From Gammaproteobacteria bacterium (GTDB lineage: Bacteria; Pseudomonadota; Gammaproteobacteria; Burkholderiales; SG8-39), in assembly GCA_041496705.1 (NCBI GenBank), contig JBGQFD010000004.1:6321-70320 (forward strand): a stretch of DNA of 64,000 bases. Reading direction: 5' to 3'. Below the pieces are notes generated by a model that saw only the letters and a program-made list of their open reading frames with translations, was not told where the DNA came from and did not search any database. Within the stretch, counting starts at the first letter, position 1, and every line of letters starts with the position of its first letter. This document shows positions 1 through 64,000 of this stretch, piece after piece. Made by a program: the position numbers and the translations under genes.

Positions 1-932
1 AGCTGGATTTTTTCTCCGGCCTCGACTCGATACGACTCGCGCGTCAGGAAGCGACGGAATGGAACCTTGGGGCACAGCAGTGCGCCGGCAAAGAAGCTGC
101 ACTCGAAATCGCGCCAGGCGTGCAGCACGTCTCGCGCGTTCATGCCGGCGGTGAATTCGGCGCCTTCCGGGCTGCCGCCCATTTCTCCGCCGGTGGCATG
201 CGCTGACTTGAATCCGTCGCCTTCGTGCAGCACCTTGTGGCCCAGGTGCGAGGCGAGGTCGAACTTGAGACGTGCCGGGTCGGCTTGCAATTCGCGATTC
301 AAGTATACGGTGTGCGGCGCTTCAAAAAACGAGCGCACCATGCTGCGCACTTCGCGATCCTTGTCGTGCGCGAGCACCGGCTTTCGGTCAAACCAGCGCA
401 GAGTCAGACCGTGGTGCTTGCAAAGATGCATCAGGTCGTCGGCGCCGAGCGGGAATTTTCTCTCGCCGACGCTTTCCGCCGATCGCTCGAGATCGGGAAA
501 GTCATTGCGCGACATCTCCTGATGCGAGCGAATCAGCAGATGCGCGAACTGCCGCCCGGTGGTGCCGGTTTGCGCCAGCAACTCGGGGATCGCCGCTTGC
601 AGCAGGTCCTTCGAAAACAGGAACGCGGGTTCGAGCGGCACACCCGCCACGCCGCCGGCGCGTTGTTTGGGTGCAGTGATTTCCGTTTCCGGATTGCCAT
701 CGAGAAACCAGCGTGGTTCACGTTGAAACAACGATGACAGCAACCCGAGTACGCTTTCTGACGGCACCCGCTTCCCGCTCTCGATCATGCTCAGGTAGGA
801 GACCGAGGGCGCGCTCTGCGAATCAAGTTGAATGCAGCGTGCCGACAGCTCTTCCAGGGTCAGACCATTGCGTTTGCGCAAGGCGCGCAACTTGGTGCCG
901 AGGAAGTGGCTCTTGCGGGTGTGTTGGGTCAT
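1..932 (-). CDS. XRE-family HTH regulator of the RamB / short-chain fatty acyl-CoA regulator type (C-terminus runs off the left edge)
   Basis: Absent from the ORF track because no stop lies in the window. Reverse complement from ATG 932..930 reads MTQHTRKSHFLGTKLRALRKRNGLTLEELSARCIQLDSQSAPSVSYLSMIESGKRVPSE... and stays open to position 1 (...ASHLGHKVLHEGDG...DFECSFFAGALLCPK...). Divergent from malate synthase. Confidence 0.85.
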   Translation of the reverse strand, partial: MTQHTRKSHFLGTKLRALRKRNGLTLEELSARCIQLDSQSAPSVSYLSMIESGKRVPSESVLGLLSSLFQREPRWFLDGNPETEITAPKQRAGGVAGVPLEPAFLFSKDLLQAAIPELLAQTGTTGRQFAHLLIRSHQEMSRNDFPDLERSAESVGERKFPLGADDLMHLCKHHGLTLRWFDRKPVLAHDKDREVRSMVRSFFEAPHTVYLNRELQADPARLKFDLASHLGHKVLHEGDGFKSAHATGGEMGGSPEGAEFTAGMNARDVLHAWRDFECSFFAGALLCPKVPFRRFLTRESYRVEAGEKIQ

Positions 933-937
933 GGGAG

Positions 938-962
938 AATGTGAAATTAACAATGTGAAATT
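938..962. promoter_or_regulatory. Two direct copies of AATGTGAAATT (938-948 and 952-962), operator-like, in the AT-rich divergent regulator/aceB region; perfect TATAAT at 992-997
   Basis: Read directly: gagAATGTGAAATTaacAATGTGAAATTtctgcagtaaaatttacacttccggtgccTATAATgcc. Confidence 0.5.
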
Positions 963-986
963 TCTGCAGTAAAATTTACACTTCCG

Positions 987-2618
987 GTGCCTATAATGCC
1001 TCGCATGAAGACAAATGTACATGCCATGCCGGCGCCGGAACTGGAACTGGAGTTCTTTGCGCCCCGGCTCGAACGGTCGGCAGAGGTGCTGACTCCCGCA
1101 GCGCTGGAGCTGGTCGTCGCACTGCATCGAAAATTCAACGGCCGCCGCCTCGAGCTGCTGGCCGCGCGCGCGCGGCGTCAAGAGGAACTGGATGCGGGTG
1201 GATTGCCGGAATTCTTGTCAAAAACCGCCGCAATACGCGCCGACAAGTGGCGCGTCGCGCCGGTGCCCGCGGATCTTCTGGATCGTCGCGTGGAAATTAC
1301 CGGACCGGTCGATCGCAAGATGATCATCAATGCGCTCAACGCGCCGGTGCAAGCGTTTATGGCCGACTTCGAGGACTCGTCCTCGCCGACCTGGGAAAAC
1401 ATGGTGAACGGGCAGATCAATCTGCGCGACGCCATCAACCGCAACATCAGCTACCTCGATGCCGTCAGTGGCAAGTCTTACCGGCTTGGTGCGCGCCTCG
1501 CCACGCTGATCGTGCGGCCGCGCGGGTGGCATCTACCCGAGAAGCACCTGCACATCGACGGCGAGCCGGTGTCGGCATCGCTGTTCGATTTCGGGATCTT
1601 TCTGGCGAACAACCACGAGTCGCTGGCGCGCGCCGGTACCGGTCCGTATTTCTACTTGCCGAAGATCGAAAGCCATCTGGAAGCCCGGCTGTGGAACGAG
1701 GTCTTCCTTGCGGCACAAGACGCGTTGGGTATGAAGCGCGGCACGATCAAAGCGACCGTGCTCATTGAAACGATACTGGCCGCGTTCGAAATGGACGAGA
1801 TTCTGTTCGAATTGCGCGAGCATTCCGCGGGACTCAATTGCGGCCGCTGGGATTACATCTTCAGCTTCATCAAGAAATTCCGTAACCGCCGCGACTGCGT
1901 GCTGCCGGACCGCGGCACCCTGACCATGGACAAGCTGTTTCTGAAGTCGTATGTCGATCTGCTGATCCAGACCTGTCATCGCCGCGGCGCACACGCGATG
2001 GGCGGCATGGCGGCACAGATTCCGATTCGCGACAACCCGCAAGCCAATGCAGCCGCCATGGCCAAGGTGCGCGCCGACAAGACGCGCGAAGCGCTGGCCG
2101 GTCATGACGGCACCTGGGTTGCCCATCCGGGACTGGCGCCGATTGCACTGGATGCCTTCAACGCGGTCATGTCCGGACCCAATCAACTGCGGGTGATGCG
2201 CGGCGATGTGCGGGTCAGCGCGGCGGATCTGGTGCGCATTCCGGACGGCGTCATCACCGAAGCGGGACTGCGGCAAAACATTCGCGTTGCCCTGCAATAC
2301 ATCGAGGCTTGGCTGCGCGGCTCTGGCTGTGTGCCGCTGTATGACTTGATGGAAGACGCTGCCACTGCGGAGATTTGCCGCGCACAACTGTGGCAATGGA
2401 TACGCCACGAAGCTCGCATGGACAACGGCGCGACCGTGACTGCCGAGCGATTCGATCTGCTGCTCGGCGCCGAGCTTGAACAAGTGCATCGTGAAGTCGG
2501 CATTGCCAGAGTCCAATCTGGAGCTTTCCCTACGGCGGTGCGTTTGTTCAGTTCGATGGTCAAGAACGACAGCTTCGACGAATTCCTGACCTTGCCTGCC
2601 TACAATTTCTTGCCTTGA
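987..2618 (+). CDS. aceB: Malate synthase A
   Basis: 543-aa ORF. Segments such as RRVEITGPVDRKMIINALNAPVQAFMADFEDSSSPTWENMVNGQINLRDA and GLNCGRWDYIFS match AceB as I recall it over the full length. In-frame starts are GTG 987 and ATG 996/1005/1026; the true start is probably 1005 or 1026. Confidence 0.93.
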   Translation: MPIMPRMKTNVHAMPAPELELEFFAPRLERSAEVLTPAALELVVALHRKFNGRRLELLAARARRQEELDAGGLPEFLSKTAAIRADKWRVAPVPADLLDRRVEITGPVDRKMIINALNAPVQAFMADFEDSSSPTWENMVNGQINLRDAINRNISYLDAVSGKSYRLGARLATLIVRPRGWHLPEKHLHIDGEPVSASLFDFGIFLANNHESLARAGTGPYFYLPKIESHLEARLWNEVFLAAQDALGMKRGTIKATVLIETILAAFEMDEILFELREHSAGLNCGRWDYIFSFIKKFRNRRDCVLPDRGTLTMDKLFLKSYVDLLIQTCHRRGAHAMGGMAAQIPIRDNPQANAAAMAKVRADKTREALAGHDGTWVAHPGLAPIALDAFNAVMSGPNQLRVMRGDVRVSAADLVRIPDGVITEAGLRQNIRVALQYIEAWLRGSGCVPLYDLMEDAATAEICRAQLWQWIRHEARMDNGATVTAERFDLLLGAELEQVHREVGIARVQSGAFPTAVRLFSSMVKNDSFDEFLTLPAYNFLP

Positions 2619-2649
2619 CGAACCGATTTCTGAGCGGAGGGCCCAAGTC

Positions 2650-3756
2650 GTGAAATACAACGTACTCATTCTGGGAGCCTCGTACGGCTCGTTGTTCGGC
2701 ACGAAGTTGCTGCTGGCCGGGCACCGGGTTTCTCTGGTCTGCACCAAGGCGACCGCCGAGCTGATCAACCGTGAAGGGACCCGGGTGCGCTTCCCGGTCC
2801 GGGGTCGGGAGCCGCTGCTCGAGATCGCATCGAATGGACTTGCGGGCGTACTTTCCGCGAGCACGCCCGACGCGGTTGACCCTGGCGAATTCGACCTGGT
2901 CGTCCTCGGCATGCAGGAGGCCCAGTACGGCTCGCGAGGAGTTCGGGAGTTGATGGGCCGCCTCGCCCGATCGCGCAAGCCCTGCTTGGCGATCATGAAC
3001 ATGCCGCCTTTGCCCTATCTCAAACGTATTCCCGGGCTGTCAACGGGACCTCTGGAGGTTTGCTATGCGGATCCCCGGGTCTGGGAGGGCTTCGAACCCG
3101 GGTTGACCACGCTGGCGAGTCCCGATCCCCAGGCATTTCGCCCGCCGGATCAGCCCAAGAACGTTCTTCAGGTCGGCTTGCCGACCAATTTCAAGGCGGC
3201 GCGCTTCGACGCCGAGGAACCGACCGCGTTGCTTCGGAATCTCGAGGCCGACATCGAGGCAGCCCGGTTCCACTCCAACGACGGTGCCACGGAAATTCCG
3301 GTGAAACTCAAAGTGCACGACTCGATCTTCGTGCCGCTGGCCAAGTGGCCGATGTTGATGACGGGCAACTACCGCTGCATCCGGCCGCACGACATGATCC
3401 CCATCAAAGAGGCGGTGCACGGGGACGTCGAGAGATCCCGGGAGATCTACGACTGGGTCGCGAAACTCTGTGCCGGGCTGGGCGCGGAGTCTGCCGACCT
3501 GGTTCCTTTCGAGAAGTACGCCAAGGCCGCCGAGAGCCTGGGCAAACCCTCTTCCGCAGCGCGCGCGCTTTTTGGCGGCGCCGAGCACATCGAGCGGGTC
3601 GACAGCCTGGTTCGACGCATCGCCCGCCAGCTGGGCCTTCAGTCCGACCCGCTGCACGAGATTGTCGCGCTGGTGGATGAGCGCCTCGGAAGAAACCGCT
3701 CCGCCGCCGAACGGCGGCTCTTTGACTCGGCCGTCGTGCCCGCGATGGCGGGGTGA
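2650..3756 (+). CDS. NAD(P)-binding oxidoreductase-like protein (ketopantoate reductase/ApbA-like N-terminus), function unknown
   Basis: GTG start 8 nt after GGAGGG. N-terminus MKYNVLILGASYGSLFGTKLLLAGH is a Rossmann dinucleotide-binding fold. The rest is not assignable by eye. Confidence 0.6.
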   Translation: MKYNVLILGASYGSLFGTKLLLAGHRVSLVCTKATAELINREGTRVRFPVRGREPLLEIASNGLAGVLSASTPDAVDPGEFDLVVLGMQEAQYGSRGVRELMGRLARSRKPCLAIMNMPPLPYLKRIPGLSTGPLEVCYADPRVWEGFEPGLTTLASPDPQAFRPPDQPKNVLQVGLPTNFKAARFDAEEPTALLRNLEADIEAARFHSNDGATEIPVKLKVHDSIFVPLAKWPMLMTGNYRCIRPHDMIPIKEAVHGDVERSREIYDWVAKLCAGLGAESADLVPFEKYAKAAESLGKPSSAARALFGGAEHIERVDSLVRRIARQLGLQSDPLHEIVALVDERLGRNRSAAERRLFDSAVVPAMAG

Positions 3757-3799
3757 GCGGCCTTCGGGACTGCGCTACGCCGATCAGGGCGCCCGCGCC

Positions 3800-4360
3800 C
3801 TAGTGAGCAGGCTGAAGCGCGAGGTAGATTAAGAGCGCCACGAGCAGGGTGCCCGCCACCCACCACGCCGGATGAATCCCCCGGTTCCTGGCAGGCACTG
3901 CCTCCTTGGGTTTGACGGCAGGCCCGGCGAGCTTCTCGTTGAACGCGGCAAAGAAGTCGTCTGCCATCTTTCTTGCGACGCCGTCGATGAGGCGCGATCC
4001 GACCTGCGCGAGCTTGCCACCCACGCTGGCGCTCGCGGTGTAGCGGAGGCGGGTTGCGCCGCCTTCGGACTGCAGCGAAACTTTGGCGCCGCCCTTGCCG
4101 AATCCGGCGGCGCCACCCGAGCCTTCGAACGACAGGGAATACGAATTCGGCGGGTTCAGGTCGGCGAGCAGCAGCTTGCCGGAGAATTTCGCCTTGACTG
4201 GCCCGACGGCCGCGGTTATGGCCACCTTGTACTCGGAGTCGGAGACTCTCTCGATCGAGTCGCATCCGGCGATGCACGCCTTGAGCACCTTGGGGTCGTT
4301 CAGCGCCCGCCAGACTTCGGCCTGCGCCACGGGGATCAGTTGTTCGCCGGTCATTTCCAT
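3800..4360 (-). CDS. CoxG/SRPBCC family protein with C-terminal membrane anchor
   Basis: MEMTGEQLIPVAQAEVWRALNDPKVLKACIAGCDSIERVSD...KFSGKLLLADLNPPNSY is the CoxG (carbon monoxide dehydrogenase subunit G-like) pattern. Hydrophobic tail WWVAGTLLVALLIYLAL. Confidence 0.8.
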   Translation of the reverse strand: MEMTGEQLIPVAQAEVWRALNDPKVLKACIAGCDSIERVSDSEYKVAITAAVGPVKAKFSGKLLLADLNPPNSYSLSFEGSGGAAGFGKGGAKVSLQSEGGATRLRYTASASVGGKLAQVGSRLIDGVARKMADDFFAAFNEKLAGPAVKPKEAVPARNRGIHPAWWVAGTLLVALLIYLALQPAH

Positions 4361-4447
4361 GGGGATTCCGTTCCTGTATGCGGCACGTTCGGCCGGGTGG
4401 CCGGAGTAAGGCTATTCTAGCGCGCCGCTCGGGTAAAATAGCGCCCT

Positions 4448-5467
4448 GTGAAGCTTGCCCGTTCGCCCCGCCCACTTCGCGTGCGTACCCGCACTCGAGC
4501 ACGCGCCCTGATGCTCGTCGCTGCCGCCGCATTCGGCGTCGCCGCGGCGGCGCCCGCGACTTCGCAGACCTGGCCCGCCAAGACGGTGCGCATCATCGTC
4601 CCGTTCGCACCCGGAGGCACGGCCGACACGCTGGGCCGGCTGGTCGCGCAGAAGCTGGGCGAAAGCCTCAAGGAAAATTTCGTCATCGAGAACCGCGGCG
4701 GCGCCGGCGGCGTCATCGGCTCGGAAATCGTCGCCAGGGCCGTCCCGGATGGCTACACGCTGCTGGTTTCCGGGGTCGCCTCGCACTGCATCGCACCGGC
4801 CCTGTCGAAGAAGTTCCCATTCGATCCGGTGCGGGACTTCTCGCACATCGCGCTGTTCGGCGGGCCGCCCGGCGTGCTCGTTGTGAACCCGGCGCTGCCG
4901 ACGCAGGACCTGAAGCAGTTAATTGCCTACGCACGGAACAATCCAGGGAAACTCGCCTACGGCTCGCCGGGCAACGGCACCCAGGGGCACCTGATCGCCG
5001 AGCAGTTGAAGCAGGTGACGGGCATTCAGATGACCCATGTTCCCTACAAGGGGGCGAGCCTCGCCGTCGCCGACCTGATCGCCGGGCACCTGCCGGTGAC
5101 TTCCACCACGCTGACTACCGCGGCCACCCAGATCAAGGCTGGCAGGGCACGCGCGCTGGCGGTGAGCTCGGCGATTCGCGTTCCTGATTTTCCCGAGGTG
5201 CCGACCTTCGCCGAGCTGGGCTACCCGGAACTGACCGCGTCCATCTGGTTTTCGCTCTCGGGTCCGCCGGGTCTCGCGCCGGAGGTCGTCGCCCGCCTGA
5301 ACACCGAGGTGCGTCGCGTGTTGAAGCTTGCGGACGTGCGCGAGCGCCTGCGGCCCGAAGGCATCGAGCCGGGGGACCTCGATCCTCAGCAGTTCACGGC
5401 GTTCCTGGCCGCCGAGCTCACGCGTTGGGGGCCGATCGTGCGCGCTTCCGGGGCGACCGCCGACTGA
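4448..5467 (+). CDS. Bug/TctC-family tripartite tricarboxylate transporter substrate-binding receptor
   Basis: GTG start, Arg-rich signal peptide, then KTVRIIVPFAPGGTADTLGR..., the Bug family hallmark. No TctA/TctB membrane partners in the window. Confidence 0.88.
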   Translation: MKLARSPRPLRVRTRTRARALMLVAAAAFGVAAAAPATSQTWPAKTVRIIVPFAPGGTADTLGRLVAQKLGESLKENFVIENRGGAGGVIGSEIVARAVPDGYTLLVSGVASHCIAPALSKKFPFDPVRDFSHIALFGGPPGVLVVNPALPTQDLKQLIAYARNNPGKLAYGSPGNGTQGHLIAEQLKQVTGIQMTHVPYKGASLAVADLIAGHLPVTSTTLTTAATQIKAGRARALAVSSAIRVPDFPEVPTFAELGYPELTASIWFSLSGPPGLAPEVVARLNTEVRRVLKLADVRERLRPEGIEPGDLDPQQFTAFLAAELTRWGPIVRASGATAD

Positions 5468-5499
5468 TTTTCCGCATTCGCTGATTCGAGGATCGAACC

Positions 5500-6774
5500 A
5501 TGTTGACCCAGGGACAGAACGACCAATTGACCCGCACCGATCGCGGCACGCTGATGGGCGATCTGTTCCGCCGTTACTGGATTCCCGCCCTGCACAGCTG
5601 GGAACTCGCCGAACCCGACAGCGATCCGGTGCGCGTTCAGCTGCTCGGCGAGAAGCTCGTAGCCTTCCGCGACACCCGGGGTCGCGTCGGCGTCATCGAC
5701 GAGTTCTGCGCGCACCGCGGCGTGTCGCTGTGGTTCGGCCGCAACGAGGACTGCGGGCTGCGCTGCCCGTACCACGGCTGGAAATACGACGTGAACGGGC
5801 AGTGCACGGACCTTCCTTCGGAGCTGGGCATGGCGGCCAACATCAAGCTGAAGTCGTACCCGGTGATCGAGCGGGGCGACGTGGTCTGGATCTACATGGG
5901 GCCGCCGGAGCTGCAGCCTGCGCCGCCGGAGCTCGAATGGGCGATGGTTTCCTCGGGGAAGCGCTTCGTGTCCAAGCGCGTGCAGGAGTGCAACTACCTG
6001 CAGGCGATCGAGGGTGGCATCGATTCCAGTCACGTGTCCTTCCTGCACTCGGGTGAACTCAACACCGATCCGCTGTTCAAGGGCAGCCGCGCCAACCAGT
6101 ACAATCTCGACGACCGCATGCCGGTGTTCGAAGTGGTGGATTTCGAAGGCGGCCTGCTGATCGGCGCACGGCGCAACGCCGACAAGGGGCGCTACTATTG
6201 GCGCATCACGCCCTGGATCATGCCCTGGTACACCATCATCGCGCCGCGCGCGGGCCATCCCATCGGCGCGCACGCCTGGGTGCCGATCGACGACGAGAAC
6301 TGCTGGGCCTGGAGCATCAACTACCACCCGAGCCGCGCGCTGTCGGCCACCGAGGTGAGCGCGATGAAGGACGGCGCCGGCATCCACGTTAAATACATCC
6401 CTGGCACCTTCATTCCGCTGGCGAACAAGTCGAACAACTACCTCATCGACCGCTCGGCGCAAAAGCTCGGCCGCTCGTACAGCGGCGTGGAAGGTATCGC
6501 CATGCAAGACGCATCGCTGCAGGAATCGATGGGCCCTATCCAGGACCGCACGCGCGAGCACCTGTGCCTCACCGACAAGGGCATCGTCGGCATGCGCAGC
6601 CGCCTGCTACGCGCCGCCAAGGCCGCGCGCGAGGGCAAGAGCGTGCCGGGGCTGGAGCCCGCCTCGCAGCGCGTGCGCTCGTGCGCGATCGAGCTGCCGG
6701 TCGGCGAGCACTACAAGGACGGCGCGAAACACGGCCTGTTCCCGGCGCTCGATTCCGAGCCGGTGACCGTCTAG
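5500..6774 (+). CDS. Rieske [2Fe-2S] aromatic ring-hydroxylating oxygenase, phthalate-family single-subunit type
   Basis: Rieske ligand pairs CAHRG...CPYHGWKYD. N-terminus LMGDLFRRYWIPAL...DPVRVQLLGEKLVAFRD is typical of phthalate 4,5-dioxygenase/VanA-like oxygenases. GAGGA RBS before ATG 5500. Confidence 0.88.
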   Translation: MLTQGQNDQLTRTDRGTLMGDLFRRYWIPALHSWELAEPDSDPVRVQLLGEKLVAFRDTRGRVGVIDEFCAHRGVSLWFGRNEDCGLRCPYHGWKYDVNGQCTDLPSELGMAANIKLKSYPVIERGDVVWIYMGPPELQPAPPELEWAMVSSGKRFVSKRVQECNYLQAIEGGIDSSHVSFLHSGELNTDPLFKGSRANQYNLDDRMPVFEVVDFEGGLLIGARRNADKGRYYWRITPWIMPWYTIIAPRAGHPIGAHAWVPIDDENCWAWSINYHPSRALSATEVSAMKDGAGIHVKYIPGTFIPLANKSNNYLIDRSAQKLGRSYSGVEGIAMQDASLQESMGPIQDRTREHLCLTDKGIVGMRSRLLRAAKAAREGKSVPGLEPASQRVRSCAIELPVGEHYKDGAKHGLFPALDSEPVTV

Positions 6775-6844
6775 GACGCAGCGAGGCGACGTGAGCGACC
6801 GGGCCCTGCGTGCCCCGGGGCGCTCCGTATCGCGGTGACGTTTC

Positions 6845-7837
6845 ATGCCGAAGCTCAGCCTCTCCCTCGCCTGCTGGGACTACGACCGCACCCGCGCGCT
6901 CGCGGATGGAAGCGTACGGCCCGAGGGCATCGAGGTCAACTACCAGAATCTCTTCGTCGAAGAGACCTTCTTCCGCATGCTGCGCAACCGCGAGTTCGAC
7001 GCGGCGGAGATGTCGCTGTCCTCGTACTGCGTGTCGCTGATGCGCGACGAGCCCGCCTTCATCGCCATCCCGGTGTTTCCCTCGCGTTTCTTCAGGCACT
7101 CGTGCATTTTCGTTTCGGCGAAGAGCGGCATCCGCGAGCCGAAAGACCTCGCCGGGAAGCGGATCGGCGTTCCCGAGTACCAGATGACCGCGCCGGTGTG
7201 GATCCGCGGCATCCTGCAGGACGAGTACGGCGTCGATCCGGCGAGCCCCGAGTACTGGTCTGGCGGCGAGGAGGAGCCCGGTCGCGACGAGAAGCTGAAG
7301 CTCGATCTGCCGGCGAAATTCAGGCTGAAGGCAATCGGCCCAGCGCAGACTCTCTCGCGCATGGTCGCGGCGGGCGAAATCGACGCCCTGCACACGGCGC
7401 GCGCGCCCTCGACGTTTTATTCGCAACCGACCGCAGTGAAGCGCCTGTTCGGGGATTTCGTCGAGGTGGAGAAAGCCTACTACCGCAAGACCAAGATCTT
7501 CCCCATCATGCATACGCTGGTGATCCGCCGCGAACTCTACGAGGCGAACCGCTGGATCGCCCAGTCGCTCTTCAAGGCGTTCGTGCAGGCGCAGCGCAGG
7601 ACCTACGACCACCTCAACACCACCATGGCAAACGCCACCATGCTCCCCTGGCAGGCGGCGCACGTCGAAGAGGCGCGCCGCGAGTTCGGCGAGGACTGGT
7701 GGCCTTACGGTGTCGCTCCCAACCGGCACGTGCTCGACACGTTCCTGCGCTATCACCACGAGCAGGGCCTGTCGAAGCGTAGACTGGGGGTCGAAGAACT
7801 GTTCGCGCCGGAGACGCGGGAGTCTTTCCGCGTCTGA
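6845..7837 (+). CDS. 4,5-dihydroxyphthalate decarboxylase (PhtD)-like protein, cytosolic periplasmic-binding-protein fold
   Basis: MPKLSLSLACWDYDRTRALADGSVRPEGIEVNYQNLFVEETFFRMLRNREFDAAEMSLSSY matches the PhtD-like family as recalled. No signal peptide. Confidence 0.75.
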   Translation: MPKLSLSLACWDYDRTRALADGSVRPEGIEVNYQNLFVEETFFRMLRNREFDAAEMSLSSYCVSLMRDEPAFIAIPVFPSRFFRHSCIFVSAKSGIREPKDLAGKRIGVPEYQMTAPVWIRGILQDEYGVDPASPEYWSGGEEEPGRDEKLKLDLPAKFRLKAIGPAQTLSRMVAAGEIDALHTARAPSTFYSQPTAVKRLFGDFVEVEKAYYRKTKIFPIMHTLVIRRELYEANRWIAQSLFKAFVQAQRRTYDHLNTTMANATMLPWQAAHVEEARREFGEDWWPYGVAPNRHVLDTFLRYHHEQGLSKRRLGVEELFAPETRESFRV

Positions 7838-7885
7838 CGCACGGCAATCTGCCGAATTCCGCCGGGATTTGAACGGGAGGGAAAA

Positions 7886-8329
7886 ATGAAACCCAAATGG
7901 GCAGACGGCCTCCGCCAGGACGTCGACGAGATTGCACACGCGCTCGGCAACGTGCTGGTCGATGCCTTTCACCTTCTTGCATTGTTCGCCATCGGAGCCG
8001 CGACGGTGTGGGCGGCGGTCGTGGCCTTCCTCGGCATGACGGCGAAGGGACACGCATCGATCGACGACATCCTGCTCCTATTCATTTACCTAGAGCTCGG
8101 TGCCATGGTCGGCATCTACTTCAAGACCAACCACATGCCCGTGCGCTTCCTCATCTACGTGGCGATGACCGCCCTGACGCGGCTGCTGATTTCGGACGTG
8201 CAGTCGCACCATGTGCCCGACATGGGCATCGTGCTGGTCGCGGGGGCGATCCTGCTGCTCGCGTTTGCAACGCTGGTGATCCGCTATGCGTCTTCCAAGT
8301 TTCCGTCGGCGCATTCGAGCGAGAAGTAA
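7886..8329 (+). CDS. PsiE (phosphate-starvation-inducible protein E) family membrane protein
   Basis: 147 aa, four hydrophobic segments, LLLFIYLELGAMVGIYFKTNHMPVRFLIYVAMTAL motif region. GGGAGGG RBS. Confidence 0.7.
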   Translation: MKPKWADGLRQDVDEIAHALGNVLVDAFHLLALFAIGAATVWAAVVAFLGMTAKGHASIDDILLLFIYLELGAMVGIYFKTNHMPVRFLIYVAMTALTRLLISDVQSHHVPDMGIVLVAGAILLLAFATLVIRYASSKFPSAHSSEK

Positions 8330-8339
8330 AGGAGGACAG

Positions 8340-9323
8340 GTGCCTTCGAACGAGCGCAGGAAATTTCTCGGCGCCGGCGCGGCGACCGCGATGATGGCCG
8401 CCGCTGGCAACGCGCTCGCGCAGCAGGCGCCGGCGCAGCGCGCCAAAGGCCCGCGCGTGTGGCTGGACCTCGACCAGAAGGAACTCGACGACGCCTACGA
8501 CCAGAGCGTCTACGCGCCGAACCAGCCGCAGGTCACCGGCCGCTACGCAACCAACAGCGAGGTGACGCGCTCGCGCCTGGGGGCGCCACGGCGTTTCGCC
8601 TACGGACCGGCGCCGGCCGAGGGGCTGGACGTCTTCGCGGCGAAGCGGCCGAATGCTCCGATCAACGTATTCGTGCACGGCGGCGCCTGGCGCGGCGGCC
8701 TGGCGAAAAACTACGCCTTCCTCGCGGAACTGTTCGTCAACGCGGGCGCGCACTTTGTCGTGCTCGACTTCGCCAGCGTCGCGGAGCTCGGCGGAAACCT
8801 GTTGCTGATGGCCGAGCAGGTGAGGCGCGCGGTTGCGTGGGTGCGGCGTCACGCCGCCGAGTTTGGCGGCGACGCGGAGCGGATCCATGTTTCCGGCCAC
8901 TCCTCGGGCGCGCATCTCGCGGGGACCGTGCTCCTGACCGACTGGAAGAAAGAATTCGATCTGTCGGCCGACACGCTCAAGGGGGCGCTGCTGTGCAGCG
9001 GCATGTACGACCTGAAGCCGGTGCGGCTTTCGGCGCGCAGTTCCTACGTCAAGTTCACCGACGCAATGGAAGACGCGCTGAGCACGCAGCGCCACCTCGC
9101 GCGGATCGGCTGCCCGGTGATCGTCGCGCACGGCACCCAGGAAACACCAGAGTTCCAGCGCCAGACACGCGACTTTGCCACAGCGCTCAAAGTCGCCGGG
9201 AAGCCCGTGCAGCTGCTCGTCGGGCAGGGCTACAACCATTTCGAGATGCTGGAGACGCTCGCCAGCCCCTATGGTCTGCTCGGCCGCGCGGTACTGGAGC
9301 AGATGAAACTTGTCCCGGCGTAG
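8340..9323 (+). CDS. Tat-exported alpha/beta hydrolase (esterase/arylformamidase-like)
   Basis: Start moved to GTG 8340, just after AAGGAGGA. Twin-arginine signal ERRKFLGAGAATAMM. Oxyanion VFVHGGAWRGG and nucleophile elbow GHSSGAH. Confidence 0.8.
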   Translation: MPSNERRKFLGAGAATAMMAAAGNALAQQAPAQRAKGPRVWLDLDQKELDDAYDQSVYAPNQPQVTGRYATNSEVTRSRLGAPRRFAYGPAPAEGLDVFAAKRPNAPINVFVHGGAWRGGLAKNYAFLAELFVNAGAHFVVLDFASVAELGGNLLLMAEQVRRAVAWVRRHAAEFGGDAERIHVSGHSSGAHLAGTVLLTDWKKEFDLSADTLKGALLCSGMYDLKPVRLSARSSYVKFTDAMEDALSTQRHLARIGCPVIVAHGTQETPEFQRQTRDFATALKVAGKPVQLLVGQGYNHFEMLETLASPYGLLGRAVLEQMKLVPA

Positions 9324-9616
9324 AAGCACCACTGCCGCATAGCTTTGCCGCCAGCGTCACGCCGACCGTGCTGGCGGCTAATCCGGCTCGCGGCCTGTTC
9401 GTGATCGGGGTCAACGGCACGGTGCAGGTGTATACGCAGATGTCCGCCTACCAGATTGCGCTGCAGGCCGATCTGTTCGCAGGCCGCAAGGCGCGGAGCT
9501 TCGTCGCGACCGGTGGTACTTATGCCGACGGCACCAAGACCTTGACTTCGAGTGTCATGGCGACGGTGTTGCAGTAAGAGCCCAGGCGGGGCACGAGTCT
9601 CGCTCGAACCCGCCGT

Positions 9617-10723
9617 CTACTCCCAGGGCATCAGGGAGGCGTGGATCACGTCCGGCACGCCCTTGCCCCCCACCGAGCGGATGGCGAGGTCGACGTCCTT
9701 CAGCCCGAAGCGGTGCGTGGTCACTTTCTCCAGTGGGAAACGCTTAGAGGCGAGCTGAGCCAGGGCGAGCTCGCACGCCTTGTAGCTGTGCCCGCGCGCG
9801 CTCTTCATGGTGATGAATTTCACCGTGACTTTCTCGAGCGGGAAATTCGGGAACTCCTTCATTTCCCCCTGGACCACGATGGTTCCGCCCTTGCGCTTGA
9901 GCGCTTCGACGCCCAGCAGGATCGGCAGGGTCCCGGCGCCGGCAGTGCAGTCGAGCGCGACGTCGACGCCTTTGCCGCCCGTGATCTCCCGGATGCGCGC
10001 GAGGGGGTCCTCCTTCTGCACGTCGATCACATGGTCGGCGCCGAGTTCCTTGGCGACCTTCATCCGCGCGGCGTCCTTTGAAGTGCCGGTGACGATGATG
10101 AGCGAAGCGCCGGCCTGCTTGCAGATCACCGTCTGCGACAAGCCCTGCTGGCCCGGCCCTTGGATGAGCACCGTCGAGTTATAGCCGACCCCGCCGTCGA
10201 AGAGCGACCATTCGACGCCGTTCGCCATGGGGGTGACCAGGCCCGCAAGTTCCGCGCTTACTCCCGCGGGGGCCCGGTGCACGACCGCGTTCCAGGGAAG
10301 ATAGACGTACTGGGCGAACCCGCCCCACAGGTGCGGCGCCTTTTCCGCCGAGGTGTAGCCGTAGCGGACGCCGTCGGGGTTGTTGCGCCAGTCGGTGTTC
10401 TCGCAGTGCCGGTACTGGCCGAGGTGGCACCACTCGCACTTGCCGCACATGACGTAGTGCTCGACGAAGACGAGGTCGCCTTCCTTGAAACCTTTCCGCC
10501 GGGTGAACTCGCGGCCGGCTTTCGCGATCACCCCGATGTTCTCGTGGCCCATGATCACCGGGCTCAGCGTCGGCGGGTGCGCGTAGAGCTTGACGTCGGT
10601 GCCGCAGATCCCGGCGACCTCCATCTTCATGAGGGCACTGTCCTCCGGGATCTCGGGCATCGGGTATTCGCGGATCTCGGTTCGGCTCGGGCCGGTCCGC
10701 ACTGCCGCCAGCACTTTTTCCAC
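9617..10723 (-). CDS. Zinc-dependent medium-chain alcohol dehydrogenase family protein
   Basis: GICGTD...GHENIGV...CGKCEWCHLGQYRHCEN zinc ligand patterns and GPGQQG Rossmann. Start set to GTG 10723 behind GGAGGA; the longer 417-aa ORF has an implausible N-terminus. Confidence 0.85.
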   Translation of the reverse strand: MEKVLAAVRTGPSRTEIREYPMPEIPEDSALMKMEVAGICGTDVKLYAHPPTLSPVIMGHENIGVIAKAGREFTRRKGFKEGDLVFVEHYVMCGKCEWCHLGQYRHCENTDWRNNPDGVRYGYTSAEKAPHLWGGFAQYVYLPWNAVVHRAPAGVSAELAGLVTPMANGVEWSLFDGGVGYNSTVLIQGPGQQGLSQTVICKQAGASLIIVTGTSKDAARMKVAKELGADHVIDVQKEDPLARIREITGGKGVDVALDCTAGAGTLPILLGVEALKRKGGTIVVQGEMKEFPNFPLEKVTVKFITMKSARGHSYKACELALAQLASKRFPLEKVTTHRFGLKDVDLAIRSVGGKGVPDVIHASLMPWE

Positions 10724-10885
10724 CTGCGTTCCTCCAGTCACGGCTCTCGCCGGGCATTTTCTCATGCATTGGGGAGCGATTCTTGCGGTTCGCGCAGCTC
10801 GCGTACACCCGGGACGGGCCGAAGCGGGCCCTTGCCAGGCCGGGTGGGGGCTGCAGTAGAATTTCCCCAAAATTCCGGATCAACA

Positions 10886-11086
10886 ATGGCGAGTAGTAGC
10901 GGATTCGACGCATCGATACCCGCTGGCGCCAGGCGCATGACGCGAGTTCGCGCCGCGTCGCTGCATCTCGGCATCAGCATGTTCGTGGCCCTTATCTCGG
11001 TCGCGTCGATGATTCTCGTCTGGTATCCGCCGCCCCTGTTCCAGCTGCTCGGCGGTTTCGGGCTGCTGCTGCTTCTTGCCGGAGTC
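10886..11086 (+). pseudogene. N-terminal remnant of a TfpX/TfpZ-like type IV pilin accessory membrane protein
   Basis: MTRVRAASLHLGISMFVALISVASMILVWYPPPLFQLLGGFGLLLLLAGV matches the family N-terminus as recalled (AS.IHL.IS...LVWYP.PY....GG..LL.L..GVDVVLGPLLT). The expected DVVLGPLLT continuation is missing in every frame. The open frame then runs into the next gene as low-complexity Arg/Pro/Ser text. Confidence 0.4.
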
Positions 11087-11208
11087 CCTGGAACTGAGTC
11101 AGGGACGCGGAGTCCCGAGATCCCGAATCGCTGCCGAGGCGCCCCCGGCAATTCCGCTATCATTGGCACCGCGTGTCCCCGGGGGCCGGTATGCTTTGGA
11201 AGGCAGAA

Positions 11209-11916
11209 ATGCGCCGTACTCTTTCGATCGTCGCGGTCCTGTCGCTCTGTGCCTGTGCGACTGCGCCGCCCCCCCAAGCGGTCGTGCCGAGCCCCCCGCC
11301 CGCTCCCGAGTCCCGGACCCAGATTGCGGAGCTTGAGCGTCGCGCGGCGCAGCTCGACCTCCAGCTCCTGGAGCGCGATGCCGTGATCGACAGTCTGAAT
11401 GCCCGGCTCGACGAAGCCTTGCAGGAAGTGGTTGGAGTCATGGGAAAACTGCAGTCGCTTGCCACTCGAGCGGAAGCTGCCTCCACGATGGCCGAAGCAG
11501 ACGTGGCATTGCAATCGATCGCGAACTCGGGCCGCGATTCGCGCGAGTCCCGGCAGGCGTCCCGGTTGATGCAGCAGAGCACGGCGGAATTCAAACGGAA
11601 AAATTTTGGCGGTGCGTTGTACCTGGCCAATCAGGCGAAAGCCGCTGCGCGCGTCCACGGGCTGGGCGGACGGCTCGGCAAGTTGCGCCCGGGGGAAGTG
11701 CCGTTCGCGGTACCCGTCAAGCTGCGTGCCAGCGGACGCGCCAACGTCCGGAGCGGGCCGGGCACGAACTTCGCCATCTCGTTCGCCGCGGAGTCAGGCG
11801 GCGCGTTGTCCGGACTGTCCTACCTCGGAGACTGGATCCGGGTGAGCAACGATGCCGGAAGCGAAGGGTGGATTTCGCGCTCGCTCGTCGTCAGGCCCGT
11901 GGACAAGAGCCGCTAG
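11209..11916 (+). CDS. Lipoprotein with coiled-coil region and C-terminal SH3b domain
   Basis: ATG 11209 after GGAAGG. Signal MRRTLSIVAVLSLCAC. Heptad-like ELERRAAQLDLQLLERDAVIDSLNARLDEALQ. C-terminal VKLRASGRANVRSGPGTNFAI...GDWIRVSNDAGSEGWISRSLV is bacterial SH3-like. Confidence 0.75.
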   Translation: MRRTLSIVAVLSLCACATAPPPQAVVPSPPPAPESRTQIAELERRAAQLDLQLLERDAVIDSLNARLDEALQEVVGVMGKLQSLATRAEAASTMAEADVALQSIANSGRDSRESRQASRLMQQSTAEFKRKNFGGALYLANQAKAAARVHGLGGRLGKLRPGEVPFAVPVKLRASGRANVRSGPGTNFAISFAAESGGALSGLSYLGDWIRVSNDAGSEGWISRSLVVRPVDKSR

Positions 11917-13586
11917 GAAGCTCCCGCCTTCTCCTTGTTGCTCTTCGCGCTCGCGCACGTCACCCGGTCCCGGCCGGCACGCTTGGACTCGTACAGCGCC
12001 GCGTCTGCCTGCCCGATGAGAGCTTTCGCCGTATCGCCGTGCGCAGGGTATTCGGCCACCCCGACCGAGATCGTCACCGGTCCGCCGGCAAACTGTTCCC
12101 CGCCGAGCTGCTTCCGCATGCGTTCCGCGGATTCTCGGGCGCGGTCGACCGAAGTCCCGGAAAGCATGACCAGAAACTCCTCTCCGCCATAACGCGCGGC
12201 ACAATCGTAGGACCGGACGGAATCGAGCAATACCGTGCCGACGCGCGCGAGCACCTCGTCCCCGGCCAGGTGCCCGTTGCTGTCGTTGTACTTCTTGAAA
12301 TGATCGACATCGAACATGAGGATCGAGAAGGGCTGGCCGGCGCGACTGGCGCGTTCCATCTCGCGCGTAAGCTGGCTCATCAAGTGCCGCCGGTTGCTCA
12401 GTCCGGTCAGGGCGTCGGTCGTCGAGAGTCGCTCGAGGTCATCGTGTTGCTTGCGCAGGCTCTCGACCATGGTATTGAATATCTGGGTCAGGTAGCCGAC
12501 TTCTCCGCGCCCGCCCGCCGCCAGTCCCACCGACAGGTTGCCCTCGGATACCTGCGCCGCGGCGCTCGTCAGCCGGCCGAGGGGCCTTGCGATCAGCGCG
12601 GCGAGCCAGTAGGCGACGATGCTTGTGACCACGAGCAGCATCCCTATGACGATGAAGGCGACATTGCGCAGCCGGGTCGCCTGACTGTAGACATCGTCCG
12701 CGGGAATGTCAGCCACCGCGAGCCATGTGGTCTGCGACAGGCTTTGCGCGCTCGCAAGGAGTTCGACGCGGCCGGCCCCTCGGTGCTCGACGATCCCGCC
12801 GCCGGCCTCGCGCAATCGAACGGCGATCTCCGGCGCCAAGTCCGTCGTCTTCGCGTCGGCGGGTCCGCTGCTCGAATCGGCAATCAGCTTTCCCCGGGCG
12901 GTCGCCAGGTACACGTGCCCGCCGGCGCGCGCGCTGAAAACGCGAAGGACCTGCGCGAGCTCGGTAAAGTTCGTGCGCGCGACCAGGGCGCCGGAAATCC
13001 GGCCGTTGGCCTGGAGAACGGGCACGCCGAGAATGACGATCACCTTCTTTGCCCGCTCGTCCCAGTACGGTTCGCTGATCAGGCTCTGGGACGACTCGAA
13101 GGTCTTGCCCCACTCCTCGGGCAGACGCGTTGGACTCGCCCGGCGCGCGGTGCTGGCGACCAGTCCCCCACGGGCATCGACCAGCCGGAGTTCTTCGTAG
13201 TGGGCGAAGCGGGCGCGGACGGAGTTGAGGTACTCGACAAGCCGTCCGGGCCGGCCGCGTCGGGCCACCGTATCGGACACGACCGACGAGTTGGCGAACA
13301 CGCGCAGGTCGTACAGTCGCTCCTTGAGCCACACGTCGGCCTCGCGCCCCGCCTGCGATCCCGTGGTCACCAGCTCCTGCGTGATCTTCTCCGTGAGCGC
13401 GCGGCGGCTGTGCGCGTAGGCGATGAGCGAGATGATGAGAGACGGGATGAGCGCGGCAAGGATTGCAAACGCAAGAATCTGGCTGCGAATACTATCCAGC
13501 CGAAACTGCGATAGCGCTTTCCGTATCCGCTGCCGCACGGTGGAAAGATCGTCCGGGGAATGAGTGAGGGACATTCTAGCAGACAC
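11913..13586 (-). CDS. Membrane diguanylate cyclase: periplasmic Cache-like sensor, HAMP, GGDEF with I-site
   Basis: Two TM segments flank a ~270-aa periplasmic domain. HAMP (RPLGRLTSAAAQVSEGNLSV). GGDEF domain with active-site GGEEF, and RSYD (RxxD) five residues upstream. The start may be Met5 (13574). Confidence 0.88.
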   Translation of the reverse strand: MSARMSLTHSPDDLSTVRQRIRKALSQFRLDSIRSQILAFAILAALIPSLIISLIAYAHSRRALTEKITQELVTTGSQAGREADVWLKERLYDLRVFANSSVVSDTVARRGRPGRLVEYLNSVRARFAHYEELRLVDARGGLVASTARRASPTRLPEEWGKTFESSQSLISEPYWDERAKKVIVILGVPVLQANGRISGALVARTNFTELAQVLRVFSARAGGHVYLATARGKLIADSSSGPADAKTTDLAPEIAVRLREAGGGIVEHRGAGRVELLASAQSLSQTTWLAVADIPADDVYSQATRLRNVAFIVIGMLLVVTSIVAYWLAALIARPLGRLTSAAAQVSEGNLSVGLAAGGRGEVGYLTQIFNTMVESLRKQHDDLERLSTTDALTGLSNRRHLMSQLTREMERASRAGQPFSILMFDVDHFKKYNDSNGHLAGDEVLARVGTVLLDSVRSYDCAARYGGEEFLVMLSGTSVDRARESAERMRKQLGGEQFAGGPVTISVGVAEYPAHGDTAKALIGQADAALYESKRAGRDRVTCASAKSNKEKAGAS

Positions 13587-13744
13587 AGTCCGTGACTACC
13601 GCCCGGCAGATATCACCCTGAGAGGATCCGGCATCGGTCGTCCGCTCAGGCAAGCCAGAACGGACACCCGCACAAGCTTGGCGCGGCCCGACGGCCGGCA
13701 AATCCGCTATCATCGCCGTTGCGAAACTTCCGGGACAGCGCGCG

Positions 13745-14731
13745 TTGAAACTGAATCTTTCCATTGCCACCACGGACTACGATCACTTCCGCGATTTCCG
13801 GCTCGGCCCGGTCCGGGCCGAGGGTATCGAACACAACTGGCTGACTCTCGGTCACCACGAGTGCTTCGCGCGCTTCACCGCGAATCGCGAGTTCGATCTG
13901 TCGGAGCTCTCCTTCGCGAAATTCGCCACCCAGGTGACGCGCCCCGACAGCGACATCATCGGGCTGCCCGTGATCTGCTCGAGGCTGTTCCGCTTCAGTT
14001 CGTTTTACGTCAACAAGAAGAGTGGGATCCGCACCGTGCAGGACCTGAAGGGCAGGAAGGTCGGTTCGCCGGAGTGGGCGCATTCGGCGGCCGTTTACAT
14101 GCGCGGCTGGATGCACAACGACATGGGCGTCAAGCTCACCGACGTGCATTGGTTCCAGGCGGGGGCCAACGCTCCCGGCCGAGAGGAAAAGGTCGAGTTG
14201 AATCTTCCCCCGGGGCTGAAACTCACTCGCGTCGCCGACAAATCGCTTTCCGAGTTGCTCGCTGCGAACGAGATCGACTGCGCCATCATCGCGCGTCCGC
14301 CGACCTGTTTCCTCGAAGGTCACCCCGACGTCGTACGCCTCTACGCGGACTACCTCGGCATGGAAGAGGAGTACTATCAGCGCACCCGGGTCTGGCCGAT
14401 CATGCACATCATCGCAATGCGCAGGCGCATTGCCGAGGAACATCCCTGGGCAGCACGCAATCTCTACAACGCGTTTCTCGAATCGAAGCGGCGCAGCGTC
14501 GAGCGCCTGCTCGATCCCGCCGTTTCGCGCTATCCGCTTGCCTGGCTCCCGACCTACGCGCGCCGGATGCGCGACATGTTCGGCGGCGATCCTTTCCCCT
14601 ACGGGATCGAGGAAAATCGTGCGACCTGGGAGCTGATGGCGCTGTACACGTGGCAGCAGGGCATCGCCCACCGCCAGTTCAAGCCCGAGGAGATTTTTCC
14701 CAAGGGCGTGATGACCAAGGTGATCATTTGA
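13745..14731 (+). CDS. PhtD-like (4,5-dihydroxyphthalate decarboxylase family) protein, paralogue 2
   Basis: TTG start. MKLNLSIATTDYDHFRDFRLGPVRAEGIEHNWLTL...REFDLSELSFAKF parallels ORF 6845..7837. No signal peptide. Confidence 0.72.
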   Translation: MKLNLSIATTDYDHFRDFRLGPVRAEGIEHNWLTLGHHECFARFTANREFDLSELSFAKFATQVTRPDSDIIGLPVICSRLFRFSSFYVNKKSGIRTVQDLKGRKVGSPEWAHSAAVYMRGWMHNDMGVKLTDVHWFQAGANAPGREEKVELNLPPGLKLTRVADKSLSELLAANEIDCAIIARPPTCFLEGHPDVVRLYADYLGMEEEYYQRTRVWPIMHIIAMRRRIAEEHPWAARNLYNAFLESKRRSVERLLDPAVSRYPLAWLPTYARRMRDMFGGDPFPYGIEENRATWELMALYTWQQGIAHRQFKPEEIFPKGVMTKVII

Positions 14732-14750
14732 GATCTGGAACGGAGAAGAC

Positions 14751-15500
14751 ATGAACGGCAACACTCCGAAGTCTGGCGGCCCGGTCGCGGCCGAGCGTCT
14801 CGCCGACCTGGCCGCCGCAAGCCGCATCCTCGTGGCCCAGGGCGTGGTCGACGGTTTCGGCCATGCTTCGCTCCGCCACCCGACGGCGCCGGATCGCTAC
14901 CTGATGGCCAGAGCGATCGCCCCAGCCCTGGTGACGCCCGGTGATATCATCGAGTACGATCTGGACAGCAATCCCTGCAACGCGAACGGCCGCGGCAGTT
15001 TCCTCGAGCGCTTCATCCACGGCGAAATCTACAAAGCCCGGCCCGATGTGATGTCGGTGGTGCACAGCCATTCGTCCTCGGTGATCCCCTTCGGGTTGGT
15101 GAGCGCGCCGATGCGGGCGATGTTCCACAACGCCGCCTTCCTCGCGGCTGGCGTGCCGGTGTTCGACATCCGGGAGAGATTCGGCGCTACCGATCTCCTG
15201 GTCGGCAACGGGGCGAAGGGCGTCGCGCTCGCCAAGGTCATGGGCAGGAAAGACGTCGTGCTGATGCGCGCGCACGGCAGCGTCGCGTGCGGGCCGACGC
15301 TACAGACCGCTGTGTTCCGCGCGGTTTATACTGAGGTGAATGCGCGCGTCCAGCATTGGACGGCGGCGCTCGCCGGCGGGGCGCCCATCGCGGCGCTGGA
15401 TGCCGAGGAAGGGCAGCTCGCCGACGTGATCAACCAGACCGCCGGCATGCGCGCCTGGGACCTGTGGCGCAGCCAGGTGCACAACCAGGCCGGCTGGTAG
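14751..15500 (+). CDS. Class II aldolase/adducin-domain protein
   Basis: AASRILVAQGVVDGFGHASLRHP...PDVMSVVHSHS...LMRAHGSVACG is the class II aldolase pattern (His metal ligands). GGAGAAG RBS. Confidence 0.82.
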   Translation: MNGNTPKSGGPVAAERLADLAAASRILVAQGVVDGFGHASLRHPTAPDRYLMARAIAPALVTPGDIIEYDLDSNPCNANGRGSFLERFIHGEIYKARPDVMSVVHSHSSSVIPFGLVSAPMRAMFHNAAFLAAGVPVFDIRERFGATDLLVGNGAKGVALAKVMGRKDVVLMRAHGSVACGPTLQTAVFRAVYTEVNARVQHWTAALAGGAPIAALDAEEGQLADVINQTAGMRAWDLWRSQVHNQAGW

Positions 15501-15532
15501 CCGTTCGCGGAAAACGAGAGGAGGACGAAGCC

Positions 15533-16240
15533 ATGACAGAGGCCGCACTGAAGCAGCGCGAGGAGGTCATGTCCCTTGCCGAGCAGAAGCAGCAACTGGT
15601 CGACTGCATCCGAATGCTGGAGCGCTCGGACATCATCGACTACAACGGCCACGCCAGCATCCGCACCGGCGAGAATCGCGTGCTGATCAACATCGGGTCG
15701 TGCCAGCGCAGCCAGCTCAAAGTCGACGACATCTGCACGATAGATTTCGACGGCAACGTCGTCGAGGGCAAGGGCAAACCGCCGCTGGAATTCCACCTGC
15801 ACATCGGCGTCTACAAGGCGCGGGCCGACGTGAAAGCGGTCGTGCACGCGCATCCGAAGTGGTCGACCTTCCTCACCATGGTGGGCGCGAGCTACCAGCC
15901 GGTATACGCGCAGGGGTCGCTCGTCTATCCGATGCCGGTGCTCGACTCGCCGAACTCGATCAACAATCCGGCAATGGCGGAGCGCCTCGCGAACACGCTC
16001 GGCGACCGGCCCGCGGCGATGATGAAATCGCACGGCGCGGTCACCGTCGGCAAGGACATCATGGAAGCCTTCGTGCTCGCCAACTATCTCGAGGAAAACG
16101 CCTACCGGCAGTACATGGCGATGCAGATCGGCAAGCCGTATTCGTTCAACGAGAAAGAACTGGCGCTGTGCCGCGAGAAGCTGTGGAACGCGGCGCTGTT
16201 CAAGCGCACCTGGGATCATTTCCGCGCAAAGCTGGGCTGA
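15533..16240 (+). CDS. Class II aldolase/adducin-domain protein (second copy)
   Basis: Start set to ATG 15533 after GAGGAGGA. DCIRMLERSDIIDYNGHASIR...ADVKAVVHAHP...MMKSHGAVTVG. Confidence 0.82.
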   Translation: MTEAALKQREEVMSLAEQKQQLVDCIRMLERSDIIDYNGHASIRTGENRVLINIGSCQRSQLKVDDICTIDFDGNVVEGKGKPPLEFHLHIGVYKARADVKAVVHAHPKWSTFLTMVGASYQPVYAQGSLVYPMPVLDSPNSINNPAMAERLANTLGDRPAAMMKSHGAVTVGKDIMEAFVLANYLEENAYRQYMAMQIGKPYSFNEKELALCREKLWNAALFKRTWDHFRAKLG

Positions 16241-16491
16241 GCGCGGCTCTGAATCGCTCGCACTGAAACCTCTAGGTCGACGAGGCATCGCGAGCAGGCG
16301 GTTAGAGCGTAAGCCCCCGCGCGGCCCTTCCGCCTTTTCCCAAGCCCGGTGTGCATATGCCACAACGAGGCGGTGGCGGGCTTCACAGCCCTTGTCCCTC
16401 CGGAAACCTAAGCTGGTTACCGTGCAAACGAAGGTTTGCATGGCCCGGCACAAAACCGGAAACGAGATGAGACAAGGAAGGAGCAGAAGCC

Positions 16492-16689
16492 ATGGGCAGC
16501 CACGCGAACCCGCACTCCAGCATGGAGCAGCGCATCGACGACATCCGCCTGAGTGAAAGCGACCGGCGGCTCGCCAACGAGCACATGCACGAAGCCGACG
16601 TCGTCGCGGACCTCATCTGCCGCGCCGTCGAGAACCTCCACTCGGTGGGAGAGCTCCTCGGCGGGGTATTCGCGAATCGCGGCAGATAG
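16492..16689 (+). CDS. Small hypothetical protein (65 aa)
   Basis: ATG preceded by AAGGAAGGAG. No recognisable family. Convergent with the cyclase gene. Confidence 0.4.
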   Translation: MGSHANPHSSMEQRIDDIRLSESDRRLANEHMHEADVVADLICRAVENLHSVGELLGGVFANRGR

Positions 16690-16697
16690 GTTGCGAA

Positions 16698-17600
16698 TCA
16701 GCCCAGAGTCTCGACCTCGAACGCCGCCACTTCGGTCGGATCGGCGGCGTAGGGATGCCCGAAGCTGATCGATCCGTGGCCGTGCAGCACGACCTCCTCG
16801 CGCTTTAAGGCCATTTCGGACACGCCGTGAAACGTGACGAAAGTACCGTTGGAGCTGACGTCGACCAAAACGAATTTGTTGCGGCGGCGTTCAATCCGCG
16901 CGTGCTCGCGAGACGCCTTGCGGTCCGCTATCACGATGTCGCTCGAACTCTCCCGGCCAAAGCTTACGAGTTCGCGGTCCGGGCCTACGATCGTTTCCTT
17001 CCCGCCGTGCTTCAGGCGCAGCTGCACCCGGAGTTGTTGTGGCGGGCTGAACGACCGGTTCGTCATGTAGGTCAATTCCTCGCTCTCCCGCCATAAGACC
17101 TCGTAGACGTCGACTTCCTGCTCCCGCCCCTTGACGTGGAGCTTGTCAAGGGCACGGGTCTGCCCCTTCATCGGCCCGGGCAATGCTTCCACGCAATCAC
17201 CGGCAGCAATGATCTGCGAAGGCTTGGCCAGCTTTACCATTCGAGCCGCCACGTTGACGCAGTCGCCGAATATGTCCTGTCCTTCCTCCAGTACGGGACC
17301 GAATTGCAGCCCGACGTGGATCTGAAGGTGCTGGCCGGATATCGGTTCCTGCATCTCGACCCGTGACTGCATCTCTGTGGCGGCCTTCGTCGCCGCCGAG
17401 GCGGTCGGAAATACGCACATGACCTCATCGCCGATTGTCTGGACCACCCGCCCGCCGCAGCCGAGCACCGATTCGCGCATGATATTGAGGCACCGTGCGA
17501 CGCACTCGAGCGCCCGTGCGTTGCCGAGCTTCTCGTACAGGCGCGTGCTTCCAGTGATGTCGGCGAACAGAACGGCGAGATTTGGGGGCTTGTTTTCCAT
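16698..17600 (-). CDS. Class III adenylate/guanylate cyclase domain fused to a C-terminal FHA domain
   Basis: LAVLFADITGSTRLYEKLG and QTIGDEVMCVF (the two metal Asp motifs), VNVAARM. C-terminal SFGRESSSDIVIADRKASREHARIERRRNKFVLVDVSSNGTFV is a canonical FHA core. Confidence 0.85.
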   Translation of the reverse strand: MENKPPNLAVLFADITGSTRLYEKLGNARALECVARCLNIMRESVLGCGGRVVQTIGDEVMCVFPTASAATKAATEMQSRVEMQEPISGQHLQIHVGLQFGPVLEEGQDIFGDCVNVAARMVKLAKPSQIIAAGDCVEALPGPMKGQTRALDKLHVKGREQEVDVYEVLWRESEELTYMTNRSFSPPQQLRVQLRLKHGGKETIVGPDRELVSFGRESSSDIVIADRKASREHARIERRRNKFVLVDVSSNGTFVTFHGVSEMALKREEVVLHGHGSISFGHPYAADPTEVAAFEVETLG

Positions 17601-17619
17601 TGGACAGGTACTTGCGCGC

Positions 17620-18462
17620 TTATATAGTCCTCTCGACCATTGCCTTCAACTCCGCCGTCACCTCCGGCTCGATGCCGAACCACGCCTTCCACGCTGGCCG
17701 ACCCTGGTGCAGCAGCATGCCCAGACCGTTGACGGTCGGATTCCCGCGGCTGCGCGCCGCGGCGAGGAACGGCGTCTCCAGCGGTATGTAGATGATGTCG
17801 GCGGCGAGCGCCGTCTTCGGCAGCTCGTCCAGATTGAGGTCGAGCGCGGGCTGGCCGACCATGCCGCAGCTCGTGGTGTTGACGACCATCGCGGCGCCCT
17901 CGAGCGCGGCGTGGCGTTGTTCCCACGGCAACGCCCGGATCGGGTCGCCGAATGCATCGGCGATGCCCTTGGCGCGGGCGAAGCTGCGGTTGACGAGGCG
18001 AATCTCCCTGGCACCCTCCTGCGCGAGGCCGTAGCACACCGCGCGCGAGCCGCCGCCCGCCCCGATCACCGCGACCGGGCCGGCGTCGGCGCGCCAGCCG
18101 GGTTGCGATTGCCTCAAGTTGTGGATGAAGCCGTAGCAGTCGTTGTTGGTGCCGGCGAGCGAGCCGTCGGGCCCGACCACCACGCAGCTGATCGCGCCGA
18201 TGGCTTTCGCCAGCTCATCCACCTCGTCGACGACCTTCATCGCTTGCTGCTTGTGCGGGATCGTCAGGTTGCAGCCGGAGAATCCCAGCGGGTGCAGCGC
18301 GCGCAAACCGCTCGCGAGGCCCTCGGGCCGGATGGCGAGCGGCACGTAGGTTCCGGCCAGGCCGTGCTGCTTGAACCAGTAATTATGCAGCAGCGGCGAG
18401 CGTGAATGCATCACCGGCCAACCCATGACGCCGGCGAGCAGGAAACGATCGGGGTGCGACAT
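17620..18462 (-). CDS. aroE: Shikimate dehydrogenase
   Basis: Start set to ATG 18462 (MSHPDRFLLAGVMGWPVMHSRSPLLHNYWF...NLTIPHKQ...GTNNDCYGF...GAGGGSRAV). The longer 418-aa ORF adds a non-protein-like leader. Confidence 0.9.
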   Translation of the reverse strand: MSHPDRFLLAGVMGWPVMHSRSPLLHNYWFKQHGLAGTYVPLAIRPEGLASGLRALHPLGFSGCNLTIPHKQQAMKVVDEVDELAKAIGAISCVVVGPDGSLAGTNNDCYGFIHNLRQSQPGWRADAGPVAVIGAGGGSRAVCYGLAQEGAREIRLVNRSFARAKGIADAFGDPIRALPWEQRHAALEGAAMVVNTTSCGMVGQPALDLNLDELPKTALAADIIYIPLETPFLAAARSRGNPTVNGLGMLLHQGRPAWKAWFGIEPEVTAELKAMVERTI

Positions 18463-18540
18463 GCGAAGCCTTGTCTCCGGAAAAACCGCCGAGTATTTTC
18501 TCACGCCTACGGGCTGCGGGGCTTCTGCTACGCTCCAGGC

Positions 18541-18837
18541 ATGTTGCGTCCCTTGGAAAGAAGCCCCGAACGTGTCGAGGCCGTCGAGAGCCTGACGCGC
18601 TGGACCCGCGACAGGTTCAAGCTCGAAGGCGATGCATCGATCTCGGTAGCGGAGATCGCCTGTCCGCTGCCGGGCTGTCCGCCGCTGGAGACCGTCGTGA
18701 CGTTCTGGATCGGGGAACGGCGCCACCAGTTCAGGGTGTTCAAGCCGGTGGAAGGGGTAGCGATCGAAGACCTTCCCTACGCTTGGCTCAGGGAAGCGCT
18801 CGCGGTCGACGAGGGGCTCGACTACGACTGCTGCTGA
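18541..18837 (+). CDS. Hypothetical small Cys-containing protein (98 aa)
   Basis: MLRPLERSPERVEAVESLTRWTRDRFKLEGDASISVAEIACPLPGCPPLETVV...DYDCC. Coding-like codon bias, weak RBS, no family recognised. Confidence 0.5.
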   Translation: MLRPLERSPERVEAVESLTRWTRDRFKLEGDASISVAEIACPLPGCPPLETVVTFWIGERRHQFRVFKPVEGVAIEDLPYAWLREALAVDEGLDYDCC

Positions 18838-18923
18838 TACGCGGGCCCCTTGACGGCCGGGACCCCCGTGATTCAATCTGTGCTCCGGGAGACCGACATC
18901 ATCAAAACAAGGAGGAGATCATC

Positions 18924-19538
18924 ATGAAACGCCTGTCCGTCATCATTGCGGGACTGCTGGTCATCGGGTTGAGCGTCGTGGGTTGTTCGTACATGCCATG
19001 GTCCGACGCGGGCTGGACCACGCTCATCGACGGGACCGCCGGCATGGACAACTTCAACCCCATCGGCGACGCCAACTGGAGAGGAGAGGACGGTGCCATC
19101 GTGGCCGACAAGGGCAAGGGCGGGTATCTCGTGTCGAAGAACTCCTACAAGGACTTTCAGATCAGGGCCGAGTTCTGGGCGGATACCACCACGAACAGCG
19201 GCGTCTTCATCCGTTGCATCGATCCCAGCAAGGTCACCGCCACCAATGCCTACGAGGTGAACATCTACGACCAGCGCCCGGATCCGTCCTACGGCACTGG
19301 AGGGATCGTCAATGTGGCCAAGGTTTCGTCCGTGCTCAAAGCCGGCGGTAAATGGAATACGTATGAGATTACGGCCAAGGGCTCGCAGCTGACCGTCGTG
19401 CTGAACGGCGTCCAGACCGCGAACGTCCAGAACAGCCAGTTCGCGCAGGGACGGGTGGCACTCCAGTATGGCCTCGGCCCCAAAAACGCCCCCGGCGGCG
19501 TCATCAAGTGGCGCAAGGTGCAGATCAGGGAGTTGTAG
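18924..19538 (+). CDS. DUF1080 (3-keto-disaccharide hydrolase-like) lipoprotein
   Basis: ATG 18924 after AGGAGGAG. Lipobox SVVGC. WTTLIDGT...NWRGEDGAIVA...GYLVSKNSYKDFQIRAEFW...NSGVFIR...GKWNTYEI...IKWRKVQIREL. Confidence 0.72.
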   Translation: MKRLSVIIAGLLVIGLSVVGCSYMPWSDAGWTTLIDGTAGMDNFNPIGDANWRGEDGAIVADKGKGGYLVSKNSYKDFQIRAEFWADTTTNSGVFIRCIDPSKVTATNAYEVNIYDQRPDPSYGTGGIVNVAKVSSVLKAGGKWNTYEITAKGSQLTVVLNGVQTANVQNSQFAQGRVALQYGLGPKNAPGGVIKWRKVQIREL

Positions 19539-19578
19539 TCCCGCTGAACGGCGCATTCCGCACATCCGCAGCGACGGC

Positions 19579-19608
19579 CCGGGGCCTCCGGCATTTCGGA
19601 GGCCCCGG
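19579..19608 (+). terminator. Strong GC hairpin downstream of the DUF1080 gene
   Basis: Perfect 12-bp stem CCGGGGCCTCCG (19579-19590) / CGGAGGCCCCGG (19597-19608), 6-nt loop gcattt. No clear U-tract. Confidence 0.55.
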
Positions 19609-19659
19609 CGATTGTCCGCGGCAACTCCGAACACCAGCCACCGGGAGCTGAACATCCTC

Positions 19660-20607
19660 ATGGCAGAGCCCAAGCTGAAAACCGTCACCCGCACGCAGGG
19701 CAACAACCAGGCGCTGAAGGACGGCAGCGTCAAGCCGCGCGGCTTCGTGTTCGACTTCGAGGAGGTGAACCCGCTGATCGATGCGTTTCGCCGCATGGTG
19801 CGGGGCCTGGAGTTCGACGTCTGCGAAATGGCGCTCACCACCTACATCTGCGCTCGCGCCCACGGCAAGCGCATGACCGCGCTACCCATTTTTCTGGTAC
19901 GCGCGTTTCACCACGGCGCCGTCCTGATCAATACGAAAGCCGGCATCAGGAGCCCCAAGGACCTGGAAGAAAAGAAAGTCGGCGTCAATCGTGGGTACAC
20001 CGTCACCACCGGCCTGTGGGCGCGCAGCGTATTGCAGCACCAGTACGGCGTGGACTTGAAGAAAATCACCTGGGTACTCTCGGGCGACGAGCACGTGGCC
20101 GAGTACCGGCCGCCCTCGAACGTCGTGCCCGTCGAGAAAGGCAAGAAGATGGCGGACCTGCTGGCGTCGGGCGAGTTGGTCGCCGCCATCGGTATCGAGA
20201 TGGAGCACCCGGACGTTAAGCCGCTCATTGCCAATGCCAAGGAGGCGGGATTCGAGGCCCTGCACCGGCTCGGCCACTACCCGATCAATCACACGGTGGT
20301 GGTGAAAGACGATCTGCTCGCCGAGCGTCCGGGCCTGGCGCCGGACATCTTCAACGCCTTCGCCGAGGCGAAGCGTCTCTACCTCGAGCGGCTCAAGGCC
20401 GGCACGATCGCGAATCCGACGCCGGTCGACGAGGTGCACCGCCGGGTGATGGAGATCACGGGCAAGGACCCCTTGCCCTACGGTATCGCGCCCAACCGCA
20501 AGACCCTCGACGAGGTCATCGAGTCCGCGCTCGAGCAGGCGATCATCACGCACCCGGTCGCGGTGGAGGATCTCTTCGCGCGAAACACGCGCGGCCTGGT
20601 CGGGTGA
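19660..20607 (+). CDS. PhtD-like/NMT1-fold cytosolic protein, paralogue 3
   Basis: Start set to ATG 19660 (MAEPKLKTVTRTQGNNQALKDGSVKPRGFVFDFEEVNPLIDAFRRMVRGLEFDVCEMALTTY...). Same architecture as 6845 and 13745. No signal peptide. Confidence 0.7.
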   Translation: MAEPKLKTVTRTQGNNQALKDGSVKPRGFVFDFEEVNPLIDAFRRMVRGLEFDVCEMALTTYICARAHGKRMTALPIFLVRAFHHGAVLINTKAGIRSPKDLEEKKVGVNRGYTVTTGLWARSVLQHQYGVDLKKITWVLSGDEHVAEYRPPSNVVPVEKGKKMADLLASGELVAAIGIEMEHPDVKPLIANAKEAGFEALHRLGHYPINHTVVVKDDLLAERPGLAPDIFNAFAEAKRLYLERLKAGTIANPTPVDEVHRRVMEITGKDPLPYGIAPNRKTLDEVIESALEQAIITHPVAVEDLFARNTRGLVG

Positions 20608-20683
20608 CAGGCCCGCCGTTGACAGCCCGGCAAGGGAAGCGGAACATCGCCGGCGATTCGCACCGCATCCAGGAGGAAGCATC

Positions 20684-21595
20684 ATGACCGTCAAGGAAAG
20701 GACGAAACCCCAGGTCGCGACCATGAACGCGGTGCACGACCTGCCGGTGCTGGTCGCCCGCGACAAGGGCTTCTTCAAGGACGAGGGCCTGGACCTCAAG
20801 TTCGTGACCACGCCGGGGATGGCCCAGGTCACGACTTCCCACTTCGTCAAGTTCGATTCCGTCTTCGACCGCCCGCTCGACTCGGTCTACAACGAGGGCG
20901 GCATCGACCAGTACCGCATGTGCGAATGGGGCATCATGAAGCGCGCCGTCGAGGCCAACACGCAGGGGCTGCGCGGGCGCAAGATCGTGGCGCTGGGCGC
21001 CTCGATGTCGAAGTTCGCCATCGTCGTCGCGCACGACTCGAAGATCTACGAGCCCGAGATGCTCAAGGACAAGCCGATCGCGGTGACGCCGAACAACGGC
21101 TCGGACTTCACTACGCTGAAGATGATGGAAGGCTTCCTCGCGCCCGAGCACATCAAGAGGACACACGCGGGATCGATGCTCAAGCGGCTCGAGGCCGTGC
21201 GCGAGGGCAAGGTCGCGGCGGCGAGCGTCATGGAGCCCTGGATAAGCGTGGCGCAGAAATGGGGTCTGCGCATCCTGATCGAGTCGCACTCGACGCGCAG
21301 CGAGGCGGCCGGCGACGACCTCGACGGCCCGACGCTCGCGAAAATGTTCCGCGCGCAGGCGCGGGCGGTCGAGCTCATCGAAAAAGATCCAGCGCCTTTC
21401 ATCCACTATTTCATCCGCGAGACCGCGGGGCTCCTCGAGCCGCACGAGTTCCAGACCTGGCGCCTGCTTCATGCAGCGCCGCAACCCTACACGCGCGAGC
21501 GTTTCGACGACACCTACAACTGGACGGTGAAGTGGAACATGACGGTGCCGGGGGCCACTTACGAGAACACCGTCGACAACCGCGCCTGGAACTGA
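20684..21595 (+). CDS. NMT1/THI5-like (SsuA-fold) protein without signal peptide, tandem copy A
   Basis: AGGAGGAAG RBS. MNAVHDLPVLVARDKGFFKDEGLDLKFV... is the typical NMT1/SsuA-type fold opening. 303 aa, ends PGATYENTVDNRAWN. Confidence 0.72.
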   Translation: MTVKERTKPQVATMNAVHDLPVLVARDKGFFKDEGLDLKFVTTPGMAQVTTSHFVKFDSVFDRPLDSVYNEGGIDQYRMCEWGIMKRAVEANTQGLRGRKIVALGASMSKFAIVVAHDSKIYEPEMLKDKPIAVTPNNGSDFTTLKMMEGFLAPEHIKRTHAGSMLKRLEAVREGKVAAASVMEPWISVAQKWGLRILIESHSTRSEAAGDDLDGPTLAKMFRAQARAVELIEKDPAPFIHYFIRETAGLLEPHEFQTWRLLHAAPQPYTRERFDDTYNWTVKWNMTVPGATYENTVDNRAWN

Positions 21596-21610
21596 CTGGA
21601 GGAGCCTGCA

Positions 21611-22522
21611 ATGACCGCATCATTGAGAAAAGTGAAGGCATCGATGATGAACGCCATCCACGACCTGCCCCTGCTCGTTGCTCGCGACGAAGGTTTCTTC
21701 AGGGACCAGGGGCTTGACGTGGAGATCATCAAGACGCCGGGCTCGGGCCAGCGGGACTCGGACCACCAGGCGCTGCGCCCCAATGTTTTCGACCGCACCA
21801 TGGAGGCCCTGTACGACCAGGGCGCGTGCGACCAGTTCCGCATGTGCGAGTGGGGTGTGATGAAGCGGGCGGTCGAGTCGAACGTGACCTCGGGCCACCG
21901 CCCCGCGAAGATCGTCGCCCTGGGCGCCGCGATGTCGACCTTTGCGATTGTCACCGATCCCAAGTCCGGCATCTACGAGCCCGAGCAGCTGAAGGGGAAG
22001 CCGATCGGCGTGAGTCCCTACAACGGCTCGCATTTCACCACCCTGAAGCTGCTGGAAGGCTTCCTCGAGCGCGACCAGATCAACACCACTTTCGCCGGAA
22101 CGATGAAGGAGCGCATGGAAGCGGTGAGCAAGGGCGAAGTCGCGGCCGTCAGCCTGATGGAGCCCTGGATCAGCGTCGCGGAGAAGCGGGGTTTGCGCGT
22201 TCTCATGGAGTCGCACTCGACCCGCAGCGAGGCCGCCGGCGACGAACTCGACGGCCCGACGCTGGCGAAGATGTTCAGGGCCGAGGCCGAGGCCTCCAGG
22301 GCGATCGAGAAGAATCCGGAGCGTTACGCGCGCTACCTGGTCGAAGAGGCCGGAGGCCTGCTCGAGCTGAAGGACCTCAAGCTCTCGCGGATCCTGAACG
22401 CGCCGCCCGAGCCGTATACCCGCGATCGCTTCGAGCACACCTACCAGTGGACGCTGGGCTGGGAACTGGTTCCGCCGGGCGCGACCTACGAGAACACGGT
22501 GGACAATCGCGCCTGGAACTAG
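21611..22522 (+). CDS. NMT1/THI5-like protein without signal peptide, tandem copy B
   Basis: 15-nt gap after copy A and GGAGGA RBS. Identical length (303 aa), collinear with copy A, same C-terminal PGATYENTVDNRAWN. Confidence 0.72.
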   Translation: MTASLRKVKASMMNAIHDLPLLVARDEGFFRDQGLDVEIIKTPGSGQRDSDHQALRPNVFDRTMEALYDQGACDQFRMCEWGVMKRAVESNVTSGHRPAKIVALGAAMSTFAIVTDPKSGIYEPEQLKGKPIGVSPYNGSHFTTLKLLEGFLERDQINTTFAGTMKERMEAVSKGEVAAVSLMEPWISVAEKRGLRVLMESHSTRSEAAGDELDGPTLAKMFRAEAEASRAIEKNPERYARYLVEEAGGLLELKDLKLSRILNAPPEPYTRDRFEHTYQWTLGWELVPPGATYENTVDNRAWN

Positions 22523-23373
22523 GTCCGCTGCTTGTCCAGAAACTGCAGCAAGCGCGCCGGAGCCGTCGCCTCCGTCTGAGCCTCGGGAAGAACGTCCCAG
22601 TACTCCGAGCGCGGCAGGCATTCCTCGAGATACCTCGCCGCCGAAGTCGCGTGCGATTCGTCGTGGCCCGGAATGACGAGCGTCGGGATGTCGAGGCGCA
22701 GCAGGTCCTCGGGCCTTGCGCCAGGTGCGGTGTCGCGGTCGAGGAGATTGCGGCACATGGCGGCGACGACGAGCTGGTATTGCTCCAGGTTCTGCGCGGC
22801 ATAGGATGCGGCGAACGCGGCGTCATGGCGTATCACCGAGGCCCAGGGACCGCCGCGGGGGTCGGCGCCGAAGGCCTTGCCTTCTTTCCGCGCCAGCGCG
22901 ACGACCTGCTCGAGACCGTGCGCGCGCACGTAGTCCAGGTGCTCGGCGAAGCGCTGGTGCCCCTTGATGCGGTACTTCGCCCCGCCCACGGGCCACCACA
23001 GGATCATGCTCAGCGTCGCCTCCGGGTAAGCGACCGCGAAAGCCGTCACCGGACAGCAGCCCATGCAGCCGCCCATCAGGTGCGCGCTGCGAATCTCGAG
23101 GTGCTCGAGCAGGCCCCGCCCTTGAGCCACGTAGTGGGCCCAGGTCATGGCCTCCACCCGGCCGCCCGACTGCCCGCACTCGCGCCGGTCGAAGACGATG
23201 CAGGTGTACTTCTTGGTCAGGTGATCGAGCAGCTTGATTCGGGCGTACACGCCCTGCGTGGTCCATTTGTCCAGGGTCGCGTCGAACCCGGCGGGCGAAT
23301 ACATGAGCAAGGGCGGACCGTTTCCAATCACCTCGTAGCGGGTGCTGATGCGGTCGATGACAGCAGTGGGCAT
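22519..23373 (-). CDS. Alpha/beta hydrolase with Cys in the nucleophile-elbow position
   Basis: Start set to ATG 23373 (MPTAVIDRISTRYEVIGNGPPLLMYSP...). FDRRECGQSGG...HLMGGCMGC occupies the place of the usual GxSxG. Its start is 1 nt from the stop of the upstream gene. Confidence 0.78.
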   Translation of the reverse strand: MPTAVIDRISTRYEVIGNGPPLLMYSPAGFDATLDKWTTQGVYARIKLLDHLTKKYTCIVFDRRECGQSGGRVEAMTWAHYVAQGRGLLEHLEIRSAHLMGGCMGCCPVTAFAVAYPEATLSMILWWPVGGAKYRIKGHQRFAEHLDYVRAHGLEQVVALARKEGKAFGADPRGGPWASVIRHDAAFAASYAAQNLEQYQLVVAAMCRNLLDRDTAPGARPEDLLRLDIPTLVIPGHDESHATSAARYLEECLPRSEYWDVLPEAQTEATAPARLLQFLDKQRT

Positions 23374-23374
23374 A

Positions 23375-24112
23375 TCAGCCGCCTCTGATCTGCCGGCCCG
23401 AACGCACGTCATCGATCAGGGCGTGGAAGGCATCGAGGGCGAGCTTCGCGGTATTGCCGTAAGTCTCGGTCTCGGCGTCGATCCACTTCGCCGCATAGCC
23501 GATCGCGGTATGCGCCAGGCGCACGCGTCCGTCGAGCCATGGCCCGCCGCCCAGGCCCCCGATCACCGGAATGGAAACCGCGCGTGCGACGGCCAGACCG
23601 GCCACGGGACCCGAGTGTCTGAAGTCCAGAACCGAAGCGCCCGCATCCTCCAGTCGCTTTGCTTCCGCCACGAGTTTGTCGACAGGAAGGTTCTCGCCAT
23701 GAAACTCGGCAAAGACCGGGACGCCTGCCCGAACGATGGCTATCACCATGCCGGGATCGCCCATGACCTTCACCATGTCGGCGCCGCCCTCCTTTGCCAG
23801 GCGCACGGCCGCACCGACCGCGGTCTTGGTGCCCGCTTGCACCGGACCATTGGGCAGGTCGCAACTCACCAGGGCGCGCTTCGCACCGCGGCGCACGGCC
23901 TTGCAGCAGATCAGCATTTCATCCACCGTGACTTCGCTGTCCGGCGCGTACCCCCAGAGATTCACGCCGACGGAATCGCCCACCGAAATAAGGTCCATAC
24001 CGGCGCGGTCGGCGATTCTCGCCATCTCGGTGTCCCAGGCGACCACGCCGACGATCTTGCGTCCGTCGCGCTTCATCTTCTGAAGCGCGTGAATCGTAAC
24101 CTTGGTTTGCAT
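23375..24112 (-). CDS. PanB-like (3-methyl-2-oxobutanoate hydroxymethyltransferase family) protein
   Basis: KIVGVVAWDTEMARIADRAGMDLISVGDSVGVNLWGY...VTVDEMLICCKAVRRG follows the PanB N-terminal pattern (K..MLTAYD...A..AG.D..LVGDSLGM...G...T..VT.D.M..H..AV.RG). Confidence 0.7.
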   Translation of the reverse strand: MQTKVTIHALQKMKRDGRKIVGVVAWDTEMARIADRAGMDLISVGDSVGVNLWGYAPDSEVTVDEMLICCKAVRRGAKRALVSCDLPNGPVQAGTKTAVGAAVRLAKEGGADMVKVMGDPGMVIAIVRAGVPVFAEFHGENLPVDKLVAEAKRLEDAGASVLDFRHSGPVAGLAVARAVSIPVIGGLGGGPWLDGRVRLAHTAIGYAAKWIDAETETYGNTAKLALDAFHALIDDVRSGRQIRGG

Positions 24113-24119
24113 TTCCTTC

Positions 24120-25118
24120 TTACGCCGGCGAAGCGCCGGCGAGCCGCTTGATCGCCGAGATCATCGCGCCCGGATCGGCGCGGTTCTTCCCTGCGATGTC
24201 GAGCGCGCTGCCGTGCGCGACCGAGGAGAATAGCACCGGCGTGCCGAGCGTGAGCGCCGCGGTGCCAGCGAAAGCGTGCGTTTTCGCCATGATGTGTCCC
24301 TGGTCGTGGACCATCACGACGAAGGCGTCGTAACCTTTCTTCAGGAACATCGTGTCCGCGCCGAACGGTCCTTCGGCCGCGACGCCGTTCTTCTTTGCGT
24401 CCGAAATGGCCGGGCCGATGATTTCCCGTTCCTCTTCGCCGAAGAGGCCGCCTTCGCCGGCGTGCGGGTTCAGGCCCGACACGGCGATGCGCGGCGAGGC
24501 GAGGCCCATGCGCCGCAACGCCGAATCAGTCGAGCGGATCGCGTTCAGCACGCGACTGCGCGTGACGAGTTCGATCGCGCGGCGCAGGCTCAGGTGCAGG
24601 GTCGCATGCGCGACGCGCATTTCCGTTCCGCCGTGATCGAAGCAGATCATGAGGAAGGCGTCGTTTGGCGGCACGCCCGTGCAGCGCGCGACGAAGGTCG
24701 GATAGCCGTCGAACTCGATTCCCGCGAGTTTGATCGAACTTTCGGTCTGCGGCGCGGCGACCACCGCGTCGACTTCGCCGGCGAGCGCCGCGTCGATTGC
24801 CGCCTTCGCCGAATCGAGCGCGGCTTCGCCGTGCGGCGCGGCGATCGATCCGATGTGCAGTTCTCCCGGCTGGAACTGCTTGCGCTCGATCAGCGTGACT
24901 GCGCCGTCGCTCCAGCTCGCGTGTGCGGCGCTCGCAACCGCATTGAATTTCGGCGCGAGGCCGCAGGCGGCGGCGTGTGTTTCCAGCGCGCCGCGGTCGC
25001 CGACCAGCAGTGGACGGCAGATCCTGTTTACCTGGGGGTCGAGCGCGGCCCTGAGCGCGATCTCCGGTCCAATGCCTGCCGGGTCGCCGATGGCGATGGC
25101 GATGCGCGGAAGAGACAT
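24120..25118 (-). CDS. PdxA-family NAD-dependent dehydrogenase (TphB-like context)
   Basis: MSLPRIAIAIGDPAGIGPEI... and ...GLNPHAGEGGLFG.EE... are PdxA hallmarks. The start abuts the stop of the Bug gene. Confidence 0.85.
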   Translation of the reverse strand: MSLPRIAIAIGDPAGIGPEIALRAALDPQVNRICRPLLVGDRGALETHAAACGLAPKFNAVASAAHASWSDGAVTLIERKQFQPGELHIGSIAAPHGEAALDSAKAAIDAALAGEVDAVVAAPQTESSIKLAGIEFDGYPTFVARCTGVPPNDAFLMICFDHGGTEMRVAHATLHLSLRRAIELVTRSRVLNAIRSTDSALRRMGLASPRIAVSGLNPHAGEGGLFGEEEREIIGPAISDAKKNGVAAEGPFGADTMFLKKGYDAFVVMVHDQGHIMAKTHAFAGTAALTLGTPVLFSSVAHGSALDIAGKNRADPGAMISAIKRLAGASPA

Positions 25119-26075
25119 CTATTCGGTTTTAACGCCGGCGGAACGGATCACTTCGAGCCAGCGCGTGGCGTCCAGCTTCATGAACGCCGCCATCTGCGCC
25201 GGCGAATAGCCGAGCGGCTCGGCGGAGAGCTCGCCCAAGCGCCTCAGAACGTCGGGCAGTTTCAGCGCCTCGGCGATCGCGGCGGAAAGTTTCTCCGCGA
25301 TAGGCGCGGGCGTCTTCGGCGGGGCGACCACGCCGAACCAGGCGATCGCCACGAACCCGGGCAGCAGTTCGGACAATGCCGGCACGTCGGGAAGCGCCGC
25401 GATCCTCTTTTCACTGCAGACGGCGAGCGCCTTCAGCTTGCCGCTCTTCACGTGCTGCAGCGACACGCCGAGGTTGTCGAACATGATGTCCACCTGCCCG
25501 CCGAGCAGGTCGGTGAGCGCCGGTGCCGTGCCCTTGTAGGGAATGTGCGTGATCTGCAGCTTGCCCGCCATGGACTTGAACATCTCCGCTGCGAGGTGCG
25601 AGGTCGAGCCGCTGCCCTGCGAGGCGTAGTTGAGCCGCCCCGGCGCCGCTCTGGCGAAGGTGATCAGTTCCTGCACGCTGCTTGCGCCCACGCCCGGGTT
25701 CACCAGCAGCACGTTGGGGATCGCCGCCATCACGCTCACCGGCACGAACTGCGCCGGGTCGAAGGCGAGTTTTGCGTAGAGACTCTGGTTGATCACCAGC
25801 GGCGGCGGCGGCGCCGAGAGCAGCAGGTAGCCGTCGGGTTCGGCTTTGTAGACGAACTCCGCGCCGATGTTTCCCGCGGCGCCCGGCCGGTTCTCGACCA
25901 CGACGGGTTGTCCCCACTTCGCCGCGAGCTTCTCGCCGACGATGCGCGGGATGAGATCGGCGCTGCCGCCCGCCGGAAAGGGCACGACGATGCGGATCGC
26001 TCTGCCCGGGTAGTCCTGGGCCTGCGCGGTGACGGTGAACGCAAAAATACATGCGGAGAGCAGTCTGGCGATCAT
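25119..26075 (-). CDS. Bug/TctC-family substrate-binding receptor (TphC-like context)
   Basis: Signal MIARLLSACIFAFTVTAQA, then YPGRAIRIVVPFPAGGSADLIPR. Confidence 0.88.
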   Translation of the reverse strand: MIARLLSACIFAFTVTAQAQDYPGRAIRIVVPFPAGGSADLIPRIVGEKLAAKWGQPVVVENRPGAAGNIGAEFVYKAEPDGYLLLSAPPPPLVINQSLYAKLAFDPAQFVPVSVMAAIPNVLLVNPGVGASSVQELITFARAAPGRLNYASQGSGSTSHLAAEMFKSMAGKLQITHIPYKGTAPALTDLLGGQVDIMFDNLGVSLQHVKSGKLKALAVCSEKRIAALPDVPALSELLPGFVAIAWFGVVAPPKTPAPIAEKLSAAIAEALKLPDVLRRLGELSAEPLGYSPAQMAAFMKLDATRWLEVIRSAGVKTE

Positions 26076-26157
26076 CTGCGTGCCTCGACGTTCGGTCCTG
26101 CCGTATTTTACCGGTGTAGAATCGCTGCAAACGAAAATTCCATTGCAAATCCACCCA

Positions 26158-27393
26158 ATGTCTTCAGTCTTGGAATCGCGTGTCTGGCCGGCCGAAGGCC
26201 TGACCCGCGTTCCCTACTGGATATACCAGGACGAGAGCATCTACCAGCGCGAGCAGGAGCGCATCTATCGCGGCGACGCCTGGAATTTCCTCGGGCTCGA
26301 CGCCGAGCTGCCGGAGCCCGGCGACTTCAAGACGACTTTCGCGGGCGAGATGCCGGTGGTGGTGACCCGCGACGAATCGGGCGCAATCCGCTGCTTCGAG
26401 AACCGCTGCGCGCACCGCGGTGCGCTCCTTTGCCTCGCGGACCGCGGCAACGCCAAAGAGATCGCCTGCGTCTATCACAACTGGACCTACGATCTGCGCG
26501 GCAACCTCACCGCGGTCGCGTTCCGCCGCGGCGTAGGGGGCAAGGGCGGCATGCTTCTCGATGCCGAGCCGGAGAGCCAGGCACCGCAGAAATTCCGCGT
26601 CGAGACCTTCTGCGGCCTGATGTTCGCGACGCTCTCCGACAAGACGCCGCCGGTCGAGCGCTACATCGGCCCCGAGGTCGCAGGGCGCATCCGTCGCGTG
26701 ATGAAGGAACCCGTGAAGATCCTCGGCGGCTATACCCAGGTGCTGCAGAGCAACTGGAAGCTCTATTTCGAGAACGTGAAGGACACCTACCACGCGAGCC
26801 TCCTGCACCTTTTTTTCTCGACCTTCCGCCTGAATCGCCTCGAGCAGAAGGGCGGGGTGATCGTCGGTGGCGAGGGCGGCAGCCACGTCAGCTACACCAT
26901 GATGCGCTCGAACCAGACCGGCGACGAGTACGAAAAGGCCGGCATGCGCTCGGCGAGCGGCGGCTACGCGCTGCAGGCGCCGCAGATGCTCGAGTCGGTC
27001 GACGAGATCGGCGACGGCGTCACGCTGCAGATCCTCACCGTGTTCCCGGGATTCGTGCTGCAGCAGATCATGAACTCGCTTGCCGTGCGCCAGGTGCTGC
27101 CGAAAGGCGTGGGCCGCACCGAGCTCGTGTGGACCTGCTTCGGCTACGCGTCGGACGACGCGAAGATGCAGGAACTGCGCATGAAGCAGTCGAACCTCGT
27201 CGGCCCCGCGGGCTACATCTCGCTCGAGGACGGTGCCGCGACCGGGTTCGTCCAGCGCGGCGTGGCGGGCGCCGCGGCGCGCGCCTCGGTCGTGGAAATG
27301 GGCGGGCGCGAAGTTGCCTCGAACGAATCGCGCGTCACCGAGACCTCTGTCCGCGGGCTATGGCAGCAGTACCGCAAGCACATGGGCCTCTGA
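26158..27393 (+). CDS. Rieske ring-hydroxylating dioxygenase large (alpha) subunit, terephthalate dioxygenase TphA2 / salicylate 5-hydroxylase-like
   Basis: Start set to ATG 26158. CAHRGALLC...CVYHNWTYD Rieske pairs. NWKLYFENVKDTYHASLLHLFFSTFRLNRLEQKGGVIV and VFPGFVLQQIMNSLAVRQ match TphA2 as I recall it. Confidence 0.85.
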   Translation: MSSVLESRVWPAEGLTRVPYWIYQDESIYQREQERIYRGDAWNFLGLDAELPEPGDFKTTFAGEMPVVVTRDESGAIRCFENRCAHRGALLCLADRGNAKEIACVYHNWTYDLRGNLTAVAFRRGVGGKGGMLLDAEPESQAPQKFRVETFCGLMFATLSDKTPPVERYIGPEVAGRIRRVMKEPVKILGGYTQVLQSNWKLYFENVKDTYHASLLHLFFSTFRLNRLEQKGGVIVGGEGGSHVSYTMMRSNQTGDEYEKAGMRSASGGYALQAPQMLESVDEIGDGVTLQILTVFPGFVLQQIMNSLAVRQVLPKGVGRTELVWTCFGYASDDAKMQELRMKQSNLVGPAGYISLEDGAATGFVQRGVAGAAARASVVEMGGREVASNESRVTETSVRGLWQQYRKHMGL

Positions 27394-27397
27394 GCGG

Positions 27398-27874
27398 ATG
27401 GACGCCGCGCTGCAGCTCGCGGTGGAGAACCTCCTCGCGCGCTACGTCCACGCCATCGACGACGACCGGCTGGAGAACTGGCCCGGCTTCTTCACCGAGA
27501 ACGGCCGCTACCGCATCACCACCGCGGAGAACCACGAGCGCGGCCTGCCGCTGTCCATCATCTACGCCGATTCGCGCGCGATGCTCGCCGACCGCGTCTC
27601 GGCGCTGCGGCATGCCAACATCTACGAGGCGCAGCGCTACCGGCACACCGTGTCGTCCACACTCGTAGAGCGGGTGGATGCCGATACCGCGCGCGCGACT
27701 TCGAACTTCCAGGTCGTGCGCATCATGCACACGGGGGAGTCGATACTTTTTGCGAGCGGGCGGTACCTTGATCGAATTCTCCTGAAGGGCGAAGGTGGGG
27801 AGACGATGTTCGAGGAGAGGGTCGTTGTGCTCGACAGCCGCGCGATTGATACGCTGCTGGCGATTCCGATCTAA
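27398..27874 (+). CDS. Ring-hydroxylating dioxygenase small (beta) subunit (NTF2-like)
   Basis: ATG 27398 lies 4 nt after the alpha stop. LLARYVHAIDDDRLENWPGFFTENGRYRI...YEAQRYRHTVS is the typical beta-subunit pattern. Confidence 0.85.
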   Translation: MDAALQLAVENLLARYVHAIDDDRLENWPGFFTENGRYRITTAENHERGLPLSIIYADSRAMLADRVSALRHANIYEAQRYRHTVSSTLVERVDADTARATSNFQVVRIMHTGESILFASGRYLDRILLKGEGGETMFEERVVVLDSRAIDTLLAIPI

Positions 27875-28018
27875 TTCAGCGTAATTGTCTAAGCGTCACA
27901 TGCCCGACCGGTGTTGGGCGGGCTGCATCACGAGTATTCGCTCGTGGCTGGCCGGCTGATCCGTCGCGGTCGGCGCCTGGGGACCCGGTTCGCGTCCCCG
28001 CGCTTGCGGCGTTGCGCT

Positions 28019-29179
28019 TCACCGCACGAACTGCCCGTGCGATCCGACCACGACCACGTCGACGAAGCGCGAGCCCTGGTGGCTCTCCGCCGTGTAGCTG
28101 ACGGTCAGGCCGCCCAGGTCGTAGCCGTGCATCGATTCGAGCGCGGAGATGAGGCCCTCACGCGTGAGTCTTCTCCCGGCGCGGCGCAGCGCCTCGACCA
28201 GCACCTTGGCGTTGATGAATCCCTCCAGGCTGCTGAACGAGGGCTCGGTTTGCGGCGCATTGATCTTCAGCGTGTCGCGGTATTCGTGCACGATCGGCGT
28301 CACTTCGAACCAGGGAAACGGCACAACCTGCGTGAAAATCAGTCCTGCAGCATCGCCGCCTAACAGCCGCACCATCTGCTGCGCGCCCGAATTGACCGCG
28401 AGAAACTGCGTTTGGCTGCCCTGCTTCTTGGCCGCACGAATGATGTCCGCGTATTGGCCGTACGAGCCATGGTTGAGCACGGCTTCAACGCGCGCCTTCG
28501 CGATCTCCTCGGCGATCTTGGCGGGATCGAACGCGTCCTTGCCCGATGGCAGCGGCAACGCGAGAGCCAGCTCGACGCCGTAGCGATCGGCAAGACGGCG
28601 AACGTTTGCGAGATGCTTCCGCCCGGTCTCGCTGTCCGAGTGGATGAAGCCGATTCTCTTGCGGCCGAAGACCGCCGCGTATCCCACGAGCTTGTCGAAC
28701 TCGTCGAGGTGAGCCGCGCGGATCGGGAAGGAGAAGGGGTTGAAAGGCTCGCGCAGCTCCGGCGAGCCTCCGGCGCAGCCCACGACCGGGACGCGAAGCT
28801 CGCCTGCCAGCGTCGTTGCCACAACGCAGGGGCCTCCTTCTGCGCCGGAGAAGAGGGCGATAGCCCTCTGCTCGAGGATGAGCTTGCGCGCGTTCTCCTG
28901 GGCTCGCTTGGAATCTCCGGCGTCATCGAGCGTGACGAGCGTCAACTTGCGACGGTGCACTCCGCCGCTGCGGTTGACCTTGTCGAAGTAGACTTGGGCG
29001 CCCAGCGTGAGCGCCCGGCCGTGCTCGCCGACGCCGCCGGACAGCGCGACCGTCTGGCCGATCGTCACCTGGGCGTCGGTGATACCCTGCGCGAATGCTT
29101 CGCAAGCGAGGAACACGAGGAAACCTGCCAGCGCAGGGCCGGCCCGGTGGCGTGTTCGAGATCTGGCGGTTGGGTTCAT
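28019..29179 (-). CDS. LivK-type (branched-chain amino acid/amide) ABC substrate-binding protein, orphan
   Basis: ATG 29179 after AGGAGG. Signal ...LVFLACEAFAQG, then VTIGQTVALSGGVGEHGRALTLGAQVYFDKVNRSGGVHRRKLTLVTLDDAGD. No permease or ATPase genes adjacent. Confidence 0.8.
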   Translation of the reverse strand: MNPTARSRTRHRAGPALAGFLVFLACEAFAQGITDAQVTIGQTVALSGGVGEHGRALTLGAQVYFDKVNRSGGVHRRKLTLVTLDDAGDSKRAQENARKLILEQRAIALFSGAEGGPCVVATTLAGELRVPVVGCAGGSPELREPFNPFSFPIRAAHLDEFDKLVGYAAVFGRKRIGFIHSDSETGRKHLANVRRLADRYGVELALALPLPSGKDAFDPAKIAEEIAKARVEAVLNHGSYGQYADIIRAAKKQGSQTQFLAVNSGAQQMVRLLGGDAAGLIFTQVVPFPWFEVTPIVHEYRDTLKINAPQTEPSFSSLEGFINAKVLVEALRRAGRRLTREGLISALESMHGYDLGGLTVSYTAESHQGSRFVDVVVVGSHGQFVR

Positions 29180-29312
29180 AGCCCTCCTGGCAGCGTAACG
29201 ATCCAAGACCCGGTACCTCCAATGCAGGAAACACCTTCTCTGCTACGCATATTCCCCTGCTACGCCTATTTCGTTACAAGGAAGTGACGGAAGTCCCGGC
29301 GTTCATAAGTCC

Positions 29313-29370
29313 CTACAAAGAGAAGTCGTGGAAACCCTTACAAGACTTCGGGAAAACCCCTACAAGACTC
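29313..29370. repeat. Three tandem iteron-like copies of CCYTACAAGA-type motif at 22-25 nt spacing, plus a fourth at 29274
   Basis: cCCTACAAAGAGAAGTCG (29313), CCCTTACAAGACTTCG (29335), CCCCTACAAGACTC (29357); also gTTACAAGGAAGT (29274). CTGCTACGCaTATT / CTGCTACGCcTATT at 29240 and 29257. Confidence 0.6.
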
Positions 29371-29441
29371 AAAGCCAATGCTCGGACCGGAGCATGCCTT
29401 GGTAAGAGCACGCGATCCGCGCCATGCGTGCCTGCACGCGC

Positions 29442-29480
29442 ACTGCACACACGTCCAGTATAGGGCTGTGTGTGTGCAGT
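29442..29480. promoter_or_regulatory. Perfect 11-bp inverted repeat ACTGCACACAC / GTGTGTGCAGT with 17-nt spacer, about 70 nt upstream of the CsgG-like gene
   Basis: Read directly. Adjacent palindrome GCGTGCctGCACGC at 29426-29439. Confidence 0.55.
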
Positions 29481-29546
29481 TCCGTTTGTGCTAGCCTGGC
29501 CCCTTCAATCTGCACTATCATCGCATCCAGGAAGGTGAGGGGTGTC

Positions 29547-30224
29547 ATGTCTCGATGTCTCATCACTGCAATTGCAACCGCGGTCCTTCTCGAGGTGTGC
29601 GGTTGCGCCACGGAATCTTCGCGCAGCGTCCAAGTAGCCAAGGTGGACTCTGCAGCCACGCCATTTCGTGGCACACGAGTTCCTATCTCCGTGGGCAAGT
29701 TCGACAATCGTTCGGGCTTCATGCGGGGCATCTTCACCGATGGCGTGGACCGCCTCGGCAGCCAAGCCAAAACGACGCTGATTTCCCACCTGCAGCAGTC
29801 CCAGCGCTTCAACGTGTTGGACCGTGAGAACCTCGCGGAAACCAAGCAGGAAGCCCAGTTCAAGTCTCAGAACCAATCCATTCGTGGGGCGGATTTCGTC
29901 GTCACGGGCGACATTTCCGAGTTTGGCCGCAAGGAGGTCGGCGATCGACAGCTGTTCGGTCTTCTTGGCCGCGGCAAGACGCAAGTCGCGTATGCCAAGG
30001 TGACTCTGAACATCGTCAATAGTCTGTCTTCGGAGGTGGTTTTTTCGGCGCGCGGTGCTGGCGAATATGAGTTGTCCAATCGCGAGGTGGTTGGCTTTGG
30101 AGGCACCGCGAGCTATGACGCAACTCTCAACGGTAAGGTACTTGATCTCGCCATGCGCGAGGCTGTGAACAATCTCGTCAACGCGCTTGACGGTGGGCAG
30201 TGGTCCGCGCAAGGGGCGCGGTAG
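29547..30224 (+). CDS. CsgG/HfaB-family outer-membrane lipoprotein (curli-secretion-channel fold)
   Basis: ATG 29547 after GGAAGGTGAGGGG. Lipoprotein-like signal ...LLEVCGC. VGKFDNRSG...LGSQAKTTLISHLQQSQRFNVLDRENL...DFVVTGDISEFG...VTLNIV matches the CsgG family pattern. Confidence 0.8.
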   Translation: MSRCLITAIATAVLLEVCGCATESSRSVQVAKVDSAATPFRGTRVPISVGKFDNRSGFMRGIFTDGVDRLGSQAKTTLISHLQQSQRFNVLDRENLAETKQEAQFKSQNQSIRGADFVVTGDISEFGRKEVGDRQLFGLLGRGKTQVAYAKVTLNIVNSLSSEVVFSARGAGEYELSNREVVGFGGTASYDATLNGKVLDLAMREAVNNLVNALDGGQWSAQGAR

Positions 30225-30238
30225 CAGTCGCGGCTGCG

Positions 30239-30607
30239 ATGAAAAGTTCCCACCCGCTGAGGCTGGGTGCCGCGATCGTTATAGGCAGCATCCTCGTAGG
30301 ATGTGCGCCGGCGCCGACGCGGCTGTACCACTGGGAAGGCTTCCAGGGCCAGCTGTACGAGTATTTCAAGGCCGATAGTTCGAGTCCCGAGGATCAGCTA
30401 CGCATCCTGGATGCGCAGGCGCAAAAGGCCCGAGCAAGCGGTGCAGCCTTGCCCCCCGGGTTCCGGGCCCATCTCGCCATGATTTACCTTCGACTCGGAC
30501 GAGACGGCGAGGCAAAGCAGGAACTCGAAGCCGAGAAGGCGAACTTCCCCGAGTCCGCGCAGTACATGGATTTCTTGCTCAAGCGAATGACGGCCCCGAA
30601 ATCCTGA
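30239..30607 (+). CDS. DUF4810-family lipoprotein
   Basis: Lipobox ILVGC. LYHWEGFQGQLYEYFK...LPPGFRAHLAMIYLRLGRDGEAKQELEAEKANFPESAQYMDFLLKRM matches the DUF4810 pattern as recalled. Confidence 0.75.
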   Translation: MKSSHPLRLGAAIVIGSILVGCAPAPTRLYHWEGFQGQLYEYFKADSSSPEDQLRILDAQAQKARASGAALPPGFRAHLAMIYLRLGRDGEAKQELEAEKANFPESAQYMDFLLKRMTAPKS

Positions 30608-30635
30608 GTCCGGGCGCTCATTTGCGCGACATCTT

Positions 30636-31322
30636 ATGACGATAAGCGCATTTTCCCTGGGCACGGCGGTGACGCGTTGGAGCCAACTGGCTGCATCTTT
30701 AGTTGTAGTCGCCGCGCTGGGTGCGTGTGCCACGCCCTCGCCCTACGACTACACCGCGTTTAAGCAGAACCGGCCGGTTTCAATGCTCGTGCTTCCGCCC
30801 GTCAATGAAACTCCGGAGGTCACCGCGACCTACGGCGTGCTTTCGCAAGTGACGATGCCCCTCGCAGAGGCGGGTTATTACGTGGTGCCGGTGTCGCTGA
30901 TGGACGAGACCTTCCGTCAGAATGGACTCAACAACCCGACGGAGATCCACGACGTGTCGCCGCGAAAGCTGCGCGAAATCTTCGGTGCCGATGCGGCGGT
31001 CTACATCAAAGTGACGCGGTACGGCACAAGCTACGCCGTCATTTCCAGCGAAACCCGGGTCACTGCCCAGGCTCGCATTGTGGATTTGCGAACCGGGCAG
31101 TTGCTCTGGCAGGGTAGTGCTACCGCTTCGTCAAGCGAAAACAGAAACCAAAGCCAGGGCGGCTTGGCGGGGTTGTTAGTCAATGCGCTAGTCACGCAGA
31201 TCGTTGAAACGGTCTCCGACACCACCTTCAAGTATGCAGCCATCGCGAGCCAGCGGCTGCTTTCGCACAGGACGAACGGTGTGCTCTATGGACCTCGTTC
31301 GCCGAACTATCAGACAGACTGA
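30636..31322 (+). CDS. DUF799-family lipoprotein (GNA1162-like)
   Basis: Lipobox ALGAC. YDYTAFKQNRPVSMLVLPPVNETPEV...AEAGYYVVPVSLMDETFRQNGL...VTRYGTSYAVISSETRVTAQARIVDLRTGQLLW closely follows the Neisseria GNA1162/DUF799 pattern as recalled. Confidence 0.8.
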   Translation: MTISAFSLGTAVTRWSQLAASLVVVAALGACATPSPYDYTAFKQNRPVSMLVLPPVNETPEVTATYGVLSQVTMPLAEAGYYVVPVSLMDETFRQNGLNNPTEIHDVSPRKLREIFGADAAVYIKVTRYGTSYAVISSETRVTAQARIVDLRTGQLLWQGSATASSSENRNQSQGGLAGLLVNALVTQIVETVSDTTFKYAAIASQRLLSHRTNGVLYGPRSPNYQTD

Positions 31323-31480
31323 TCGCGGATCGCACCGTGCCGTCCGCGCCGGCCGATCCATGGTGGTCCGCCGTCGCCCGGGACCATTCGAGGTAAGCGC
31401 CGGCGTGAATCGCCGGTAAGAGCGCGGAGGCCCGGCGGACATTGACGAAGGCAGTTGAAATTCCCGTCCGGAGACCGTCA

Positions 31481-32356
31481 TTACATCCCGCACGCTGCAA
31501 ACACACCTACGCTCAATCTACCGTTCGCCGCAACTTCCCACCAATTCCCGTCCAGATCACTGAACGTAAACGACGTCTGTGTATCCCGCTGCCTTACTTC
31601 CTCCAGCGCGGTGATTCCCGCAGCCTTGCCCGCGGCCGCAAACTCCCGGTGCGCTTCCAGCACTTCCGCCGCCGAAGCGACGGTCAGGGTGAACCGGTTC
31701 ATCGCAGACAAGAACTTCCGCCGTTTGGGAATGGGCAGGACGACGATGTACCACGGCGTGGCAGGGTGCTTGATGTAGGAGGAGATCCTGCCGCCGCCGA
31801 CGATCTGCAATCCCAGCGCGTCGCGGTAGAACCGGACGCTCGCTTCCTTGTCGTCGCATTCCAGGGTCCCGTGGGTGAGTGCCTGGGGAATGTAGCCGCG
31901 TCCTGGAAAATCACTTTCAGACAATAGACGGTCCCAATGCGGCGCGGCGATGGAGCGCCCTTCGGCCGCGGCGCGGGGATCGTAGTACTCGATCTCCAGG
32001 GTGTTGCCGCCCGGCTCGCCCAGATAAATCGACCGCGCGAAATGGGTCGAATGCGGCTTCATCAGCCGCTTGATCCCGTACCTCTCCCGGTTCGCGTCGA
32101 TGTACGCGAAGGCCGCCTCCACTTCCTCGGGGTTCGCCACGCGGACGCCGTAATGGTTGTTGTGCGGTTTGTCGGGCGCGTCCGGCCCGCCTTCGTGGAC
32201 GACGAGTTGCCACGCAGTGTTCGGATGCCGCAGGACGGCGCAGCCGTCGCTGCGCTCGACGACCTGCATAGCCAAGAGGTCGGTGAGCACGGGAAGCGTC
32301 TCGTCCAGGGCCCGGCATTCGTAGTGGCCGTGGGTCAGGCCGACGGGTTTCAGCAT
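31481..32356 (-). CDS. Two-domain VOC (glyoxalase/bleomycin resistance/extradiol dioxygenase) superfamily protein
   Basis: Duplicated beta-alpha-beta-beta-beta modules: LTHGHYECRALDETLPVLTDLL... and LTHGTLECDDKEASVRFYRDALGL... Confidence 0.72.
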   Translation of the reverse strand: MLKPVGLTHGHYECRALDETLPVLTDLLAMQVVERSDGCAVLRHPNTAWQLVVHEGGPDAPDKPHNNHYGVRVANPEEVEAAFAYIDANRERYGIKRLMKPHSTHFARSIYLGEPGGNTLEIEYYDPRAAAEGRSIAAPHWDRLLSESDFPGRGYIPQALTHGTLECDDKEASVRFYRDALGLQIVGGGRISSYIKHPATPWYIVVLPIPKRRKFLSAMNRFTLTVASAAEVLEAHREFAAAGKAAGITALEEVRQRDTQTSFTFSDLDGNWWEVAANGRLSVGVFAACGM

Positions 32357-32406
32357 GCGGTAAAGCTTACCTCCTTCGGGGTTGTTCTTCCCGCCGGAGC
32401 CCCCAT

Positions 32407-32420
32407 TTGACCAGGGTCAA
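32407..32420. promoter_or_regulatory. FNR-type box TTGACcaggGTCAA upstream of hsp20-lon (shared with the divergent VOC gene)
   Basis: Read directly. Centre is 53 nt upstream of ATG 32467. Confidence 0.65.
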
Positions 32421-32466
32421 GCCGCGGGGGAATGGCTCCCGGCAAACTTGAGTCCAAGGGACTTGC

Positions 32467-32868
32467 ATGACATATCGCTATCCACGGTCATGGGTGTGGG
32501 CCGAAGCGCTGGAGCTGCTCCGAGGCGCGGAGAGGTTGCAGCGTCAGGTCTTCCAGATCGGCGCGGCTGAAGCGCCGGGCTGGGAGCCGCCCGTCGACCT
32601 CTACGAGACGGGCGAGGGGCTTACGCTCTGTGTTGCGCTTCCCGGCGTCGCGGCGAATGAACTCGAGGTCTCTCTCGAATCCGGAAGCGTCGCGGTTCGT
32701 GGCGAGCGCGCCTTCCGCGTGGAGTATCAGCGCGCCATTATCTACCGGCTGGAAATTCCCTATGGCCGCTTCGAGCGCCGCATCGCGCTGCCTGCCGGCC
32801 AGTACCAGGTCGTCGATCAGCGACTGGAGAACGGCTGCTTGACGCTCGACTTGCGAAGGCTGGGGTAA
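32467..32868 (+). CDS. Hsp20/alpha-crystallin family small heat-shock protein
   Basis: WEPPVDLYETGEGLTLCVALPGVAANELEVSLESGSVAVRGER...FERRIALP...ENGCLTLDL is an alpha-crystallin domain. Confidence 0.85.
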   Translation: MTYRYPRSWVWAEALELLRGAERLQRQVFQIGAAEAPGWEPPVDLYETGEGLTLCVALPGVAANELEVSLESGSVAVRGERAFRVEYQRAIIYRLEIPYGRFERRIALPAGQYQVVDQRLENGCLTLDLRRLG

Positions 32869-32872
32869 GGAC

Positions 32873-35302
32873 ATGAACCTGGAACTCGACAGCAGGGACC
32901 ACAATCCGGCAGGCGAGAAGGCGAGCGCCTCCGCCACCCGGTCGGCGCCCGACGGGATGGTCGCCCTCCCGGAGGACGCGCTCATCATCCTGCCCGTGCG
33001 CAGCATGGTGCTCTTTCCCGGCATGATCCTTCCGTTGACCCTCGGCCGCGAAGCCTCGATCGCCGCCGCTCAGGCAGCCGCGAAGGCGAAGCGGCCGGTC
33101 GGCGTCCTGTTGCAGCGGAACGCTGAGACCGAGAAGCCCGGGCCGGACGAGCTTTGCCTCGTCGGCACGGTCGCCAACATCGTGCGCTACGTCACCACGC
33201 CCGACGGCACGCATCACGTCATCTGCCAGGGGCAGCAACGCTTCCGCGTGGTCGAGTATCTCGAGGGCTACCCGTTCATGGCGGCACGCGTCGGGCGCAT
33301 CGAAGAACCCCAGGCCGCCGGCAACGAGATCGAGGCGCGATTCGTGCAGTTGAAGGAGCGCGCGCTCCAGGTCCTCGAGCTTCTGCCGCAGGCTCCGCAG
33401 GAGCTGGTCGCGGGCATCCAGGGCATGTCCTCGGCCGGGGCGCTGGCCGACCTCGTCGCCGGCGTCATGGACATCGAGGTCGCGGAGAAGCAGGCGCTGC
33501 TCGAGACCGTGGACCTGCAAAAGCGTCTGGATGGCGTGCTCGAGCTGCTCGCGCACCGGCTGCAGGTGCTCAAGCTCTCGCGCGAGATCGACGAGCGCAC
33601 CAAGACGAGCCTGGACGAGACCCAGCGCAAGTACTTCCTGCGCGAGCAGATGAAATCGATCCAGAAGGAATTGGGCGAGGGCGAGGAGGGCCAGGCCGCC
33701 GAGATCGAGGAGCTCAGGAAAGCGATCGCCGGGGCCAGCATGCCCGAAGAGGTCGAGAAGCAGGCGACGAAGGAATTGAAGCGCCTCGAGCGCATGTCCG
33801 ACGCTTCGGGCGAGTCCTCGATGGTGCGCACCTATCTCGATTGGCTGATCGAGCTGCCCTGGAAGAGCCCCGAGCCCGACGCGATCGACATGGCGGAGGC
33901 GCGGCGCATTCTCGATGCGGACCACTTCGGCCTCGATCAGGTGAAGAAGCGCATCGTCGAATTTCTCGCAGTGCGCAAGCTCAACCCGGAAGGGCACGGG
34001 CCCATCCTGTGCTTCGTCGGCCCGCCCGGAGTCGGAAAGACGTCGCTTGGCCAGAGCGTTGCCAGGGCGCTCGGTCGCAAGTTCGTGCGCGTGTCGCTCG
34101 GCGGCGTGCACGATGAAGCCGAGATACGCGGGCACCGGCGCACCTACATCGGCGCGCTGCCCGGCAACGTCATCCAGGCGCTGAAGAAGGCCGGCACGCG
34201 CGGCTGCGTGATGATGCTCGACGAGATCGACAAGCTCGGCGCGGGCTTCCACGGCAATCCGTCCTCGGCATTGCTCGAAGTGCTCGATCCGGCGCAGAAC
34301 AACACGTTCCGCGACAACTATCTCGGGGTGCCCTACGACCTTTCGCGCGTGCTTTTCATCACGACCGCAAACGTGCTCGACACGATCCCGGGTCCCTTGC
34401 GCGACCGCATGGAGATCATCCAGCTCCCGGGATACACGCAGGAGGAAAAGCGCGAGATCGCGCGCCGCTACCTCGTCGCGCGCCAACTCAAGGAAAACGG
34501 CTTGAAGCACGAGCAGTTCGAGATTGCCGATGAGGCGTTGACCGCGATCATCCGCGACTACACGCGCGAGGCCGGTGTGCGCTCGCTCGAGCGCGAGATC
34601 GGCGCGGTGTGCCGGCGCGCCGCGGTGCGGATCGCCGAGGGTAGCGTCCAGACCGTGAAGATCGGCGAGAAAGACCTCGCGGAGATCCTGGGGCCGACGA
34701 AGTTCGAGAACGAAGTGGCACTGCGCACAGCAATGCCGGGCGTCGCCACGGGTCTTGCGTGGACGCCGGTCGGCGGGGACATCCTCTTCATCGAAGCGAG
34801 CCGCACGCCGGGCAGCGGAAAGTTGATCCTCACGGGGCAGCTCGGCGACGTGATGAAGGAGTCCGCGCAGGCCGCGCTGACGCTCCTGAAATCGCGCGCC
34901 GCGGCGCTCGGCATCGATGCGGCCGCGTTCGAGAAGAGCGACGTGCACGTCCATGTGCCGGCGGGCGCGATTCCGAAGGACGGTCCGAGCGCCGGCGTCT
35001 CGATGTTCATGGCGCTCGCCTCGCTTTTCGCCGATCGCGCCGTGCGCGCCGATACCGCGATGACGGGCGAGATCAGTCTGCGCGGTCTCGTGCTTCCCGT
35101 GGGAGGAATCAAGGAAAAGGTCCTCGCCGCCATGCGCGCCGGGCTCCGCCGCGTGATGCTGCCCGCGCGCAACCGCAAGGACCTCGAGGAAGTTCCGGCC
35201 GAGGCCAAGGAGAAGGTCGAGTTCGTATTCCTGCAGGACGTAGACGACGCGGTGCGCGCCGTGCTCGAGGAGCACCGGGAAGCAAGAGAGCCGGCTGTCT
35301 AA
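32873..35302 (+). CDS. lon: ATP-dependent Lon protease
   Basis: 809 aa. LON N-domain, Walker A GPPGVGKTS, catalytic PKDGPSAGV, and the Lys-containing GGIKEKVLAA. Starts 4 nt after the hsp20 stop. Confidence 0.95.
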   Translation: MNLELDSRDHNPAGEKASASATRSAPDGMVALPEDALIILPVRSMVLFPGMILPLTLGREASIAAAQAAAKAKRPVGVLLQRNAETEKPGPDELCLVGTVANIVRYVTTPDGTHHVICQGQQRFRVVEYLEGYPFMAARVGRIEEPQAAGNEIEARFVQLKERALQVLELLPQAPQELVAGIQGMSSAGALADLVAGVMDIEVAEKQALLETVDLQKRLDGVLELLAHRLQVLKLSREIDERTKTSLDETQRKYFLREQMKSIQKELGEGEEGQAAEIEELRKAIAGASMPEEVEKQATKELKRLERMSDASGESSMVRTYLDWLIELPWKSPEPDAIDMAEARRILDADHFGLDQVKKRIVEFLAVRKLNPEGHGPILCFVGPPGVGKTSLGQSVARALGRKFVRVSLGGVHDEAEIRGHRRTYIGALPGNVIQALKKAGTRGCVMMLDEIDKLGAGFHGNPSSALLEVLDPAQNNTFRDNYLGVPYDLSRVLFITTANVLDTIPGPLRDRMEIIQLPGYTQEEKREIARRYLVARQLKENGLKHEQFEIADEALTAIIRDYTREAGVRSLEREIGAVCRRAAVRIAEGSVQTVKIGEKDLAEILGPTKFENEVALRTAMPGVATGLAWTPVGGDILFIEASRTPGSGKLILTGQLGDVMKESAQAALTLLKSRAAALGIDAAAFEKSDVHVHVPAGAIPKDGPSAGVSMFMALASLFADRAVRADTAMTGEISLRGLVLPVGGIKEKVLAAMRAGLRRVMLPARNRKDLEEVPAEAKEKVEFVFLQDVDDAVRAVLEEHREAREPAV

Positions 35303-35335
35303 GAGCAGCGGTACAGCGCGGTGAATCGCTGCTCT
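35302..35335. terminator. Hairpin between convergent lon and the ParA-like gene
   Basis: 9-bp perfect stem AGAGCAGCG (35302-35310) / CGCTGCTCT (35327-35335), 16-nt loop, weak U-tract. Confidence 0.45.
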
Positions 35336-35356
35336 TCGCGAGCGGCCGCTACGGGA

Positions 35357-36115
35357 TCAGGGTACTCCGCCCTGGCTGTTCGATCCTGTGGCGAGGACCG
35401 GGCCGGCGCGGTCGAGCCGGCGGACGCGTGGTAGTTCGATCACCTTCACGGCGGCAGACTCGCGCCGCGGGTCTACCCAATCGACGATGGGCGCGAATTC
35501 TTCCAGCTCGGCGGCTGCCTGGGCAGGGTCCATCTCGTAGATTCCGACGCCGGTCTCCGCCCCCCGGAGGTAAACCTCCGAGTCGCGGATGCGAGCGAGG
35601 AGCGGCAGGCCGAGCGACCCGAGGAAGCGCTCCAGCGGCTGATACACGGGCATCGCGCTGCGCACCCGGTTCGCCACCACCGCCAGGCGGATGCTGCGCG
35701 TGCGCACCCGCCCGAGGATCAGCAGGTCCCTGACGAAATTCGCGGTCGCGTGGATGTCGATCGACGACGGCGGTACGGGGATTAGAATCGCGTCGGCGCG
35801 AAACAGCATCTCCTGCAGCAGCACGCCTGAGACGCCGGCCGGCGCGTCTATGAAGAGCTGCTGCGTGTCCGCGGGCACGTGCATGTCGACGCTGCGGATG
35901 CGGCCGGCCTTTGCCGGCGCGGCGTTGGCGGCGTGGATCCTGGGCCCGGCGATGCCGCGCAGCCGCAGCCAGTTCAGGCTCGAGCCCTGCGGGTCGTAGT
36001 CCATGATCGCGGTGGAGATGCCTCGGGCGGCGAACGAGCTCGCCAGGTTGGTCGCGAGCGTGGTCTTTCCAGACCCGCCCTTGGAATTGATGACCAGCGT
36101 GGTGTTCGTCCTCAT
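35357..36115 (-). CDS. Orphan ParA/MinD-family P-loop ATPase with a C-terminal extension
   Basis: LVINSKGGSGKTTLATNLA (deviant Walker A), IMDYDPQGSSLNW, FIDAPAG. No parB, parS or plasmid/phage genes nearby. Confidence 0.8.
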   Translation of the reverse strand: MRTNTTLVINSKGGSGKTTLATNLASSFAARGISTAIMDYDPQGSSLNWLRLRGIAGPRIHAANAAPAKAGRIRSVDMHVPADTQQLFIDAPAGVSGVLLQEMLFRADAILIPVPPSSIDIHATANFVRDLLILGRVRTRSIRLAVVANRVRSAMPVYQPLERFLGSLGLPLLARIRDSEVYLRGAETGVGIYEMDPAQAAAELEEFAPIVDWVDPRRESAAVKVIELPRVRRLDRAGPVLATGSNSQGGVP

Positions 36116-36251
36116 GACCGGTACTCCGACAGCCCACGGAGAGCGGTCAGACTATGCCACAGTCATGGCCTAAGTTGAGTAACTACTTCACGGACGGGCG
36201 CGGAATGCCGCCCGACCCGCCCCGGAGGGCCGGGCCCGGGCGCTGCCGGAG

Positions 36252-36830
36252 CTAGATGGCCGGCCCCACGCCGATCGGCGGGGGGGCAAGGTCGACGATG
36301 CGGGTGAAGAGCTTCTGGAAGTCCCGGGTCTCGCGCTCGGCGGCGAGCGGGTCGCGGTTGGACTCGAATTCCCGGTCGACCGAGGCCCAGTCCTCGGCCT
36401 GGAGCAGCTTTTCGGCCAGGGGGAACATCAGCTCCTCTTCCTTGCGCATGTGGTCCCAGTACCCCTGGACAAAGGCCTCGACTTCCTGGGCGAAGGCCGG
36501 GAACTCGCGGTCCCCGCCCTCCTCGTAGCGGATCAGGTGCTGCTCGAGCTTGCGCAGCGCCTGCTCGCCGCCGGCGTGTTCCTTCTCGAGCTCGGCGATG
36601 AGCGCATCGGTGCTGCCGCGCCGGCGCAGGGCGTTGAACAGGTACAGGTCTTCCTTGGGGTGGTGCACGCGCTCGGCAAACGTGTCCAGGTAGTAGAGCA
36701 TCGCGCGGAATACCCGCGGGTCGATTTTCGCCTTTTTCGCCCGGATCTGGTCGACCAGATACTGCATTCCGTGCAGGATCGCTGCGATCGAGCGGTGCTC
36801 GTCGCGGATGATGTTCAGTACTTTGGGCAT
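36252..36830 (-). CDS. Hemerythrin (HHE cation-binding) domain protein
   Basis: Start set to ATG 36830 after GGAGGA. IIRDEHRSIAAIL...ERVHHPKEDLYLF...EKEHAGGEQ...YWDHMRKEEE carries the H/HxxxE/HxxxxD-type ligands of hemerythrin-like domains. Confidence 0.8.
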   Translation of the reverse strand: MPKVLNIIRDEHRSIAAILHGMQYLVDQIRAKKAKIDPRVFRAMLYYLDTFAERVHHPKEDLYLFNALRRRGSTDALIAELEKEHAGGEQALRKLEQHLIRYEEGGDREFPAFAQEVEAFVQGYWDHMRKEEELMFPLAEKLLQAEDWASVDREFESNRDPLAAERETRDFQKLFTRIVDLAPPPIGVGPAI

Positions 36831-36861
36831 GAGATCCTCCTCTGCGCTGCCGTGCACGCGC

Positions 36862-37575
36862 TCATCGCGGCGGCGTGCGACAAAAAATCGAATTGCTCGC
36901 GATGGTTTCGATTTCGCCAGCGTAGGCGAGACCGAGGAGCCCAAAGGCGACGATGATGCCTCCGGCCGCGCGGCGCGCGAGCGGCGCGCGCAGCCGCTGC
37001 TGAAGCCCGGGCAGCAGCGCGCCGGCGGCGAGCAGTGCCGGCAGGGTGCCCAGTCCGAAAGCGAGCATCACGAGCGCCCCGCTCGCGGCGTTCCCGCTCA
37101 CCAGGGCGATGGCGAGCACGCTGTAGACGAGTCCGCAGGGCAGCAGCCCCCACACCATCCCGTAGGCCAGGGCGCGGTGCACCGTGCGCACCGGGAGCAG
37201 CCGAGCGCTCGCGGGCTGCACCCGGCGCCACAGGGCGCGGCCGGCGCGTTCGAATACGTCCAGGTATCGAGGAACGCCCAGCAGGTACAGGCCCAGCGCG
37301 ACCAGCACCAGCTGCGCGGCTACGTACAGCACGATCTGGATCGGCAGCACTCCGTCGAGCAGCAGCGCCGCCGATCCGAGGCTGGCTGCCAGCGCGCCGG
37401 CGGTGACGTAGGTCGCGATGCGTCCGGCGTGATGGGCGATCTGCAGGACATGGCGGGGCCGCTCGCCGGGGAGGCGCACCGAGAGTGCGGTGACGATGCC
37501 GCCGCACATGCCCAGGCAGTGCGTGCTGCCGAGCAAGCCGACGAGGAACATCGATACGAGCGCGGCCGAGCTCAT
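36862..37575 (-). CDS. TauE/SafE-type membrane protein with HCxGMCGG motif
   Basis: MSSAALVSMFLVGLLGSTHCLGMCGGIV..., about 6 TM segments, second LLPCGLVY motif. ATG 37575 overlaps the hemN stop (ATGA). It is the in-frame tail of the spurious 762-aa ORF. Confidence 0.68.
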   Translation of the reverse strand: MSSAALVSMFLVGLLGSTHCLGMCGGIVTALSVRLPGERPRHVLQIAHHAGRIATYVTAGALAASLGSAALLLDGVLPIQIVLYVAAQLVLVALGLYLLGVPRYLDVFERAGRALWRRVQPASARLLPVRTVHRALAYGMVWGLLPCGLVYSVLAIALVSGNAASGALVMLAFGLGTLPALLAAGALLPGLQQRLRAPLARRAAGGIIVAFGLLGLAYAGEIETIASNSIFCRTPPR

Positions 37576-38951
37576 ATGACGCGGGAGTAGCGCTCCCGCT
37601 CGGCGCGCAGAGTGCGGTCGAACACCATGCACACCGCGCGCACCAGCAGCCGGCCCCTCGGCGTGACGCTGATCCAATCCTCGTCGACGCTCACCAAGTC
37701 CTCGGCCTGCATGGTCTTCAATTGCTCCAGCTCGGGCGCGAAGTATTCGTCGAAATCGATCAGGTGGGCGATCGAGATCGACTCCTTGGATACCTCGAAG
37801 TTGCACGCGAGCGACTGGATCACCGCGCGGCGCACCAGGTCGTCGGCGCTCGACTCGATGCCGCGCATGACGGGCAGCACGCCGCGATCGAGCGCGTCGT
37901 AGTAGGACTCCAGGGTCTTCAGGTTCTGGCTGTAGATCGGGCCGACCTTGCTGATCGCCGAGACGCCGAGCGCGACGATATCGCTGTCCCCGGCGCTCGA
38001 ATATCCCTGGAAGTTGCGCGTCAGCCGGCCGCGGCGCTGCGCCACGGCGAGATCGTCCTCCGGCTTGGCGAAATGATCCATGCCGATGTAGAGGTAGCCG
38101 GCGGCCTGGAGTTCGGAGATCGCAGTGGTAAGCAGACCCAGCTTGACTTCGGATGCGGGGAGGTCGGCATCGGCAATGCGCCGCTGCGGCTTGAACACGG
38201 TCGGCAGATGAGCGTACGAGTACAGGGCGACCCGGTCGGGGTTGCTGCGGATCACCTCGGCCAGGGTGTGCGAAAAACCCTCGAGGGTCTGCTTCGGCAG
38301 GCCGTAGATGAGATCCATGTTTACCGACTTGAAGCCATGACGGCGCGCCGCGGCGATCACCGCGTTGGTCTCGTCGACGCTCTGCACGCGATGCACCGCA
38401 CGCTGCACCTCGGGATCGAAGTCCTGCACGCCCACGCTGATGCGGTTGAAGCCGAGCGCGGCGAGGAGCCCCACGCGCTCCGGGCTCACCTTGCGCGGGT
38501 CGACCTCGATCGCGTACTCCCCCGAGGGATCGAGGCTGAATTCCGAGCGGATCGCGCCGAGCAATTCCTCGAGCTCGCTCTCGCCGAGGAAGGTCGGTGT
38601 TCCGCCACCCCAGTGCATCTGGCTGACGTTGCGGTCGCCCGGAAGGTCTTCGGCCACCAGGCGGATTTCTTGCGAAAGGTAGCGCAGGTACTTTGCCGAG
38701 CGGCCGTGGTCCTTGGTGATGATCTTGTTGCAGGCGCAGTAGTAGCAGATCGAGTCGCAAAAGGGCAGGTGAACGTACAGGGCGAGCGGCCGGGCAAAGC
38801 CGCCGATGTTGCGGTTGCGCAGCCAGTGCCGGTACGCATCGGCGTCGAAGGCTTCGATGAAGCGGTCCGCCGTAGGATACGACGTATAGCGCGGTCCGTT
38901 GCCACCGTACTTGCGGATCAGGTCGAGGTCTATGGCAAGCGAGTTGGACAT
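37572..38951 (-). CDS. hemN: Oxygen-independent coproporphyrinogen III oxidase (radical SAM)
   Basis: DLIRKYGGNGPRYTSYPTADRF, radical-SAM YVHLPFCDSICYYCACN, GGGTPTFL. Start set to ATG 38951 (MSNSLAID...); an alternative is 38990. Confidence 0.93.
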   Translation of the reverse strand: MSNSLAIDLDLIRKYGGNGPRYTSYPTADRFIEAFDADAYRHWLRNRNIGGFARPLALYVHLPFCDSICYYCACNKIITKDHGRSAKYLRYLSQEIRLVAEDLPGDRNVSQMHWGGGTPTFLGESELEELLGAIRSEFSLDPSGEYAIEVDPRKVSPERVGLLAALGFNRISVGVQDFDPEVQRAVHRVQSVDETNAVIAAARRHGFKSVNMDLIYGLPKQTLEGFSHTLAEVIRSNPDRVALYSYAHLPTVFKPQRRIADADLPASEVKLGLLTTAISELQAAGYLYIGMDHFAKPEDDLAVAQRRGRLTRNFQGYSSAGDSDIVALGVSAISKVGPIYSQNLKTLESYYDALDRGVLPVMRGIESSADDLVRRAVIQSLACNFEVSKESISIAHLIDFDEYFAPELEQLKTMQAEDLVSVDEDWISVTPRGRLLVRAVCMVFDRTLRAERERYSRVI

Positions 38952-39028
38952 GCTCCGGCTCGATGCGTATGCGTTGGTGCAGGCGTCCATTCCGTTTCGT
39001 ACTATGCGGCGCGAGGTATGCCCCTCTC

Positions 39029-39042
39029 TTGATATGGGTCAA
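39029..39042. promoter_or_regulatory. FNR-type box TTGATatggGTCAA in the hemN / fnr divergent region
   Basis: Read directly. Centre is about 84 nt upstream of hemN ATG 38951 and about 190 nt upstream of fnr ATG 39225. Confidence 0.7.
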
Positions 39043-39224
39043 ACTCTGCGCGCGGGAGGCGGGTTCGCGCATTCTCGCGGAGCGGGTGTCGATCGTGGCC
39101 AAGGGTTCGCCTGCCCGTACCGCCTTGTAGGACGATTCCCACCCCGCCAATCAGGCGCCTCCGACACGTCGATTCAGGCGCCACCGATAGGTGGCGGGAG
39201 GGGCGCCAACCCATAATCACGGCC

Positions 39225-40025
39225 ATGGATAAGGACCTGAAGGCTTGCGTAGCGGAGGGGCAGGTGTTTGTCGCCCTCCCCGGACGCGCGGTTCGGGCGC
39301 GCGGGTCGCCGGAGATCGCGCGCGTCTCTACCGGCTGCTCGAATTGCAACCTCCACGAGATCTGCATTCCCTGCGGCCTGACCGGCCGGGAAGTGGACCA
39401 GGTCGAAGAGCTGATCTACGCGCGCCGGTGCGTCAAGCGAGGCGAGTCCCTGTACCGCGCCGGGGATGCGTTCAATTCGCTCTACGCGGTGCGCAGCGGC
39501 TTCTTCAAGACCAGCCAGACGCTGGAGGACGGGCGCGAGCAGATCACCGCTTTCTACATGGCGGGCGAAATCATGGGGATGGACGGCATCGGGCCCGAGC
39601 GGCACAGCTGCAACGCCGTCGCCCTCGAAGACAGCCAGGTGTGCGTCATCCTCTACTCGCAACTGGAAGTCCTCAGCCGCGATCTGCCCGGCCTGCAGCA
39701 GCAGTTTCACAAGGTCATGAGCCGCGAAATCGCGCGCGAACACGGCGTCATGCTGCTGCTCGGCAGCATGCGCGCCGAGGAGCGCCTCGCCGCGTTTCTG
39801 CTGAACCTGTCGCAACGCTTCGCGGCGCGGCGCTACTCGGGACGCGAATTCGTGCTGCGCATGACCCGAGAGGAGATCGGCAGCTATCTGGGGCTCAAGC
39901 TCGAGACCGTGAGTCGGGCTTTTTCGAAGTTCCAGGAGGAAGGCCTGATCAGCGTGCGCCACAAGCGCGTCGGCATCCTCGACGCCGCCGGACTCAAGCA
40001 TATGATCGGCCGGGGCCTGCATTAA
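39225..40025 (+). CDS. fnr: FNR/Anr-type oxygen-sensing Crp-family transcription factor (paralogue 1)
   Basis: N-terminal CSNCNLHEICIPC (CxxCx5C) plus central HSCNAV Cys, cNMP-like barrel, recognition helix LETVSRAF (E--SR). Confidence 0.88.
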   Translation: MDKDLKACVAEGQVFVALPGRAVRARGSPEIARVSTGCSNCNLHEICIPCGLTGREVDQVEELIYARRCVKRGESLYRAGDAFNSLYAVRSGFFKTSQTLEDGREQITAFYMAGEIMGMDGIGPERHSCNAVALEDSQVCVILYSQLEVLSRDLPGLQQQFHKVMSREIAREHGVMLLLGSMRAEERLAAFLLNLSQRFAARRYSGREFVLRMTREEIGSYLGLKLETVSRAFSKFQEEGLISVRHKRVGILDAAGLKHMIGRGLH

Positions 40026-41641
40026 AGCAGGCGCGCCGCAATCCGATCGAGCGCCTGCTCCAGCGCATCCGCGTCCGCGGTATCGAGGATCGCCACGCAC
40101 GCGCGCTCGTCCTCCTCCAACGGCTCCTGCGTCGCGAGCTGACGCTCGAGAACCGCCACACCCGCCTCGGAAGCGTCGCTCGCCGCTGCTTGGCGGTTTT
40201 CCACCCGGCGACGCAGCTCGCTCTCGAGTGCGTTGCACGAGACGATCGAGAGCGGCACGCCGAGTTCGCGCGCCAGCGCGACGAACATGCCGCGCTCGCT
40301 GCGCGAAAGGAAGCTGGCGTCGACGAGCGCCGGCCAGCCCGATTCGACGATGCCGCGCGCGAGCTGCCTGAGCCGCTCGTAGGTCTTCCGCGTCGTTGCC
40401 GGAGCGTACAGCCCGGCCTGGGTTCCCGAGCCGCTGCGCGAGCCCGGCGCCAGGCCGTGCAGGCGCTTGCGCTCGACGTCGGAGCGCAAGCGCACGGCGC
40501 CGGTGCGCTCCAGCAGCCCCTGCGAAACCGTCGTTTTGCCGGAACCTGAGAGGCCGTGCATCAGGACCAGGAAGGGTTGTGGTGGCCGCGCCAGCGATTC
40601 GGCGAGCGCCAGGTAGCCCCGATATTCGCGCTCGAGCGACAGGGGCTCGCCGGCGCCGTTGGGCGTCTGCTGCGCACGGATGCAGGCGATTTTGGCGCGG
40701 ACCATGGCGCGGTAGACGAGGTAAAACCGCAGCACGCTCAAGCCCGCATAGTCGCCGGTCGCTTCCAGGTAGGCGTTCAGCAGGCGCCAGGCGGCCGCGT
40801 CCAGGCGATGGTCGAGAAGATCCATCACCAGGAACGCCGCTTCGCTCATGACGTCGATCCAGCGCAGCTCCGGGCTGAACTCGATGCAGTCGAACAGGAC
40901 CGGCCGATGGTCCAGGAACACGATGTTCCGGAGGTGCAAGTCCCCGTGACATTCGCGCACCCACCCGCCGCGCCTGCGGGCGGAGAAGGCCTCGCGGTTC
41001 CGAGCGGCCTCCGCGCGCGTCCAGGCGCGCAGGCGCTCGAGGCGTTCGTGATCCTCCGGGTCGCGGACCAGGGTCTCGATCGCGTCGAAATTGCGCAACG
41101 CCGGCGCGGCGACGCTGCGCGCCGAGCCGAATCGGCTGCGCTCGGGCACCGCCGGAATCGCTGCGTGAAAGGCGGCGATCGCCGCACCCATGGCGTCGAT
41201 TCTTGCAGGGCCGAGCTCGCCGCGCGCGGCGAGCCGGTCGGCCAGGGCCTCCTGCGGAAATCGCCGCATCTTCAGCGCGTAATCGATCGCCGGGCCTGCC
41301 GCGCCGATGCGCGGCGCGTCCGCGGTCCCGGCTACCGGGACGACCTCAAGATAGAGATCTGCAGCGGTGCGGCGATTGAGCCGCAATTCTTCCTCGCAGT
41401 AGTACCTGCGCGCCTGCAGCGTGCTGAAGTCAAGGAAGCCGAGATTGACGGGTCTCTTCAACTTGTAGGCGTAGTCCCCGGCGAGGAACACCCATGAGAT
41501 GTGCGTCTCGATCAACTCCACGCGGTCGACCGCGTGAGGATAGCAGCGCGGGTCCTTCAGCGCCGCGGGGGACAACTCGCTCCGCGGCGGGTTCGCGCCG
41601 GTCCGGGGCTCGATCTCCTCTGAGAGCGCGCGACGGCTCAT
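40022..41641 (-). CDS. Bifunctional aminoglycoside-phosphotransferase-like kinase domain / P-loop (AAA/zeta-like) ATP-binding protein
   Basis: Start set to ATG 41641. IETHISWVFLAGDYAYKLKRPV..., HGDLHLRNIV (APH catalytic loop), C-terminal LMHGLSGSGKTTV Walker A. Confidence 0.75.
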   Translation of the reverse strand: MSRRALSEEIEPRTGANPPRSELSPAALKDPRCYPHAVDRVELIETHISWVFLAGDYAYKLKRPVNLGFLDFSTLQARRYYCEEELRLNRRTAADLYLEVVPVAGTADAPRIGAAGPAIDYALKMRRFPQEALADRLAARGELGPARIDAMGAAIAAFHAAIPAVPERSRFGSARSVAAPALRNFDAIETLVRDPEDHERLERLRAWTRAEAARNREAFSARRRGGWVRECHGDLHLRNIVFLDHRPVLFDCIEFSPELRWIDVMSEAAFLVMDLLDHRLDAAAWRLLNAYLEATGDYAGLSVLRFYLVYRAMVRAKIACIRAQQTPNGAGEPLSLEREYRGYLALAESLARPPQPFLVLMHGLSGSGKTTVSQGLLERTGAVRLRSDVERKRLHGLAPGSRSGSGTQAGLYAPATTRKTYERLRQLARGIVESGWPALVDASFLSRSERGMFVALARELGVPLSIVSCNALESELRRRVENRQAAASDASEAGVAVLERQLATQEPLEEDERACVAILDTADADALEQALDRIAARLL

Positions 41642-41738
41642 CGAACGGGGACGTCGGTGCCCGTATAATGCTGCTGGTTGAAACCTGCCCAATCCCTTCC
41701 GGTCATGCTTGACTATGCCCCAGGCGATGCCAGGCGGT

Positions 41739-41752
41739 TTGACGTGGGTCAA
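41739..41752. promoter_or_regulatory. FNR-type box TTGACgtggGTCAA in the divergent region between the kinase-like gene and the PAS histidine kinase
   Basis: Read directly. Centre is about 50 nt upstream of ATG 41796 and about 104 nt upstream of ATG 41641 on the other strand. Confidence 0.65.
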
Positions 41753-41795
41753 ATCGGGCGCGGACCATTGCCCTAACCGCAGGACAGAACACGGC

Positions 41796-43115
41796 ATGAA
41801 CGCTCCACGCACCGACCGTCCGCGCCCGGCTCCGGCCGCGTTCTTGTCGGGGCGCCTGCTGGCTATCTTCGGACCGGTGCTCGCAGTGGGCGCTTCCACG
41901 GTGCTGCTCGCCCTGTTCGCCGGCCTGTTCGGCTGGTTCCCGCATGAGATGTACCTGGTGGCGATGGTAGTCGGCGCTCCGGTGATGCTGCTCGCGACTG
42001 TGCTGTTCTTCCGGCAAATCGGGGAGCGACGGGATTCAGAAGTCGCGCTGCAGAACGTCGAGGCGCGAATCGGCGACGTCGTGAATGCCGCGATGGATGC
42101 GATCGTCTCCGCCGACGCATCGCAGCGGATCGTGCTCTACAATGCAGCCGCCGAGAGAATGTTCCATTGGTCGCGGGAGAGCATCCTCGGCCAACCGCTC
42201 GACAAGCTCATCCCGCAGCGCTTCCAGGCCGCGCACCGGAAACACATCGAGGGCTTCGGCCGGGAGGACATCACCTCGCGCCGCATGGAGCGGCAGAGCG
42301 TGTTGTCCGGGGTACGGGCCAACGGGCAGGAATTCCCGATCGAAGCGTCGATCTCGAAGCACAGCGAGAACGGCGGGACGATTTTCACGGTGATCGTTCG
42401 TGATGTGACCGACCGCGTCCGCGCGGAGGAGGCGCTGCGCAGGTCTCAGCAGGAGTTGCGCGAGCTCGCCGCCGCCGCGCATTCTATCCGCGAGCACGAG
42501 CAGCGCCGCGTCGCCCGGGAATTGCACGACGAGCTCGGCCAAGCGCTCACGGCGCTGAAAATGGACGTGGCCTGGATGAGCGCGCAGTTGCGCGAGGGCG
42601 AGGACGCCGTCGCGAGCAAGCTCGGCGCCATGCACGCCCTGCTGGACGGCACCGTCGCCGCGACGCGGCGAATCTCCTCCGACCTGAGGCCGCTGATGCT
42701 CGATGACCTCGGGCTCGTTCCCGCGGTCGAGTGGCTGGCGCAGAATTTTTCCGAGCGCAGCGGCATCCGCTGCGAGCTCGAGATCGGGGCCGCGGACCTG
42801 GAACTGCGGGACCCGCAGGCGAGCGCCTTGTACCGCATCCTGCAGGAGTCTCTCACCAACGTCGCGCGTCACGCCAAGGCGAATCAGGTCGAAGTCCGCC
42901 TGGACCGCGCTGACGGCTACGTGACGTTGCGCGTGCGCGACGACGGCCGGGGCTTCAATGTGAACGAGGCGCGCAAGCTGAAGTCCTATGGTCTGCTCGG
43001 CCTGCGCGAGCGCACCTACCTGCTCGGCGGCGAGGCGCGCATCGACAGCGAACCAGGCAAGGGCACTACCATCGAGGTGCGCGTTCCTCTCGTGCAAGAA
43101 GGGCGGCCGTCGTGA
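41796..43115 (+). CDS. Membrane PAS sensor histidine kinase (HisKA_3/NarX-DesK type)
   Basis: Start set to ATG 41796, because the FNR box lies inside the longer TTG ORF. Two TM segments, a PAS domain (AMDAIVSADASQRIVLYNAAAERMFHW...), H-box RELHDELGQALTALK, HATPase GKGTTIEVRVP. Confidence 0.85.
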   Translation: MNAPRTDRPRPAPAAFLSGRLLAIFGPVLAVGASTVLLALFAGLFGWFPHEMYLVAMVVGAPVMLLATVLFFRQIGERRDSEVALQNVEARIGDVVNAAMDAIVSADASQRIVLYNAAAERMFHWSRESILGQPLDKLIPQRFQAAHRKHIEGFGREDITSRRMERQSVLSGVRANGQEFPIEASISKHSENGGTIFTVIVRDVTDRVRAEEALRRSQQELRELAAAAHSIREHEQRRVARELHDELGQALTALKMDVAWMSAQLREGEDAVASKLGAMHALLDGTVAATRRISSDLRPLMLDDLGLVPAVEWLAQNFSERSGIRCELEIGAADLELRDPQASALYRILQESLTNVARHAKANQVEVRLDRADGYVTLRVRDDGRGFNVNEARKLKSYGLLGLRERTYLLGGEARIDSEPGKGTTIEVRVPLVQEGRPS

Positions 43116-43765
43116 TCCGCATCGTTATCGCCGACGATCACCCGATCGTGCGCGAAGGGCTGAAGCAGGTGTTGAGCACGGCGGCGGACCTCTCGATCGC
43201 GGGCGAGGCGCAGAACGGCCAGGAGGTGATGCAGCGGGTCCGCGAGCTCGATTTCGACGTGCTGCTCCTCGACATGTCGATGCCGGGCAAGAGCGGCATC
43301 GAGCTCATCAAGCAGGTGCACGCCGAGAAGTCAAAGCTGCGTATCCTGGTCCTGAGCATGCACCAGGAGGAGCAGTACGCGGTGCGCGCGATCAAGGCCG
43401 GCGCGGCGGGTTACCTCACCAAGGACAGCGCCTCGACGCAGCTCGTATCGGCAATACGCAAGGTCGCCGGCGGCGGGGCGTTCATTACCGGCGCGGTGGC
43501 CGAGCAGCTCGCGCTCGGCGCGATGCCGCAAAGCGACGGACCGCCGCATGGCGCGCTCTCCGACCGCGAATTCCAGATTTTCCGTCTGCTCGTCTCCGGG
43601 AGAACCGTCTCCGACATCGGCAAGGAGCTGAATCTGTCGGTCAAGACTGTGAGTACGCACAAGGCGCGGATCATGCAAAAAATGAACGTGAGCAATCCCA
43701 CCGAGCTCATCCGCTACGCCATCCGCCACCGCCTGCTCGACGACCCGGACGCCGACGGCCCCTAG
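43112..43765 (+). CDS. NarL/FixJ (LuxR-type HTH) response regulator
   Basis: GTG overlaps the kinase stop (GTGA). IRIVIADDHPIVREGL...LLLDMSMPG receiver, and a C-terminal LSDREFQIFRLLVSGRTVSDIGKELNLSVKTVSTHK HTH. Confidence 0.9.
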   Translation: MIRIVIADDHPIVREGLKQVLSTAADLSIAGEAQNGQEVMQRVRELDFDVLLLDMSMPGKSGIELIKQVHAEKSKLRILVLSMHQEEQYAVRAIKAGAAGYLTKDSASTQLVSAIRKVAGGGAFITGAVAEQLALGAMPQSDGPPHGALSDREFQIFRLLVSGRTVSDIGKELNLSVKTVSTHKARIMQKMNVSNPTELIRYAIRHRLLDDPDADGP

Positions 43766-43916
43766 GCAAGCTCCGGGCGAGTACCGGCCGCCTGGCCGTA
43801 GGAGGATTCCTAGCGCCCGCAGGCGCGGTGTCCTACAGCCCAATTGAGCAAGCGCCGACGGAGAGTTTCAGGCTCCGCCGATATCGCGTGCCCCGGCTCC
43901 TGCGGATACTCGTGGC

Positions 43917-44309
43917 ATGGAAACGGCACCTGCCACCCCCGCCCGCGTCTTCATCGTCGAGGACTCGGCGTCGATACGCGAGCGCCTCTACGAGCAGCTC
44001 CGCGAGATCGACGGAGTATCTGTCATCGGCAACACCGATACCGCCGACTCGGCCGTCGAGGCGATCCTTCGCACTCGGCCGGACTCGGTGATTCTGGACA
44101 TCCACCTCGTCGAAGGCAGCGGCATCGACGTGCTGCGAGAAGTGCACGTCCGGGCACCGGAGGTGATGTTCATCGTGCTCACCAACCACTCGAACGCGCA
44201 ATACAGGCGAGCCTGCCTGCAGGCCGGGGCGCGCTATTTCTTCGACAAGAGCACAGAGTTCGGCGAGGTCATGGAAGTCATTGCCGGGCTGGGTGCGGCG
44301 CGTCACTAG
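43917..44309 (+). CDS. Stand-alone CheY-like receiver protein
   Basis: RVFIVEDSASIRERL...SVILDIHLVEGSGIDVL...FIVLTNH...FFDKS. 130 aa, no output domain. Confidence 0.8.
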   Translation: METAPATPARVFIVEDSASIRERLYEQLREIDGVSVIGNTDTADSAVEAILRTRPDSVILDIHLVEGSGIDVLREVHVRAPEVMFIVLTNHSNAQYRRACLQAGARYFFDKSTEFGEVMEVIAGLGAARH

Positions 44310-44339
44310 CTAGTGGAACGACTCGACACAGGAGACCCA

Positions 44340-45131
44340 ATGATGGCCACGGCAACCGAACCCGTCTTCGAACCGGCGCAAAGGGCCGCGATCCAACTCC
44401 GAGAGGTGGCCCGCACGAGCGTGGCCAAGCTCAACACCCGCTGCTCGAGCTGCGGTCTGCGCGAACTGTGCCTGCCGTGCGGCCTCGCGGAGAAAGACGT
44501 CGATCGCATCGACGAGCTGATCTATACGCGGCGGCGTCTCAAGCGCGGCGAAAGCCTGTACCGTGCGGGCGACGCCTTCAGTTCGCTCTACGCGGTGCGC
44601 AGCGGTTTCTTCAAGACGGTACAGACCCTCGAGGACGGCCGCGACCAGGTGACCGGATTCCACATGGGTGGGGAGATGCTGGGCATGGACGGGATCGGCC
44701 CCGAGGTGCACGGCTGCGGCGCGGTTGCGCTCGAGGACAGCGAGGTGTGCGTGATCCCGTACTCCCGGCTGGAGAATCTCGGCCGCCACATGCAGGGCCT
44801 GCAGCGCCAGTTCCACAAGGTCATGAGCAGGGAGATCGTGCGCGAGCACGGCGTGATGCTGCTGCTGGGCACGATGCGCGCCGAGGAGCGCCTCGCCACG
44901 TTCCTTCTCAATCTCTCGCAGCGCTTTACCGCGCGCGGCTACTCGCCTTCGGAGTTCAACCTGCGCATGACGCGCGAAGAGATCGGCAGCTACCTGGGCC
45001 TCAAGCTGGAGACGGTGAGCCGCTCCTTCTCGAGGTTCCAGGAAGCAGGATTCATCAGCGTGCAGCAGAAGCACATCCAGATCCTGGATGTCGCCGGCCT
45101 GAAGCGCGGCATGGGCAGCACCTCCGGCTGA
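44340..45131 (+). CDS. fnr: FNR/Anr-type oxygen-sensing Crp-family transcription factor (paralogue 2)
   Basis: ATG 44340 after AGGAGA. CSSCGLRELCLPC plus central HGCGAV Cys, LETVSRSF helix. Collinear with paralogue 1, with long identical runs (GESLYRAGDAF, LYAVRSGFFKT, REHGVMLLLG, MTREEIGSYLGLKLETVSR). Confidence 0.88.
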   Translation: MMATATEPVFEPAQRAAIQLREVARTSVAKLNTRCSSCGLRELCLPCGLAEKDVDRIDELIYTRRRLKRGESLYRAGDAFSSLYAVRSGFFKTVQTLEDGRDQVTGFHMGGEMLGMDGIGPEVHGCGAVALEDSEVCVIPYSRLENLGRHMQGLQRQFHKVMSREIVREHGVMLLLGTMRAEERLATFLLNLSQRFTARGYSPSEFNLRMTREEIGSYLGLKLETVSRSFSRFQEAGFISVQQKHIQILDVAGLKRGMGSTSG

Positions 45132-45159
45132 AGGACACCAAGATGACGAGGAGACCATC

Positions 45160-45402
45160 GTGAGGACATCCGCACATGGTGTTCGGGCGAAGACGGCGGG
45201 CAGGCGCGGCGGCGGCCGGACTCAGGAGATCGCGGGCGCACGCAGGCAGTCGCGCTGGGATGCGCTGTACGAGACCTACGCCGAGGACGATCCTGGCGGC
45301 GACCCGTCCGACCCGGTTTTCGGTATCGGAGCCGCCGCCTGGACGGATTCCGAGACCGGGCTTCCTCCGGAGGCGGCGATCCTGCACGTCGAAGAAGACT
45401 GA
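45160..45402 (+). CDS. Hypothetical acidic small protein (80 aa)
   Basis: GTG start after GAGGAGA. The second half has coding-like third-position GC. No family recognised. Confidence 0.3.
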   Translation: MRTSAHGVRAKTAGRRGGGRTQEIAGARRQSRWDALYETYAEDDPGGDPSDPVFGIGAAAWTDSETGLPPEAAILHVEED

Positions 45403-45459
45403 ATCCGGATATCCGAGCGATCATGCCCGCGGCTCGATCGCGCCGCTTGAGGGAAAACC

Positions 45460-46302
45460 ATGACCTACAAGACCATTCTCGTGCATCTCGACCAGGGCGC
45501 GCGCGCGACCGAGCGCCTCGAGCCGGCGTTTCATCTCGCCGCAGCCTTCGATGCCCACCTCGTCGGCCTGTTCGCGTTGAGCGACCCGCGGATCCCCGCG
45601 TATGTCCTGGCGGAGGGCGGCGTGCCCTTGATCGAGGCGGGTCGGCGCCACCGGGCCGAGGCGGCGGCCGAGGCGAGAGCCGCGTTCGACACCGCAGCCG
45701 GCAGGAACCGGGGCATCAAGACCGAATGGCGAGCATCCGAAGGCGACGCGCTCGAGGTGATGCGCGTTTCGGCGCGCTACGCGGACCTCGCGATCGTCGG
45801 CCAGCACGAGCGGGGCGCCAAACAGGACGACGGGCTGGCTCCGGAATTCGTCGAGGAATTCGTGTTGTCCGCCGGGCGCCCGGTGCTGGTGGTCCCCTAT
45901 GCCGGACGCTTCGCAAAGCTCGGCAGCCGGGCCCTGGTTGCCTGGGACGCGGGACAGCAGGCGGCGCGGGCGGTGGTCGACGCACTGCCGCTGCTTGCGC
46001 GCGCCGAGGAAGTGCAGGTGATGGTCTTCGATCCTGACAAGGGCCGGGCCGACCACGGAGACATCCCGGGAGCGGATATCGCTCTCTATCTCGCCCGCCA
46101 CGGCGTCAAGGTACGTGTTTCGGAGCAACGCTGCGGAGACGAGAAGATCGGCGAGCAGATGCTGTCGCGAGCAGCCGACATGGGCGCCGACTTCATCGTA
46201 ATGGGGGCATACGGACACTCGCGCGTTCGCGAGCTGGTGCTCGGGGGCGTGACGCGAACCCTGCTCGAGTCGATGACCGCGCCGGTGCTGATGTCGCATT
46301 GA
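45460..46302 (+). CDS. Tandem-domain universal stress protein (UspA family)
   Basis: MTYKTILVHLD... first Usp domain; second domain ends GADFIVMGAYGHSRVRELVLGGVTRTLL...PVLMSH. Confidence 0.88.
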   Translation: MTYKTILVHLDQGARATERLEPAFHLAAAFDAHLVGLFALSDPRIPAYVLAEGGVPLIEAGRRHRAEAAAEARAAFDTAAGRNRGIKTEWRASEGDALEVMRVSARYADLAIVGQHERGAKQDDGLAPEFVEEFVLSAGRPVLVVPYAGRFAKLGSRALVAWDAGQQAARAVVDALPLLARAEEVQVMVFDPDKGRADHGDIPGADIALYLARHGVKVRVSEQRCGDEKIGEQMLSRAADMGADFIVMGAYGHSRVRELVLGGVTRTLLESMTAPVLMSH

Positions 46303-46329
46303 GCGGGTCGTGGTCCGGGCAGGCCCGTG

Positions 46330-46632
46330 TCACATGCCGAGTATTCGTCCGATCTCGGCGATGTACTGGCTCGCCTTGAAGCCATCGGCGACCGCGGTCT
46401 CCAGGCCCCTCTCGATCGCCTGGCGCATGTCGTGCAGCCCCTCCCTCACCCAGTGGTGCCTGCGGATCGGGGAATTGAGCACGTTCTTGAGGGTCTCCAC
46501 TTCGTCCTGGAGCAACTGAACGTCGCTGGAGCCGCCGCGGACCTTGCCGAGGTCGCGCTCGAGCGCGTGGATCAGCTTCTCGACGGCAGCGAAATCGATT
46601 TCCCGCGATGTCTCCTTCTGGTTCCTTGTCAT
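46330..46632 (-). CDS. Hypothetical helical protein (100 aa), last gene of the pump operon
   Basis: ATG 46632 after GGAGAA. MTRNQKETSREIDFAAVEKLIHALERDLGKV... Predicted all-helical, no family recognised. Confidence 0.55.
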   Translation of the reverse strand: MTRNQKETSREIDFAAVEKLIHALERDLGKVRGGSSDVQLLQDEVETLKNVLNSPIRRHHWVREGLHDMRQAIERGLETAVADGFKASQYIAEIGRILGM

Positions 46633-46693
46633 GAGAAATTCTCCAAATGGTCGAAAATCGACACGGCGCGCGCGGCGGACCCGACTGAGGCGG

Positions 46694-47452
46694 TCATGCC
46701 CCCGCGCTTTCAGAAAAGGCGGCTCCGCTGCGTCGGACCACGTTCGCGTTCGCGCGGTCGGAAACGGTGCGGCCATCGACGAGCTCGACGATGCGGTCGC
46801 AGCGCTGCGCGAGACGCGGGTCGTGGGTCACTATGAGGAAGGTCGTGCCGCTCGCTTCGTTGACCGCGCGCAGCACGTCGAACACGCTATCCGCAGACTT
46901 GGTGTCGAGATTGCCGGAAGGCTCATCCGCCAGCACGAGCGCGGGTTTCATGGCGAGGGCCCGGGCAATCGCGACGCGCTGCTGCTGTCCGCCGGAGATT
47001 TCGGTCGCCTTGTTGTTGCGCCATGGCGTGAGGCCCACCTTGTCGAGAAGCTCGGCGGCAGTATGGCGCATTTCATCGTCGGGCCGCCCGCGCGCAGCGA
47101 GGATGGGCATCATCACGTTCTCGAGCGCGGTAAACGCCGGCAGCAGGTAGTGGTACTGGAACACGAAGCCGATGCTGCCGCCGCGCAGCCGCGTCAGATC
47201 GGCTTCCCGCAGGCCGCTGGTGTCCCGCCCCTCGATGAAAAGCCGTCCGCCGGTGGGCCGGTCGAGCAGGCCGATGAGGTTGAGCAGTGTGGTCTTGCCC
47301 GAGCCGGACGGGCCGATGAGCGCGGCAAATTCGCCGCGCCCGACCCGCAGGTCGATTCCGTGCAGCACTTCCGTCTCCACGGACGTGCCCACGCCGTAGG
47401 ACTTGCGCAGCCCTTCGAGGCGCAGGGTATCGGTCGGTCGGATCTCAGCCAC
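46694..47452 (-). CDS. ABC transporter ATP-binding protein (MacB/LolD type)
   Basis: [39 protein letters not shown]. Confidence 0.92.
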
Positions 47453-48671
47453 GAATCGCCACCACCGGATCGAGCTTCGCCGCGCGCCGCGCGGGAATCA
47501 CCGCGGCCAAGGTCCCCACTAGCGTCGCGCCGGCTGCCGCGAGTACGAACAACGACGGCTCGACGTCGATGATGAAAATCGGTGTCCCGTCGGGATTCTT
47601 CGCCGCGCCGCGCCACACCGCCAGAAACGCCCAGCCGAGCGCGGAGCCGAACAGCGAACCGACCAAGCCCATCGCCGCGCCCTGCAGGAGAAACAGGCGC
47701 AGCACCTGCGCGCGCGAGGTGCCCATCGCCCTCAGAATGCCGATCTCCTTCGACTTTTGCACTACCGACACGACCAGCACGCTGGCGATGCCGAGCGCAG
47801 CCGTGAGGCCGACGAAAAAGCGAATCAGCGTATTGGAAAGCGTCTGCGCAGCCATGGCAGTGAAGAATTGCGCATTGGTCTTGATCCAGCTGTCGGCTTC
47901 GAGATCCGTCTCGGCCTGAATCGCCTGCGCAATCGTCTCTGCGGCAAACGGGTCCTCAACCTTGATCTCGATGCTGGACACTCCGCCGACCAGATTCATG
48001 AGATTTTGTGCGCCGCGCAGGCCGATGTAGACGTTGCGCTCGTTCACTCCCTTGTTTCCGAAATCGAAGAGGGCCGTAACGCTGAGCGTCTCCGACGCAC
48101 CGGTGGGGCTGGTCAATCGCACTTTGTCGCCGACGTTCGCGCCCAGATCTTTCGCTAGCTCGATGCCGATGACGATGTCGGAGGTCGCGACGGACAGCCT
48201 TCCAGCGACGATCTTGTCGGCAAGCGCGATGACCCTAACGTAACTCTCGACCTCGACGCCGGTAATGGTGACCGCCTTGTTCGCGTCTCCGCGCAGCGCG
48301 AAGCCCGGACCGGAGACAACGGGCGTGGCCGCGATCACACCCGGCAGGCGTTCGATCTGTGCACGCACCTTCTGCCATTGGTCGATGGAGCGCAGTTGCT
48401 GCGACCTCGGCTGCACCAGTGCGGCGATCTGCGCTTTCTCGTCCTTGCGCTGCGGGCGGGCCACCTGTTCAGGAGGCACGACGACGATGGGCGCCATGTA
48501 GTTCAAGGTACGGCGAATGATGTTCGATTGCAGGCCGGCGACCAGCGCCGACATGAATACGATCACGCCGACGCCGAGCGCGACCCCGAGAATGATGAGC
48601 AGCGTCTGGGCCGAACCCTCGCGCATGAAGCGCATCGCGGCGATCCACTCGAAAGGTGCCAGGCGGTTCAC
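47445..48671 (-). CDS. FtsX-like ABC transporter permease (MacB/LolCE type)
   Basis: N-terminal TM, a large periplasmic domain, and C-terminal FtsX repeats ([20 protein letters not shown]). 8-nt overlap with the ATPase gene. Confidence 0.88.
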
Positions 48672-49915
48672 TTGGGTCCACTCGCCGGTGCGACCGGCCT
48701 CACGCGCTGTCCCGCCTTGACGAGCGCGTTGGTCGCTGGAATCAAATCGTCTCCGGGCTCGACGCCTTCCAGTATCTCGACGCGCCCGTCACCGCGCAGG
48801 CCGAGCTTCACCGGTTGGCGCACGACACGGAACCCGCGAATCGCGAGAACCCAGGGCTCCTGCCCGGTGGCGTCGCGCACGGTCTCCGTCGGAACAATCA
48901 CGGTGTTGTCGCGGCGCGCCACCTCGATGTCCACCGAGACGGTCATGTCCTGGCGCAGATACGCCGGCGGATCGGGCACCTTGAGCTTGACTTCCACGGA
49001 GCCGCGCACCGGGTCGATGCCCGGGTTGATATAGACGAGCTCTGCCGCGAACCGCTGACCAGGAAAGGCGTCTGCGGAGCCGAGCGCTTTTTGACCTAAC
49101 GCGAGCCGCGCGAGCTGGCGCTCGTCGATCTGCACGACGACCTGGGTTTCCCCGGCGGGAGCAAGCACCATCAGCTCTTTGCCCGCCTGCGCGACGTTGC
49201 CCGGCTCGATGCTCCGTCCGATGAGGACGCCGTCGACCGGCGCCCGTATCATCGTTTGTTCGAGCTTCACCTGAGCTGCGCGCAGGTTTGCCTGCGCCTG
49301 CTCGAGGGCGGTCTGCGCCAGGGCATAGTCGCTACCCGAAGGACCGTTGGTCTGCACTTGCAGGCGCGCCGCGCGAAGCTGGCTGTCGGCCACATCGAGG
49401 TTGCGCTTCGCGTCGTCGAGCTGTGACTGGCCGACGAATCCTTTTTCGCGCAGCGACAGCGAGCGCTCGTAAGCCTGGCGTGCCTGCACCGCGTTGGCCT
49501 GCGCTTGCACGAAAGACTGCTCCGCTGCGGGCAGAGTCACTTCGCGCAGCTGGCGCAGTTTCGCATCGGCCTGGGCGACGCTTGCCTGTGCTTGCGCCAG
49601 CGCGGCGCGCTCATCCCGGTCGTCGAGCTGGATCAGGACGTCTCCGCGGTGCACGCCCTGGCCTTCGTTCACCGGAATGCGCGCCGCTCGCTCGGTGATC
49701 ACGGCTCCGATAGAAACGCGCTGCGGAGTCATGATGCGTCCGCTCGCGACGACCGTCTGTACCAAGTCGCTGCGCACCGCCTCGTAGGCTTCCACCGGCT
49801 TGCCCAGAATCACGTCGCGCGAGGCAAAACCCGCCGCTGCCAGAACAACCAGAGCGAGCAGAATGCGCCACAGCCAGCGGCCATATTGCAGGATGTAATT
49901 CGAGTCCAGAGGCAT
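48668..49915 (-). CDS. HlyD/MacA-family periplasmic adaptor
   Basis: Start set to ATG 49915 (MPLDSNYILQYGRWLWRILLALVVLAAAGF...), because the GTG at 49984 abuts the FNR box. Coiled-coil hairpin and barrel regions. ATGA-type overlap with the permease gene. Confidence 0.85.
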   Translation of the reverse strand: MPLDSNYILQYGRWLWRILLALVVLAAAGFASRDVILGKPVEAYEAVRSDLVQTVVASGRIMTPQRVSIGAVITERAARIPVNEGQGVHRGDVLIQLDDRDERAALAQAQASVAQADAKLRQLREVTLPAAEQSFVQAQANAVQARQAYERSLSLREKGFVGQSQLDDAKRNLDVADSQLRAARLQVQTNGPSGSDYALAQTALEQAQANLRAAQVKLEQTMIRAPVDGVLIGRSIEPGNVAQAGKELMVLAPAGETQVVVQIDERQLARLALGQKALGSADAFPGQRFAAELVYINPGIDPVRGSVEVKLKVPDPPAYLRQDMTVSVDIEVARRDNTVIVPTETVRDATGQEPWVLAIRGFRVVRQPVKLGLRGDGRVEILEGVEPGDDLIPATNALVKAGQRVRPVAPASGPK

Positions 49916-49986
49916 CGTTACCGGGTCTTGAGGGCAGGCGGGTGCGGCGCCTTCCACCCATGCTATTGGCAGCTGCGCAGGCACGG

Positions 49987-50000
49987 TTGACCTAGATCAA
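49987..50000. promoter_or_regulatory. FNR-type box TTGACctagATCAA upstream of the HlyD-FtsX-ABC operon
   Basis: Read directly. Centre is about 78 nt upstream of ATG 49915. Confidence 0.7.
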
Positions 50001-50087
50001 GCCATCCGTACTCCCGGTCCGGCTCGAGAACGAGCCGCGAGAGCGGCACGAAAGACTCGAGGCCGATCCGGCGCTGTCTGCCCCGGT

Positions 50088-52814
50088 CTAGACGACGCCG
50101 CGACGCGCGGCCAGGTCGAGCGTGGCGCGCCTCATGACTGCATCGTCCGGATGATCCGAAATCTCAAATCCGAGTTTCTTGCACAAGCCGAGCATCGCCT
50201 GGTTTCCCGCGAGGACATGGCCCACCATCGTGCGCAGCCCGCGCCAGCGCGCGACTTCGATCAGGCGCTCGAGCATGCGCCGCCCCAGGCCCTTGCACTG
50301 CCAGGCGTCCGCGACCACGACGGCGAATTCGCAGGTCTGCCAGTCCGGGTTCGTGGCGTAACGGGCAACTGCGATCTCCACCTCGCGTCCGCCTTCCTCG
50401 CGCACCGCGACGAAAGCCATGTCGCGGTCGTAGTCGATCTGCGTGAAGCGCGCGAGCATCGCCGGGGTGAGCTCGCGCACCGTGTTCATGAAGCGGAAGT
50501 ATCGGCTGTTCTCCGACAAGCTTCGAACGAACTCCTGCTCCAGGTCGGCGTCCTCTGGTCGGATCGGGCGCAGCAGGACGGAGCTGCCGTCGGCGAGGGG
50601 CCAGGTCGTCACCAGGTCCTCCGGATAGGGATGGATCGCCAGGTGGGTATAGCGGCTGCGCATCGGCCGCGGGTCGCGCACGACGATGCGTGCGTCGACG
50701 GCCACTGCGCCATTTTCGTCGACGATCAGGGGATTGATGTCGAGCGCCTCGATCCCGGGAAGCTCGCAGACGATTTCCGAGACGCGCAGCAGCACCGATT
50801 CCAGGGCCTGCATGTCGACGGCAGGCAGGTTGCGGAATGCGCCCAGCAGCCGCGAGACGCGTGTGTTTTGCACCAGGTCGGCCACGAGGAACGCGTTCAG
50901 CGGCGGCAGGGCTACGGCGCGGTCGCGGTGCACTTCCACCGCCGTGCCGCCCGCGCCGAAGCTGATCGCCGGGCCGAACACGCTATCGCGTATGACGCCG
51001 ATCATGAGCTCGCGCCCGTTCGGGCGCACGATCATAGGTTCGATGGTGACGCCGTTCAAGCGCGCGCCGGGCTGCTTGCGGCCGACGGCCTCGAGCATTT
51101 CCTGATAGGCCGAGCGCACCGCGGCGGCGTCGTTCAGGTTGAGGCGCACGCCGCCGACGTCGCTCTTGTGGGTGATGTCGGGCGAGTCGATCTTCATGGC
51201 GACCGGAAAGCCGATCTCCTGCGCCATCAGCATCGTCTCGTGCGGTGAGCGCGCGAGGACCGTGCGCGCGATCGGGATGTGGAACGCCGCGAGCAAGGCC
51301 TTGGACTCGGTTTCGCTCAGGAGATTGCGCCGTTCCGAGAGCACCGCGTCGATGACGAGCTGCGCTCCCTCCCGGTCCGGGGGGGCGTGGTGTGCCAGCG
51401 GCCCCGGGGTCTGCAGCAAGGCCCGCTGGTTGCGGTAGAACGCGGCGAGGTGGGCGAACATCTCCACCGCCGGATCGGGCGTACGAAAGACGGGAATGCG
51501 GGCCTCCTGCAGGAGCTTCCTGCCGACCCCGACGCTCGCCTCGCCCATCCAGCAGGCGATCATCGGCTTGGACGCTTCGCGCGCCGTTTCCGCGACCACG
51601 CGCGCAATCTCTCCGGCATCGGTCATCGCTTGCGGGGTCAGTATAGCGAGCACGCCGTCGACGCCGTCGTCGGCGAGGCAGGCGGACACGGCGGCCCGGT
51701 AGCGGGCGCTGTCGGCGTCGCCAATGAGGTCAATGGGATTGCCGTGCGACCAGTTGGCGGGCAGGGCGTGCCGCAGGGATTCGATCGTCGCAGGGGAAAG
51801 TTCGGCAAGCGCAAGCCCGAGGTCGGCGGCGCGGTCGGCGGCCATCACGCCTGGGCCGCCGCCGTTGGTGATCACCGCGAGCCGGTTGCCGCGGGGCCGG
51901 ATGCGCGAGGCGAGCGCCTGCGCCGCCGCCACCAGCTGTCCTATCGTGGTGACGCGCACCACCCCGGCGCGCCTCACCGCCGCATCGAACACGTCGTCGG
52001 CCCCGACGATCGCCCCGGTGTGCGAGACTGCGGCGCGCGATCCCGCCGGATGCCTGCCAACCTTCATGACGATCACCGGCTTGACGCGCGCTGCCGCGCG
52101 CAGGCTCGAGAGGAATCTCCGCGCGTCGCGTATTCCCTCGATGTACAGGAGAATGTGCTCGGTCTTCGCGTCGTTCGCCAGATAGTCGATGATCTCGCCG
52201 AAGTCGATGTCACCCGAGCTCCCTAGCGACACCACGCTGGAGAATCCGATCGCGTTGGGCGCCGCCCAGTCGAGCATCGCCGCGCATACCGCTCCGGACT
52301 GGGAGACGAGGCCGAGCGATCCCGCGCGCGCGGACCCGCGCGCGAAAGTCGCGTTCAGGCCGATCTCGGGCCGCAGGATGCCCAGACAATTCGGGCCGAC
52401 GAGCCGCAGGCCGTGGCGCCGCGCGTTGTCGAGCAGGGCGCGCTCAAGCTTGGCGCCCTCGGGTCCGGCCTCGCCGAAGCCGGCGGTAATCACCACCGCG
52501 GCGCGCACTCCGGCGCGCCCGCATTCCTCGATGATTCCGGGCACGGTACGCGCGGGCGTGGCTATGACCGCGAGATCGACCGGTTTTGGCAGCGCGTTGA
52601 CCGAGGCGTAGCACGGAACACCGCGTACCTTGGCGTACTTCGGGTTCACTGCATAGAGCGCTCCCCGGAAGCCCGAGGCGAGCATGTTGGCAATGAGGAC
52701 CGTGCCGACCTTGCCTTCGGTTTCGCTCGCGCCGACGATCGCGACCGACGCCGGCTCGAAGAGCGGCGTGAGGTAATGGTGATTCGAGGTGTCTTTCGCG
52801 ACGTCCGCGTTCAT
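50088..52814 (-). CDS. Pat-type bifunctional protein: ADP-forming acetyl-CoA synthetase-like domains plus C-terminal GNAT acetyltransferase
   Basis: Start set to ATG 52814 (MNADVAKDTSNHHYLTPLFEPASVAIVGASETEGKVG...). CoA-binding, succinyl-CoA-synthetase-like and ATP-grasp regions. C-terminal GNAT motif (QCKGLGRRMLERLIEVAR). Confidence 0.85.
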   Translation of the reverse strand: MNADVAKDTSNHHYLTPLFEPASVAIVGASETEGKVGTVLIANMLASGFRGALYAVNPKYAKVRGVPCYASVNALPKPVDLAVIATPARTVPGIIEECGRAGVRAAVVITAGFGEAGPEGAKLERALLDNARRHGLRLVGPNCLGILRPEIGLNATFARGSARAGSLGLVSQSGAVCAAMLDWAAPNAIGFSSVVSLGSSGDIDFGEIIDYLANDAKTEHILLYIEGIRDARRFLSSLRAAARVKPVIVMKVGRHPAGSRAAVSHTGAIVGADDVFDAAVRRAGVVRVTTIGQLVAAAQALASRIRPRGNRLAVITNGGGPGVMAADRAADLGLALAELSPATIESLRHALPANWSHGNPIDLIGDADSARYRAAVSACLADDGVDGVLAILTPQAMTDAGEIARVVAETAREASKPMIACWMGEASVGVGRKLLQEARIPVFRTPDPAVEMFAHLAAFYRNQRALLQTPGPLAHHAPPDREGAQLVIDAVLSERRNLLSETESKALLAAFHIPIARTVLARSPHETMLMAQEIGFPVAMKIDSPDITHKSDVGGVRLNLNDAAAVRSAYQEMLEAVGRKQPGARLNGVTIEPMIVRPNGRELMIGVIRDSVFGPAISFGAGGTAVEVHRDRAVALPPLNAFLVADLVQNTRVSRLLGAFRNLPAVDMQALESVLLRVSEIVCELPGIEALDINPLIVDENGAVAVDARIVVRDPRPMRSRYTHLAIHPYPEDLVTTWPLADGSSVLLRPIRPEDADLEQEFVRSLSENSRYFRFMNTVRELTPAMLARFTQIDYDRDMAFVAVREEGGREVEIAVARYATNPDWQTCEFAVVVADAWQCKGLGRRMLERLIEVARWRGLRTMVGHVLAGNQAMLGLCKKLGFEISDHPDDAVMRRATLDLAARRGVV

Positions 52815-55345
52815 GAGGTTTCCGCGCGACGATATCTTGCCGCGTACAATTTCCACAACTCGCTCCCTAGTATGCCTGCGATCCCGACGGCGAGGGCGAT
52901 TCCGACATCGACTGCACCGAGCGGAGCGAACCGGAACACGGCGGCCACCGCAGGCGCATAGAGAGTGAGGGCGAGCGCGGCAACCGCACCGATGGTCATC
53001 CACCACAGCATCGGATTGGACCGGCCGAGCGTGACGAGGATCGGCTGGGATTGCGAGCGATTGGCGAAGATCAGGGCCAGGTTGCCGAACAGGATTGCCG
53101 CGAAGCCGAGCGAGCGCACCTCCTCGTCGGTCCGTCCCGCCGAAATGGCCCATCCGTAGAGAAGCACGACGGCGATGAGCGCCGTCGCCCCGAGGGCAAG
53201 GCTCCCTGCGAGCATCGTGCCGCTGAAGAGCGGCTGGCGCGGATCACGCGGGGGTCGCCGCATCGCTTCGCGGTCCCCGGCTTCCGCCTCGAATACCACC
53301 GAGCAGGCGGGATCGATCAGGAATTCCAGAAACACGACGTGCACGGGATAGATCATGACCGGCCCAGCCATCGCGAGCGGCAGGAAAGCCATGCCCGCGA
53401 TCGGCACGTGCACCGAAAGCAGGTAGCACATTGCGTTGCGGATATTGTCGTAGATGCGCCGTCCGAGCCGTACCGTGTCCACGACCGCACCGAATTCGTC
53501 GCGCAACAAAACGAGCGAAGCCGCTTCGCGTGCCACATCGGTGCCCCGGCTTCCCATGGCCACGCCGATGTGCGCCGCGCGCAGGGCCGGAGCGTCGTTC
53601 ACGCCGTCGCCGGTCATGGCGACGACTTCCCCCGACGCTTTCAGCGCCGTGACCAGACGCAGCTTCTGTTCGGGCAGCACGCGGGCGAATACATCGACTC
53701 GTCGCACCGCCAGCGCCAGCTCGGCGTCGGCCAGCGTTTCCAGTTCCGCGCCGGTCAGCATTCCGCCTTCGGTGCGGATGCCGGCTTCGCGGGCGATGGC
53801 GAGTGCCGTTCCGCCATGGTCCCCGGTGATCATGACGACCCTGATGCCCGCGCGCCGGCACTCCGCGACGGCGGCCGGCACCACAGGCCGCAGCGGATCG
53901 GCGAGAGCGACGAAACCGAGCCAGCGAAACGCAAAGGCGCGAGGGTCCGCCGGCCACGCCTTCTCGTCCCACTGCGCGCAGGCCACGCCCAGAACCCGCA
54001 TCCCGCGCGCCGCGGCAAGGCCCGCCTGCGCGAGCAGCTCTTGACCCCTCGTCGCATCGATCCTGCAGGCGGCGACAATCGTCTCGGGCGCACCCTTGAG
54101 CGCGACCACCGCGCGGCCTTCGGCATCCCGCCACGCGTGGCAGACCGCGAGGAAAGCTTCGTTCAGCGAGTAATCGCGGTCGAGCCGCCAGGCGGCCCGC
54201 CAGGCGTCGGCTTCTGGCGCGTGGCGCGATGCAGCCGCGAGAACCGCGTTCTCCATCGGATCGAAGGGCGCGAGCTCGCTCGCCAGCGCGGCGTGGGAAA
54301 GAACCTCGCGGGCCCCGCGGGAGAGCGGTGTGTCGGGTGCGGGGCTGATCCAGCCTTCAGCGGCGAAAATCTCTTTCACCGCCATGCGGTTCTCGGTGAG
54401 CGTTCCGGTCTTGTCCACGCACAGGACGGTCGCCGCGCCGAGCATCTCGATCGCCGGCATGCGCCGGGTCAGCACGCCGCGGCGCGCGATTCGCCAGGCC
54501 CCGAGCGCAAGAAACACGGTCAGGACCACCGGGAATTCCTCGGGGATGATCGCCATCGCGAGCGTCAGCCCGGCGAGAACGCTCTCGACCCAGCCGTGGT
54601 CCAGCGCGAGGTGAAACAAGGCGACGAGCGCGCTCAAGGCCACGGCAAACGCAGCCACGACCCTGACGATCTTCGCCGTTTCACGCTCGAGCATGGTTCT
54701 CTCGGGTTCGATCTCGCCCAGCGCGCGGCCGATCCTGCCGAGCTCGCTGCGCGCGCCGGTGGCCACGACCTCGGCATAGCCGTGCCCCTTGACGACCAGC
54801 GTGCCGGAAAACACTTTGCCCGCCTGTGCCGATGCGTCTCCGACTGTCAGGCGTTTCTCCGCGGCAAGCGATTCGCCGGTGAGCAAGGACTCGTCCACCA
54901 TCAGGTTGCTGGTCGCGAACAGGTCCGCGTCGGCTGCGACGCGATCGCCTTCGGAGAGAACCAGCACGTCGCCGCGCACCACGTCCGTCCCCGCGATGCG
55001 GCTCTGGCGGCCGTCGCGAACCACCAGAGCGCGCGGGCTCGACAGATCGCGCAGCGCTTCGAGCGCGCGCTCGGTCCTGTGTCTCTGCACCACGGTTATC
55101 CCGATGACGACCAGAAGCGAAGCGCCGAGAATCAGGGCTTCGATGACATCGCCGATCAGCAGATAAATTCCGGTTGCGGCGCACAGCAGGAGGAACATCG
55201 GCTCGCTCAGCACCTCGAGCACGAGGTCCGCCAGGCCCGCGCGCTTTGCGGCGGGCAGGGTGTTCGGGCCTTCTTTTGCACGACGTCGAGAGGCTTCGGC
55301 GGCTGACAGGCCTCGCAAACGCGTCGATGGCAAGGGTTCTATCAA
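52811..55345 (-). CDS. Cation-transporting P-type ATPase (P2/Ca2+-type-like)
   Basis: GLSAAEASRRRAKEGPN, TGES, phosphorylation site CVDKTGTLTEN, MTGDGVNDAPAL. TTG start. The stop overlaps the Pat start (ATGA). Confidence 0.88.
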   Translation of the reverse strand: MIEPLPSTRLRGLSAAEASRRRAKEGPNTLPAAKRAGLADLVLEVLSEPMFLLLCAATGIYLLIGDVIEALILGASLLVVIGITVVQRHRTERALEALRDLSSPRALVVRDGRQSRIAGTDVVRGDVLVLSEGDRVAADADLFATSNLMVDESLLTGESLAAEKRLTVGDASAQAGKVFSGTLVVKGHGYAEVVATGARSELGRIGRALGEIEPERTMLERETAKIVRVVAAFAVALSALVALFHLALDHGWVESVLAGLTLAMAIIPEEFPVVLTVFLALGAWRIARRGVLTRRMPAIEMLGAATVLCVDKTGTLTENRMAVKEIFAAEGWISPAPDTPLSRGAREVLSHAALASELAPFDPMENAVLAAASRHAPEADAWRAAWRLDRDYSLNEAFLAVCHAWRDAEGRAVVALKGAPETIVAACRIDATRGQELLAQAGLAAARGMRVLGVACAQWDEKAWPADPRAFAFRWLGFVALADPLRPVVPAAVAECRRAGIRVVMITGDHGGTALAIAREAGIRTEGGMLTGAELETLADAELALAVRRVDVFARVLPEQKLRLVTALKASGEVVAMTGDGVNDAPALRAAHIGVAMGSRGTDVAREAASLVLLRDEFGAVVDTVRLGRRIYDNIRNAMCYLLSVHVPIAGMAFLPLAMAGPVMIYPVHVVFLEFLIDPACSVVFEAEAGDREAMRRPPRDPRQPLFSGTMLAGSLALGATALIAVVLLYGWAISAGRTDEEVRSLGFAAILFGNLALIFANRSQSQPILVTLGRSNPMLWWMTIGAVAALALTLYAPAVAAVFRFAPLGAVDVGIALAVGIAGILGSELWKLYAARYRRAETS

Positions 55346-55409
55346 GCGGATGGTGATGAAACGGCGGTGGGATTCGGAATCAAGGTTGAACGCGCCGCCG
55401 CGCCGGGTG

Positions 55410-55423
55410 TTGACCTAAGTCAA
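55410..55423. promoter_or_regulatory. FNR-type box TTGACctaaGTCAA upstream of the P-type ATPase-Pat operon
   Basis: Read directly. Centre is about 71 nt upstream of the start at 55345. Confidence 0.7.
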
Positions 55424-55709
55424 GAGCGCCTGCTATCGGCACTCCCGGGCGGACCTGCGGTCGGGTCGATCGAAACGCGCGTCTAGCGGATTTCTCGCCG
55501 GCGGAGAAAGCGGCGCAACCTCAGGGTGAATTGAGATCCGGCTTCAGGTTCATGCGGCGTTCGGGTGACGCGCTTCTCCGTCGCCGGCCGATCGCTGCGG
55601 CTTCCTAAGGCGTGTTCCGGTAGTTCTGCGCGAGTATAGGTCACGATGGCGTCGACGTCTTCCTTGGCGATCGGCGCGCCGGCGCGGCAGCCTCGGGCAC
55701 CGCCGCTTC

Positions 55710-56816
55710 CTATTCGGGTCGTCGGGAATCGTCGAAGTTCCTGTCCAGGGCTTTGATGGAGTCCATCAGGAGCTGCACGGCGTACTTGGTGTTGTGGATG
55801 CCCTTGCTGCCGTCCTCGAGAACGAATTTGTAGTTGTACAGGGCGCCGACGACTTCGATCGGGTACTGCACCTTGTTGCGGATGAAGGCTCCCTTGGAAT
55901 CGTAGAGCGGGTCCTTCATGGTCTGCAGCAGCCCCGTGCCCTGCTTGTTGATGATCTTCTCTAGCAGCCCCTGGACTTCCTCCTGGATGGCTTCGACCTT
56001 GCCGTCACCGTCGAAGTCCGCGGCGGCAGCCCTGTCGAAGACGTGTTTCCCCGCGGCTTGCTTCATCTCGGTATGACAGCCGGAATTCAGGCAGCCTGCG
56101 TTGTTCAGCTTGGGCAGCTCGTGAACCTCGCCGCCGATCCTGAAGCTGTGACCGCCGATCGTGGGCAACAGCGCGTAGCGCTGCCTCGGCTGGGTCATGT
56201 GGCAAGTGACGCAATCTGCACTCGGCAGCATGGCGTGGGCGGAGCTGGAATATTTCTTCCCCGGGAATTCGTAGGCGTTGGTTCCGGAAAGCATGTCCGC
56301 GTGAGGACCGTGATGGGCTCCCCAGAAGTCGAACGGGATCGATCGTGCCTTCACCTCGTCTTTGGGAAGGAACAGGGCCCGATGGCAGTTGGCGCAGAGA
56401 TTGCCCTTGCCCCTGTCGAACTCGACGCCGTTCGCAAGGGCAAGCTTGCTTGTCTTGCGCAACGAGAAATTCCCGGTGTCGTGGGGAGCGTGGCAGGTGA
56501 AGCAGCCGATTTCGGACGGGTTGGACACGATCGCCTTCGGATCGACCTTGCCCGTCTTCACGAACTCGATAAAGCCCTCGTTCGTGTGGCACCTCTGGCA
56601 GCCTTCGCTGTTCGAATAGGACGCATGGCCTGTGGTGCGGTGGCCGGAGGTCAGGTATTGCGTGCGGGCACCGCGAACGGCGAACTTAGGCTCCGAGCCG
56701 TGGCAATCGACGCACCCCTTGGGAAACGCAATCGCCTTGGTCTGCGAGTAGGCAGAAAGCGGAAGCAACAAGCTGAAGAAAGCCAGCAAACCGAAACGTT
56801 TCTGCAGAGCGGTCAT
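55710..56816 (-). CDS. Exported six-haem c-type cytochrome, family unassigned
   Basis: Sec signal MTALQKRFGLLAFFSLLLPLSAYS. CVDCH, CQRCH, CFTCH, CANCH, CVTCH plus CLNSGCH (CxxxxCH). No CxxCK. AGGGAG RBS. Confidence 0.85.
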   Translation of the reverse strand: MTALQKRFGLLAFFSLLLPLSAYSQTKAIAFPKGCVDCHGSEPKFAVRGARTQYLTSGHRTTGHASYSNSEGCQRCHTNEGFIEFVKTGKVDPKAIVSNPSEIGCFTCHAPHDTGNFSLRKTSKLALANGVEFDRGKGNLCANCHRALFLPKDEVKARSIPFDFWGAHHGPHADMLSGTNAYEFPGKKYSSSAHAMLPSADCVTCHMTQPRQRYALLPTIGGHSFRIGGEVHELPKLNNAGCLNSGCHTEMKQAAGKHVFDRAAAADFDGDGKVEAIQEEVQGLLEKIINKQGTGLLQTMKDPLYDSKGAFIRNKVQYPIEVVGALYNYKFVLEDGSKGIHNTKYAVQLLMDSIKALDRNFDDSRRPE

Positions 56817-56839
56817 GGATCACTCCCTGATTGTGAAGG

Positions 56840-56926
56840 CTACTGCTTGAGGATTGCTCGTCCGACGCCTCGATCTTCGGGTGTCCCTTGGCACGCCGCA
56901 ATCAGGGCCATTGCGATGTTCAGCAT
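56840..56926 (-). CDS. Possible 28-codon lipoprotein-like micro-ORF between the two cytochrome genes
   Basis: AGGAGAA overlaps the napC-like stop, 7-nt spacer, then ATG. MLNIAMALIAACQGTPEDRGVGRAILKQ with lipobox-like LIAAC. Third-position GC is lower than in neighbouring genes. Confidence 0.35.
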   Translation of the reverse strand: MLNIAMALIAACQGTPEDRGVGRAILKQ

Positions 56927-56930
56927 TATT

Positions 56931-57542
56931 CTATTCTCCTGCGGCGCCAGCGGGTACTTGACCGGGTGCGCGGTGCCCAACCCCCTTGTGACAATCGATG
57001 CAGACCTGTCCGCCGGCGAGCGCACTGTCGTGCATCCGGGCAACATCGGGCTTGTCCTTGTTTGCCATGGACTCCGGACGATGGCAATTCACGCATTCTC
57101 GCGCGCCGTTGCCGCGCAGTCGATTCCATTCTTTCTCGTCCATGGCCTTGCGGTGTGCTTCGTACTTTTCGCGCGTATTGATGACGCCGGTGAGATGGCC
57201 CCAGATTTCCTTTACGGACTTGCCGGTGCGCGCTATCTTTGGCCAGAACTCGCGCGGCACATGGCAATCCGAGCAACCCGTAACGATTCCTGCGCGATTG
57301 TCATGGTGCACCGACTCCCGCCAGTCCTTTGCCGCGTCATTCGCGTGGCAGCTGCTGCAAAATGCATTGGTGCCTATGGCGTCCAAGGCGTATTGGAATC
57401 CGACCGTGACAACCGAACCGAGCACTAATCCCGCGGCGAGGAGCGTGAACAGCGAGTAGCGGAGGCTCGGTGCAAACAGCAGCTTGCGGCAGCGTGACCA
57501 GAACCCCGAGTGCGCGTCGGGATTTTTCTGCGATTCGGGCAC
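56931..57542 (-). CDS. NapC/NirT-family membrane tetrahaem cytochrome c (quinol dehydrogenase)
   Basis: Start set to GTG 57542 after GAGGGAGA. TM LFTLLAAGLVLGSVVTVGF. CSSCH, CSDCH, CVNCH, CIDCH. Confidence 0.85.
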   Translation of the reverse strand: MPESQKNPDAHSGFWSRCRKLLFAPSLRYSLFTLLAAGLVLGSVVTVGFQYALDAIGTNAFCSSCHANDAAKDWRESVHHDNRAGIVTGCSDCHVPREFWPKIARTGKSVKEIWGHLTGVINTREKYEAHRKAMDEKEWNRLRGNGARECVNCHRPESMANKDKPDVARMHDSALAGGQVCIDCHKGVGHRAPGQVPAGAAGE

Positions 57543-57576
57543 CGGGTCTCCCTCAGGGGGGCACGTGGCGAAAGAC

Positions 57577-57596
57577 GGTCCATGATAGCGTGGACC
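57577..57596. promoter_or_regulatory. Inverted repeat GGTCCA-N8-TGGACC in the cytochrome / menA-like divergent region
   Basis: Read directly: acGGTCCAtgatagcgTGGACCtg. Confidence 0.4.
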
Positions 57597-57686
57597 TGCG
57601 GCATGCGAAAAGGGCGCGGAAGGCGCCTGCGGGTTAAAGTAGCAAGCCTTACGGACTGCGCCATCGACGGCGGAGGAAGAGCCAGC

Positions 57687-58640
57687 ATGGCCGAAGCGCA
57701 AGCCTTGTCACGGCGAGAGGTGTGGAGGCGAAAGCTTCTTTACCCCGGGCACACCTTGCCGACGGCGGCGGCGCCCGTTCTGGTATCCGTCGGCTTGGCG
57801 GTCCACTATCATGTTTTCGCTGCTCTGCCGGTTTTCCTCGCCTTCCTTGCCGGTTGGCTGATACAGCTCGGCGGGGTCCTGACGGACAACTATGTAAACC
57901 TGGTGCAGCAGCCCGATGACCGGGAGCATCCCGAACTGGTGCAAGCCTTGAAGCTCGGCACGCTCTCGCTCCGCGAACTGAAAGCGGCGATCTCCGCCTG
58001 CTATGCGCTCGCCCTGCTCGCCGGGGCTTACCTCCTCTGCACCGCGGGTCTCATGGTGCTGCTGATCGGGCTCTGCAGCATCGCGGCGAGCTGGGCCTAC
58101 TCGGCCGGTCCCTGGCCGATCGGCAGACACGGGCTGGCCGATCCGCTGTTCTTCGTTTTCTTCGGCATCGTTTCCGTCATCGGTGGCTACTATGTTCAGG
58201 CGGCGCCGGCGGCCGGCGCCGTCCCCGGGTCTTGGTTCGTGCGCGACGCGCTGCCGGCAAGCGCCTTCGCGCTCGGCCTGCCGATCGGCGCCTTGACGAC
58301 GAACATCCTCGTCATTGACGACATCCGCGACCGGGAGTACGACGCCGTGAAAGGCAAGCGCACGGTGGCGGTGCGCTTCGGCAAGGAATGGAGTCGCGCG
58401 GAATTTTGCGCACTGCTGATGCTCTCGTACCTCGCACCTTTCTGGTTCTGGCAGGGGTTCGGATTCAGCGCCTGGATCCTGTTGCCGCTGCTCACCGTTC
58501 CCCACGCTTGGGCCGCGGCGCGCGCTGTGTTGACTTTGGACCAGTTCAAAGACCTCGTGCCGATCACCCCGCAGACCGGGCGGCTGTTGCTCGGGTACGC
58601 CGTGCTCCTTGCAATCGGTGCCGCGGCGCCGTTGAGCTAA
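57687..58640 (+). CDS. UbiA-superfamily prenyltransferase, MenA (1,4-dihydroxy-2-naphthoate prenyltransferase)-like
   Basis: ATG 57687 after GGAGGAAGA. About 8-9 TM segments; Asp-rich LTDNYVNL and VIDDIRDREYD motifs; KRTVAVRFG as in MenA-type enzymes. Confidence 0.7.
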   Translation: MAEAQALSRREVWRRKLLYPGHTLPTAAAPVLVSVGLAVHYHVFAALPVFLAFLAGWLIQLGGVLTDNYVNLVQQPDDREHPELVQALKLGTLSLRELKAAISACYALALLAGAYLLCTAGLMVLLIGLCSIAASWAYSAGPWPIGRHGLADPLFFVFFGIVSVIGGYYVQAAPAAGAVPGSWFVRDALPASAFALGLPIGALTTNILVIDDIRDREYDAVKGKRTVAVRFGKEWSRAEFCALLMLSYLAPFWFWQGFGFSAWILLPLLTVPHAWAAARAVLTLDQFKDLVPITPQTGRLLLGYAVLLAIGAAAPLS

Positions 58641-58771
58641 TGGTGGATTTATCGAGCAAGCTCTTCTAGCCGATTCAGATCGGTCCGAACCGGCTCGCCA
58701 ACAGAACGGTCATGGCGCCCACCGCCACTCCGGTGAAACAGCGATTTCCGACCTGAGCACGAGCCTCAAAC

Positions 58772-58785
58772 TTGACTTAGATCAA
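58772..58785. promoter_or_regulatory. FNR-type box TTGACttagATCAA upstream of usp-hpf-Zn ribbon-mgtA
   Basis: Read directly. Centre is about 72 nt upstream of ATG 58851. Confidence 0.72.
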
Positions 58786-58850
58786 CAGGCGGGACCGATC
58801 CAGCGATTACTTTCGAGGCGTCGAGTGAAGAAACCGCCTGGAGGTGCCCA

Positions 58851-59303
58851 ATGGTCTACAAAAGAATTCTTGTTCCGGTTGACGGGAGCTCGGCATCGAA
58901 TGCCGGATTGAAGGAAGCGCTCAGGCTCGCCAAGGATCAGAAGGCCAAGTTGCTGCTGCTGCACATCGTCGATGAGCTCGTGGTGTTCAACACGCCAGAG
59001 GCCGGTTTCAACATGGAGTCCATCATCGAATCGATGCGGCGCAGCGGCCGGCAGCTCATCGCGCGAGCCGTGAAACTCACAGCCTCGAGGGGAGTCAAAG
59101 CGGATTCGACCTTGGTCGAAAGCGCCGGCGTGCGGGTAGCGGACGTGATCACCCGGCAGGCGAAGCGCGGGCGAGCCGACCTGATCGTCATGGGCACCCA
59201 CGGCCGCCGCGGCGTCAATCGCATGATCATGGGCAGCGACGCCGAACTGGTGGTGCGCAGTGCGGGTGTGCCGGTGCTTCTGGTGCGCGATGGTGGCAGG
59301 TAG
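58851..59303 (+). CDS. Universal stress protein (single UspA domain)
   Basis: MVYKRILVPVDGSSAS...ADLIVMGTHGRRGVNRMIMGSDAELVVRSAGVPVLLVR. Confidence 0.9.
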   Translation: MVYKRILVPVDGSSASNAGLKEALRLAKDQKAKLLLLHIVDELVVFNTPEAGFNMESIIESMRRSGRQLIARAVKLTASRGVKADSTLVESAGVRVADVITRQAKRGRADLIVMGTHGRRGVNRMIMGSDAELVVRSAGVPVLLVRDGGR

Positions 59304-59411
59304 GGTGCGCAGCCGTCGCGGGACTGGCGTTCGTCCGGGCCGGGGTTCATCATGATGCATCCTGCATTCCGCCGCAGACGCAAGGCCGGGAGAAGCGCCG
59401 TGAAAGTCCCC

Positions 59412-59768
59412 ATGCAAATCATCGTTCGCAACCTGGAGCACTCGGAGGCGCTCGAAGCGCGCGTGCGCGACAGCGTCGCCAAGCTGGAGGGACTGCATCC
59501 GAACATGGTGAGCTGCCGCGTCACCGTCGAGGAATCCCACCGGCACCAGCATCAGGGTCGCCAGTTCCAGGTGCGCATCGACGCTCGCGTGCCCGGCAAG
59601 GAACTCGTTGCCAGCCACGACCACGACGAGGACGTCTACATCGCCCTTCGCGACGCGGTCCTCGCCATGCGACGCCAACTCGAGGACGCCGCCAGGGTGT
59701 TGCGCGGCGAGGTCAAATCGCATTCCCGCCCAAAGAGGGAAGACTCGGAATCGGCGGGTGACGCGTGA
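59412..59768 (+). CDS. HPF/RaiA-family ribosome hibernation factor (short form)
   Basis: Start set to ATG 59412. MQIIVRNLEHSEALEARVRDSVAKLEGLHPNMVSCRVTVEE...DVYIALRDAVLAMRRQLE. Confidence 0.75.
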   Translation: MQIIVRNLEHSEALEARVRDSVAKLEGLHPNMVSCRVTVEESHRHQHQGRQFQVRIDARVPGKELVASHDHDEDVYIALRDAVLAMRRQLEDAARVLRGEVKSHSRPKREDSESAGDA

Positions 59769-60259
59769 AGCGGGAACGAGGCGGTTTTCGCATGCTGCGC
59801 AGAATGCAGCTGCTGGAGGGACTGGGCGAGGACAGCTACAAGTCGAAGGGGAAACTTCCCGACGCAACCCGCTGCCCGGCCTGCGGGGCCAGTTTCCACG
59901 CGGGGCGGTGGACTTGGGATGCCGCGCCGGCCGGTGCGCACGAACATCTTTGTCCGGCGTGCCACCGGATCCAGGACAAGTTTCCGGCAGGCTATGTCGC
60001 GCTGAGCGGGAAGTTCTTCCGCGAGCATCGCGAAGAGATCCTGGGGCTTGCGCGGCACTGCGAGGAGAAGGAAAAGGCCACGCATCCCCTGCAGCGAATC
60101 ATCACGATCGAGGACGGCGCCGAAGGGGTCCTGGTGACCACGACTGACGTGCATCTGGCGCGCGATATCGCCGAGCGCGTGCACGATGCCTACAAGGGCA
60201 GCCTGGTGTTCCACTACAGCAAGGAAGAAAACCTGCTTCGCGCGACCTGGAAGCGCTGA
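59765..60259 (+). CDS. Zinc-ribbon protein (two CPAC pairs), BCAM0308-like family
   Basis: GTGA overlap with the hpf stop. DSYKSKGKLPDATRCPACGASFHAGRWTW...HLCPACHRIQDKFPAGYV...VLVTTTDVHLARDIAERVHDAYKGSLVFHYS. Family name recalled from NCBI naming, not searched. Confidence 0.65.
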   Translation: MKRERGGFRMLRRMQLLEGLGEDSYKSKGKLPDATRCPACGASFHAGRWTWDAAPAGAHEHLCPACHRIQDKFPAGYVALSGKFFREHREEILGLARHCEEKEKATHPLQRIITIEDGAEGVLVTTTDVHLARDIAERVHDAYKGSLVFHYSKEENLLRATWKR

Positions 60260-60396
60260 AACGGGAGAAATATCCCATCCGCGCAGCGCGTCGTTTTTCT
60301 CTGACGGGCATCGAAGATGCGGCGCGGCTCGACCGCGAGACCCTGTTCTCCCGGCTCGAAGCGTCGCCCGCGGGGCTGACGCGGCACGAAGCGAGC

Positions 60397-62895
60397 GTGC
60401 GTCTCGCGCGCTTCGGGCCGAACGCGGTCGCGCGCGAGCGGCCCCTGGCGCCGCTCGCGCGTCTGCTGCACCTCTTCCTGAGCCCCTTGCCGCTGCTTCT
60501 TCTCGGACTCGCGGTCGTCGAGCAGCTGAGCGGAGAAGCTCGCGGCGCGGCGGTCATCGCCGTCATGGTCGTGCTCTCGGTGCTGCTTTCCTGGTTTCAG
60601 GAAGTGCGCTCCAGCAAGGCGGCCGAGCGCCTGCGCGCGATGGTGCACACGACGGCGACGGTGTCGCGACGGGATCGCGGCAAGACCACTGCGGGAAGCG
60701 CGTCGGAGTCCGAAGGCCGCCTCCACGAGATCCCGATAGCCCACCTGGTTCCCGGGGACGTCGTGCCTCTCGCGGCGGGCGATCTCGTTCCAGCCGACAT
60801 CCGGCTGCTCGAATCCAAGGACTTGTTCGTCGATCAGTCCGCGCTCACCGGCGAATCGATGCCCGCGGAGAAACACGCCGCTGCGCCGCCGGGCGCCGCG
60901 TCGGCCCTCGAATTGCCCAACGTCGCCTTCCTGGGCACGCACGTGGTGAGCGGCACGGCGACCGCGCTCGTGATCGCGACGGGAGTCCATACCCGCTTCG
61001 GCTCGATCGCGGCGTCGATCGCGGCCGAGGGCCAGCCGTCGAGCTTCGATCTGGGCGTGAAGCGCTTCATCGGGCTGATGCTGCGCTTCATGCTGGTGAT
61101 GGTGCCGCTCGTTTTCCTCATCAACGGTGTCCTGAAGGGCAACTGGGTCGAGGCCTTCCTGTTCGCGGTGGCCGTGGCGGTCGGGCTTACGCCCGAGCTG
61201 CTGCCGATGGTGGTGACGATCAATCTCGCCAAGGGCGCGCTCGCGATGTCGCGAAAAAAAGTTATCGTCAAGCGCCTGGGCGCGATTCAGAACCTCGGCG
61301 CGATGAACATGCTGTGCACCGACAAGACCGGGACGCTCACCCAGAACAAAGTGATTCTCGAGAAGCATGTGGATATTTTCGGCGCCGAAAGCCGGCACGT
61401 GCTCGAACTCGCCTACCTCAACAGCCATTTCCAGTCGGGCCTGAAGAATCTCCTCGACATCGCTATCCTCGAGCACGCCGAGATGCGCGAACACGTCCAC
61501 GTTCCGCGCAGCTATCGCAAGATCGATGAAGTGCCTTTCGACTTCCGGCGCCGGCGCATGTCGGTGATGGTTGCGCGCGATCCGACGCACCACGACCTGA
61601 TCTGCAAGGGCGCGCCGGAGGAAATTATCGCCGTGTGCGCGCACTTCGAAGAAAAGGGCAATGTCGTTCCTCTTACTGCGGCGCACCGCGTCGACCTGCT
61701 TCCGGTCATCCGCGGTCTGAACGAGGAAGGCTTTCGCGTGATCGCCGTGGCGTACAAGCACATCCCCGCTGCGAAGGCCGTCTGCAGCGGCGCGGACGAG
61801 TCGGGGCTCGTCCTCGCCGGCTATGTCGCGTTTCTCGACCCGCCCAAGGAAAGCGCGGCCGGCGCCGTTCGCGCGCTGCATGAGTACGGCGTGCAGGTGA
61901 AAGTCCTGACTGGCGACAACGACGTCGTGACCAGGAAGGTCTGCGCGATGGTCGGAATCGAGCCCGGGACGATCGTACTCGGGAGCGAGCTGGAACACAT
62001 GGATGACGCGACGCTGGCGCAGGTCGCGGCGGAAACGGCGGTGTTCGCGAAGCTCGCGCCCGAGCAGAAGGCGCGCATCATCGCCGCGCTCCGGGGCGGC
62101 GGTCATGTCGTCGGCTACCTCGGCGACGGCATCAACGACGGCCCGGCGCTGCGAGCCGCCGACGTCGGCGTGTCGGTGGAGGGCGCCGCGGACATCGCCA
62201 AGGAGTCCGCCGATATCATTCTACTGGAGAAGAGCCTGCTCGTGCTCAAGGACGCTGTCATCGAAGGCCGGCGCGTCTTCGCGAACGTCGTGAAATACAT
62301 CCGCATGGGCGCGAGCTCGGCCTTCGGCAACATGCTCTCCGTGGTGGGGGCGAGCGCCTTCCTGCCTTTTCTGCCGATGGCGCCGGTGCAGGTGCTGCTG
62401 AACAACCTGCTCTACGACGTGTCGCAGACTGCGCTCGCGACGGACAGCGTCGACGCCGCAGATCTCGCGCGGCCGCGCAAGTGGGACATCGGCAACATCG
62501 GCCGCTACATGCTCGTCTTCGGGCCGATCAGCTCGCTCTTCGACTACGCCACCTACTTCACTCTGCTCTACGCGTTCCAGGCCCGAGAGAACCCGAGCCT
62601 GTTCCAGACCGGCTGGTTCGTGGAATCGGTGCTGTCGCAGACGCTGATCGTGCACGTCATCCGCACCGGCGGCATTCCCTTTCTGGACAGCAGGTCGGCG
62701 GCGCCTTTGCTCGTCACGACGATCGCGGTCTGCGCCGCTGCCATGTGGCTGCCGTTTTCGGGATTCGCGCACCTGCTGGGATTGACGCCGCTGCCCTCGG
62801 CCTACTGGTTCGCGCTCGCGGCGATCCTGGTTTGCTACTTGCTGCTGACCCAATCGGTGAAGGCGGCGCTCGTCCATCGCTTCGGGCTCGACTAG
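60397..62895 (+). CDS. mgtA: Magnesium-translocating P-type ATPase (MgtA type); true start probably upstream at a non-canonical codon
   Basis: LCTDKTGTLTQNKV, GDGINDGPALRAADVGVSV, and a C-terminal region collinear with E. coli MgtA as recalled. Coordinates follow the ORF track (GTG 60397); see the finding on the start codon. Confidence 0.9.
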   Translation: MRLARFGPNAVARERPLAPLARLLHLFLSPLPLLLLGLAVVEQLSGEARGAAVIAVMVVLSVLLSWFQEVRSSKAAERLRAMVHTTATVSRRDRGKTTAGSASESEGRLHEIPIAHLVPGDVVPLAAGDLVPADIRLLESKDLFVDQSALTGESMPAEKHAAAPPGAASALELPNVAFLGTHVVSGTATALVIATGVHTRFGSIAASIAAEGQPSSFDLGVKRFIGLMLRFMLVMVPLVFLINGVLKGNWVEAFLFAVAVAVGLTPELLPMVVTINLAKGALAMSRKKVIVKRLGAIQNLGAMNMLCTDKTGTLTQNKVILEKHVDIFGAESRHVLELAYLNSHFQSGLKNLLDIAILEHAEMREHVHVPRSYRKIDEVPFDFRRRRMSVMVARDPTHHDLICKGAPEEIIAVCAHFEEKGNVVPLTAAHRVDLLPVIRGLNEEGFRVIAVAYKHIPAAKAVCSGADESGLVLAGYVAFLDPPKESAAGAVRALHEYGVQVKVLTGDNDVVTRKVCAMVGIEPGTIVLGSELEHMDDATLAQVAAETAVFAKLAPEQKARIIAALRGGGHVVGYLGDGINDGPALRAADVGVSVEGAADIAKESADIILLEKSLLVLKDAVIEGRRVFANVVKYIRMGASSAFGNMLSVVGASAFLPFLPMAPVQVLLNNLLYDVSQTALATDSVDAADLARPRKWDIGNIGRYMLVFGPISSLFDYATYFTLLYAFQARENPSLFQTGWFVESVLSQTLIVHVIRTGGIPFLDSRSAAPLLVTTIAVCAAAMWLPFSGFAHLLGLTPLPSAYWFALAAILVCYLLLTQSVKAALVHRFGLD

Positions 62896-62922
62896 GCGGG
62901 CGGTCGCCCGCCTGCACGAGGG

Positions 62923-62936
62923 TTGAGCCAAATCAA
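62923..62936. promoter_or_regulatory. FNR-type box TTGAGccaaATCAA upstream of the desaturase gene
   Basis: Read directly. One deviation from TTGAY. Centre is about 64 nt upstream of GTG 62994. Confidence 0.55.
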
Positions 62937-62993
62937 AGAACGTATCGGGCCGCCGGCCTAGAGTGCCAAATAGGCGCAAAGCAGGAATCGATC

Positions 62994-64000
62994 GTGCTCT
63001 TCTACAGCGTAGTGGATCTGCCGTGGTGGGGTTACTTGATCGTCGCCGCGGCGCTCACCCATGTCACTATCGTCGCAGTGACGCTGTTCCTGCACCGGCA
63101 TCAGGCGCACCGCGCCCTCGACTTGCATCCGGCGCTCAGCCATTTCTTCCGGCTGTGGCTGTGGATGACGACCGGCATGGTGACCCGGGAATGGGCGGCG
63201 GTGCATCGCAAACACCACGCCAAGTGCGACACGCCGGAAGATCCGCACAGCCCGCAGATCTATGGGATCAAGCGGGTCCTGTGGGGCGGCGTGTTCCTGT
63301 ACGTGAAGGCCGCGCACGATCCGCAAACCCTAGAGCGCTACGGCGCCGGAACGCCCGACGACTGGCTCGAGCGCAATATCTACTCGAAATTCCAGATACT
63401 GGGGATCACCCTGATGGGCTCGATCGACGTGGTCCTGTTCGGCGTCGTGCCGGGCGGCTTGATCCTGTTTGCGCAGATCGTGTGGATCCCGTTCTGGGCC
63501 GCGGGCGTCATCAACGGCATCGGTCATTATTGGGGCTACCGCAACTGGCCCACTCCGGACTGGAGCACCAACATCGTGCCCTGGGGCATCGTCATCGGCG
63601 GCGAGGAACTGCACAACAATCACCATGCCTACCCGACTTCGGCCAAGCTTTCGAACAAGTGGTACGAGATCGACATCGGCTGGCTGTATATCCGCATCTT
63701 GCAGGCGCTGCGGCTGGCGAAGGTGAAGCACGTGGCGCCGAGGCCGCACTTCGCCCAGCCCAAAGCGTCGGCGGATCTGCAGACGCTGCAGGCGGTGATT
63801 GCCAATCGATACGATGTGCTGGCGCACTACGCCAAGTCTCTGAAGGCCATCTACACGAAGGAGCTCGCCCGGCTGCGGCACCATGCTCCGACGGAAGCGC
63901 TCGTGTTGCAGGACATCGAACGCTCATTGGCGTCCGACGAACGCATACTCCGCGAGGCGGAGCGGGCGAAATTGAACGAAGCGCTGCCGAAATCGCGTGC
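62994..64000 (+). CDS. Membrane acyl-CoA (delta-9-type) fatty acid desaturase, 3' end beyond the window
   Basis: Absent from the ORF track (no stop in the window). GTG 62994 after AGGAA. Reads VLFYSVVDLPWWGYLIVAAALTHVTIVAVTLFLHRHQAHRALDLHP...AAVHRKHHAKCDTPEDPHSP...GEELHNNHHAYP, with three His boxes. Confidence 0.85.
   Translation, partial: MLFYSVVDLPWWGYLIVAAALTHVTIVAVTLFLHRHQAHRALDLHPALSHFFRLWLWMTTGMVTREWAAVHRKHHAKCDTPEDPHSPQIYGIKRVLWGGVFLYVKAAHDPQTLERYGAGTPDDWLERNIYSKFQILGITLMGSIDVVLFGVVPGGLILFAQIVWIPFWAAGVINGIGHYWGYRNWPTPDWSTNIVPWGIVIGGEELHNNHHAYPTSAKLSNKWYEIDIGWLYIRILQALRLAKVKHVAPRPHFAQPKASADLQTLQAVIANRYDVLAHYAKSLKAIYTKELARLRHHAPTEALVLQDIERSLASDERILREAERAKLNEALPKSR

Follow-up and report, generated by a model that had tools for sequence, protein, structure and literature searches.

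A terephthalate-type gene set beside a widespread PanB-like/hydrolase-like gene pair in an uncultured soil bacterium

Overview

Judging from its genes, an uncultured soil bacterium looks able to take up a terephthalate-like acid and to convert it to protocatechuate. The genes lie within a 64-kb stretch of DNA, all of which was analyzed (the window). In the reading that we favor, at somewhat better than even odds (roughly 55%), a terephthalate-type upper pathway has been joined there to an older pair of genes that encode a PanB-like protein and an alpha/beta-hydrolase-fold protein (the hydrolase-like protein).

Gene layout and recurrence

Families were assigned to the six open reading frames with Pfam and NCBIfam profiles (Table 1), and the genes, coordinates, families, and minus-strand gaps of 0, 7, and 1 nt (from coordinates) all agreed with the original prediction. 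The alpha stop and beta start are separated by 4 nt, and the hydrolase-like start at 23373 is backed by its homologues, all of which begin with MPTA. The genus mates G363 and G435 share this layout, which was also found on at least 10 further metagenome or MAG contigs, ruling out chance juxtaposition. At least 10 loci keep the order PdxA-like, PanB-like, hydrolase-like; this order and the 7-nt and 1-nt gaps point to a single transcript, and we infer that the minus-strand genes are co-transcribed. The six genes form part of a catabolic island at ~4.4 to 28 kb of the window, the left part of which spans 4448 to 10870.

Table 1. Features of the catabolic island, in window coordinates
Feature	Position	Strand	Profile or remark
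Bug gene, left part of island	~4562-5467		Pfam
LigXa-type Rieske oxygenase	5500-6774		Pfam
PhtD-like gene	6845-7837		Pfam
Esterase gene	8286-9323		Pfam
Zn-dehydrogenase gene	9617-10870	-	Pfam
PhtD-like decarboxylase homologue	19660-20607	+	Recurrent partner of the pair; convergent on hydrolase-like gene
NMT1/THI5-fold gene, signal-less	20684-21595	+	Weak Pfam NMT1; convergent on hydrolase-like gene
NMT1/THI5-fold gene, signal-less	21611-22522	+	Weak Pfam NMT1; convergent on hydrolase-like gene
Alpha/beta-hydrolase-fold gene	22519-23373	-	Abhydrolase_1 (Pfam)
PanB-like gene	23375-24112	-	Pantoate_transf (Pfam, 1.2e-49)
PdxA-like gene	24120-25118	-	PdxA (Pfam, 1.3e-79)
Bug gene	25119-26075	-	TctC (Pfam, 4.6e-70); signal peptide-like N terminus
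Promoter-like element	26102-26124	+	ATTTTACCGGTG(C)TAGAATC; 5' of alpha
Rieske alpha gene	26158-27393	+	Rieske and Ring_hydroxyl_A (Pfam)
Rieske beta gene	27398-27874	+	Ring_hydroxyl_B/SnoaL_4 (Pfam)

The terephthalate-type genes

The alpha subunit aligned gaplessly over 401 residues with the terephthalate dioxygenase structures 7q04 and 7vju (E of ~1e-156 to 1e-157), and the alignment retains the mononuclear-iron ligands H210, H215, and D356. N224, S243, and R390, plus R309 and I290, are the proposed terephthalate-recognition residues (PMC9060491), and all five are conserved in the window's alpha subunit and in all copies of its clade, which we term type B. The resemblance to TphA2 noted earlier is therefore well founded. 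A 44%-identical paralogue retains I290, R309, and R390 and carries the conservative changes N224S and S243T; because it keeps most of the contacts, the contact motif is no proof of terephthalate specificity. Identity is 55 to 58% between alpha and canonical TphA2 from the same bacterial family and 51% between beta and Variovorax TphA3. In a phylogeny, alpha fell in the type-B clade (support of 99/99), which forms a polytomy with the canonical TphA2 clades. By its alignment and contact residues, alpha is of the terephthalate 1,2-dioxygenase (TphA2) type, in the type-B subclade.

The best solved matches of the Bug protein are the Ideonella terephthalate-binding protein 8hka (3.5e-97) and TphC 7ndr (3.7e-88), and the next-best solved Bug protein reached only 1e-63. 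The pocket of TphC includes P86, Q150, T155, and T242 (PMC8556258). Our Bug protein retains P86, Q150, S154, T155, S156, K177 to T179, and N197, with substitutions at T242 (to Ala) and F194 (to Met); the Ala variant at T242 has been reported in tph-like operons, and the residue was termed non-essential (PMC8556258). On these sequence grounds, the protein is a TphC-like periplasmic solute-binding protein of the Bug/TctC family. A TctA search of the same genome gave no match on the window's contig (C4) and at least five genes on other contigs. The lack of TctA/B remarked on earlier is not anomalous; tpiA and tpiB sit outside known tph operons (PMC8556258), so that the absence is normal.

For the PdxA-like protein, the best solved matches were 8zj3 (4e-61), named TphB 4aty (3e-59), and PdxA2 2hi1 (8e-57), and the best plasmid matches were dehydrogenases of tph/tpa clusters (40 to 41% identity). 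It is 41 to 42% identical to TphB and has the motif GDPAGIGPE, versus GDPNGIGPE in TphBs. In a tree with limited taxon sampling, TphB, type-B, and LigXa-cluster copies formed one superclade (100/100) as opposed to PdxA2 and housekeeping PdxA, with each of the three in a separate clade. The type-B clade (99/99) falls outside the TphB clade; its placement with the LigXa-cluster copies received 75/64, and its union with TphB was not rejected (p-AU of 0.145). A housekeeping PdxA is encoded separately, on contig C45. The PdxA-like protein is probably a TphB-related decarboxylating cis-diol dehydrogenase. The 8zj3 entry was deposited as a 4-hydroxythreonine-4-phosphate dehydrogenase. With the alpha contacts and TphC pocket kept and the PdxA-like protein in the TphB superclade, the view of these four genes as terephthalate-like is upheld.

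The original prediction had also proposed a different substituted substrate, and the alpha pocket gives this no support: of the 18 clade-specific alpha positions, none coincides with a known contact, and none introduces a cationic residue that could hold a third carboxylate. The Bug pocket, which matches that of TphC, speaks against it as well. It nonetheless retains some plausibility, although we consider it improbable, that the natural substrate is a benzene tricarboxylate (e.g., trimellitate), 2-hydroxyterephthalate, or 2,5-pyridinedicarboxylate, in which case the PhtD-like and NMT1-like decarboxylase homologues would be needed and the pair would end the route. Consistent with such a substrate, ~23 kb of the window hold three PhtD-like, two NMT1-fold, and two class-II-aldolase (3,4-dihydroxyphthalate-decarboxylase-like) genes, along with two genes each for Rieske oxygenases and Bug proteins. 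TPADO accepts 2-substituted terephthalates, and 2,5-pyridinedicarboxylate and 2-hydroxyterephthalate were among the seven ligands screened and docked in the TphC study (PMC8556258). The clade is, moreover, abundant in soil metagenomes, where man-made terephthalate is improbable as the main substrate.

Reductase, regulator, and comparison with tph operons

A tblastn search of the 64-kb window found neither a TphA1-like reductase nor an IclR regulator, bearing out the claim that no reductase adjoins the oxygenase. Among 16 related loci, the sole TphA1 homologue was one of 28 to 32% identity, 13 kb away in G363. Since the absence of reductase and IclR regulator alongside the genes holds across 17 loci of the type-B clade, it is not an assembly gap. 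The genome search that had been recommended for the missing reductase yielded an orphan candidate on contig C13, 40% identical to TphA1 and with the same domain order. This reductase is also present in G251, a genome without the oxygenase.

The C-A2-A3-B core is common to this locus and the tph operon of Comamonas sp. E6 (tphR, then tphC-A2-A3-B-A1), as well as to canonical tph clusters of this bacterial family and of plasmids. Variovorax paradoxus shares the Comamonas layout, and Burkholderia sp. RPE67, Pseudomonas veronii, and Rhodococcus jostii RHA1 (tpa) have it minus tphC. Shared features are the TphC-type protein, a TphA2A3-type oxygenase with the full contact motif, a dehydrogenase of the TphB superclade, and a membrane transporter encoded elsewhere. 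Unlike the tph operons, the locus comprises two divergent units with two extra genes and no TphA1 or IclR (17 loci).

The PanB-like and hydrolase-like proteins

The PanB-like protein scored below the NCBIfam cut-offs (149 versus 272 bits for NF001452 and 127.3 versus 207.55 for TIGR00222). Its predicted structure (pLDDT of 81) has a TM score of ~0.8 to PanB, and it shares the TIM-barrel fold of the solved PanBs 1m3u, 1oy0, and 1o66. The PanB pocket has six strictly conserved residues, D46, D84, K112, E114, H136, and E181 (PMC13488298). Only the first three are retained here (as D46, D85, and K115); the subfamily carries E114M, H136E/Q, and E181R/T, and the GLTPQS loop is deleted in this branch. 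In PanB, we take D46, D84, and K112 to bind Mg2+ and the 2-oxo acid. The family also has many invariant new positions, e.g., GGxGGGPWLDGR, and its genes sit in catabolic clusters, not with panC/panD. Identity as a ketopantoate hydroxymethyltransferase was rejected on the basis of the sub-cut-off scores and the three lost pocket residues. By fold and residues, the protein is a PanB-derived TIM-barrel protein.

The hydrolase-like protein has a confident predicted structure (pLDDT of 90), with Est1, CumD, and PcaD as the top Foldseek matches. It shares with these (6eb3, 1iup, and 2xua, respectively) the fold, the elbow after strand 5, and the Asp after strand 7. It differs from them in a Cys nucleophile within CxxC, an invariant Gln at the His position, and the invariance of four Cys and H241. 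Among 25 homologues, C58, C103, C106, C252, D238, H241, and Q266 are invariant. In the model, C103, within the CxxC of GGCMGC, lies at the junction of strand 97-102 and helix 103-115, the nucleophile elbow. A profile alignment with bromoperoxidase A2 placed D238 under the Asp of GDRT and Q266 under the His of APHG, residues that we take to be the catalytic Asp228 and His257. The protein has no His after residue 241, and Gln (Q266) occupies the catalytic-His position; H241 may be a relocated catalytic His. Of the proposed Cys-hydrolase, the invariant Cys at the elbow therefore stands, but the canonical catalytic His is missing, which makes hydrolysis itself uncertain.

Such losses (three of six PanB residues in one protein, the catalytic His in the other) could indicate that the two are noncatalytic or decaying remnants carried in the operon. 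We regard this as very unlikely: both proteins are intact and conserved across two proteobacterial classes (59 to 88% identity for PanB-like and, in the 80-genome set described below, 64 to 81% for hydrolase-like), each has many invariant new positions, including the four Cys, and both folds were predicted with confidence, a pattern that indicates purifying selection on a new function.

Distribution of the pair

At least 80 species-level genomes from soil Alpha- and Betaproteobacteria carry a PanB-like relative (identity of 59% or more), and in 40 of 77 loci the hydrolase-like gene is the next gene downstream. A Rieske oxygenase is present in 22 of the 39 loci with full 10-kb flanks. The commonest neighbors of the PanB-like gene elsewhere include a LigXa-type oxygenase (24/80 loci) and a Zn-dehydrogenase (30/80), and within 10 kb are PhtD2 in 19/80 (67 to 77% identity) and NMT1_a in 20/80 (78 to 95%). 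The pair stands behind a LigXa-type oxygenase in L058, L079 to L082, and L125. Oxygenases of the LigXa type are alpha-only, and their clustering with PhtD-like decarboxylases is known from phthalate-family catabolism. The pair and a PdxA-like gene accompany such an oxygenase in most other genomes, together with a Rieske ferredoxin, a PhtD-like decarboxylase, and the Zn-dehydrogenase. LigXa-type cluster genes are also present in the window (5.5 to 10.9 kb and 19.7 to 20.6 kb), but the operon's own oxygenase is of the TphA2A3 type, unlike that of those clusters. A literature search found no characterized pathway with the LigXa-cluster gene set. The original prediction had described a terephthalate core rewired with the two extra genes. 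The pair is instead likely the older module, widespread and usually in LigXa-type clusters, and the order of events would be reversed, with the tph-like genes placed beside it in this lineage.

G410 and G450 have alpha and beta but lack the pair, and the pair is mostly found without alpha and beta, as in G251 and many Alphaproteobacteria, where it lacks tph genes; the shared operon may thus be a historical accident. It is conceivable, if doubtful, that the two units are functionally unrelated neighbors. Bug, alpha, beta, and PdxA-like would then form a complete terephthalate-to-protocatechuate unit, and the pair would serve another pathway with the NMT1-like protein and u99, PdxA and Bug having been inserted upstream. 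This would fit the stable core of PanB-like and hydrolase-like genes followed by NMT1_a and u99 on the opposite strand, with aroE beside, a core present both in loci that have alpha/beta, Bug, and PdxA and in loci that lack them (L077, L078, L084, L088, and L086); in L086 the pair adjoins alpha and beta without PdxA. A further locus, L006, has Bug, PdxA, and PanB-like genes without the hydrolase-like gene. Against separate roles stand the tight gaps and recurrent order described above. In addition, many genomes have the pair directly behind a Rieske oxygenase of a second, unrelated type or no more than 10 kb from one, a pattern not easily explained unless the pair is tied to ring oxygenation.

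Proposed pathway

In the joined pathway that we favor, the TphC-like protein would bind a planar para-dicarboxylate in the periplasm and pass it to membrane proteins of the TctA/B type, whose genes lie elsewhere. The TphA2A3-like oxygenase would then place O2 on the carboxyl-bearing carbon and its neighbor, with electrons from a reductase acting in trans, for which the orphan Fer2-FAD-NAD protein on contig C13 is the best candidate. Oxidation of the cis-diol by the PdxA-like enzyme, with loss of CO2, would give protocatechuate or a close analogue. This product could enter a LigB-type (4,5-cleavage) route on contig C55, where we found strong LigB matches.

The pair would represent a widespread module of aromatic-polycarboxylate catabolic islands that in this genus became co-transcribed behind the PdxA-like gene. 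Its substrate is most likely an intermediate from a later stage of the same broad pathway, such as a 2-oxo-acid or an enol-lactone. From fold and retained residues, the PanB-like protein may bind Mg2+ and a 2-oxo acid, and the hydrolase-like protein may use Cys103. More tentatively, the two could form a joint two-protein enzyme, distinct from both hydroxymethyltransferases and classical hydrolases, for an undescribed step in the breakdown of aromatic polycarboxylates, with the pair having been recruited on two or more occasions to the vicinity of unrelated Rieske oxygenases (LigXa and TphA2A3 types). If so, this new enzyme would be distributed across uncultured Alpha- and Betaproteobacteria of soil.

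A conserved promoter-like element

The element 5' of alpha combines an extended -10-like TGnTAGAAT with an ACCGGT palindrome. When the intergenic regions between the divergent genes of 7 type-B loci were aligned, it was the sole conserved block, and it was also seen by eye in L004. It presumably acts as a promoter, and it is kept whether the gene upstream is Bug or PdxA.

A divergent six-gene cluster in a soil Burkholderiales genome

The cluster at 22519-27874 lies in a window of ~65% GC on contig C4 of a 3.6-Mb metagenome-assembled genome (MAG; 168 contigs, 86.5% complete); the named relatives nearest to it are uncultured soil “Betaproteobacteria/Burkholderiales bacterium” MAGs. All six genes of the original prediction were recovered at exact coordinates by open reading frame (ORF) listing and profile scans. 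The minus-strand genes are separated by 0, 7, and 1 nt, and all homologs share the short start (23373) of the hydrolase-like gene. Below, the Bug, alpha, beta, and PdxA-like genes are called the terephthalate (tph)-like unit, and the PanB-like and hydrolase-like genes are called the pair.

Features of the six-gene cluster (from ORF listing and profile scan) and of the adjoining catabolic island
Feature	Position	Strand	Remark
Alpha/beta-hydrolase fold gene	22519-23373	-	Cluster
Pantoate_transf (PanB-like)	23375-24112	-	Cluster
PdxA (PdxA-like)	24120-25118	-	Cluster
TctC/Bug	25119-26075	-	Cluster
Rieske alpha	26158-27393	+	Cluster
Rieske beta	27398-27874	+	Cluster
Bug	Within 4448-22522		Alongside LigXa-type oxygenase
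LigXa-type Rieske oxygenase	5500-6774		
PhtD-like genes (three)	Starts 6845, 13745, 19660		
Esterase	8286-9323		
Zn-dehydrogenase	9617-10870	-	
u99	18541-18837	+	98 aa, no Pfam/NCBIfam family
NMT1-fold genes (two)	One at 20684-21595	+	
Class-II-aldolase genes (two)			Best named relative 3,4-dihydroxyphthalate decarboxylase, under family cutoff

The tph-like unit and its substrate

Against 7vju and 7q04, solved alpha subunits of terephthalate dioxygenase, the alpha subunit gave a gap-free alignment of 401 residues (E value, about 1e-157), versus 6e-93 for the salicylate 5-hydroxylase NagG. In the terephthalate dioxygenase structure, R309 and R390 form salt bridges, S243 and N224 serve the second carboxylate, I290 stacks on the ring, and H210, H215, and D356 are the iron ligands (PMC9060491). 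All of these residues are kept in the window alpha subunit and in every relative within its TphA2-type subclade, termed type B. Only 18 positions separate type-B alpha subunits from canonical TphA2, and none falls at a known contact or adds a positive charge. A different substituted substrate had been proposed originally; because the 18 differences spare the contacts and add no cation, the sequence gives no reason to leave terephthalate or a very close analog. No candidate third-carboxylate-binding residue was found among the type-B-specific positions. The contact motif is no proof of specificity, since a 44% identical alpha paralog largely keeps it, with conservative changes at two positions.

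Among solved structures, the Bug protein scored best against the Ideonella terephthalate-binding protein (3.5e-97) and Comamonas TphC (3.7e-88), with other Bug proteins far lower. It retains the TphC pocket residues P86, Q150, S154, T155, S156, K177-T179, and N197 and carries Ala at T242, a variant that the TphC paper reports from tph-like operons and terms non-essential. The best solved matches of the PdxA-like protein were 8zj3, which is deposited as a 4-hydroxythreonine-4-phosphate dehydrogenase, and then the named TphB 4aty, with PdxA2 close behind; its best plasmid matches were dehydrogenases of tph/tpa clusters (40 to 41% identity). Phylogenetically, it joins TphB/TpaC at 100/100, to the exclusion of PdxA2 and the housekeeping PdxA of this genome, and forms a separate clade inside that grouping. 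The PdxA-family tree gave no firm branching order among the TphB, type-B, and LigXa-cluster PdxA-like proteins.

Two kinds of tph cluster occur in this bacterial family. Canonical clusters are present in two related genomes (G209, IclR with C-A2-A3-B-A1; G434, C-A2-A3-B-A1) and partially in two others (G416 and G444), and the second kind is type B, including the window. Across 17 type-B loci, including the whole 64-kb window and long genus-mate contigs, we detected no TphA1 homolog and no IclR regulator, the sole exception being a reductase 28 to 32% identical to TphA1 and 13 kb away in the genus mate G363. Save for that distant gene, the missing reductase noted in the original prediction is real, and because the same pattern holds across the 17 loci, the lack of reductase and IclR is a clade trait rather than an assembly artifact. 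Incompleteness of the window's MAG (86.5%) might by itself have removed a reductase, but the gap is shared by genus mates that are ~96% and ~98% complete, on long contigs.

A search of the genome for the missing component uncovered a TphA1-type orphan on contig C13 (C13:38740-39741). This stand-alone reductase (order Fer2, FAD_binding_6, NAD_binding_1) is 40% identical to TphA1, lies among unrelated neighbors, and is plausible as a shared electron donor, although it is present as well in G251, a genome without such an oxygenase. A second Fer2-FNR reductase, 33% identical to TphA1, is encoded on contig C16 (C16:5516-6454) near a Rieske-ferredoxin-like ORF (C16:8436-8702). Both reductases lie outside any oxygenase operon and are candidate shared donors for the genome's several Rieske oxygenases. 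The missing TctA/B, originally counted as an anomaly, is ordinary, since the genome holds at least 5 TctA genes, all on other contigs, and in the reference organism the tph operon likewise excludes the membrane components tpiA/tpiB, a separation seen with most Bug proteins (TphC paper).

The divergent intergenic region contains one conserved block, ATTTTACCGGTG(C)TAGAATC (window 26102-26124), which sits 35 to 55 nt upstream of alpha in the compared type-B loci, whether the opposite gene is Bug or PdxA. The window copy is one base short (GGTG-TAGAAT). By sequence, the block resembles an extended -10 promoter and includes a short ACCGGT palindrome. The cluster has no accompanying regulator gene. 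In one related MAG (L093), the short Bug-alpha intergenic region is broken by an insert of ~2.4 kb.

We propose, with a probability of roughly 70%, that the Bug, alpha/beta, and PdxA-like proteins import a para-dicarboxylate and process it to a product of the catechol type, with electrons and membrane transport supplied from elsewhere. The product would feed LigB-type cleavage genes on contig C55. A VOC protein (31481-32356) was considered as the missing extradiol step and rejected, since it is not conserved beside the cluster in relatives. The tph-like unit modifies a known system in a new way; the literature searched described no pathway combining PanB-like and Rieske genes and offered nothing usable on iphA/iphB. 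Terephthalate dioxygenase systems are studied for the upcycling of PET monomers, and to our knowledge all characterized ones carry their own reductase. Type B is common in soil metagenomes, and because its whole pocket is kept with no dedicated reductase or IclR, it suggests that para-dicarboxylates are turned over naturally in soil and that there are oxygenases able to draw on a shared electron donor. No isolate with the cluster came to light.

The PanB-like and hydrolase-like pair

True PanB strictly conserves D46, D84, K112, E114, H136, and E181 (PMC13488298). Of these six, only the first three are retained in the PanB-like protein, the others being M, E/Q, and R/T, respectively; the GLTPQS loop is deleted in the window's branch, and the scores fall under both curated PanB cutoffs. 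Its model is a PanB-type barrel (pLDDT, 81; TM, 0.8 to PanB), with oxaloacetate decarboxylase and methylisocitrate lyase as the next structural neighbors. A whole-library search placed it in a small subfamily grading into true PanB, the plasmid collection held no relative except true PanB at ≤39% identity, and ESM Atlas look-ups returned generic family names only.

The alpha/beta-fold model (pLDDT, 90) is nearest to Est1, the meta-cleavage-product hydrolase CumD, and the enol-lactonase PcaD. C103 lies at the nucleophile elbow, within CxxC, and C58, C103, C106, C252, and H241 are invariant among 25 homologs. In a profile alignment to bromoperoxidase A2, D238 lines up with the D of GDRT and the invariant Q266 with the H of APHG, which are the catalytic Asp228 and His257 of that enzyme, respectively. 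Cys and Gln stand where Ser and His belong in the usual hydrolase fold. The predicted Cys-hydrolase therefore survives as to Cys103 at the elbow but not as a textbook hydrolase, given Q266 at the place of the catalytic His.

With three PanB residues replaced, scores under the PanB cutoffs, and Gln at the His position, the pair is neither PanB nor a textbook hydrolase; that its sequences are so strongly conserved speaks for a genuine new function. A vitamin-biosynthesis fold in which half of the strictly conserved pocket residues are gone is joined here to an altered hydrolase fold; since both are changed at key residues yet conserved across at least 80 species, the pair makes a clear, testable case of enzyme neofunctionalization. 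The literature searched described no function for the pair or the surrounding LigXa/PhtD/Zn-dehydrogenase/PdxA set. Our working guess is that the pair might combine Mg2+/2-oxo-acid chemistry with a step that depends on Cys, acting on an intermediate further along in the same broad pathway, although any specific role is doubtful. The odds are about even that the two units act in one pathway and do not merely share a transcript.

Two other roles were considered. As a PcaD substitute, the hydrolase-like protein would serve a 3,4-cleavage route, but the genus shows strong LigB-type matches and just one weak intradiol match. A formaldehyde link, with LigXa-type O-demethylation as the source and the PanB-like protein and the Zn-dehydrogenase, acting as a formaldehyde dehydrogenase, as handlers, fails on the Zn-dehydrogenase, which is IolM/Tdh-like (70 bits versus the FdhA cutoff of 637).

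Distribution and history of the pair

Scanning one genome per species and counting relatives at ≥59% identity, we found the PanB-like protein in 80 genomes, nearly all soil MAGs (Burkholderiales, Xanthobacteraceae, Stellaceae, and Usitatibacter). The hydrolase-like gene (HYD) directly follows it in 40 of the 77 loci with enough downstream sequence. Neighbors within the fetched flanks of the 80 loci include u99 (41 loci, conserved there beside NMT1-fold or LigXa-type genes), the Zn-dehydrogenase (30; 74 to 93% identical to the window copy), PdxA-like (25; 50 to 65% outside type B), the LigXa-type oxygenase (24), a signal-less NMT1-fold protein (20; 78 to 95%), and a PhtD-like decarboxylase homolog (19); a TphA2-type alpha subunit was a neighbor in 10. 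ORF calling recovered the PanB-like gene in 65 loci, and 16 of these had a Rieske ferredoxin. Typical layouts are PanB-like > HYD > Bug, < PhtD < LigXa < u99, > ZnADH > PdxA > Rieske-Fd and Rieske-Fd > LigXa > PhtD-like > amidohydrolase-2 > x > PanB-like > HYD. In G251, the pair lies beside NMT1 and DUF1080 genes without tph genes; at L086, alpha/beta directly faces PanB-like > HYD without PdxA or Bug; and G410 and G450 carry type-B alpha/beta without the pair. The pair is therefore most likely part of the island's older gene set and the tph-like genes a lineage-specific addition, the reverse of the tph core “rewired with” the pair that had been predicted.

Because the window carries the pair's usual partners, the six genes form the right-hand end of a ~23-kb island. 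The many decarboxylase-like genes in this island suggest that its substrates are aromatic polycarboxylates.

In G410 (L046, 5960-7135), a 72% identical relative, a MetE-like (Meth_synt_2) gene comes after alpha/beta, which have no PdxA, PanB-like, or hydrolase-like partners there. In alphaproteobacterial loci, the Zn-dehydrogenase and NMT1-fold proteins are mostly ≥83% identical and the neighboring PanB-like, LigXa-type, and PdxA-like proteins only 50 to 66%, as could arise if those two genes alone were either very strongly constrained or recently transferred. Copies of the pair with 70 to 88% identity also occur on five contigs (L067, L068, L079, L088, and L134) binned as Acidiferrales, Rugosimonospora, Streptomycetaceae, or Enterobacteriaceae MAGs; these are most likely mis-binned proteobacterial contigs.

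Follow-up and report, generated by a model that had tools for sequence, protein, structure and literature searches.

Does the second half of this 64-kb window (the whole stretch of DNA that was analysed, from a Burkholderiales bacterium of soil or freshwater, not in culture) hold operons wired to a common low-oxygen switch, and which regulator would throw it? The preliminary description had proposed a low-oxygen persistence island governed by FNR-type boxes, and the block that runs from 32.4 kb up to 64 kb or beyond is probably an FNR regulon in clustered form, of lxa type. The term 'island' is not supported in the sense of horizontal transfer, since no tRNA, integrase or GC break was found at the block; it is better named a regulon cluster.

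Palindromic boxes and their promoters

The search pattern for FNR-type boxes, TTGAYNNNNRTCAA, was matched exactly at 32407, 39029, 41739, 49987, 55410 and 58772 (six matches, against 0.11 expected from 100 shuffled control sequences, none of which reached six), and a seventh site (62923, TTGAGCCAAATCAA) departs from it by one mismatch. These are the seven palindromes (TTGAY-N4-RTCAA, one with TTGAG) read earlier. Of the looser core TTGA-N6-TCAA the window has exactly seven copies, every one within 32.4-63 kb; intergenic DNA makes up 9.5% of the window, yet holds all seven copies. The composition-based expectation was 0.083 copies for 32-64 kb (seven seen, which bears out the view that chance is unlikely) and 0.105 for the first half (none seen). 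The core was likewise absent from coding DNA, where a similar density of matches had been named as counter-evidence, and the single near-box of first-half intergenic DNA (9401, GTGATCGGGGTCAA) lies between two convergent gene ends. A position weight matrix of the kind proposed earlier, derived from the seven sites themselves and thus showing only the absence of look-alikes elsewhere in the window, scored them at 19.6-25.3 bits and the next best sequence of the whole window, within coding DNA, at 13.1 bits.

The sites (no strand assigned), with the -10-like hexamer downstream of each, are as follows:

32407..32420, FNR box 1, TTGACCAGGGTCAA; hsp20-lon promoter; CAAACT 22 nt downstream towards hsp20
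39029..39042, FNR box 2, TTGATATGGGTCAA; hemN-dsbD2-hemerythrin promoter, divergent from fnr1; CATAGT 22 nt towards hemN
41739..41752, FNR box 3, TTGACGTGGGTCAA; APH/AAA kinase promoter; CATAGT 21 nt towards the kinase-like gene
49987..50000, FNR box 4, TTGACCTAGATCAA; pump operon promoter; TAGCAT 21 nt towards hlyD
55410..55423, FNR box 5, TTGACCTAAGTCAA; ATPase-pat promoter; CAACCT 21 nt away
58772..58785, FNR box 6, TTGACTTAGATCAA; usp-hpf-BCAM0308-mgtA promoter; TACTTT 22 nt away
62923..62936, FNR box 7, TTGAGCCAAATCAA, one half-site TTGAG; desaturase promoter; TAGAGT 22 nt away

From box edge to start codon we measured 46 nt (hsp20), 77 (hemN), 97 (APH/AAA kinase), 71 (hlyD), 64 (ATPase1), 65 (usp) and 57 (desaturase), within the 45-105 nt first given. 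On the operon-facing side of every box (7/7) a NANNNT -10-like hexamer stands 21-22 nt downstream, that of ATPase1 (CAACCT) being the weakest, and the opposite side always has the worse -10 score (7/7); the side of box 3 that faces the PAS-HK gene, whose start is 43 nt away, has no -10. No sigma-70 -35 element was found at the seven promoters, as expected where an activator site takes its place. Judged from sequence, the box-to--10 spacing corresponds to that of class II promoters activated by FNR, with the site centred near -41.5, and its orientation-specific character agrees with the earlier assignment of the sites as FNR-type boxes in promoter position.

Resident regulators and gene content

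The regulatory genes of the block are:

39225..40025, + strand, fnr1, FNR paralogue 1 (266 aa; CSNCNLHEIC, QVCVI Cys, ETVSR)
41796..43115, + strand, sensor histidine kinase, FixL-like PAS + HisKA_3 (Pfam PAS, HisKA_3, HATPase_c)
43112..43765, + strand, NarL/DevR-type response regulator (Pfam Response_reg, GerE)
43917..44309, + strand, single-domain receiver (REC) protein (Pfam PF00072)
44340..45131, + strand, fnr2, FNR paralogue 2 (263 aa; CSSCGLRELC, EVCVI Cys, ETVSR)

Both FNR paralogues carry the CxxCx5C motif and the central Cys (all four cluster ligands) together with the ETVSR recognition helix, as had been read by the preliminary description, and both align to crystallised Aliivibrio fischeri FNR at E=1e-58 (for fnr1, 5E44/5CVR). 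They are 73% identical to each other; fnr1 has diverged further, and the FNRs of the relatives are all closer to fnr2. The latter is the conserved member of a four-gene sensor cassette that recurs across relatives (FixL-like PAS/HisKA_3 kinase, NarL/DevR-type regulator, lone receiver domain and fnr2). The PAS domain of the kinase matches the FixL haem-PAS (8js5, E=8e-15) with the proximal His aligned, and the best PDB matches of the response regulator are VraR, NarL and DevR. In the MAG relatives narL and fnr flank the REC gene, which the Burkholderia loci lack.

The remaining genes, in the order of the window, are:

32467..32868, + strand, Hsp20/alpha-crystallin small heat-shock protein (Pfam PF00011)
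32873..35302, + strand, Lon protease (Pfam Lon_C, LON_substr_bdg, AAA)
35357..36115, - strand, ParA/MinD-like P-loop ATPase (Pfam CbiA/ParA)
36252..36830, - strand, hemerythrin-domain protein (Pfam PF01814; gene call from L001)
36862..37575, - strand, DsbD_2-family membrane protein (Pfam PF13386, 188 bits)
37572..38951, - strand, HemN, oxygen-independent coproporphyrinogen III oxidase (NCBIfam TIGR00538, 574 bits, cutoff 325)
40022..41641, - strand, APH (phosphotransferase) + AAA_33 kinase-like protein (Pfam PF01636, PF13671)
45460..46302, + strand, tandem universal stress protein, two Usp domains (Pfam PF00582, two stretches)
46330..49915, - strand, MacAB-type pump operon (Pfam; start ATG 49915 read from sequence): HlyD adaptor 48668-49915, FtsX/MacB permease 47445-48671, ABC ATPase 46694-47452, 148-aa protein without assigned function 46330-46776
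50088..52814, - strand, Pat-type protein (Pfam CoA_binding, Succ_CoA_lig, ATP-grasp_5, Acetyltransf)
52811..55345, - strand, ATPase1, type II-like P-type cation ATPase (Pfam E1-E2_ATPase, Cation_ATPase_C/N)
55710-56816, - strand, five- to six-haem periplasmic cytochrome (CXXCH motifs; weak Pfam MtrC/MtrF-like match)
56931 to ~57530, - strand, NapC/NirT-type tetrahaem quinol dehydrogenase (NCBIfam TIGR02161, 192 bits, below the 310 cutoff)
57687..58640, start uncertain, + strand, MenA-type 1,4-dihydroxy-2-naphthoate prenyltransferase (NCBIfam TIGR00751, 128 bits, cutoff 102)
58851..62895, + strand, operon usp-hpf-BCAM0308-mgtA: usp 58851-59303 and hibernation-promoting factor 59352-59768 (Pfam Usp, Ribosomal_S30AE); BCAM0308-family Zn-ribbon protein 59765-60259 (NCBIfam NF040826 lxa_BCAM0308, 193 bits, cutoff 100); MgtA Mg2+-importing P-type ATPase 60397-62895 (NCBIfam TIGR01524, 1088 bits, cutoff 611)
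62994..64000, + strand, membrane fatty-acid desaturase, running past the window end (translation; Pfam FA_desaturase)

Pfam and NCBIfam agree with the identities first assigned, except that the gene at 36862..37575 had been labelled 'tauE', a name we reject in favour of DsbD_2 (PF13386). The Lon of the block is a second, non-housekeeping-type copy paired with hsp20, and the ParA/MinD-like ATPase may close the hemN operon. ATPase1, which reached no NCBIfam equivalog cutoff, leads the ATPase-pat operon, and its stop is overlapped by 4 nt by the start of pat (52814); the Pat-type protein combines ADP-forming acyl-CoA synthetase-like domains with a C-terminal GNAT acetyltransferase. The desaturase starts at a GTG (62994; AGGAA 6 nt upstream) and has the His boxes HRHQAH, HRKHH and HNNHH. 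Neither fnr1 nor the tandem usp has a box of its own. The multihaem/menaquinone module that the preliminary description placed in the block is present as genes, but no FNR box was found on it (its flanks lack a matrix match), and it looks like a later insertion.

Related loci and the Burkholderia lxa locus

Across 28 related MAG loci the operons are reordered, yet every one retains a box of its own (4.2 boxes would be expected in 1.13 Mb and 108 were counted); NANNNT stands at offsets 21-22 in 51 of 67 box-to-gene pairs, other offsets occurring 1-6 times each. The hsp20-lon pair is kept in ~75/80 metagenome loci and is adjoined by the ParA/MinD-like ATPase in relatives. Among ~13 close relatives box 1 is exact in six, has one mismatch in four and is degenerate in three, so the wiring of the hsp20 module is evolutionarily labile. 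Ten orthologous hemN promoters carry a box in relatives (CATAGT kept in 6/10, NANNNT at the same spacing in 9/10); the distance between this box and the HK start is 19-50 nt, and the HK-facing side shows a correctly spaced -10 in 0/5. Boxes also precede hlyD (L004, L005, L009, L011, L065, L072) and ATPase1 (L005, L010, L049, L065, L069, L072); the box 6 region can be aligned with a single box common to divergent usp and ATPase1 operons (L010, L049, L065, L072), and four orthologues of the desaturase promoter (L006, L011, L065, L072) have its unusual TTGAG half-site as well. An NnrS gene adjoins a box in relatives.

The likeness to the B. cenocepacia lxa locus, pointed out earlier, is borne out by the lxa_BCAM0308 equivalog, the regulator cassette, several cargo families, and the same box and promoter geometry. 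Two 50-kb Burkholderia lxa-type stretches hold 13 (L079) and 15 (L078) boxes, 25/28 with a -10 at 21-22 nt (~10% in random-position controls). Fnr (one fnr2-type gene per Burkholderia locus, 53-54% identical to fnr2), NarL, PAS-HK, Usp, tandem Usp (43-44% identical), Hsp20, the APH/AAA kinase (in L078, 38% identical over 94% of its length; partial in L079, 48% over 14%, cut by the locus end) and the BCAM0308-family protein are common to both. Gene by gene, only ~9 families are in common, gene order is not conserved and only ~1/3 of the cargo families overlap. Sass et al. (2013) described a TGA-N6-TCA motif at 17 intergenic points together with a resident Anr-like regulator (PMC3721108). Because this design was already described, we file the block within a known kind: these comparisons of sequence point to a distant relative of the Burkholderia lxa low-oxygen locus and not to a new kind of system.

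Candidate regulators and the predicted programme

The TTGA-N6-TCAA consensus is common to FixK, Dnr and FNR, and since NnrR-type regulators also have it in common, the resident FNRs are predicted binders only. The boxes could be genuine CRP/FNR-family sites whose main binder is a FixK-, Dnr- or NnrR-type protein without an iron-sulfur cluster, encoded elsewhere in the genome; with the haem-PAS kinase/NarL pair or nitric oxide driving that protein, the block would answer to a phosphorelay or NO signal instead of direct O2 sensing by FNR. Besides the common consensus (Anr/Fnr motif sharing is noted in PMC3721108), this would fit the FixL-like PAS kinase and NarL/FixJ-like regulator genes within the block, the NnrS gene next to a box in relatives, and the proposal of FixLJ-FixK as lxa activator in a 2025 review (PMC12071387). 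We nevertheless regard it as unlikely, given that two Cys-complete FNR proteins are encoded within the block, that an fnr2-type gene accompanies the HK-RR cassette in 18/74 Pat-anchored loci and in each Burkholderia lxa-type locus, and that no FixK- or Dnr-type gene (without the Cys cluster) was found within the 64-kb window.

It is more improbable still that FNR binds mainly as a repressor, or autoregulates the sensor cassette, with the block shut down at low oxygen. Box 3 and the relatives' hemN box stand close to the HK start and lack a correctly spaced -10 facing it, a placement that would suit occlusion of the HK promoter, but the seven cargo operons have activator geometry (box 21-22 nt upstream of the -10, no -35) and in Burkholderia low O2 brings strong induction of the homologous genes, not repression (PMC3721108). 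A last reading, in which the palindromes arose by chance or as copies of a short repeat or mobile element and regulate nothing, has in its favour only that chance can produce short palindromes. It is effectively refuted by their number, their intergenic placement and their conservation: the flanks of the seven boxes are unrelated to one another, and the box persists in orthologous promoters of other genomes whose flanks have diverged.

Under FNR activation, a fall in oxygen would allow the two resident FNRs to hold [4Fe-4S] clusters and dimerise, and the dimers would bind the seven boxes. As each box would overlap the promoter -35 region, with its centre ~41.5 bp before the start of transcription, FNR bound there would recruit RNA polymerase as a class II activator, switching on hsp20-lon, hemN-dsbD2-hemerythrin(-parA), the APH/AAA kinase, the MacAB-type pump, P-type ATPase-Pat, usp-hpf-BCAM0308-mgtA and the desaturase. 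A second input for oxygen or redox state, based on haem, probably comes from the sensor cassette.

At 6% O2, expression of the homologous B. cenocepacia locus rises 2- to 240-fold, and cells deleted for that locus survive anoxia less well (PMC3721108); in strain H111, deletion of both anr copies abolishes anoxic survival (PMC9104464). By analogy, we infer low-oxygen induction and a role in persistence for the block. The output would be a low-oxygen maintenance programme of chaperone and protease activity, ribosome hibernation, protein acetylation, ion homeostasis, oxygen-independent haem synthesis and membrane lipid adjustment, and HemN together with a possible quinol-dependent multihaem system suggests a real microaerobic or anaerobic metabolism, beyond 'persistence' alone.

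FNR-type boxes and their promoters

The block (32.4 to at least 64 kb of the window) is, on sequence grounds, a clustered FNR-box-wired regulon of the lxa type (lxa being the low-oxygen-activated locus of Burkholderia cenocepacia) in an uncultured Burkholderiales lineage. A pattern search of the window for TTGAYNNNNRTCAA returned six exact matches (starting at 32407, 39029, 41739, 49987, 55410 and 58772), while dinucleotide-preserving shuffles (n = 100) gave a mean of 0.11 matches and never reached six. A seventh site (62923, TTGAGCCAAATCAA) was found once one mismatch was permitted. The looser core TTGA-N6-TCAA occurs exactly seven times in the 64 kb, each time in intergenic DNA (9.5% of the window) and each time in the 32-64 kb half, for which base composition predicts 0.083 occurrences; the first half has none, against 0.105 expected. 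These counts bear out the seven sites of the preliminary description and its report of box-free intergenic DNA in the first half, where the sole near-box (9401-9414, GTGATCGGGGTCAA) lies between two convergent gene ends and is thus unlikely to be a promoter element. A position weight matrix (PWM) made from the seven sites scores those same sites at 19.6-25.3 bits and the next-best position in the window, in coding DNA, at 13.1 bits; as none of the core matches is coding either, no similar density of matches was found inside genes. No relationship is apparent among the flanking sequences of the seven sites, which argues that the boxes are not copies of a repeat. TTGAC is the commonest half-site (9 of 14).

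The gene map was drawn from frame-specific GC, the gene calls on an identical MAG contig (GCA_041492625.1) and Pfam/NCBIfam scans. All seven sites are palindromic, TTGAT-N4-ATCAA-like and intergenic, ahead of a gene, with 46-97 nt between box edge and start codon; within 31 kb the operons downstream of them take in about 23 of 30 genes. The gene names of the preliminary description stand with one exception, its 'tauE' being a DsbD_2-family protein.

Predicted FNR boxes (start position), strand and content of the operons they precede, and operon-facing -10-like hexamers
Box 1 (32407), plus strand: hsp20-lon; CAAACT
Box 2 (39029), minus strand: hemN-DsbD_2-hemerythrin-ParA-like, divergent from fnr1 (39225-40025, plus strand); CATAGT
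Box 3 (41739), minus strand: APH+AAA_33 kinase-like gene, divergent from PAS/HisKA_3 kinase-narL-REC-fnr2-(orf80)-tandem usp (plus strand; fnr2 at 44340-45131); CATAGT
Box 4 (49987), minus strand: hlyD-ftsX-ABC-148-aa protein; TAGCAT
Box 5 (55410), minus strand: P-type ATPase-Pat (acyl-CoA synthetase-like plus GNAT protein), with a 4-nt start/stop overlap; CAACCT
No box (55710-58640): NapC/NirT tetrahaem protein and 5-6-haem cytochrome (minus strand), MenA (plus strand)
Box 6 (58772), plus strand: usp-hpf-BCAM0308-mgtA; TACTTT
Box 7 (62923), plus strand: His-box fatty-acid desaturase, continuing past the window end; TAGAGT

The position of the boxes relative to putative -10 elements is equally regular. 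On the operon-facing side of every box a -10-like NANNNT hexamer (A in second and T in sixth place) stands at 21 or 22 nt, the opposite side scores more poorly in all seven cases, and sigma-70 promoter scans found no recognisable -35 at any of these promoters. At class II promoters activated by FNR or CRP (e.g., the E. coli FNR promoters) the activator site takes the place of the -35 and is centred near -41.5; a 14-bp box ending 21-22 nt before the -10 implies a centre about 41.5 bp upstream of the start, and hence a predicted class II layout. The spacing recurs among 67 orthologous box-to-gene pairs in related loci, 51 of which carry NANNNT at offset 21 (32 pairs) or 22 (19 pairs), against 1-6 cases at any other offset from 15 to 29. 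The promoter position originally proposed for the boxes is thereby supported.

Box 3 was also considered as a class II promoter of the divergent PAS-kinase operon and was rejected, since neither the window nor any of five relatives has a suitably spaced -10 on the kinase side. Likewise, the hemN box of the relatives has a correctly spaced -10 on its PAS-kinase side in none of five cases, which argues against its serving the sensor cassette (PAS kinase, narL, REC and fnr2) as a class II promoter; that box may instead occlude the cassette's promoter. Sigma-70 promoter and intrinsic-terminator scans of the block performed at chance level and did not delimit the operons, their sole useful match being a sigma-70-like promoter (57609-57582) upstream of napC.

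Of universal stress proteins the window encodes two, one with a single domain and one tandem, plus a single Hsp20. The ATPase stop codon overlaps the Pat start by 4 nt (52811-52814, ATGA), which suggests that the pair may be translationally coupled, and the two genes are adjacent in several relatives. Another 4-nt overlap (40022-40025) lies at the stop codons of fnr1 and the APH/AAA-kinase gene, which are convergent. The APH/AAA kinase had no match in a PDB sequence search, and the 148-aa protein (46330-46776) belongs to no Pfam or NCBIfam family; a conserved 148-aa protein accompanies the pump operon, or lies directly upstream or downstream of pat, in four related loci (L005, L010, L012 and L013). 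The first 32 kb hold ordinary metabolism and signalling genes with no low-oxygen theme (e.g., malate synthase, CoxG, TctC, Rieske oxygenases, alcohol dehydrogenase, a GGDEF protein, aldolases and shikimate dehydrogenase). Immediately left of the block is a conserved three-gene unit encoding a CsgG-like/DUF4810/GNA1162-like lipoprotein trio (29547-31322), with no FNR box.

Two FNR paralogues and a putative haem sensor

The two FNR paralogues encoded inside the block, for which the preliminary description had proposed cysteine ligands and an E--SR helix, keep all of these features in register with a crystallised homologue. FNR1 aligns with Aliivibrio fischeri FNR over 227 residues (E = 1e-58), and the N-terminal C-x2-C-x5-C motif (CSNCNLHEIC in FNR1, CSSCGLRELC in FNR2) falls on CQDCSISQLC, which we take to correspond to C20, C23 and C29 of E. 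coli FNR. The central cysteine, presumably equivalent to E. coli C122, lies in QVCVI (FNR1) and EVCVI (FNR2), aligned to MVCEI of the crystallised protein, and the recognition helix reads ETVSR in both paralogues versus ETISR in A. fischeri. An E--SR helix of this kind reads the TTGAT half-site. Both proteins also have a fifth cysteine two residues past the third ligand (CxxCx5CxxC, in CIPC and CLPC; encoded within 39330-39370 and 44440-44480).

FNR1 and FNR2 are 73% identical and differ around the Cys23 equivalent, which is flanked as N-C-N in FNR1 and S-C-G in FNR2. Considering that the flanking positions tune oxygen sensitivity in E. coli and P. putida FNR proteins (PMC4505428), different oxygen thresholds for the two paralogues are plausible. 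Every FNR gene found in the related loci is nearer to fnr2 than to fnr1, so that fnr2 is the conserved member of the sensor cassette and fnr1 an extra copy in this lineage.

The PAS domain of the kinase (42006-42458) resembles the haem-PAS of FixL (E = 8e-15 to 8js5 and 4e-12 to 1dp6), and its proximal haem-ligand histidine, the equivalent of BjFixL His200, is aligned (AAHRKHIEGF versus RSRHDSYISRY). The distal arginines of the FixL FG loop are not conserved in the kinase (Arg220 is replaced by Ser and Arg206 by Gly), and its phosphoacceptor domain is of the HisKA_3 and not the HisKA type of FixL. The catalytic core resembles those of DesK, VraS and DevS, and the partner response regulator VraR, NarL and DevR. 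It is reasonable to suppose that the kinase would provide a second, haem-based input for oxygen or redox state. A resemblance of its PAS domain to the haem-binding PAS of EcDosP was also seen; the domain could be a haem-based sensor that signals in another way.

Related loci in uncultured Burkholderiales

Relatives were collected by a Pat protein scan with one genome per GTDB species, and their genes were labelled by blastx against the window proteins. The 74 loci thus obtained come from MAGs labelled nearly always as Burkholderiales, Betaproteobacteria or Gammaproteobacteria, with Methyloglobulus morosus KoM1 as the one cultured representative. The source organism of the window falls within this uncultured group. 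Four contigs with a Burkholderiales-type locus (L023, L037, L048 and L053) bear titles that vary among 'Enterobacteriaceae', 'Bordetella parapertussis' and 'Streptomycetaceae', probably as taxonomic mislabels of bins. At least two boxes were present in 28 of the 74 loci, which together hold 108 boxes versus 4.2 expected; the 35 loci devoid of boxes, most of them less closely related and lower in GC, provide an internal control.

The same operons recur in the relatives in varied order and orientation, each with its own box upstream. The relative L005, for instance, has the kinase-like gene and the hlyD-ftsX-ABC operon diverging from a pair of boxes, then a box ahead of ATPase-pat, then a box between the divergent hemN-dsbD2-hemerythrin operon and the HK-narL-REC-fnr cassette. 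Details of single promoters are retained as well: the CATAGT hexamer in six of ten hemN promoters, and the TTGAG half-site in all four orthologous desaturase promoters, which argues that box 7 would be functional and not a near-miss. Beyond the desaturase, an FNR box stands ahead of a B12-binding radical-SAM/DUF4070 gene in L065 (498-2015) and ahead of a small 127-128-aa gene in L011 (1946-4711) and L009 (3793-4176); in L011 the latter box also lies right against the end of a run of NnrS-SirB-flavodoxin-like genes. From these boxes of the relatives, the wired block probably continues past the window's right end.

A metagenome scan with Lon gave 80 loci (L081-L160) from soil and freshwater, with hsp20 directly upstream of lon in about 75. 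Among the closest (Lon at least 85% identical) the promoter is alignable: six have an exact box, four a box with one mismatch and three a degenerate one. In a second clade GTGAT-N4-ATCAA-like sites occupy the position of box 1. Since hsp20-lon recurs in most loci and the exact box in only a subset, we read it as a widespread module whose predicted FNR wiring is real but evolutionarily labile.

A stretch of the block that escapes this wiring (55710-58640) carries genes for a tetrahaem protein of the NapC/NirT type and for a 368-aa cytochrome having 5-6 CXXCH motifs, with the gene of a MenA prenyltransferase divergent from them. Its GC (0.61) is the lowest of the block; it has neither a box nor a PWM match, and the sigma-70-like promoter upstream of napC is its own. 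In the 74 related loci, a comparison that covered the multihaem cytochrome and MenA turned up a single counterpart, a 28% UbiA-family match in L065. The module is located precisely where four relatives (L010, L049, L065 and L072) have a single box common to the divergent usp-hpf-BCAM0308-mgtA and ATPase-pat operons, and on the usp side the window's intergenic DNA can be aligned with theirs as far as the box, which is itself part of the alignment. It is most simply read as a lineage-specific insertion into a bidirectional FNR promoter, which would have left a box on both sides. A menaquinone-linked multihaem system is unusual for Burkholderiales.

For the block as a whole, the word 'island' used in the preliminary description does not hold in the sense of horizontal transfer: GC is flat outside the 56-58 kb module, and neither an integrase nor a tRNA is present. 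The tRNA and Rfam scans returned nothing, that is, no island-boundary marker and no riboswitch. Elsewhere the original interpretation was supported wherever it could be tested. Binding of the boxes by the resident FNRs, induction at low oxygen and a role in persistence we infer by analogy with known systems, and an alternative to persistence is active microaerobic or anaerobic metabolism, suggested by the presence of HemN and of a quinol-linked multihaem system.

Relation to lxa and other low-oxygen regulons

In B. cenocepacia J2315 the lxa locus spans BCAM0275a-BCAM0323 (50 genes), is induced 2- to 240-fold at 6% oxygen and is required for anoxic survival (Sass et al. 2013, PMC3721108). Its TGA-N6-TCA motif occurs at 17 intergenic points, and the Anr-related regulator BCAM0287 adjoins a response regulator and a kinase (BCAM0287-0289) (PMC3721108). 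We compared the window with two proxies for J2315 from a plasmid collection, Burkholderia sp. FXe9 (L079) and B. stagnalis (L078). The FXe9 order (Hsp20, nitroreductase, BON, SulP ... Fnr, RR, USPs, acetate kinase ... MBL, ABC, BON, BCAM0308, FtsH, class II RNR, PfkB) agrees with the published BCAM numbering. The proxies hold 13 (FXe9) and 15 (B. stagnalis) TTGA-N6-TCAA boxes, and for 25 of these 28 a NANNNT hexamer stands at 21-22 nt in one of the two orientations, a result that random positions give in about 10% of cases.

Amino-acid identity of window proteins to their counterparts in the Burkholderia loci
Fnr: 53-54%
NarL-type regulator: 51-54%
PAS kinase: 47%
Tandem Usp: 43-44%
Usp: 33-51%
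APH/AAA kinase: 38% (94% coverage, L078); 48% over a 14% fragment (L079)
BCAM0308: 40% (L079); 43% in B. stagnalis, beyond the fetched stretch
Hsp20: common by annotation only, no significant match
P-type ATPase: 29%, distant

The likeness to lxa proposed in the preliminary description is substantiated by the comparison. Both loci consist of clustered operons, each after a TGA-N6-TCA (FNR/Anr-like) motif, and both have a resident Anr/FNR-type regulator beside a NarL-type regulator and a sensor kinase. The TTGAY-N4-RTCAA box and the 21-nt spacing from box to -10 are identical in the Burkholderia lxa-type loci examined, and the cargo in common includes Usp, tandem Usp, Hsp20, APH/AAA kinase, a P-type cation ATPase, an ABC pump, an ATP-dependent protease and a BCAM0308-family protein. 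Moreover, the window Zn-ribbon protein passes the NCBIfam equivalog NF040826 lxa_BCAM0308 (193 bits, cutoff 100), and its tblastn matches are annotated as 'BCAM0308 family protein'.

Gene by gene, the agreement with the proxy loci covers the box and only about nine families (fnr, narL, HK, usp, tandem usp, APH/AAA kinase, BCAM0308, Hsp20 and a distant P-type ATPase), but neither gene order nor most metabolic genes; orthology or synteny with BCAM0275a-0323 as a whole locus was not found. The window has fewer USPs than the six of J2315, Lon where lxa has FtsH and MacAB-type where lxa has RbbA-type ABC genes, and it lacks the Ack/Pta, alcohol dehydrogenase, PHB, class II RNR, ribokinase, nitroreductase, BON and SulP genes of lxa. 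Conversely, about two-thirds of the window cargo is not in lxa, the additions comprising HemN, DsbD_2, hemerythrin, Pat, HPF, MgtA, the desaturase, a lone REC, the second FNR and the unwired NapC/multihaem/MenA genes. Its host is an uncultured, non-Burkholderia lineage, with a best DNA match of about 67% nucleotide identity to the cultured replicons of the plasmid collection. Judged by sequence, membership of the lxa locus as a whole is thus partial. Given that the complete lxa cluster occurs in no other Burkholderia genome (PMC3721108), a variable cargo is a property of the class.

Other systems share parts of this design. The regulons of Anr in P. aeruginosa and FNR in E. coli have a [4Fe-4S] FNR-type regulator and a box centred near -41.5, as is predicted for the window, but their targets are scattered under one global regulator, whereas the window keeps targets and two regulator copies in one block of more than 30 kb. 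Their consensus is TTGAT-N4-ATCAA, and their targets include usp genes and hemN. The DosR (DevR) regulon of M. tuberculosis and M. abscessus comprises Usp, tandem-Usp, HspX, a P-type ATPase, an aminoglycoside-phosphotransferase-like kinase and a ribosome hibernation factor. This cargo would be functionally parallel to that of the window, and the regulators would be parallel too, HisKA_3 haem sensor kinases being joined there by a NarL-type regulator; the operator differs (a DosR box versus an FNR box), as does the kinase sensor (GAF versus FixL-like PAS). Anr control of USPs is cited in PMC3721108, and the overlap and functional parallel in content among lxa, Anr and DosR have already been discussed (PMC12071387).

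FixLJ-FixK of rhizobia and Burkholderia likewise sets a haem-PAS-like kinase and a LuxR/NarL-family regulator beside a CRP/FNR-family regulator of TTGA-N6-TCAA. It differs from the window in that the window kinase has a HisKA_3 core (DesK/VraS/DevS-like) and a putative haem-binding PAS domain without the distal Arg220 of FixL, and in that the window FNRs keep the Cys cluster that FixK lacks. A gene set strikingly like that of the window is found on an alphaproteobacterial plasmid, p05 of Azospirillum sp. TSH58 (L080, NZ_CP022369.1 230872-261330), where mgtA and a MacAB-like pump are accompanied by Hsp20, BCAM0308 and two USPs as well as by a sensor kinase and a Crp/Fnr regulator, with no exact TTGA-N6-TCAA box; the cargo association is therefore broader than the FNR-box wiring.

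Taken together, we tentatively offer a joint reading that we regard as possible rather than probable. An uncultured soil and freshwater Burkholderiales radiation would have a fixed four-gene dual-sensor core (haem-PAS/HisKA_3 kinase, NarL/DevR-type regulator, orphan receiver and [4Fe-4S] FNR) of a modular hypoxia regulon, and its cargo operons (hibernation with Mg2+ import, P-type ATPase with acetyltransferase, Hsp20 with Lon, efflux pump, HemN and desaturase) would be reshuffled, gained and lost, each with its own class II FNR promoter. Burkholderia lxa would then be a specialised offshoot, the whole a Gram-negative counterpart of mycobacterial DosR, and the two FNR copies would set staged oxygen thresholds.

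The clustered-regulon architecture itself has been known since 2013, an NCBI family is named after it, and no new mechanism emerges here. What is added is the comparative picture of a fixed sensor cassette, mobile box-plus-operon modules and a conserved, predicted -41.5 geometry. It separates a core (the kinase-NarL-FNR cassette, Usp, BCAM0308 and the APH/AAA kinase, together with the sequence of the box and its predicted -41.5 geometry) from the cargo, and the sharply defined promoters together with the two FNR paralogues form a testable set for a heterologous host. The lxa design has been studied in the Burkholderia cepacia complex for cystic-fibrosis infection; as a low-oxygen regulon in one uninterrupted stretch, with an FNR/Anr regulator of its own and an FNR box per operon, it is here extended to uncultured environmental Burkholderiales, in which Pat-type acetylation, HPF, MgtA and the desaturase, not in the Burkholderia locus, are candidate hypoxia functions.
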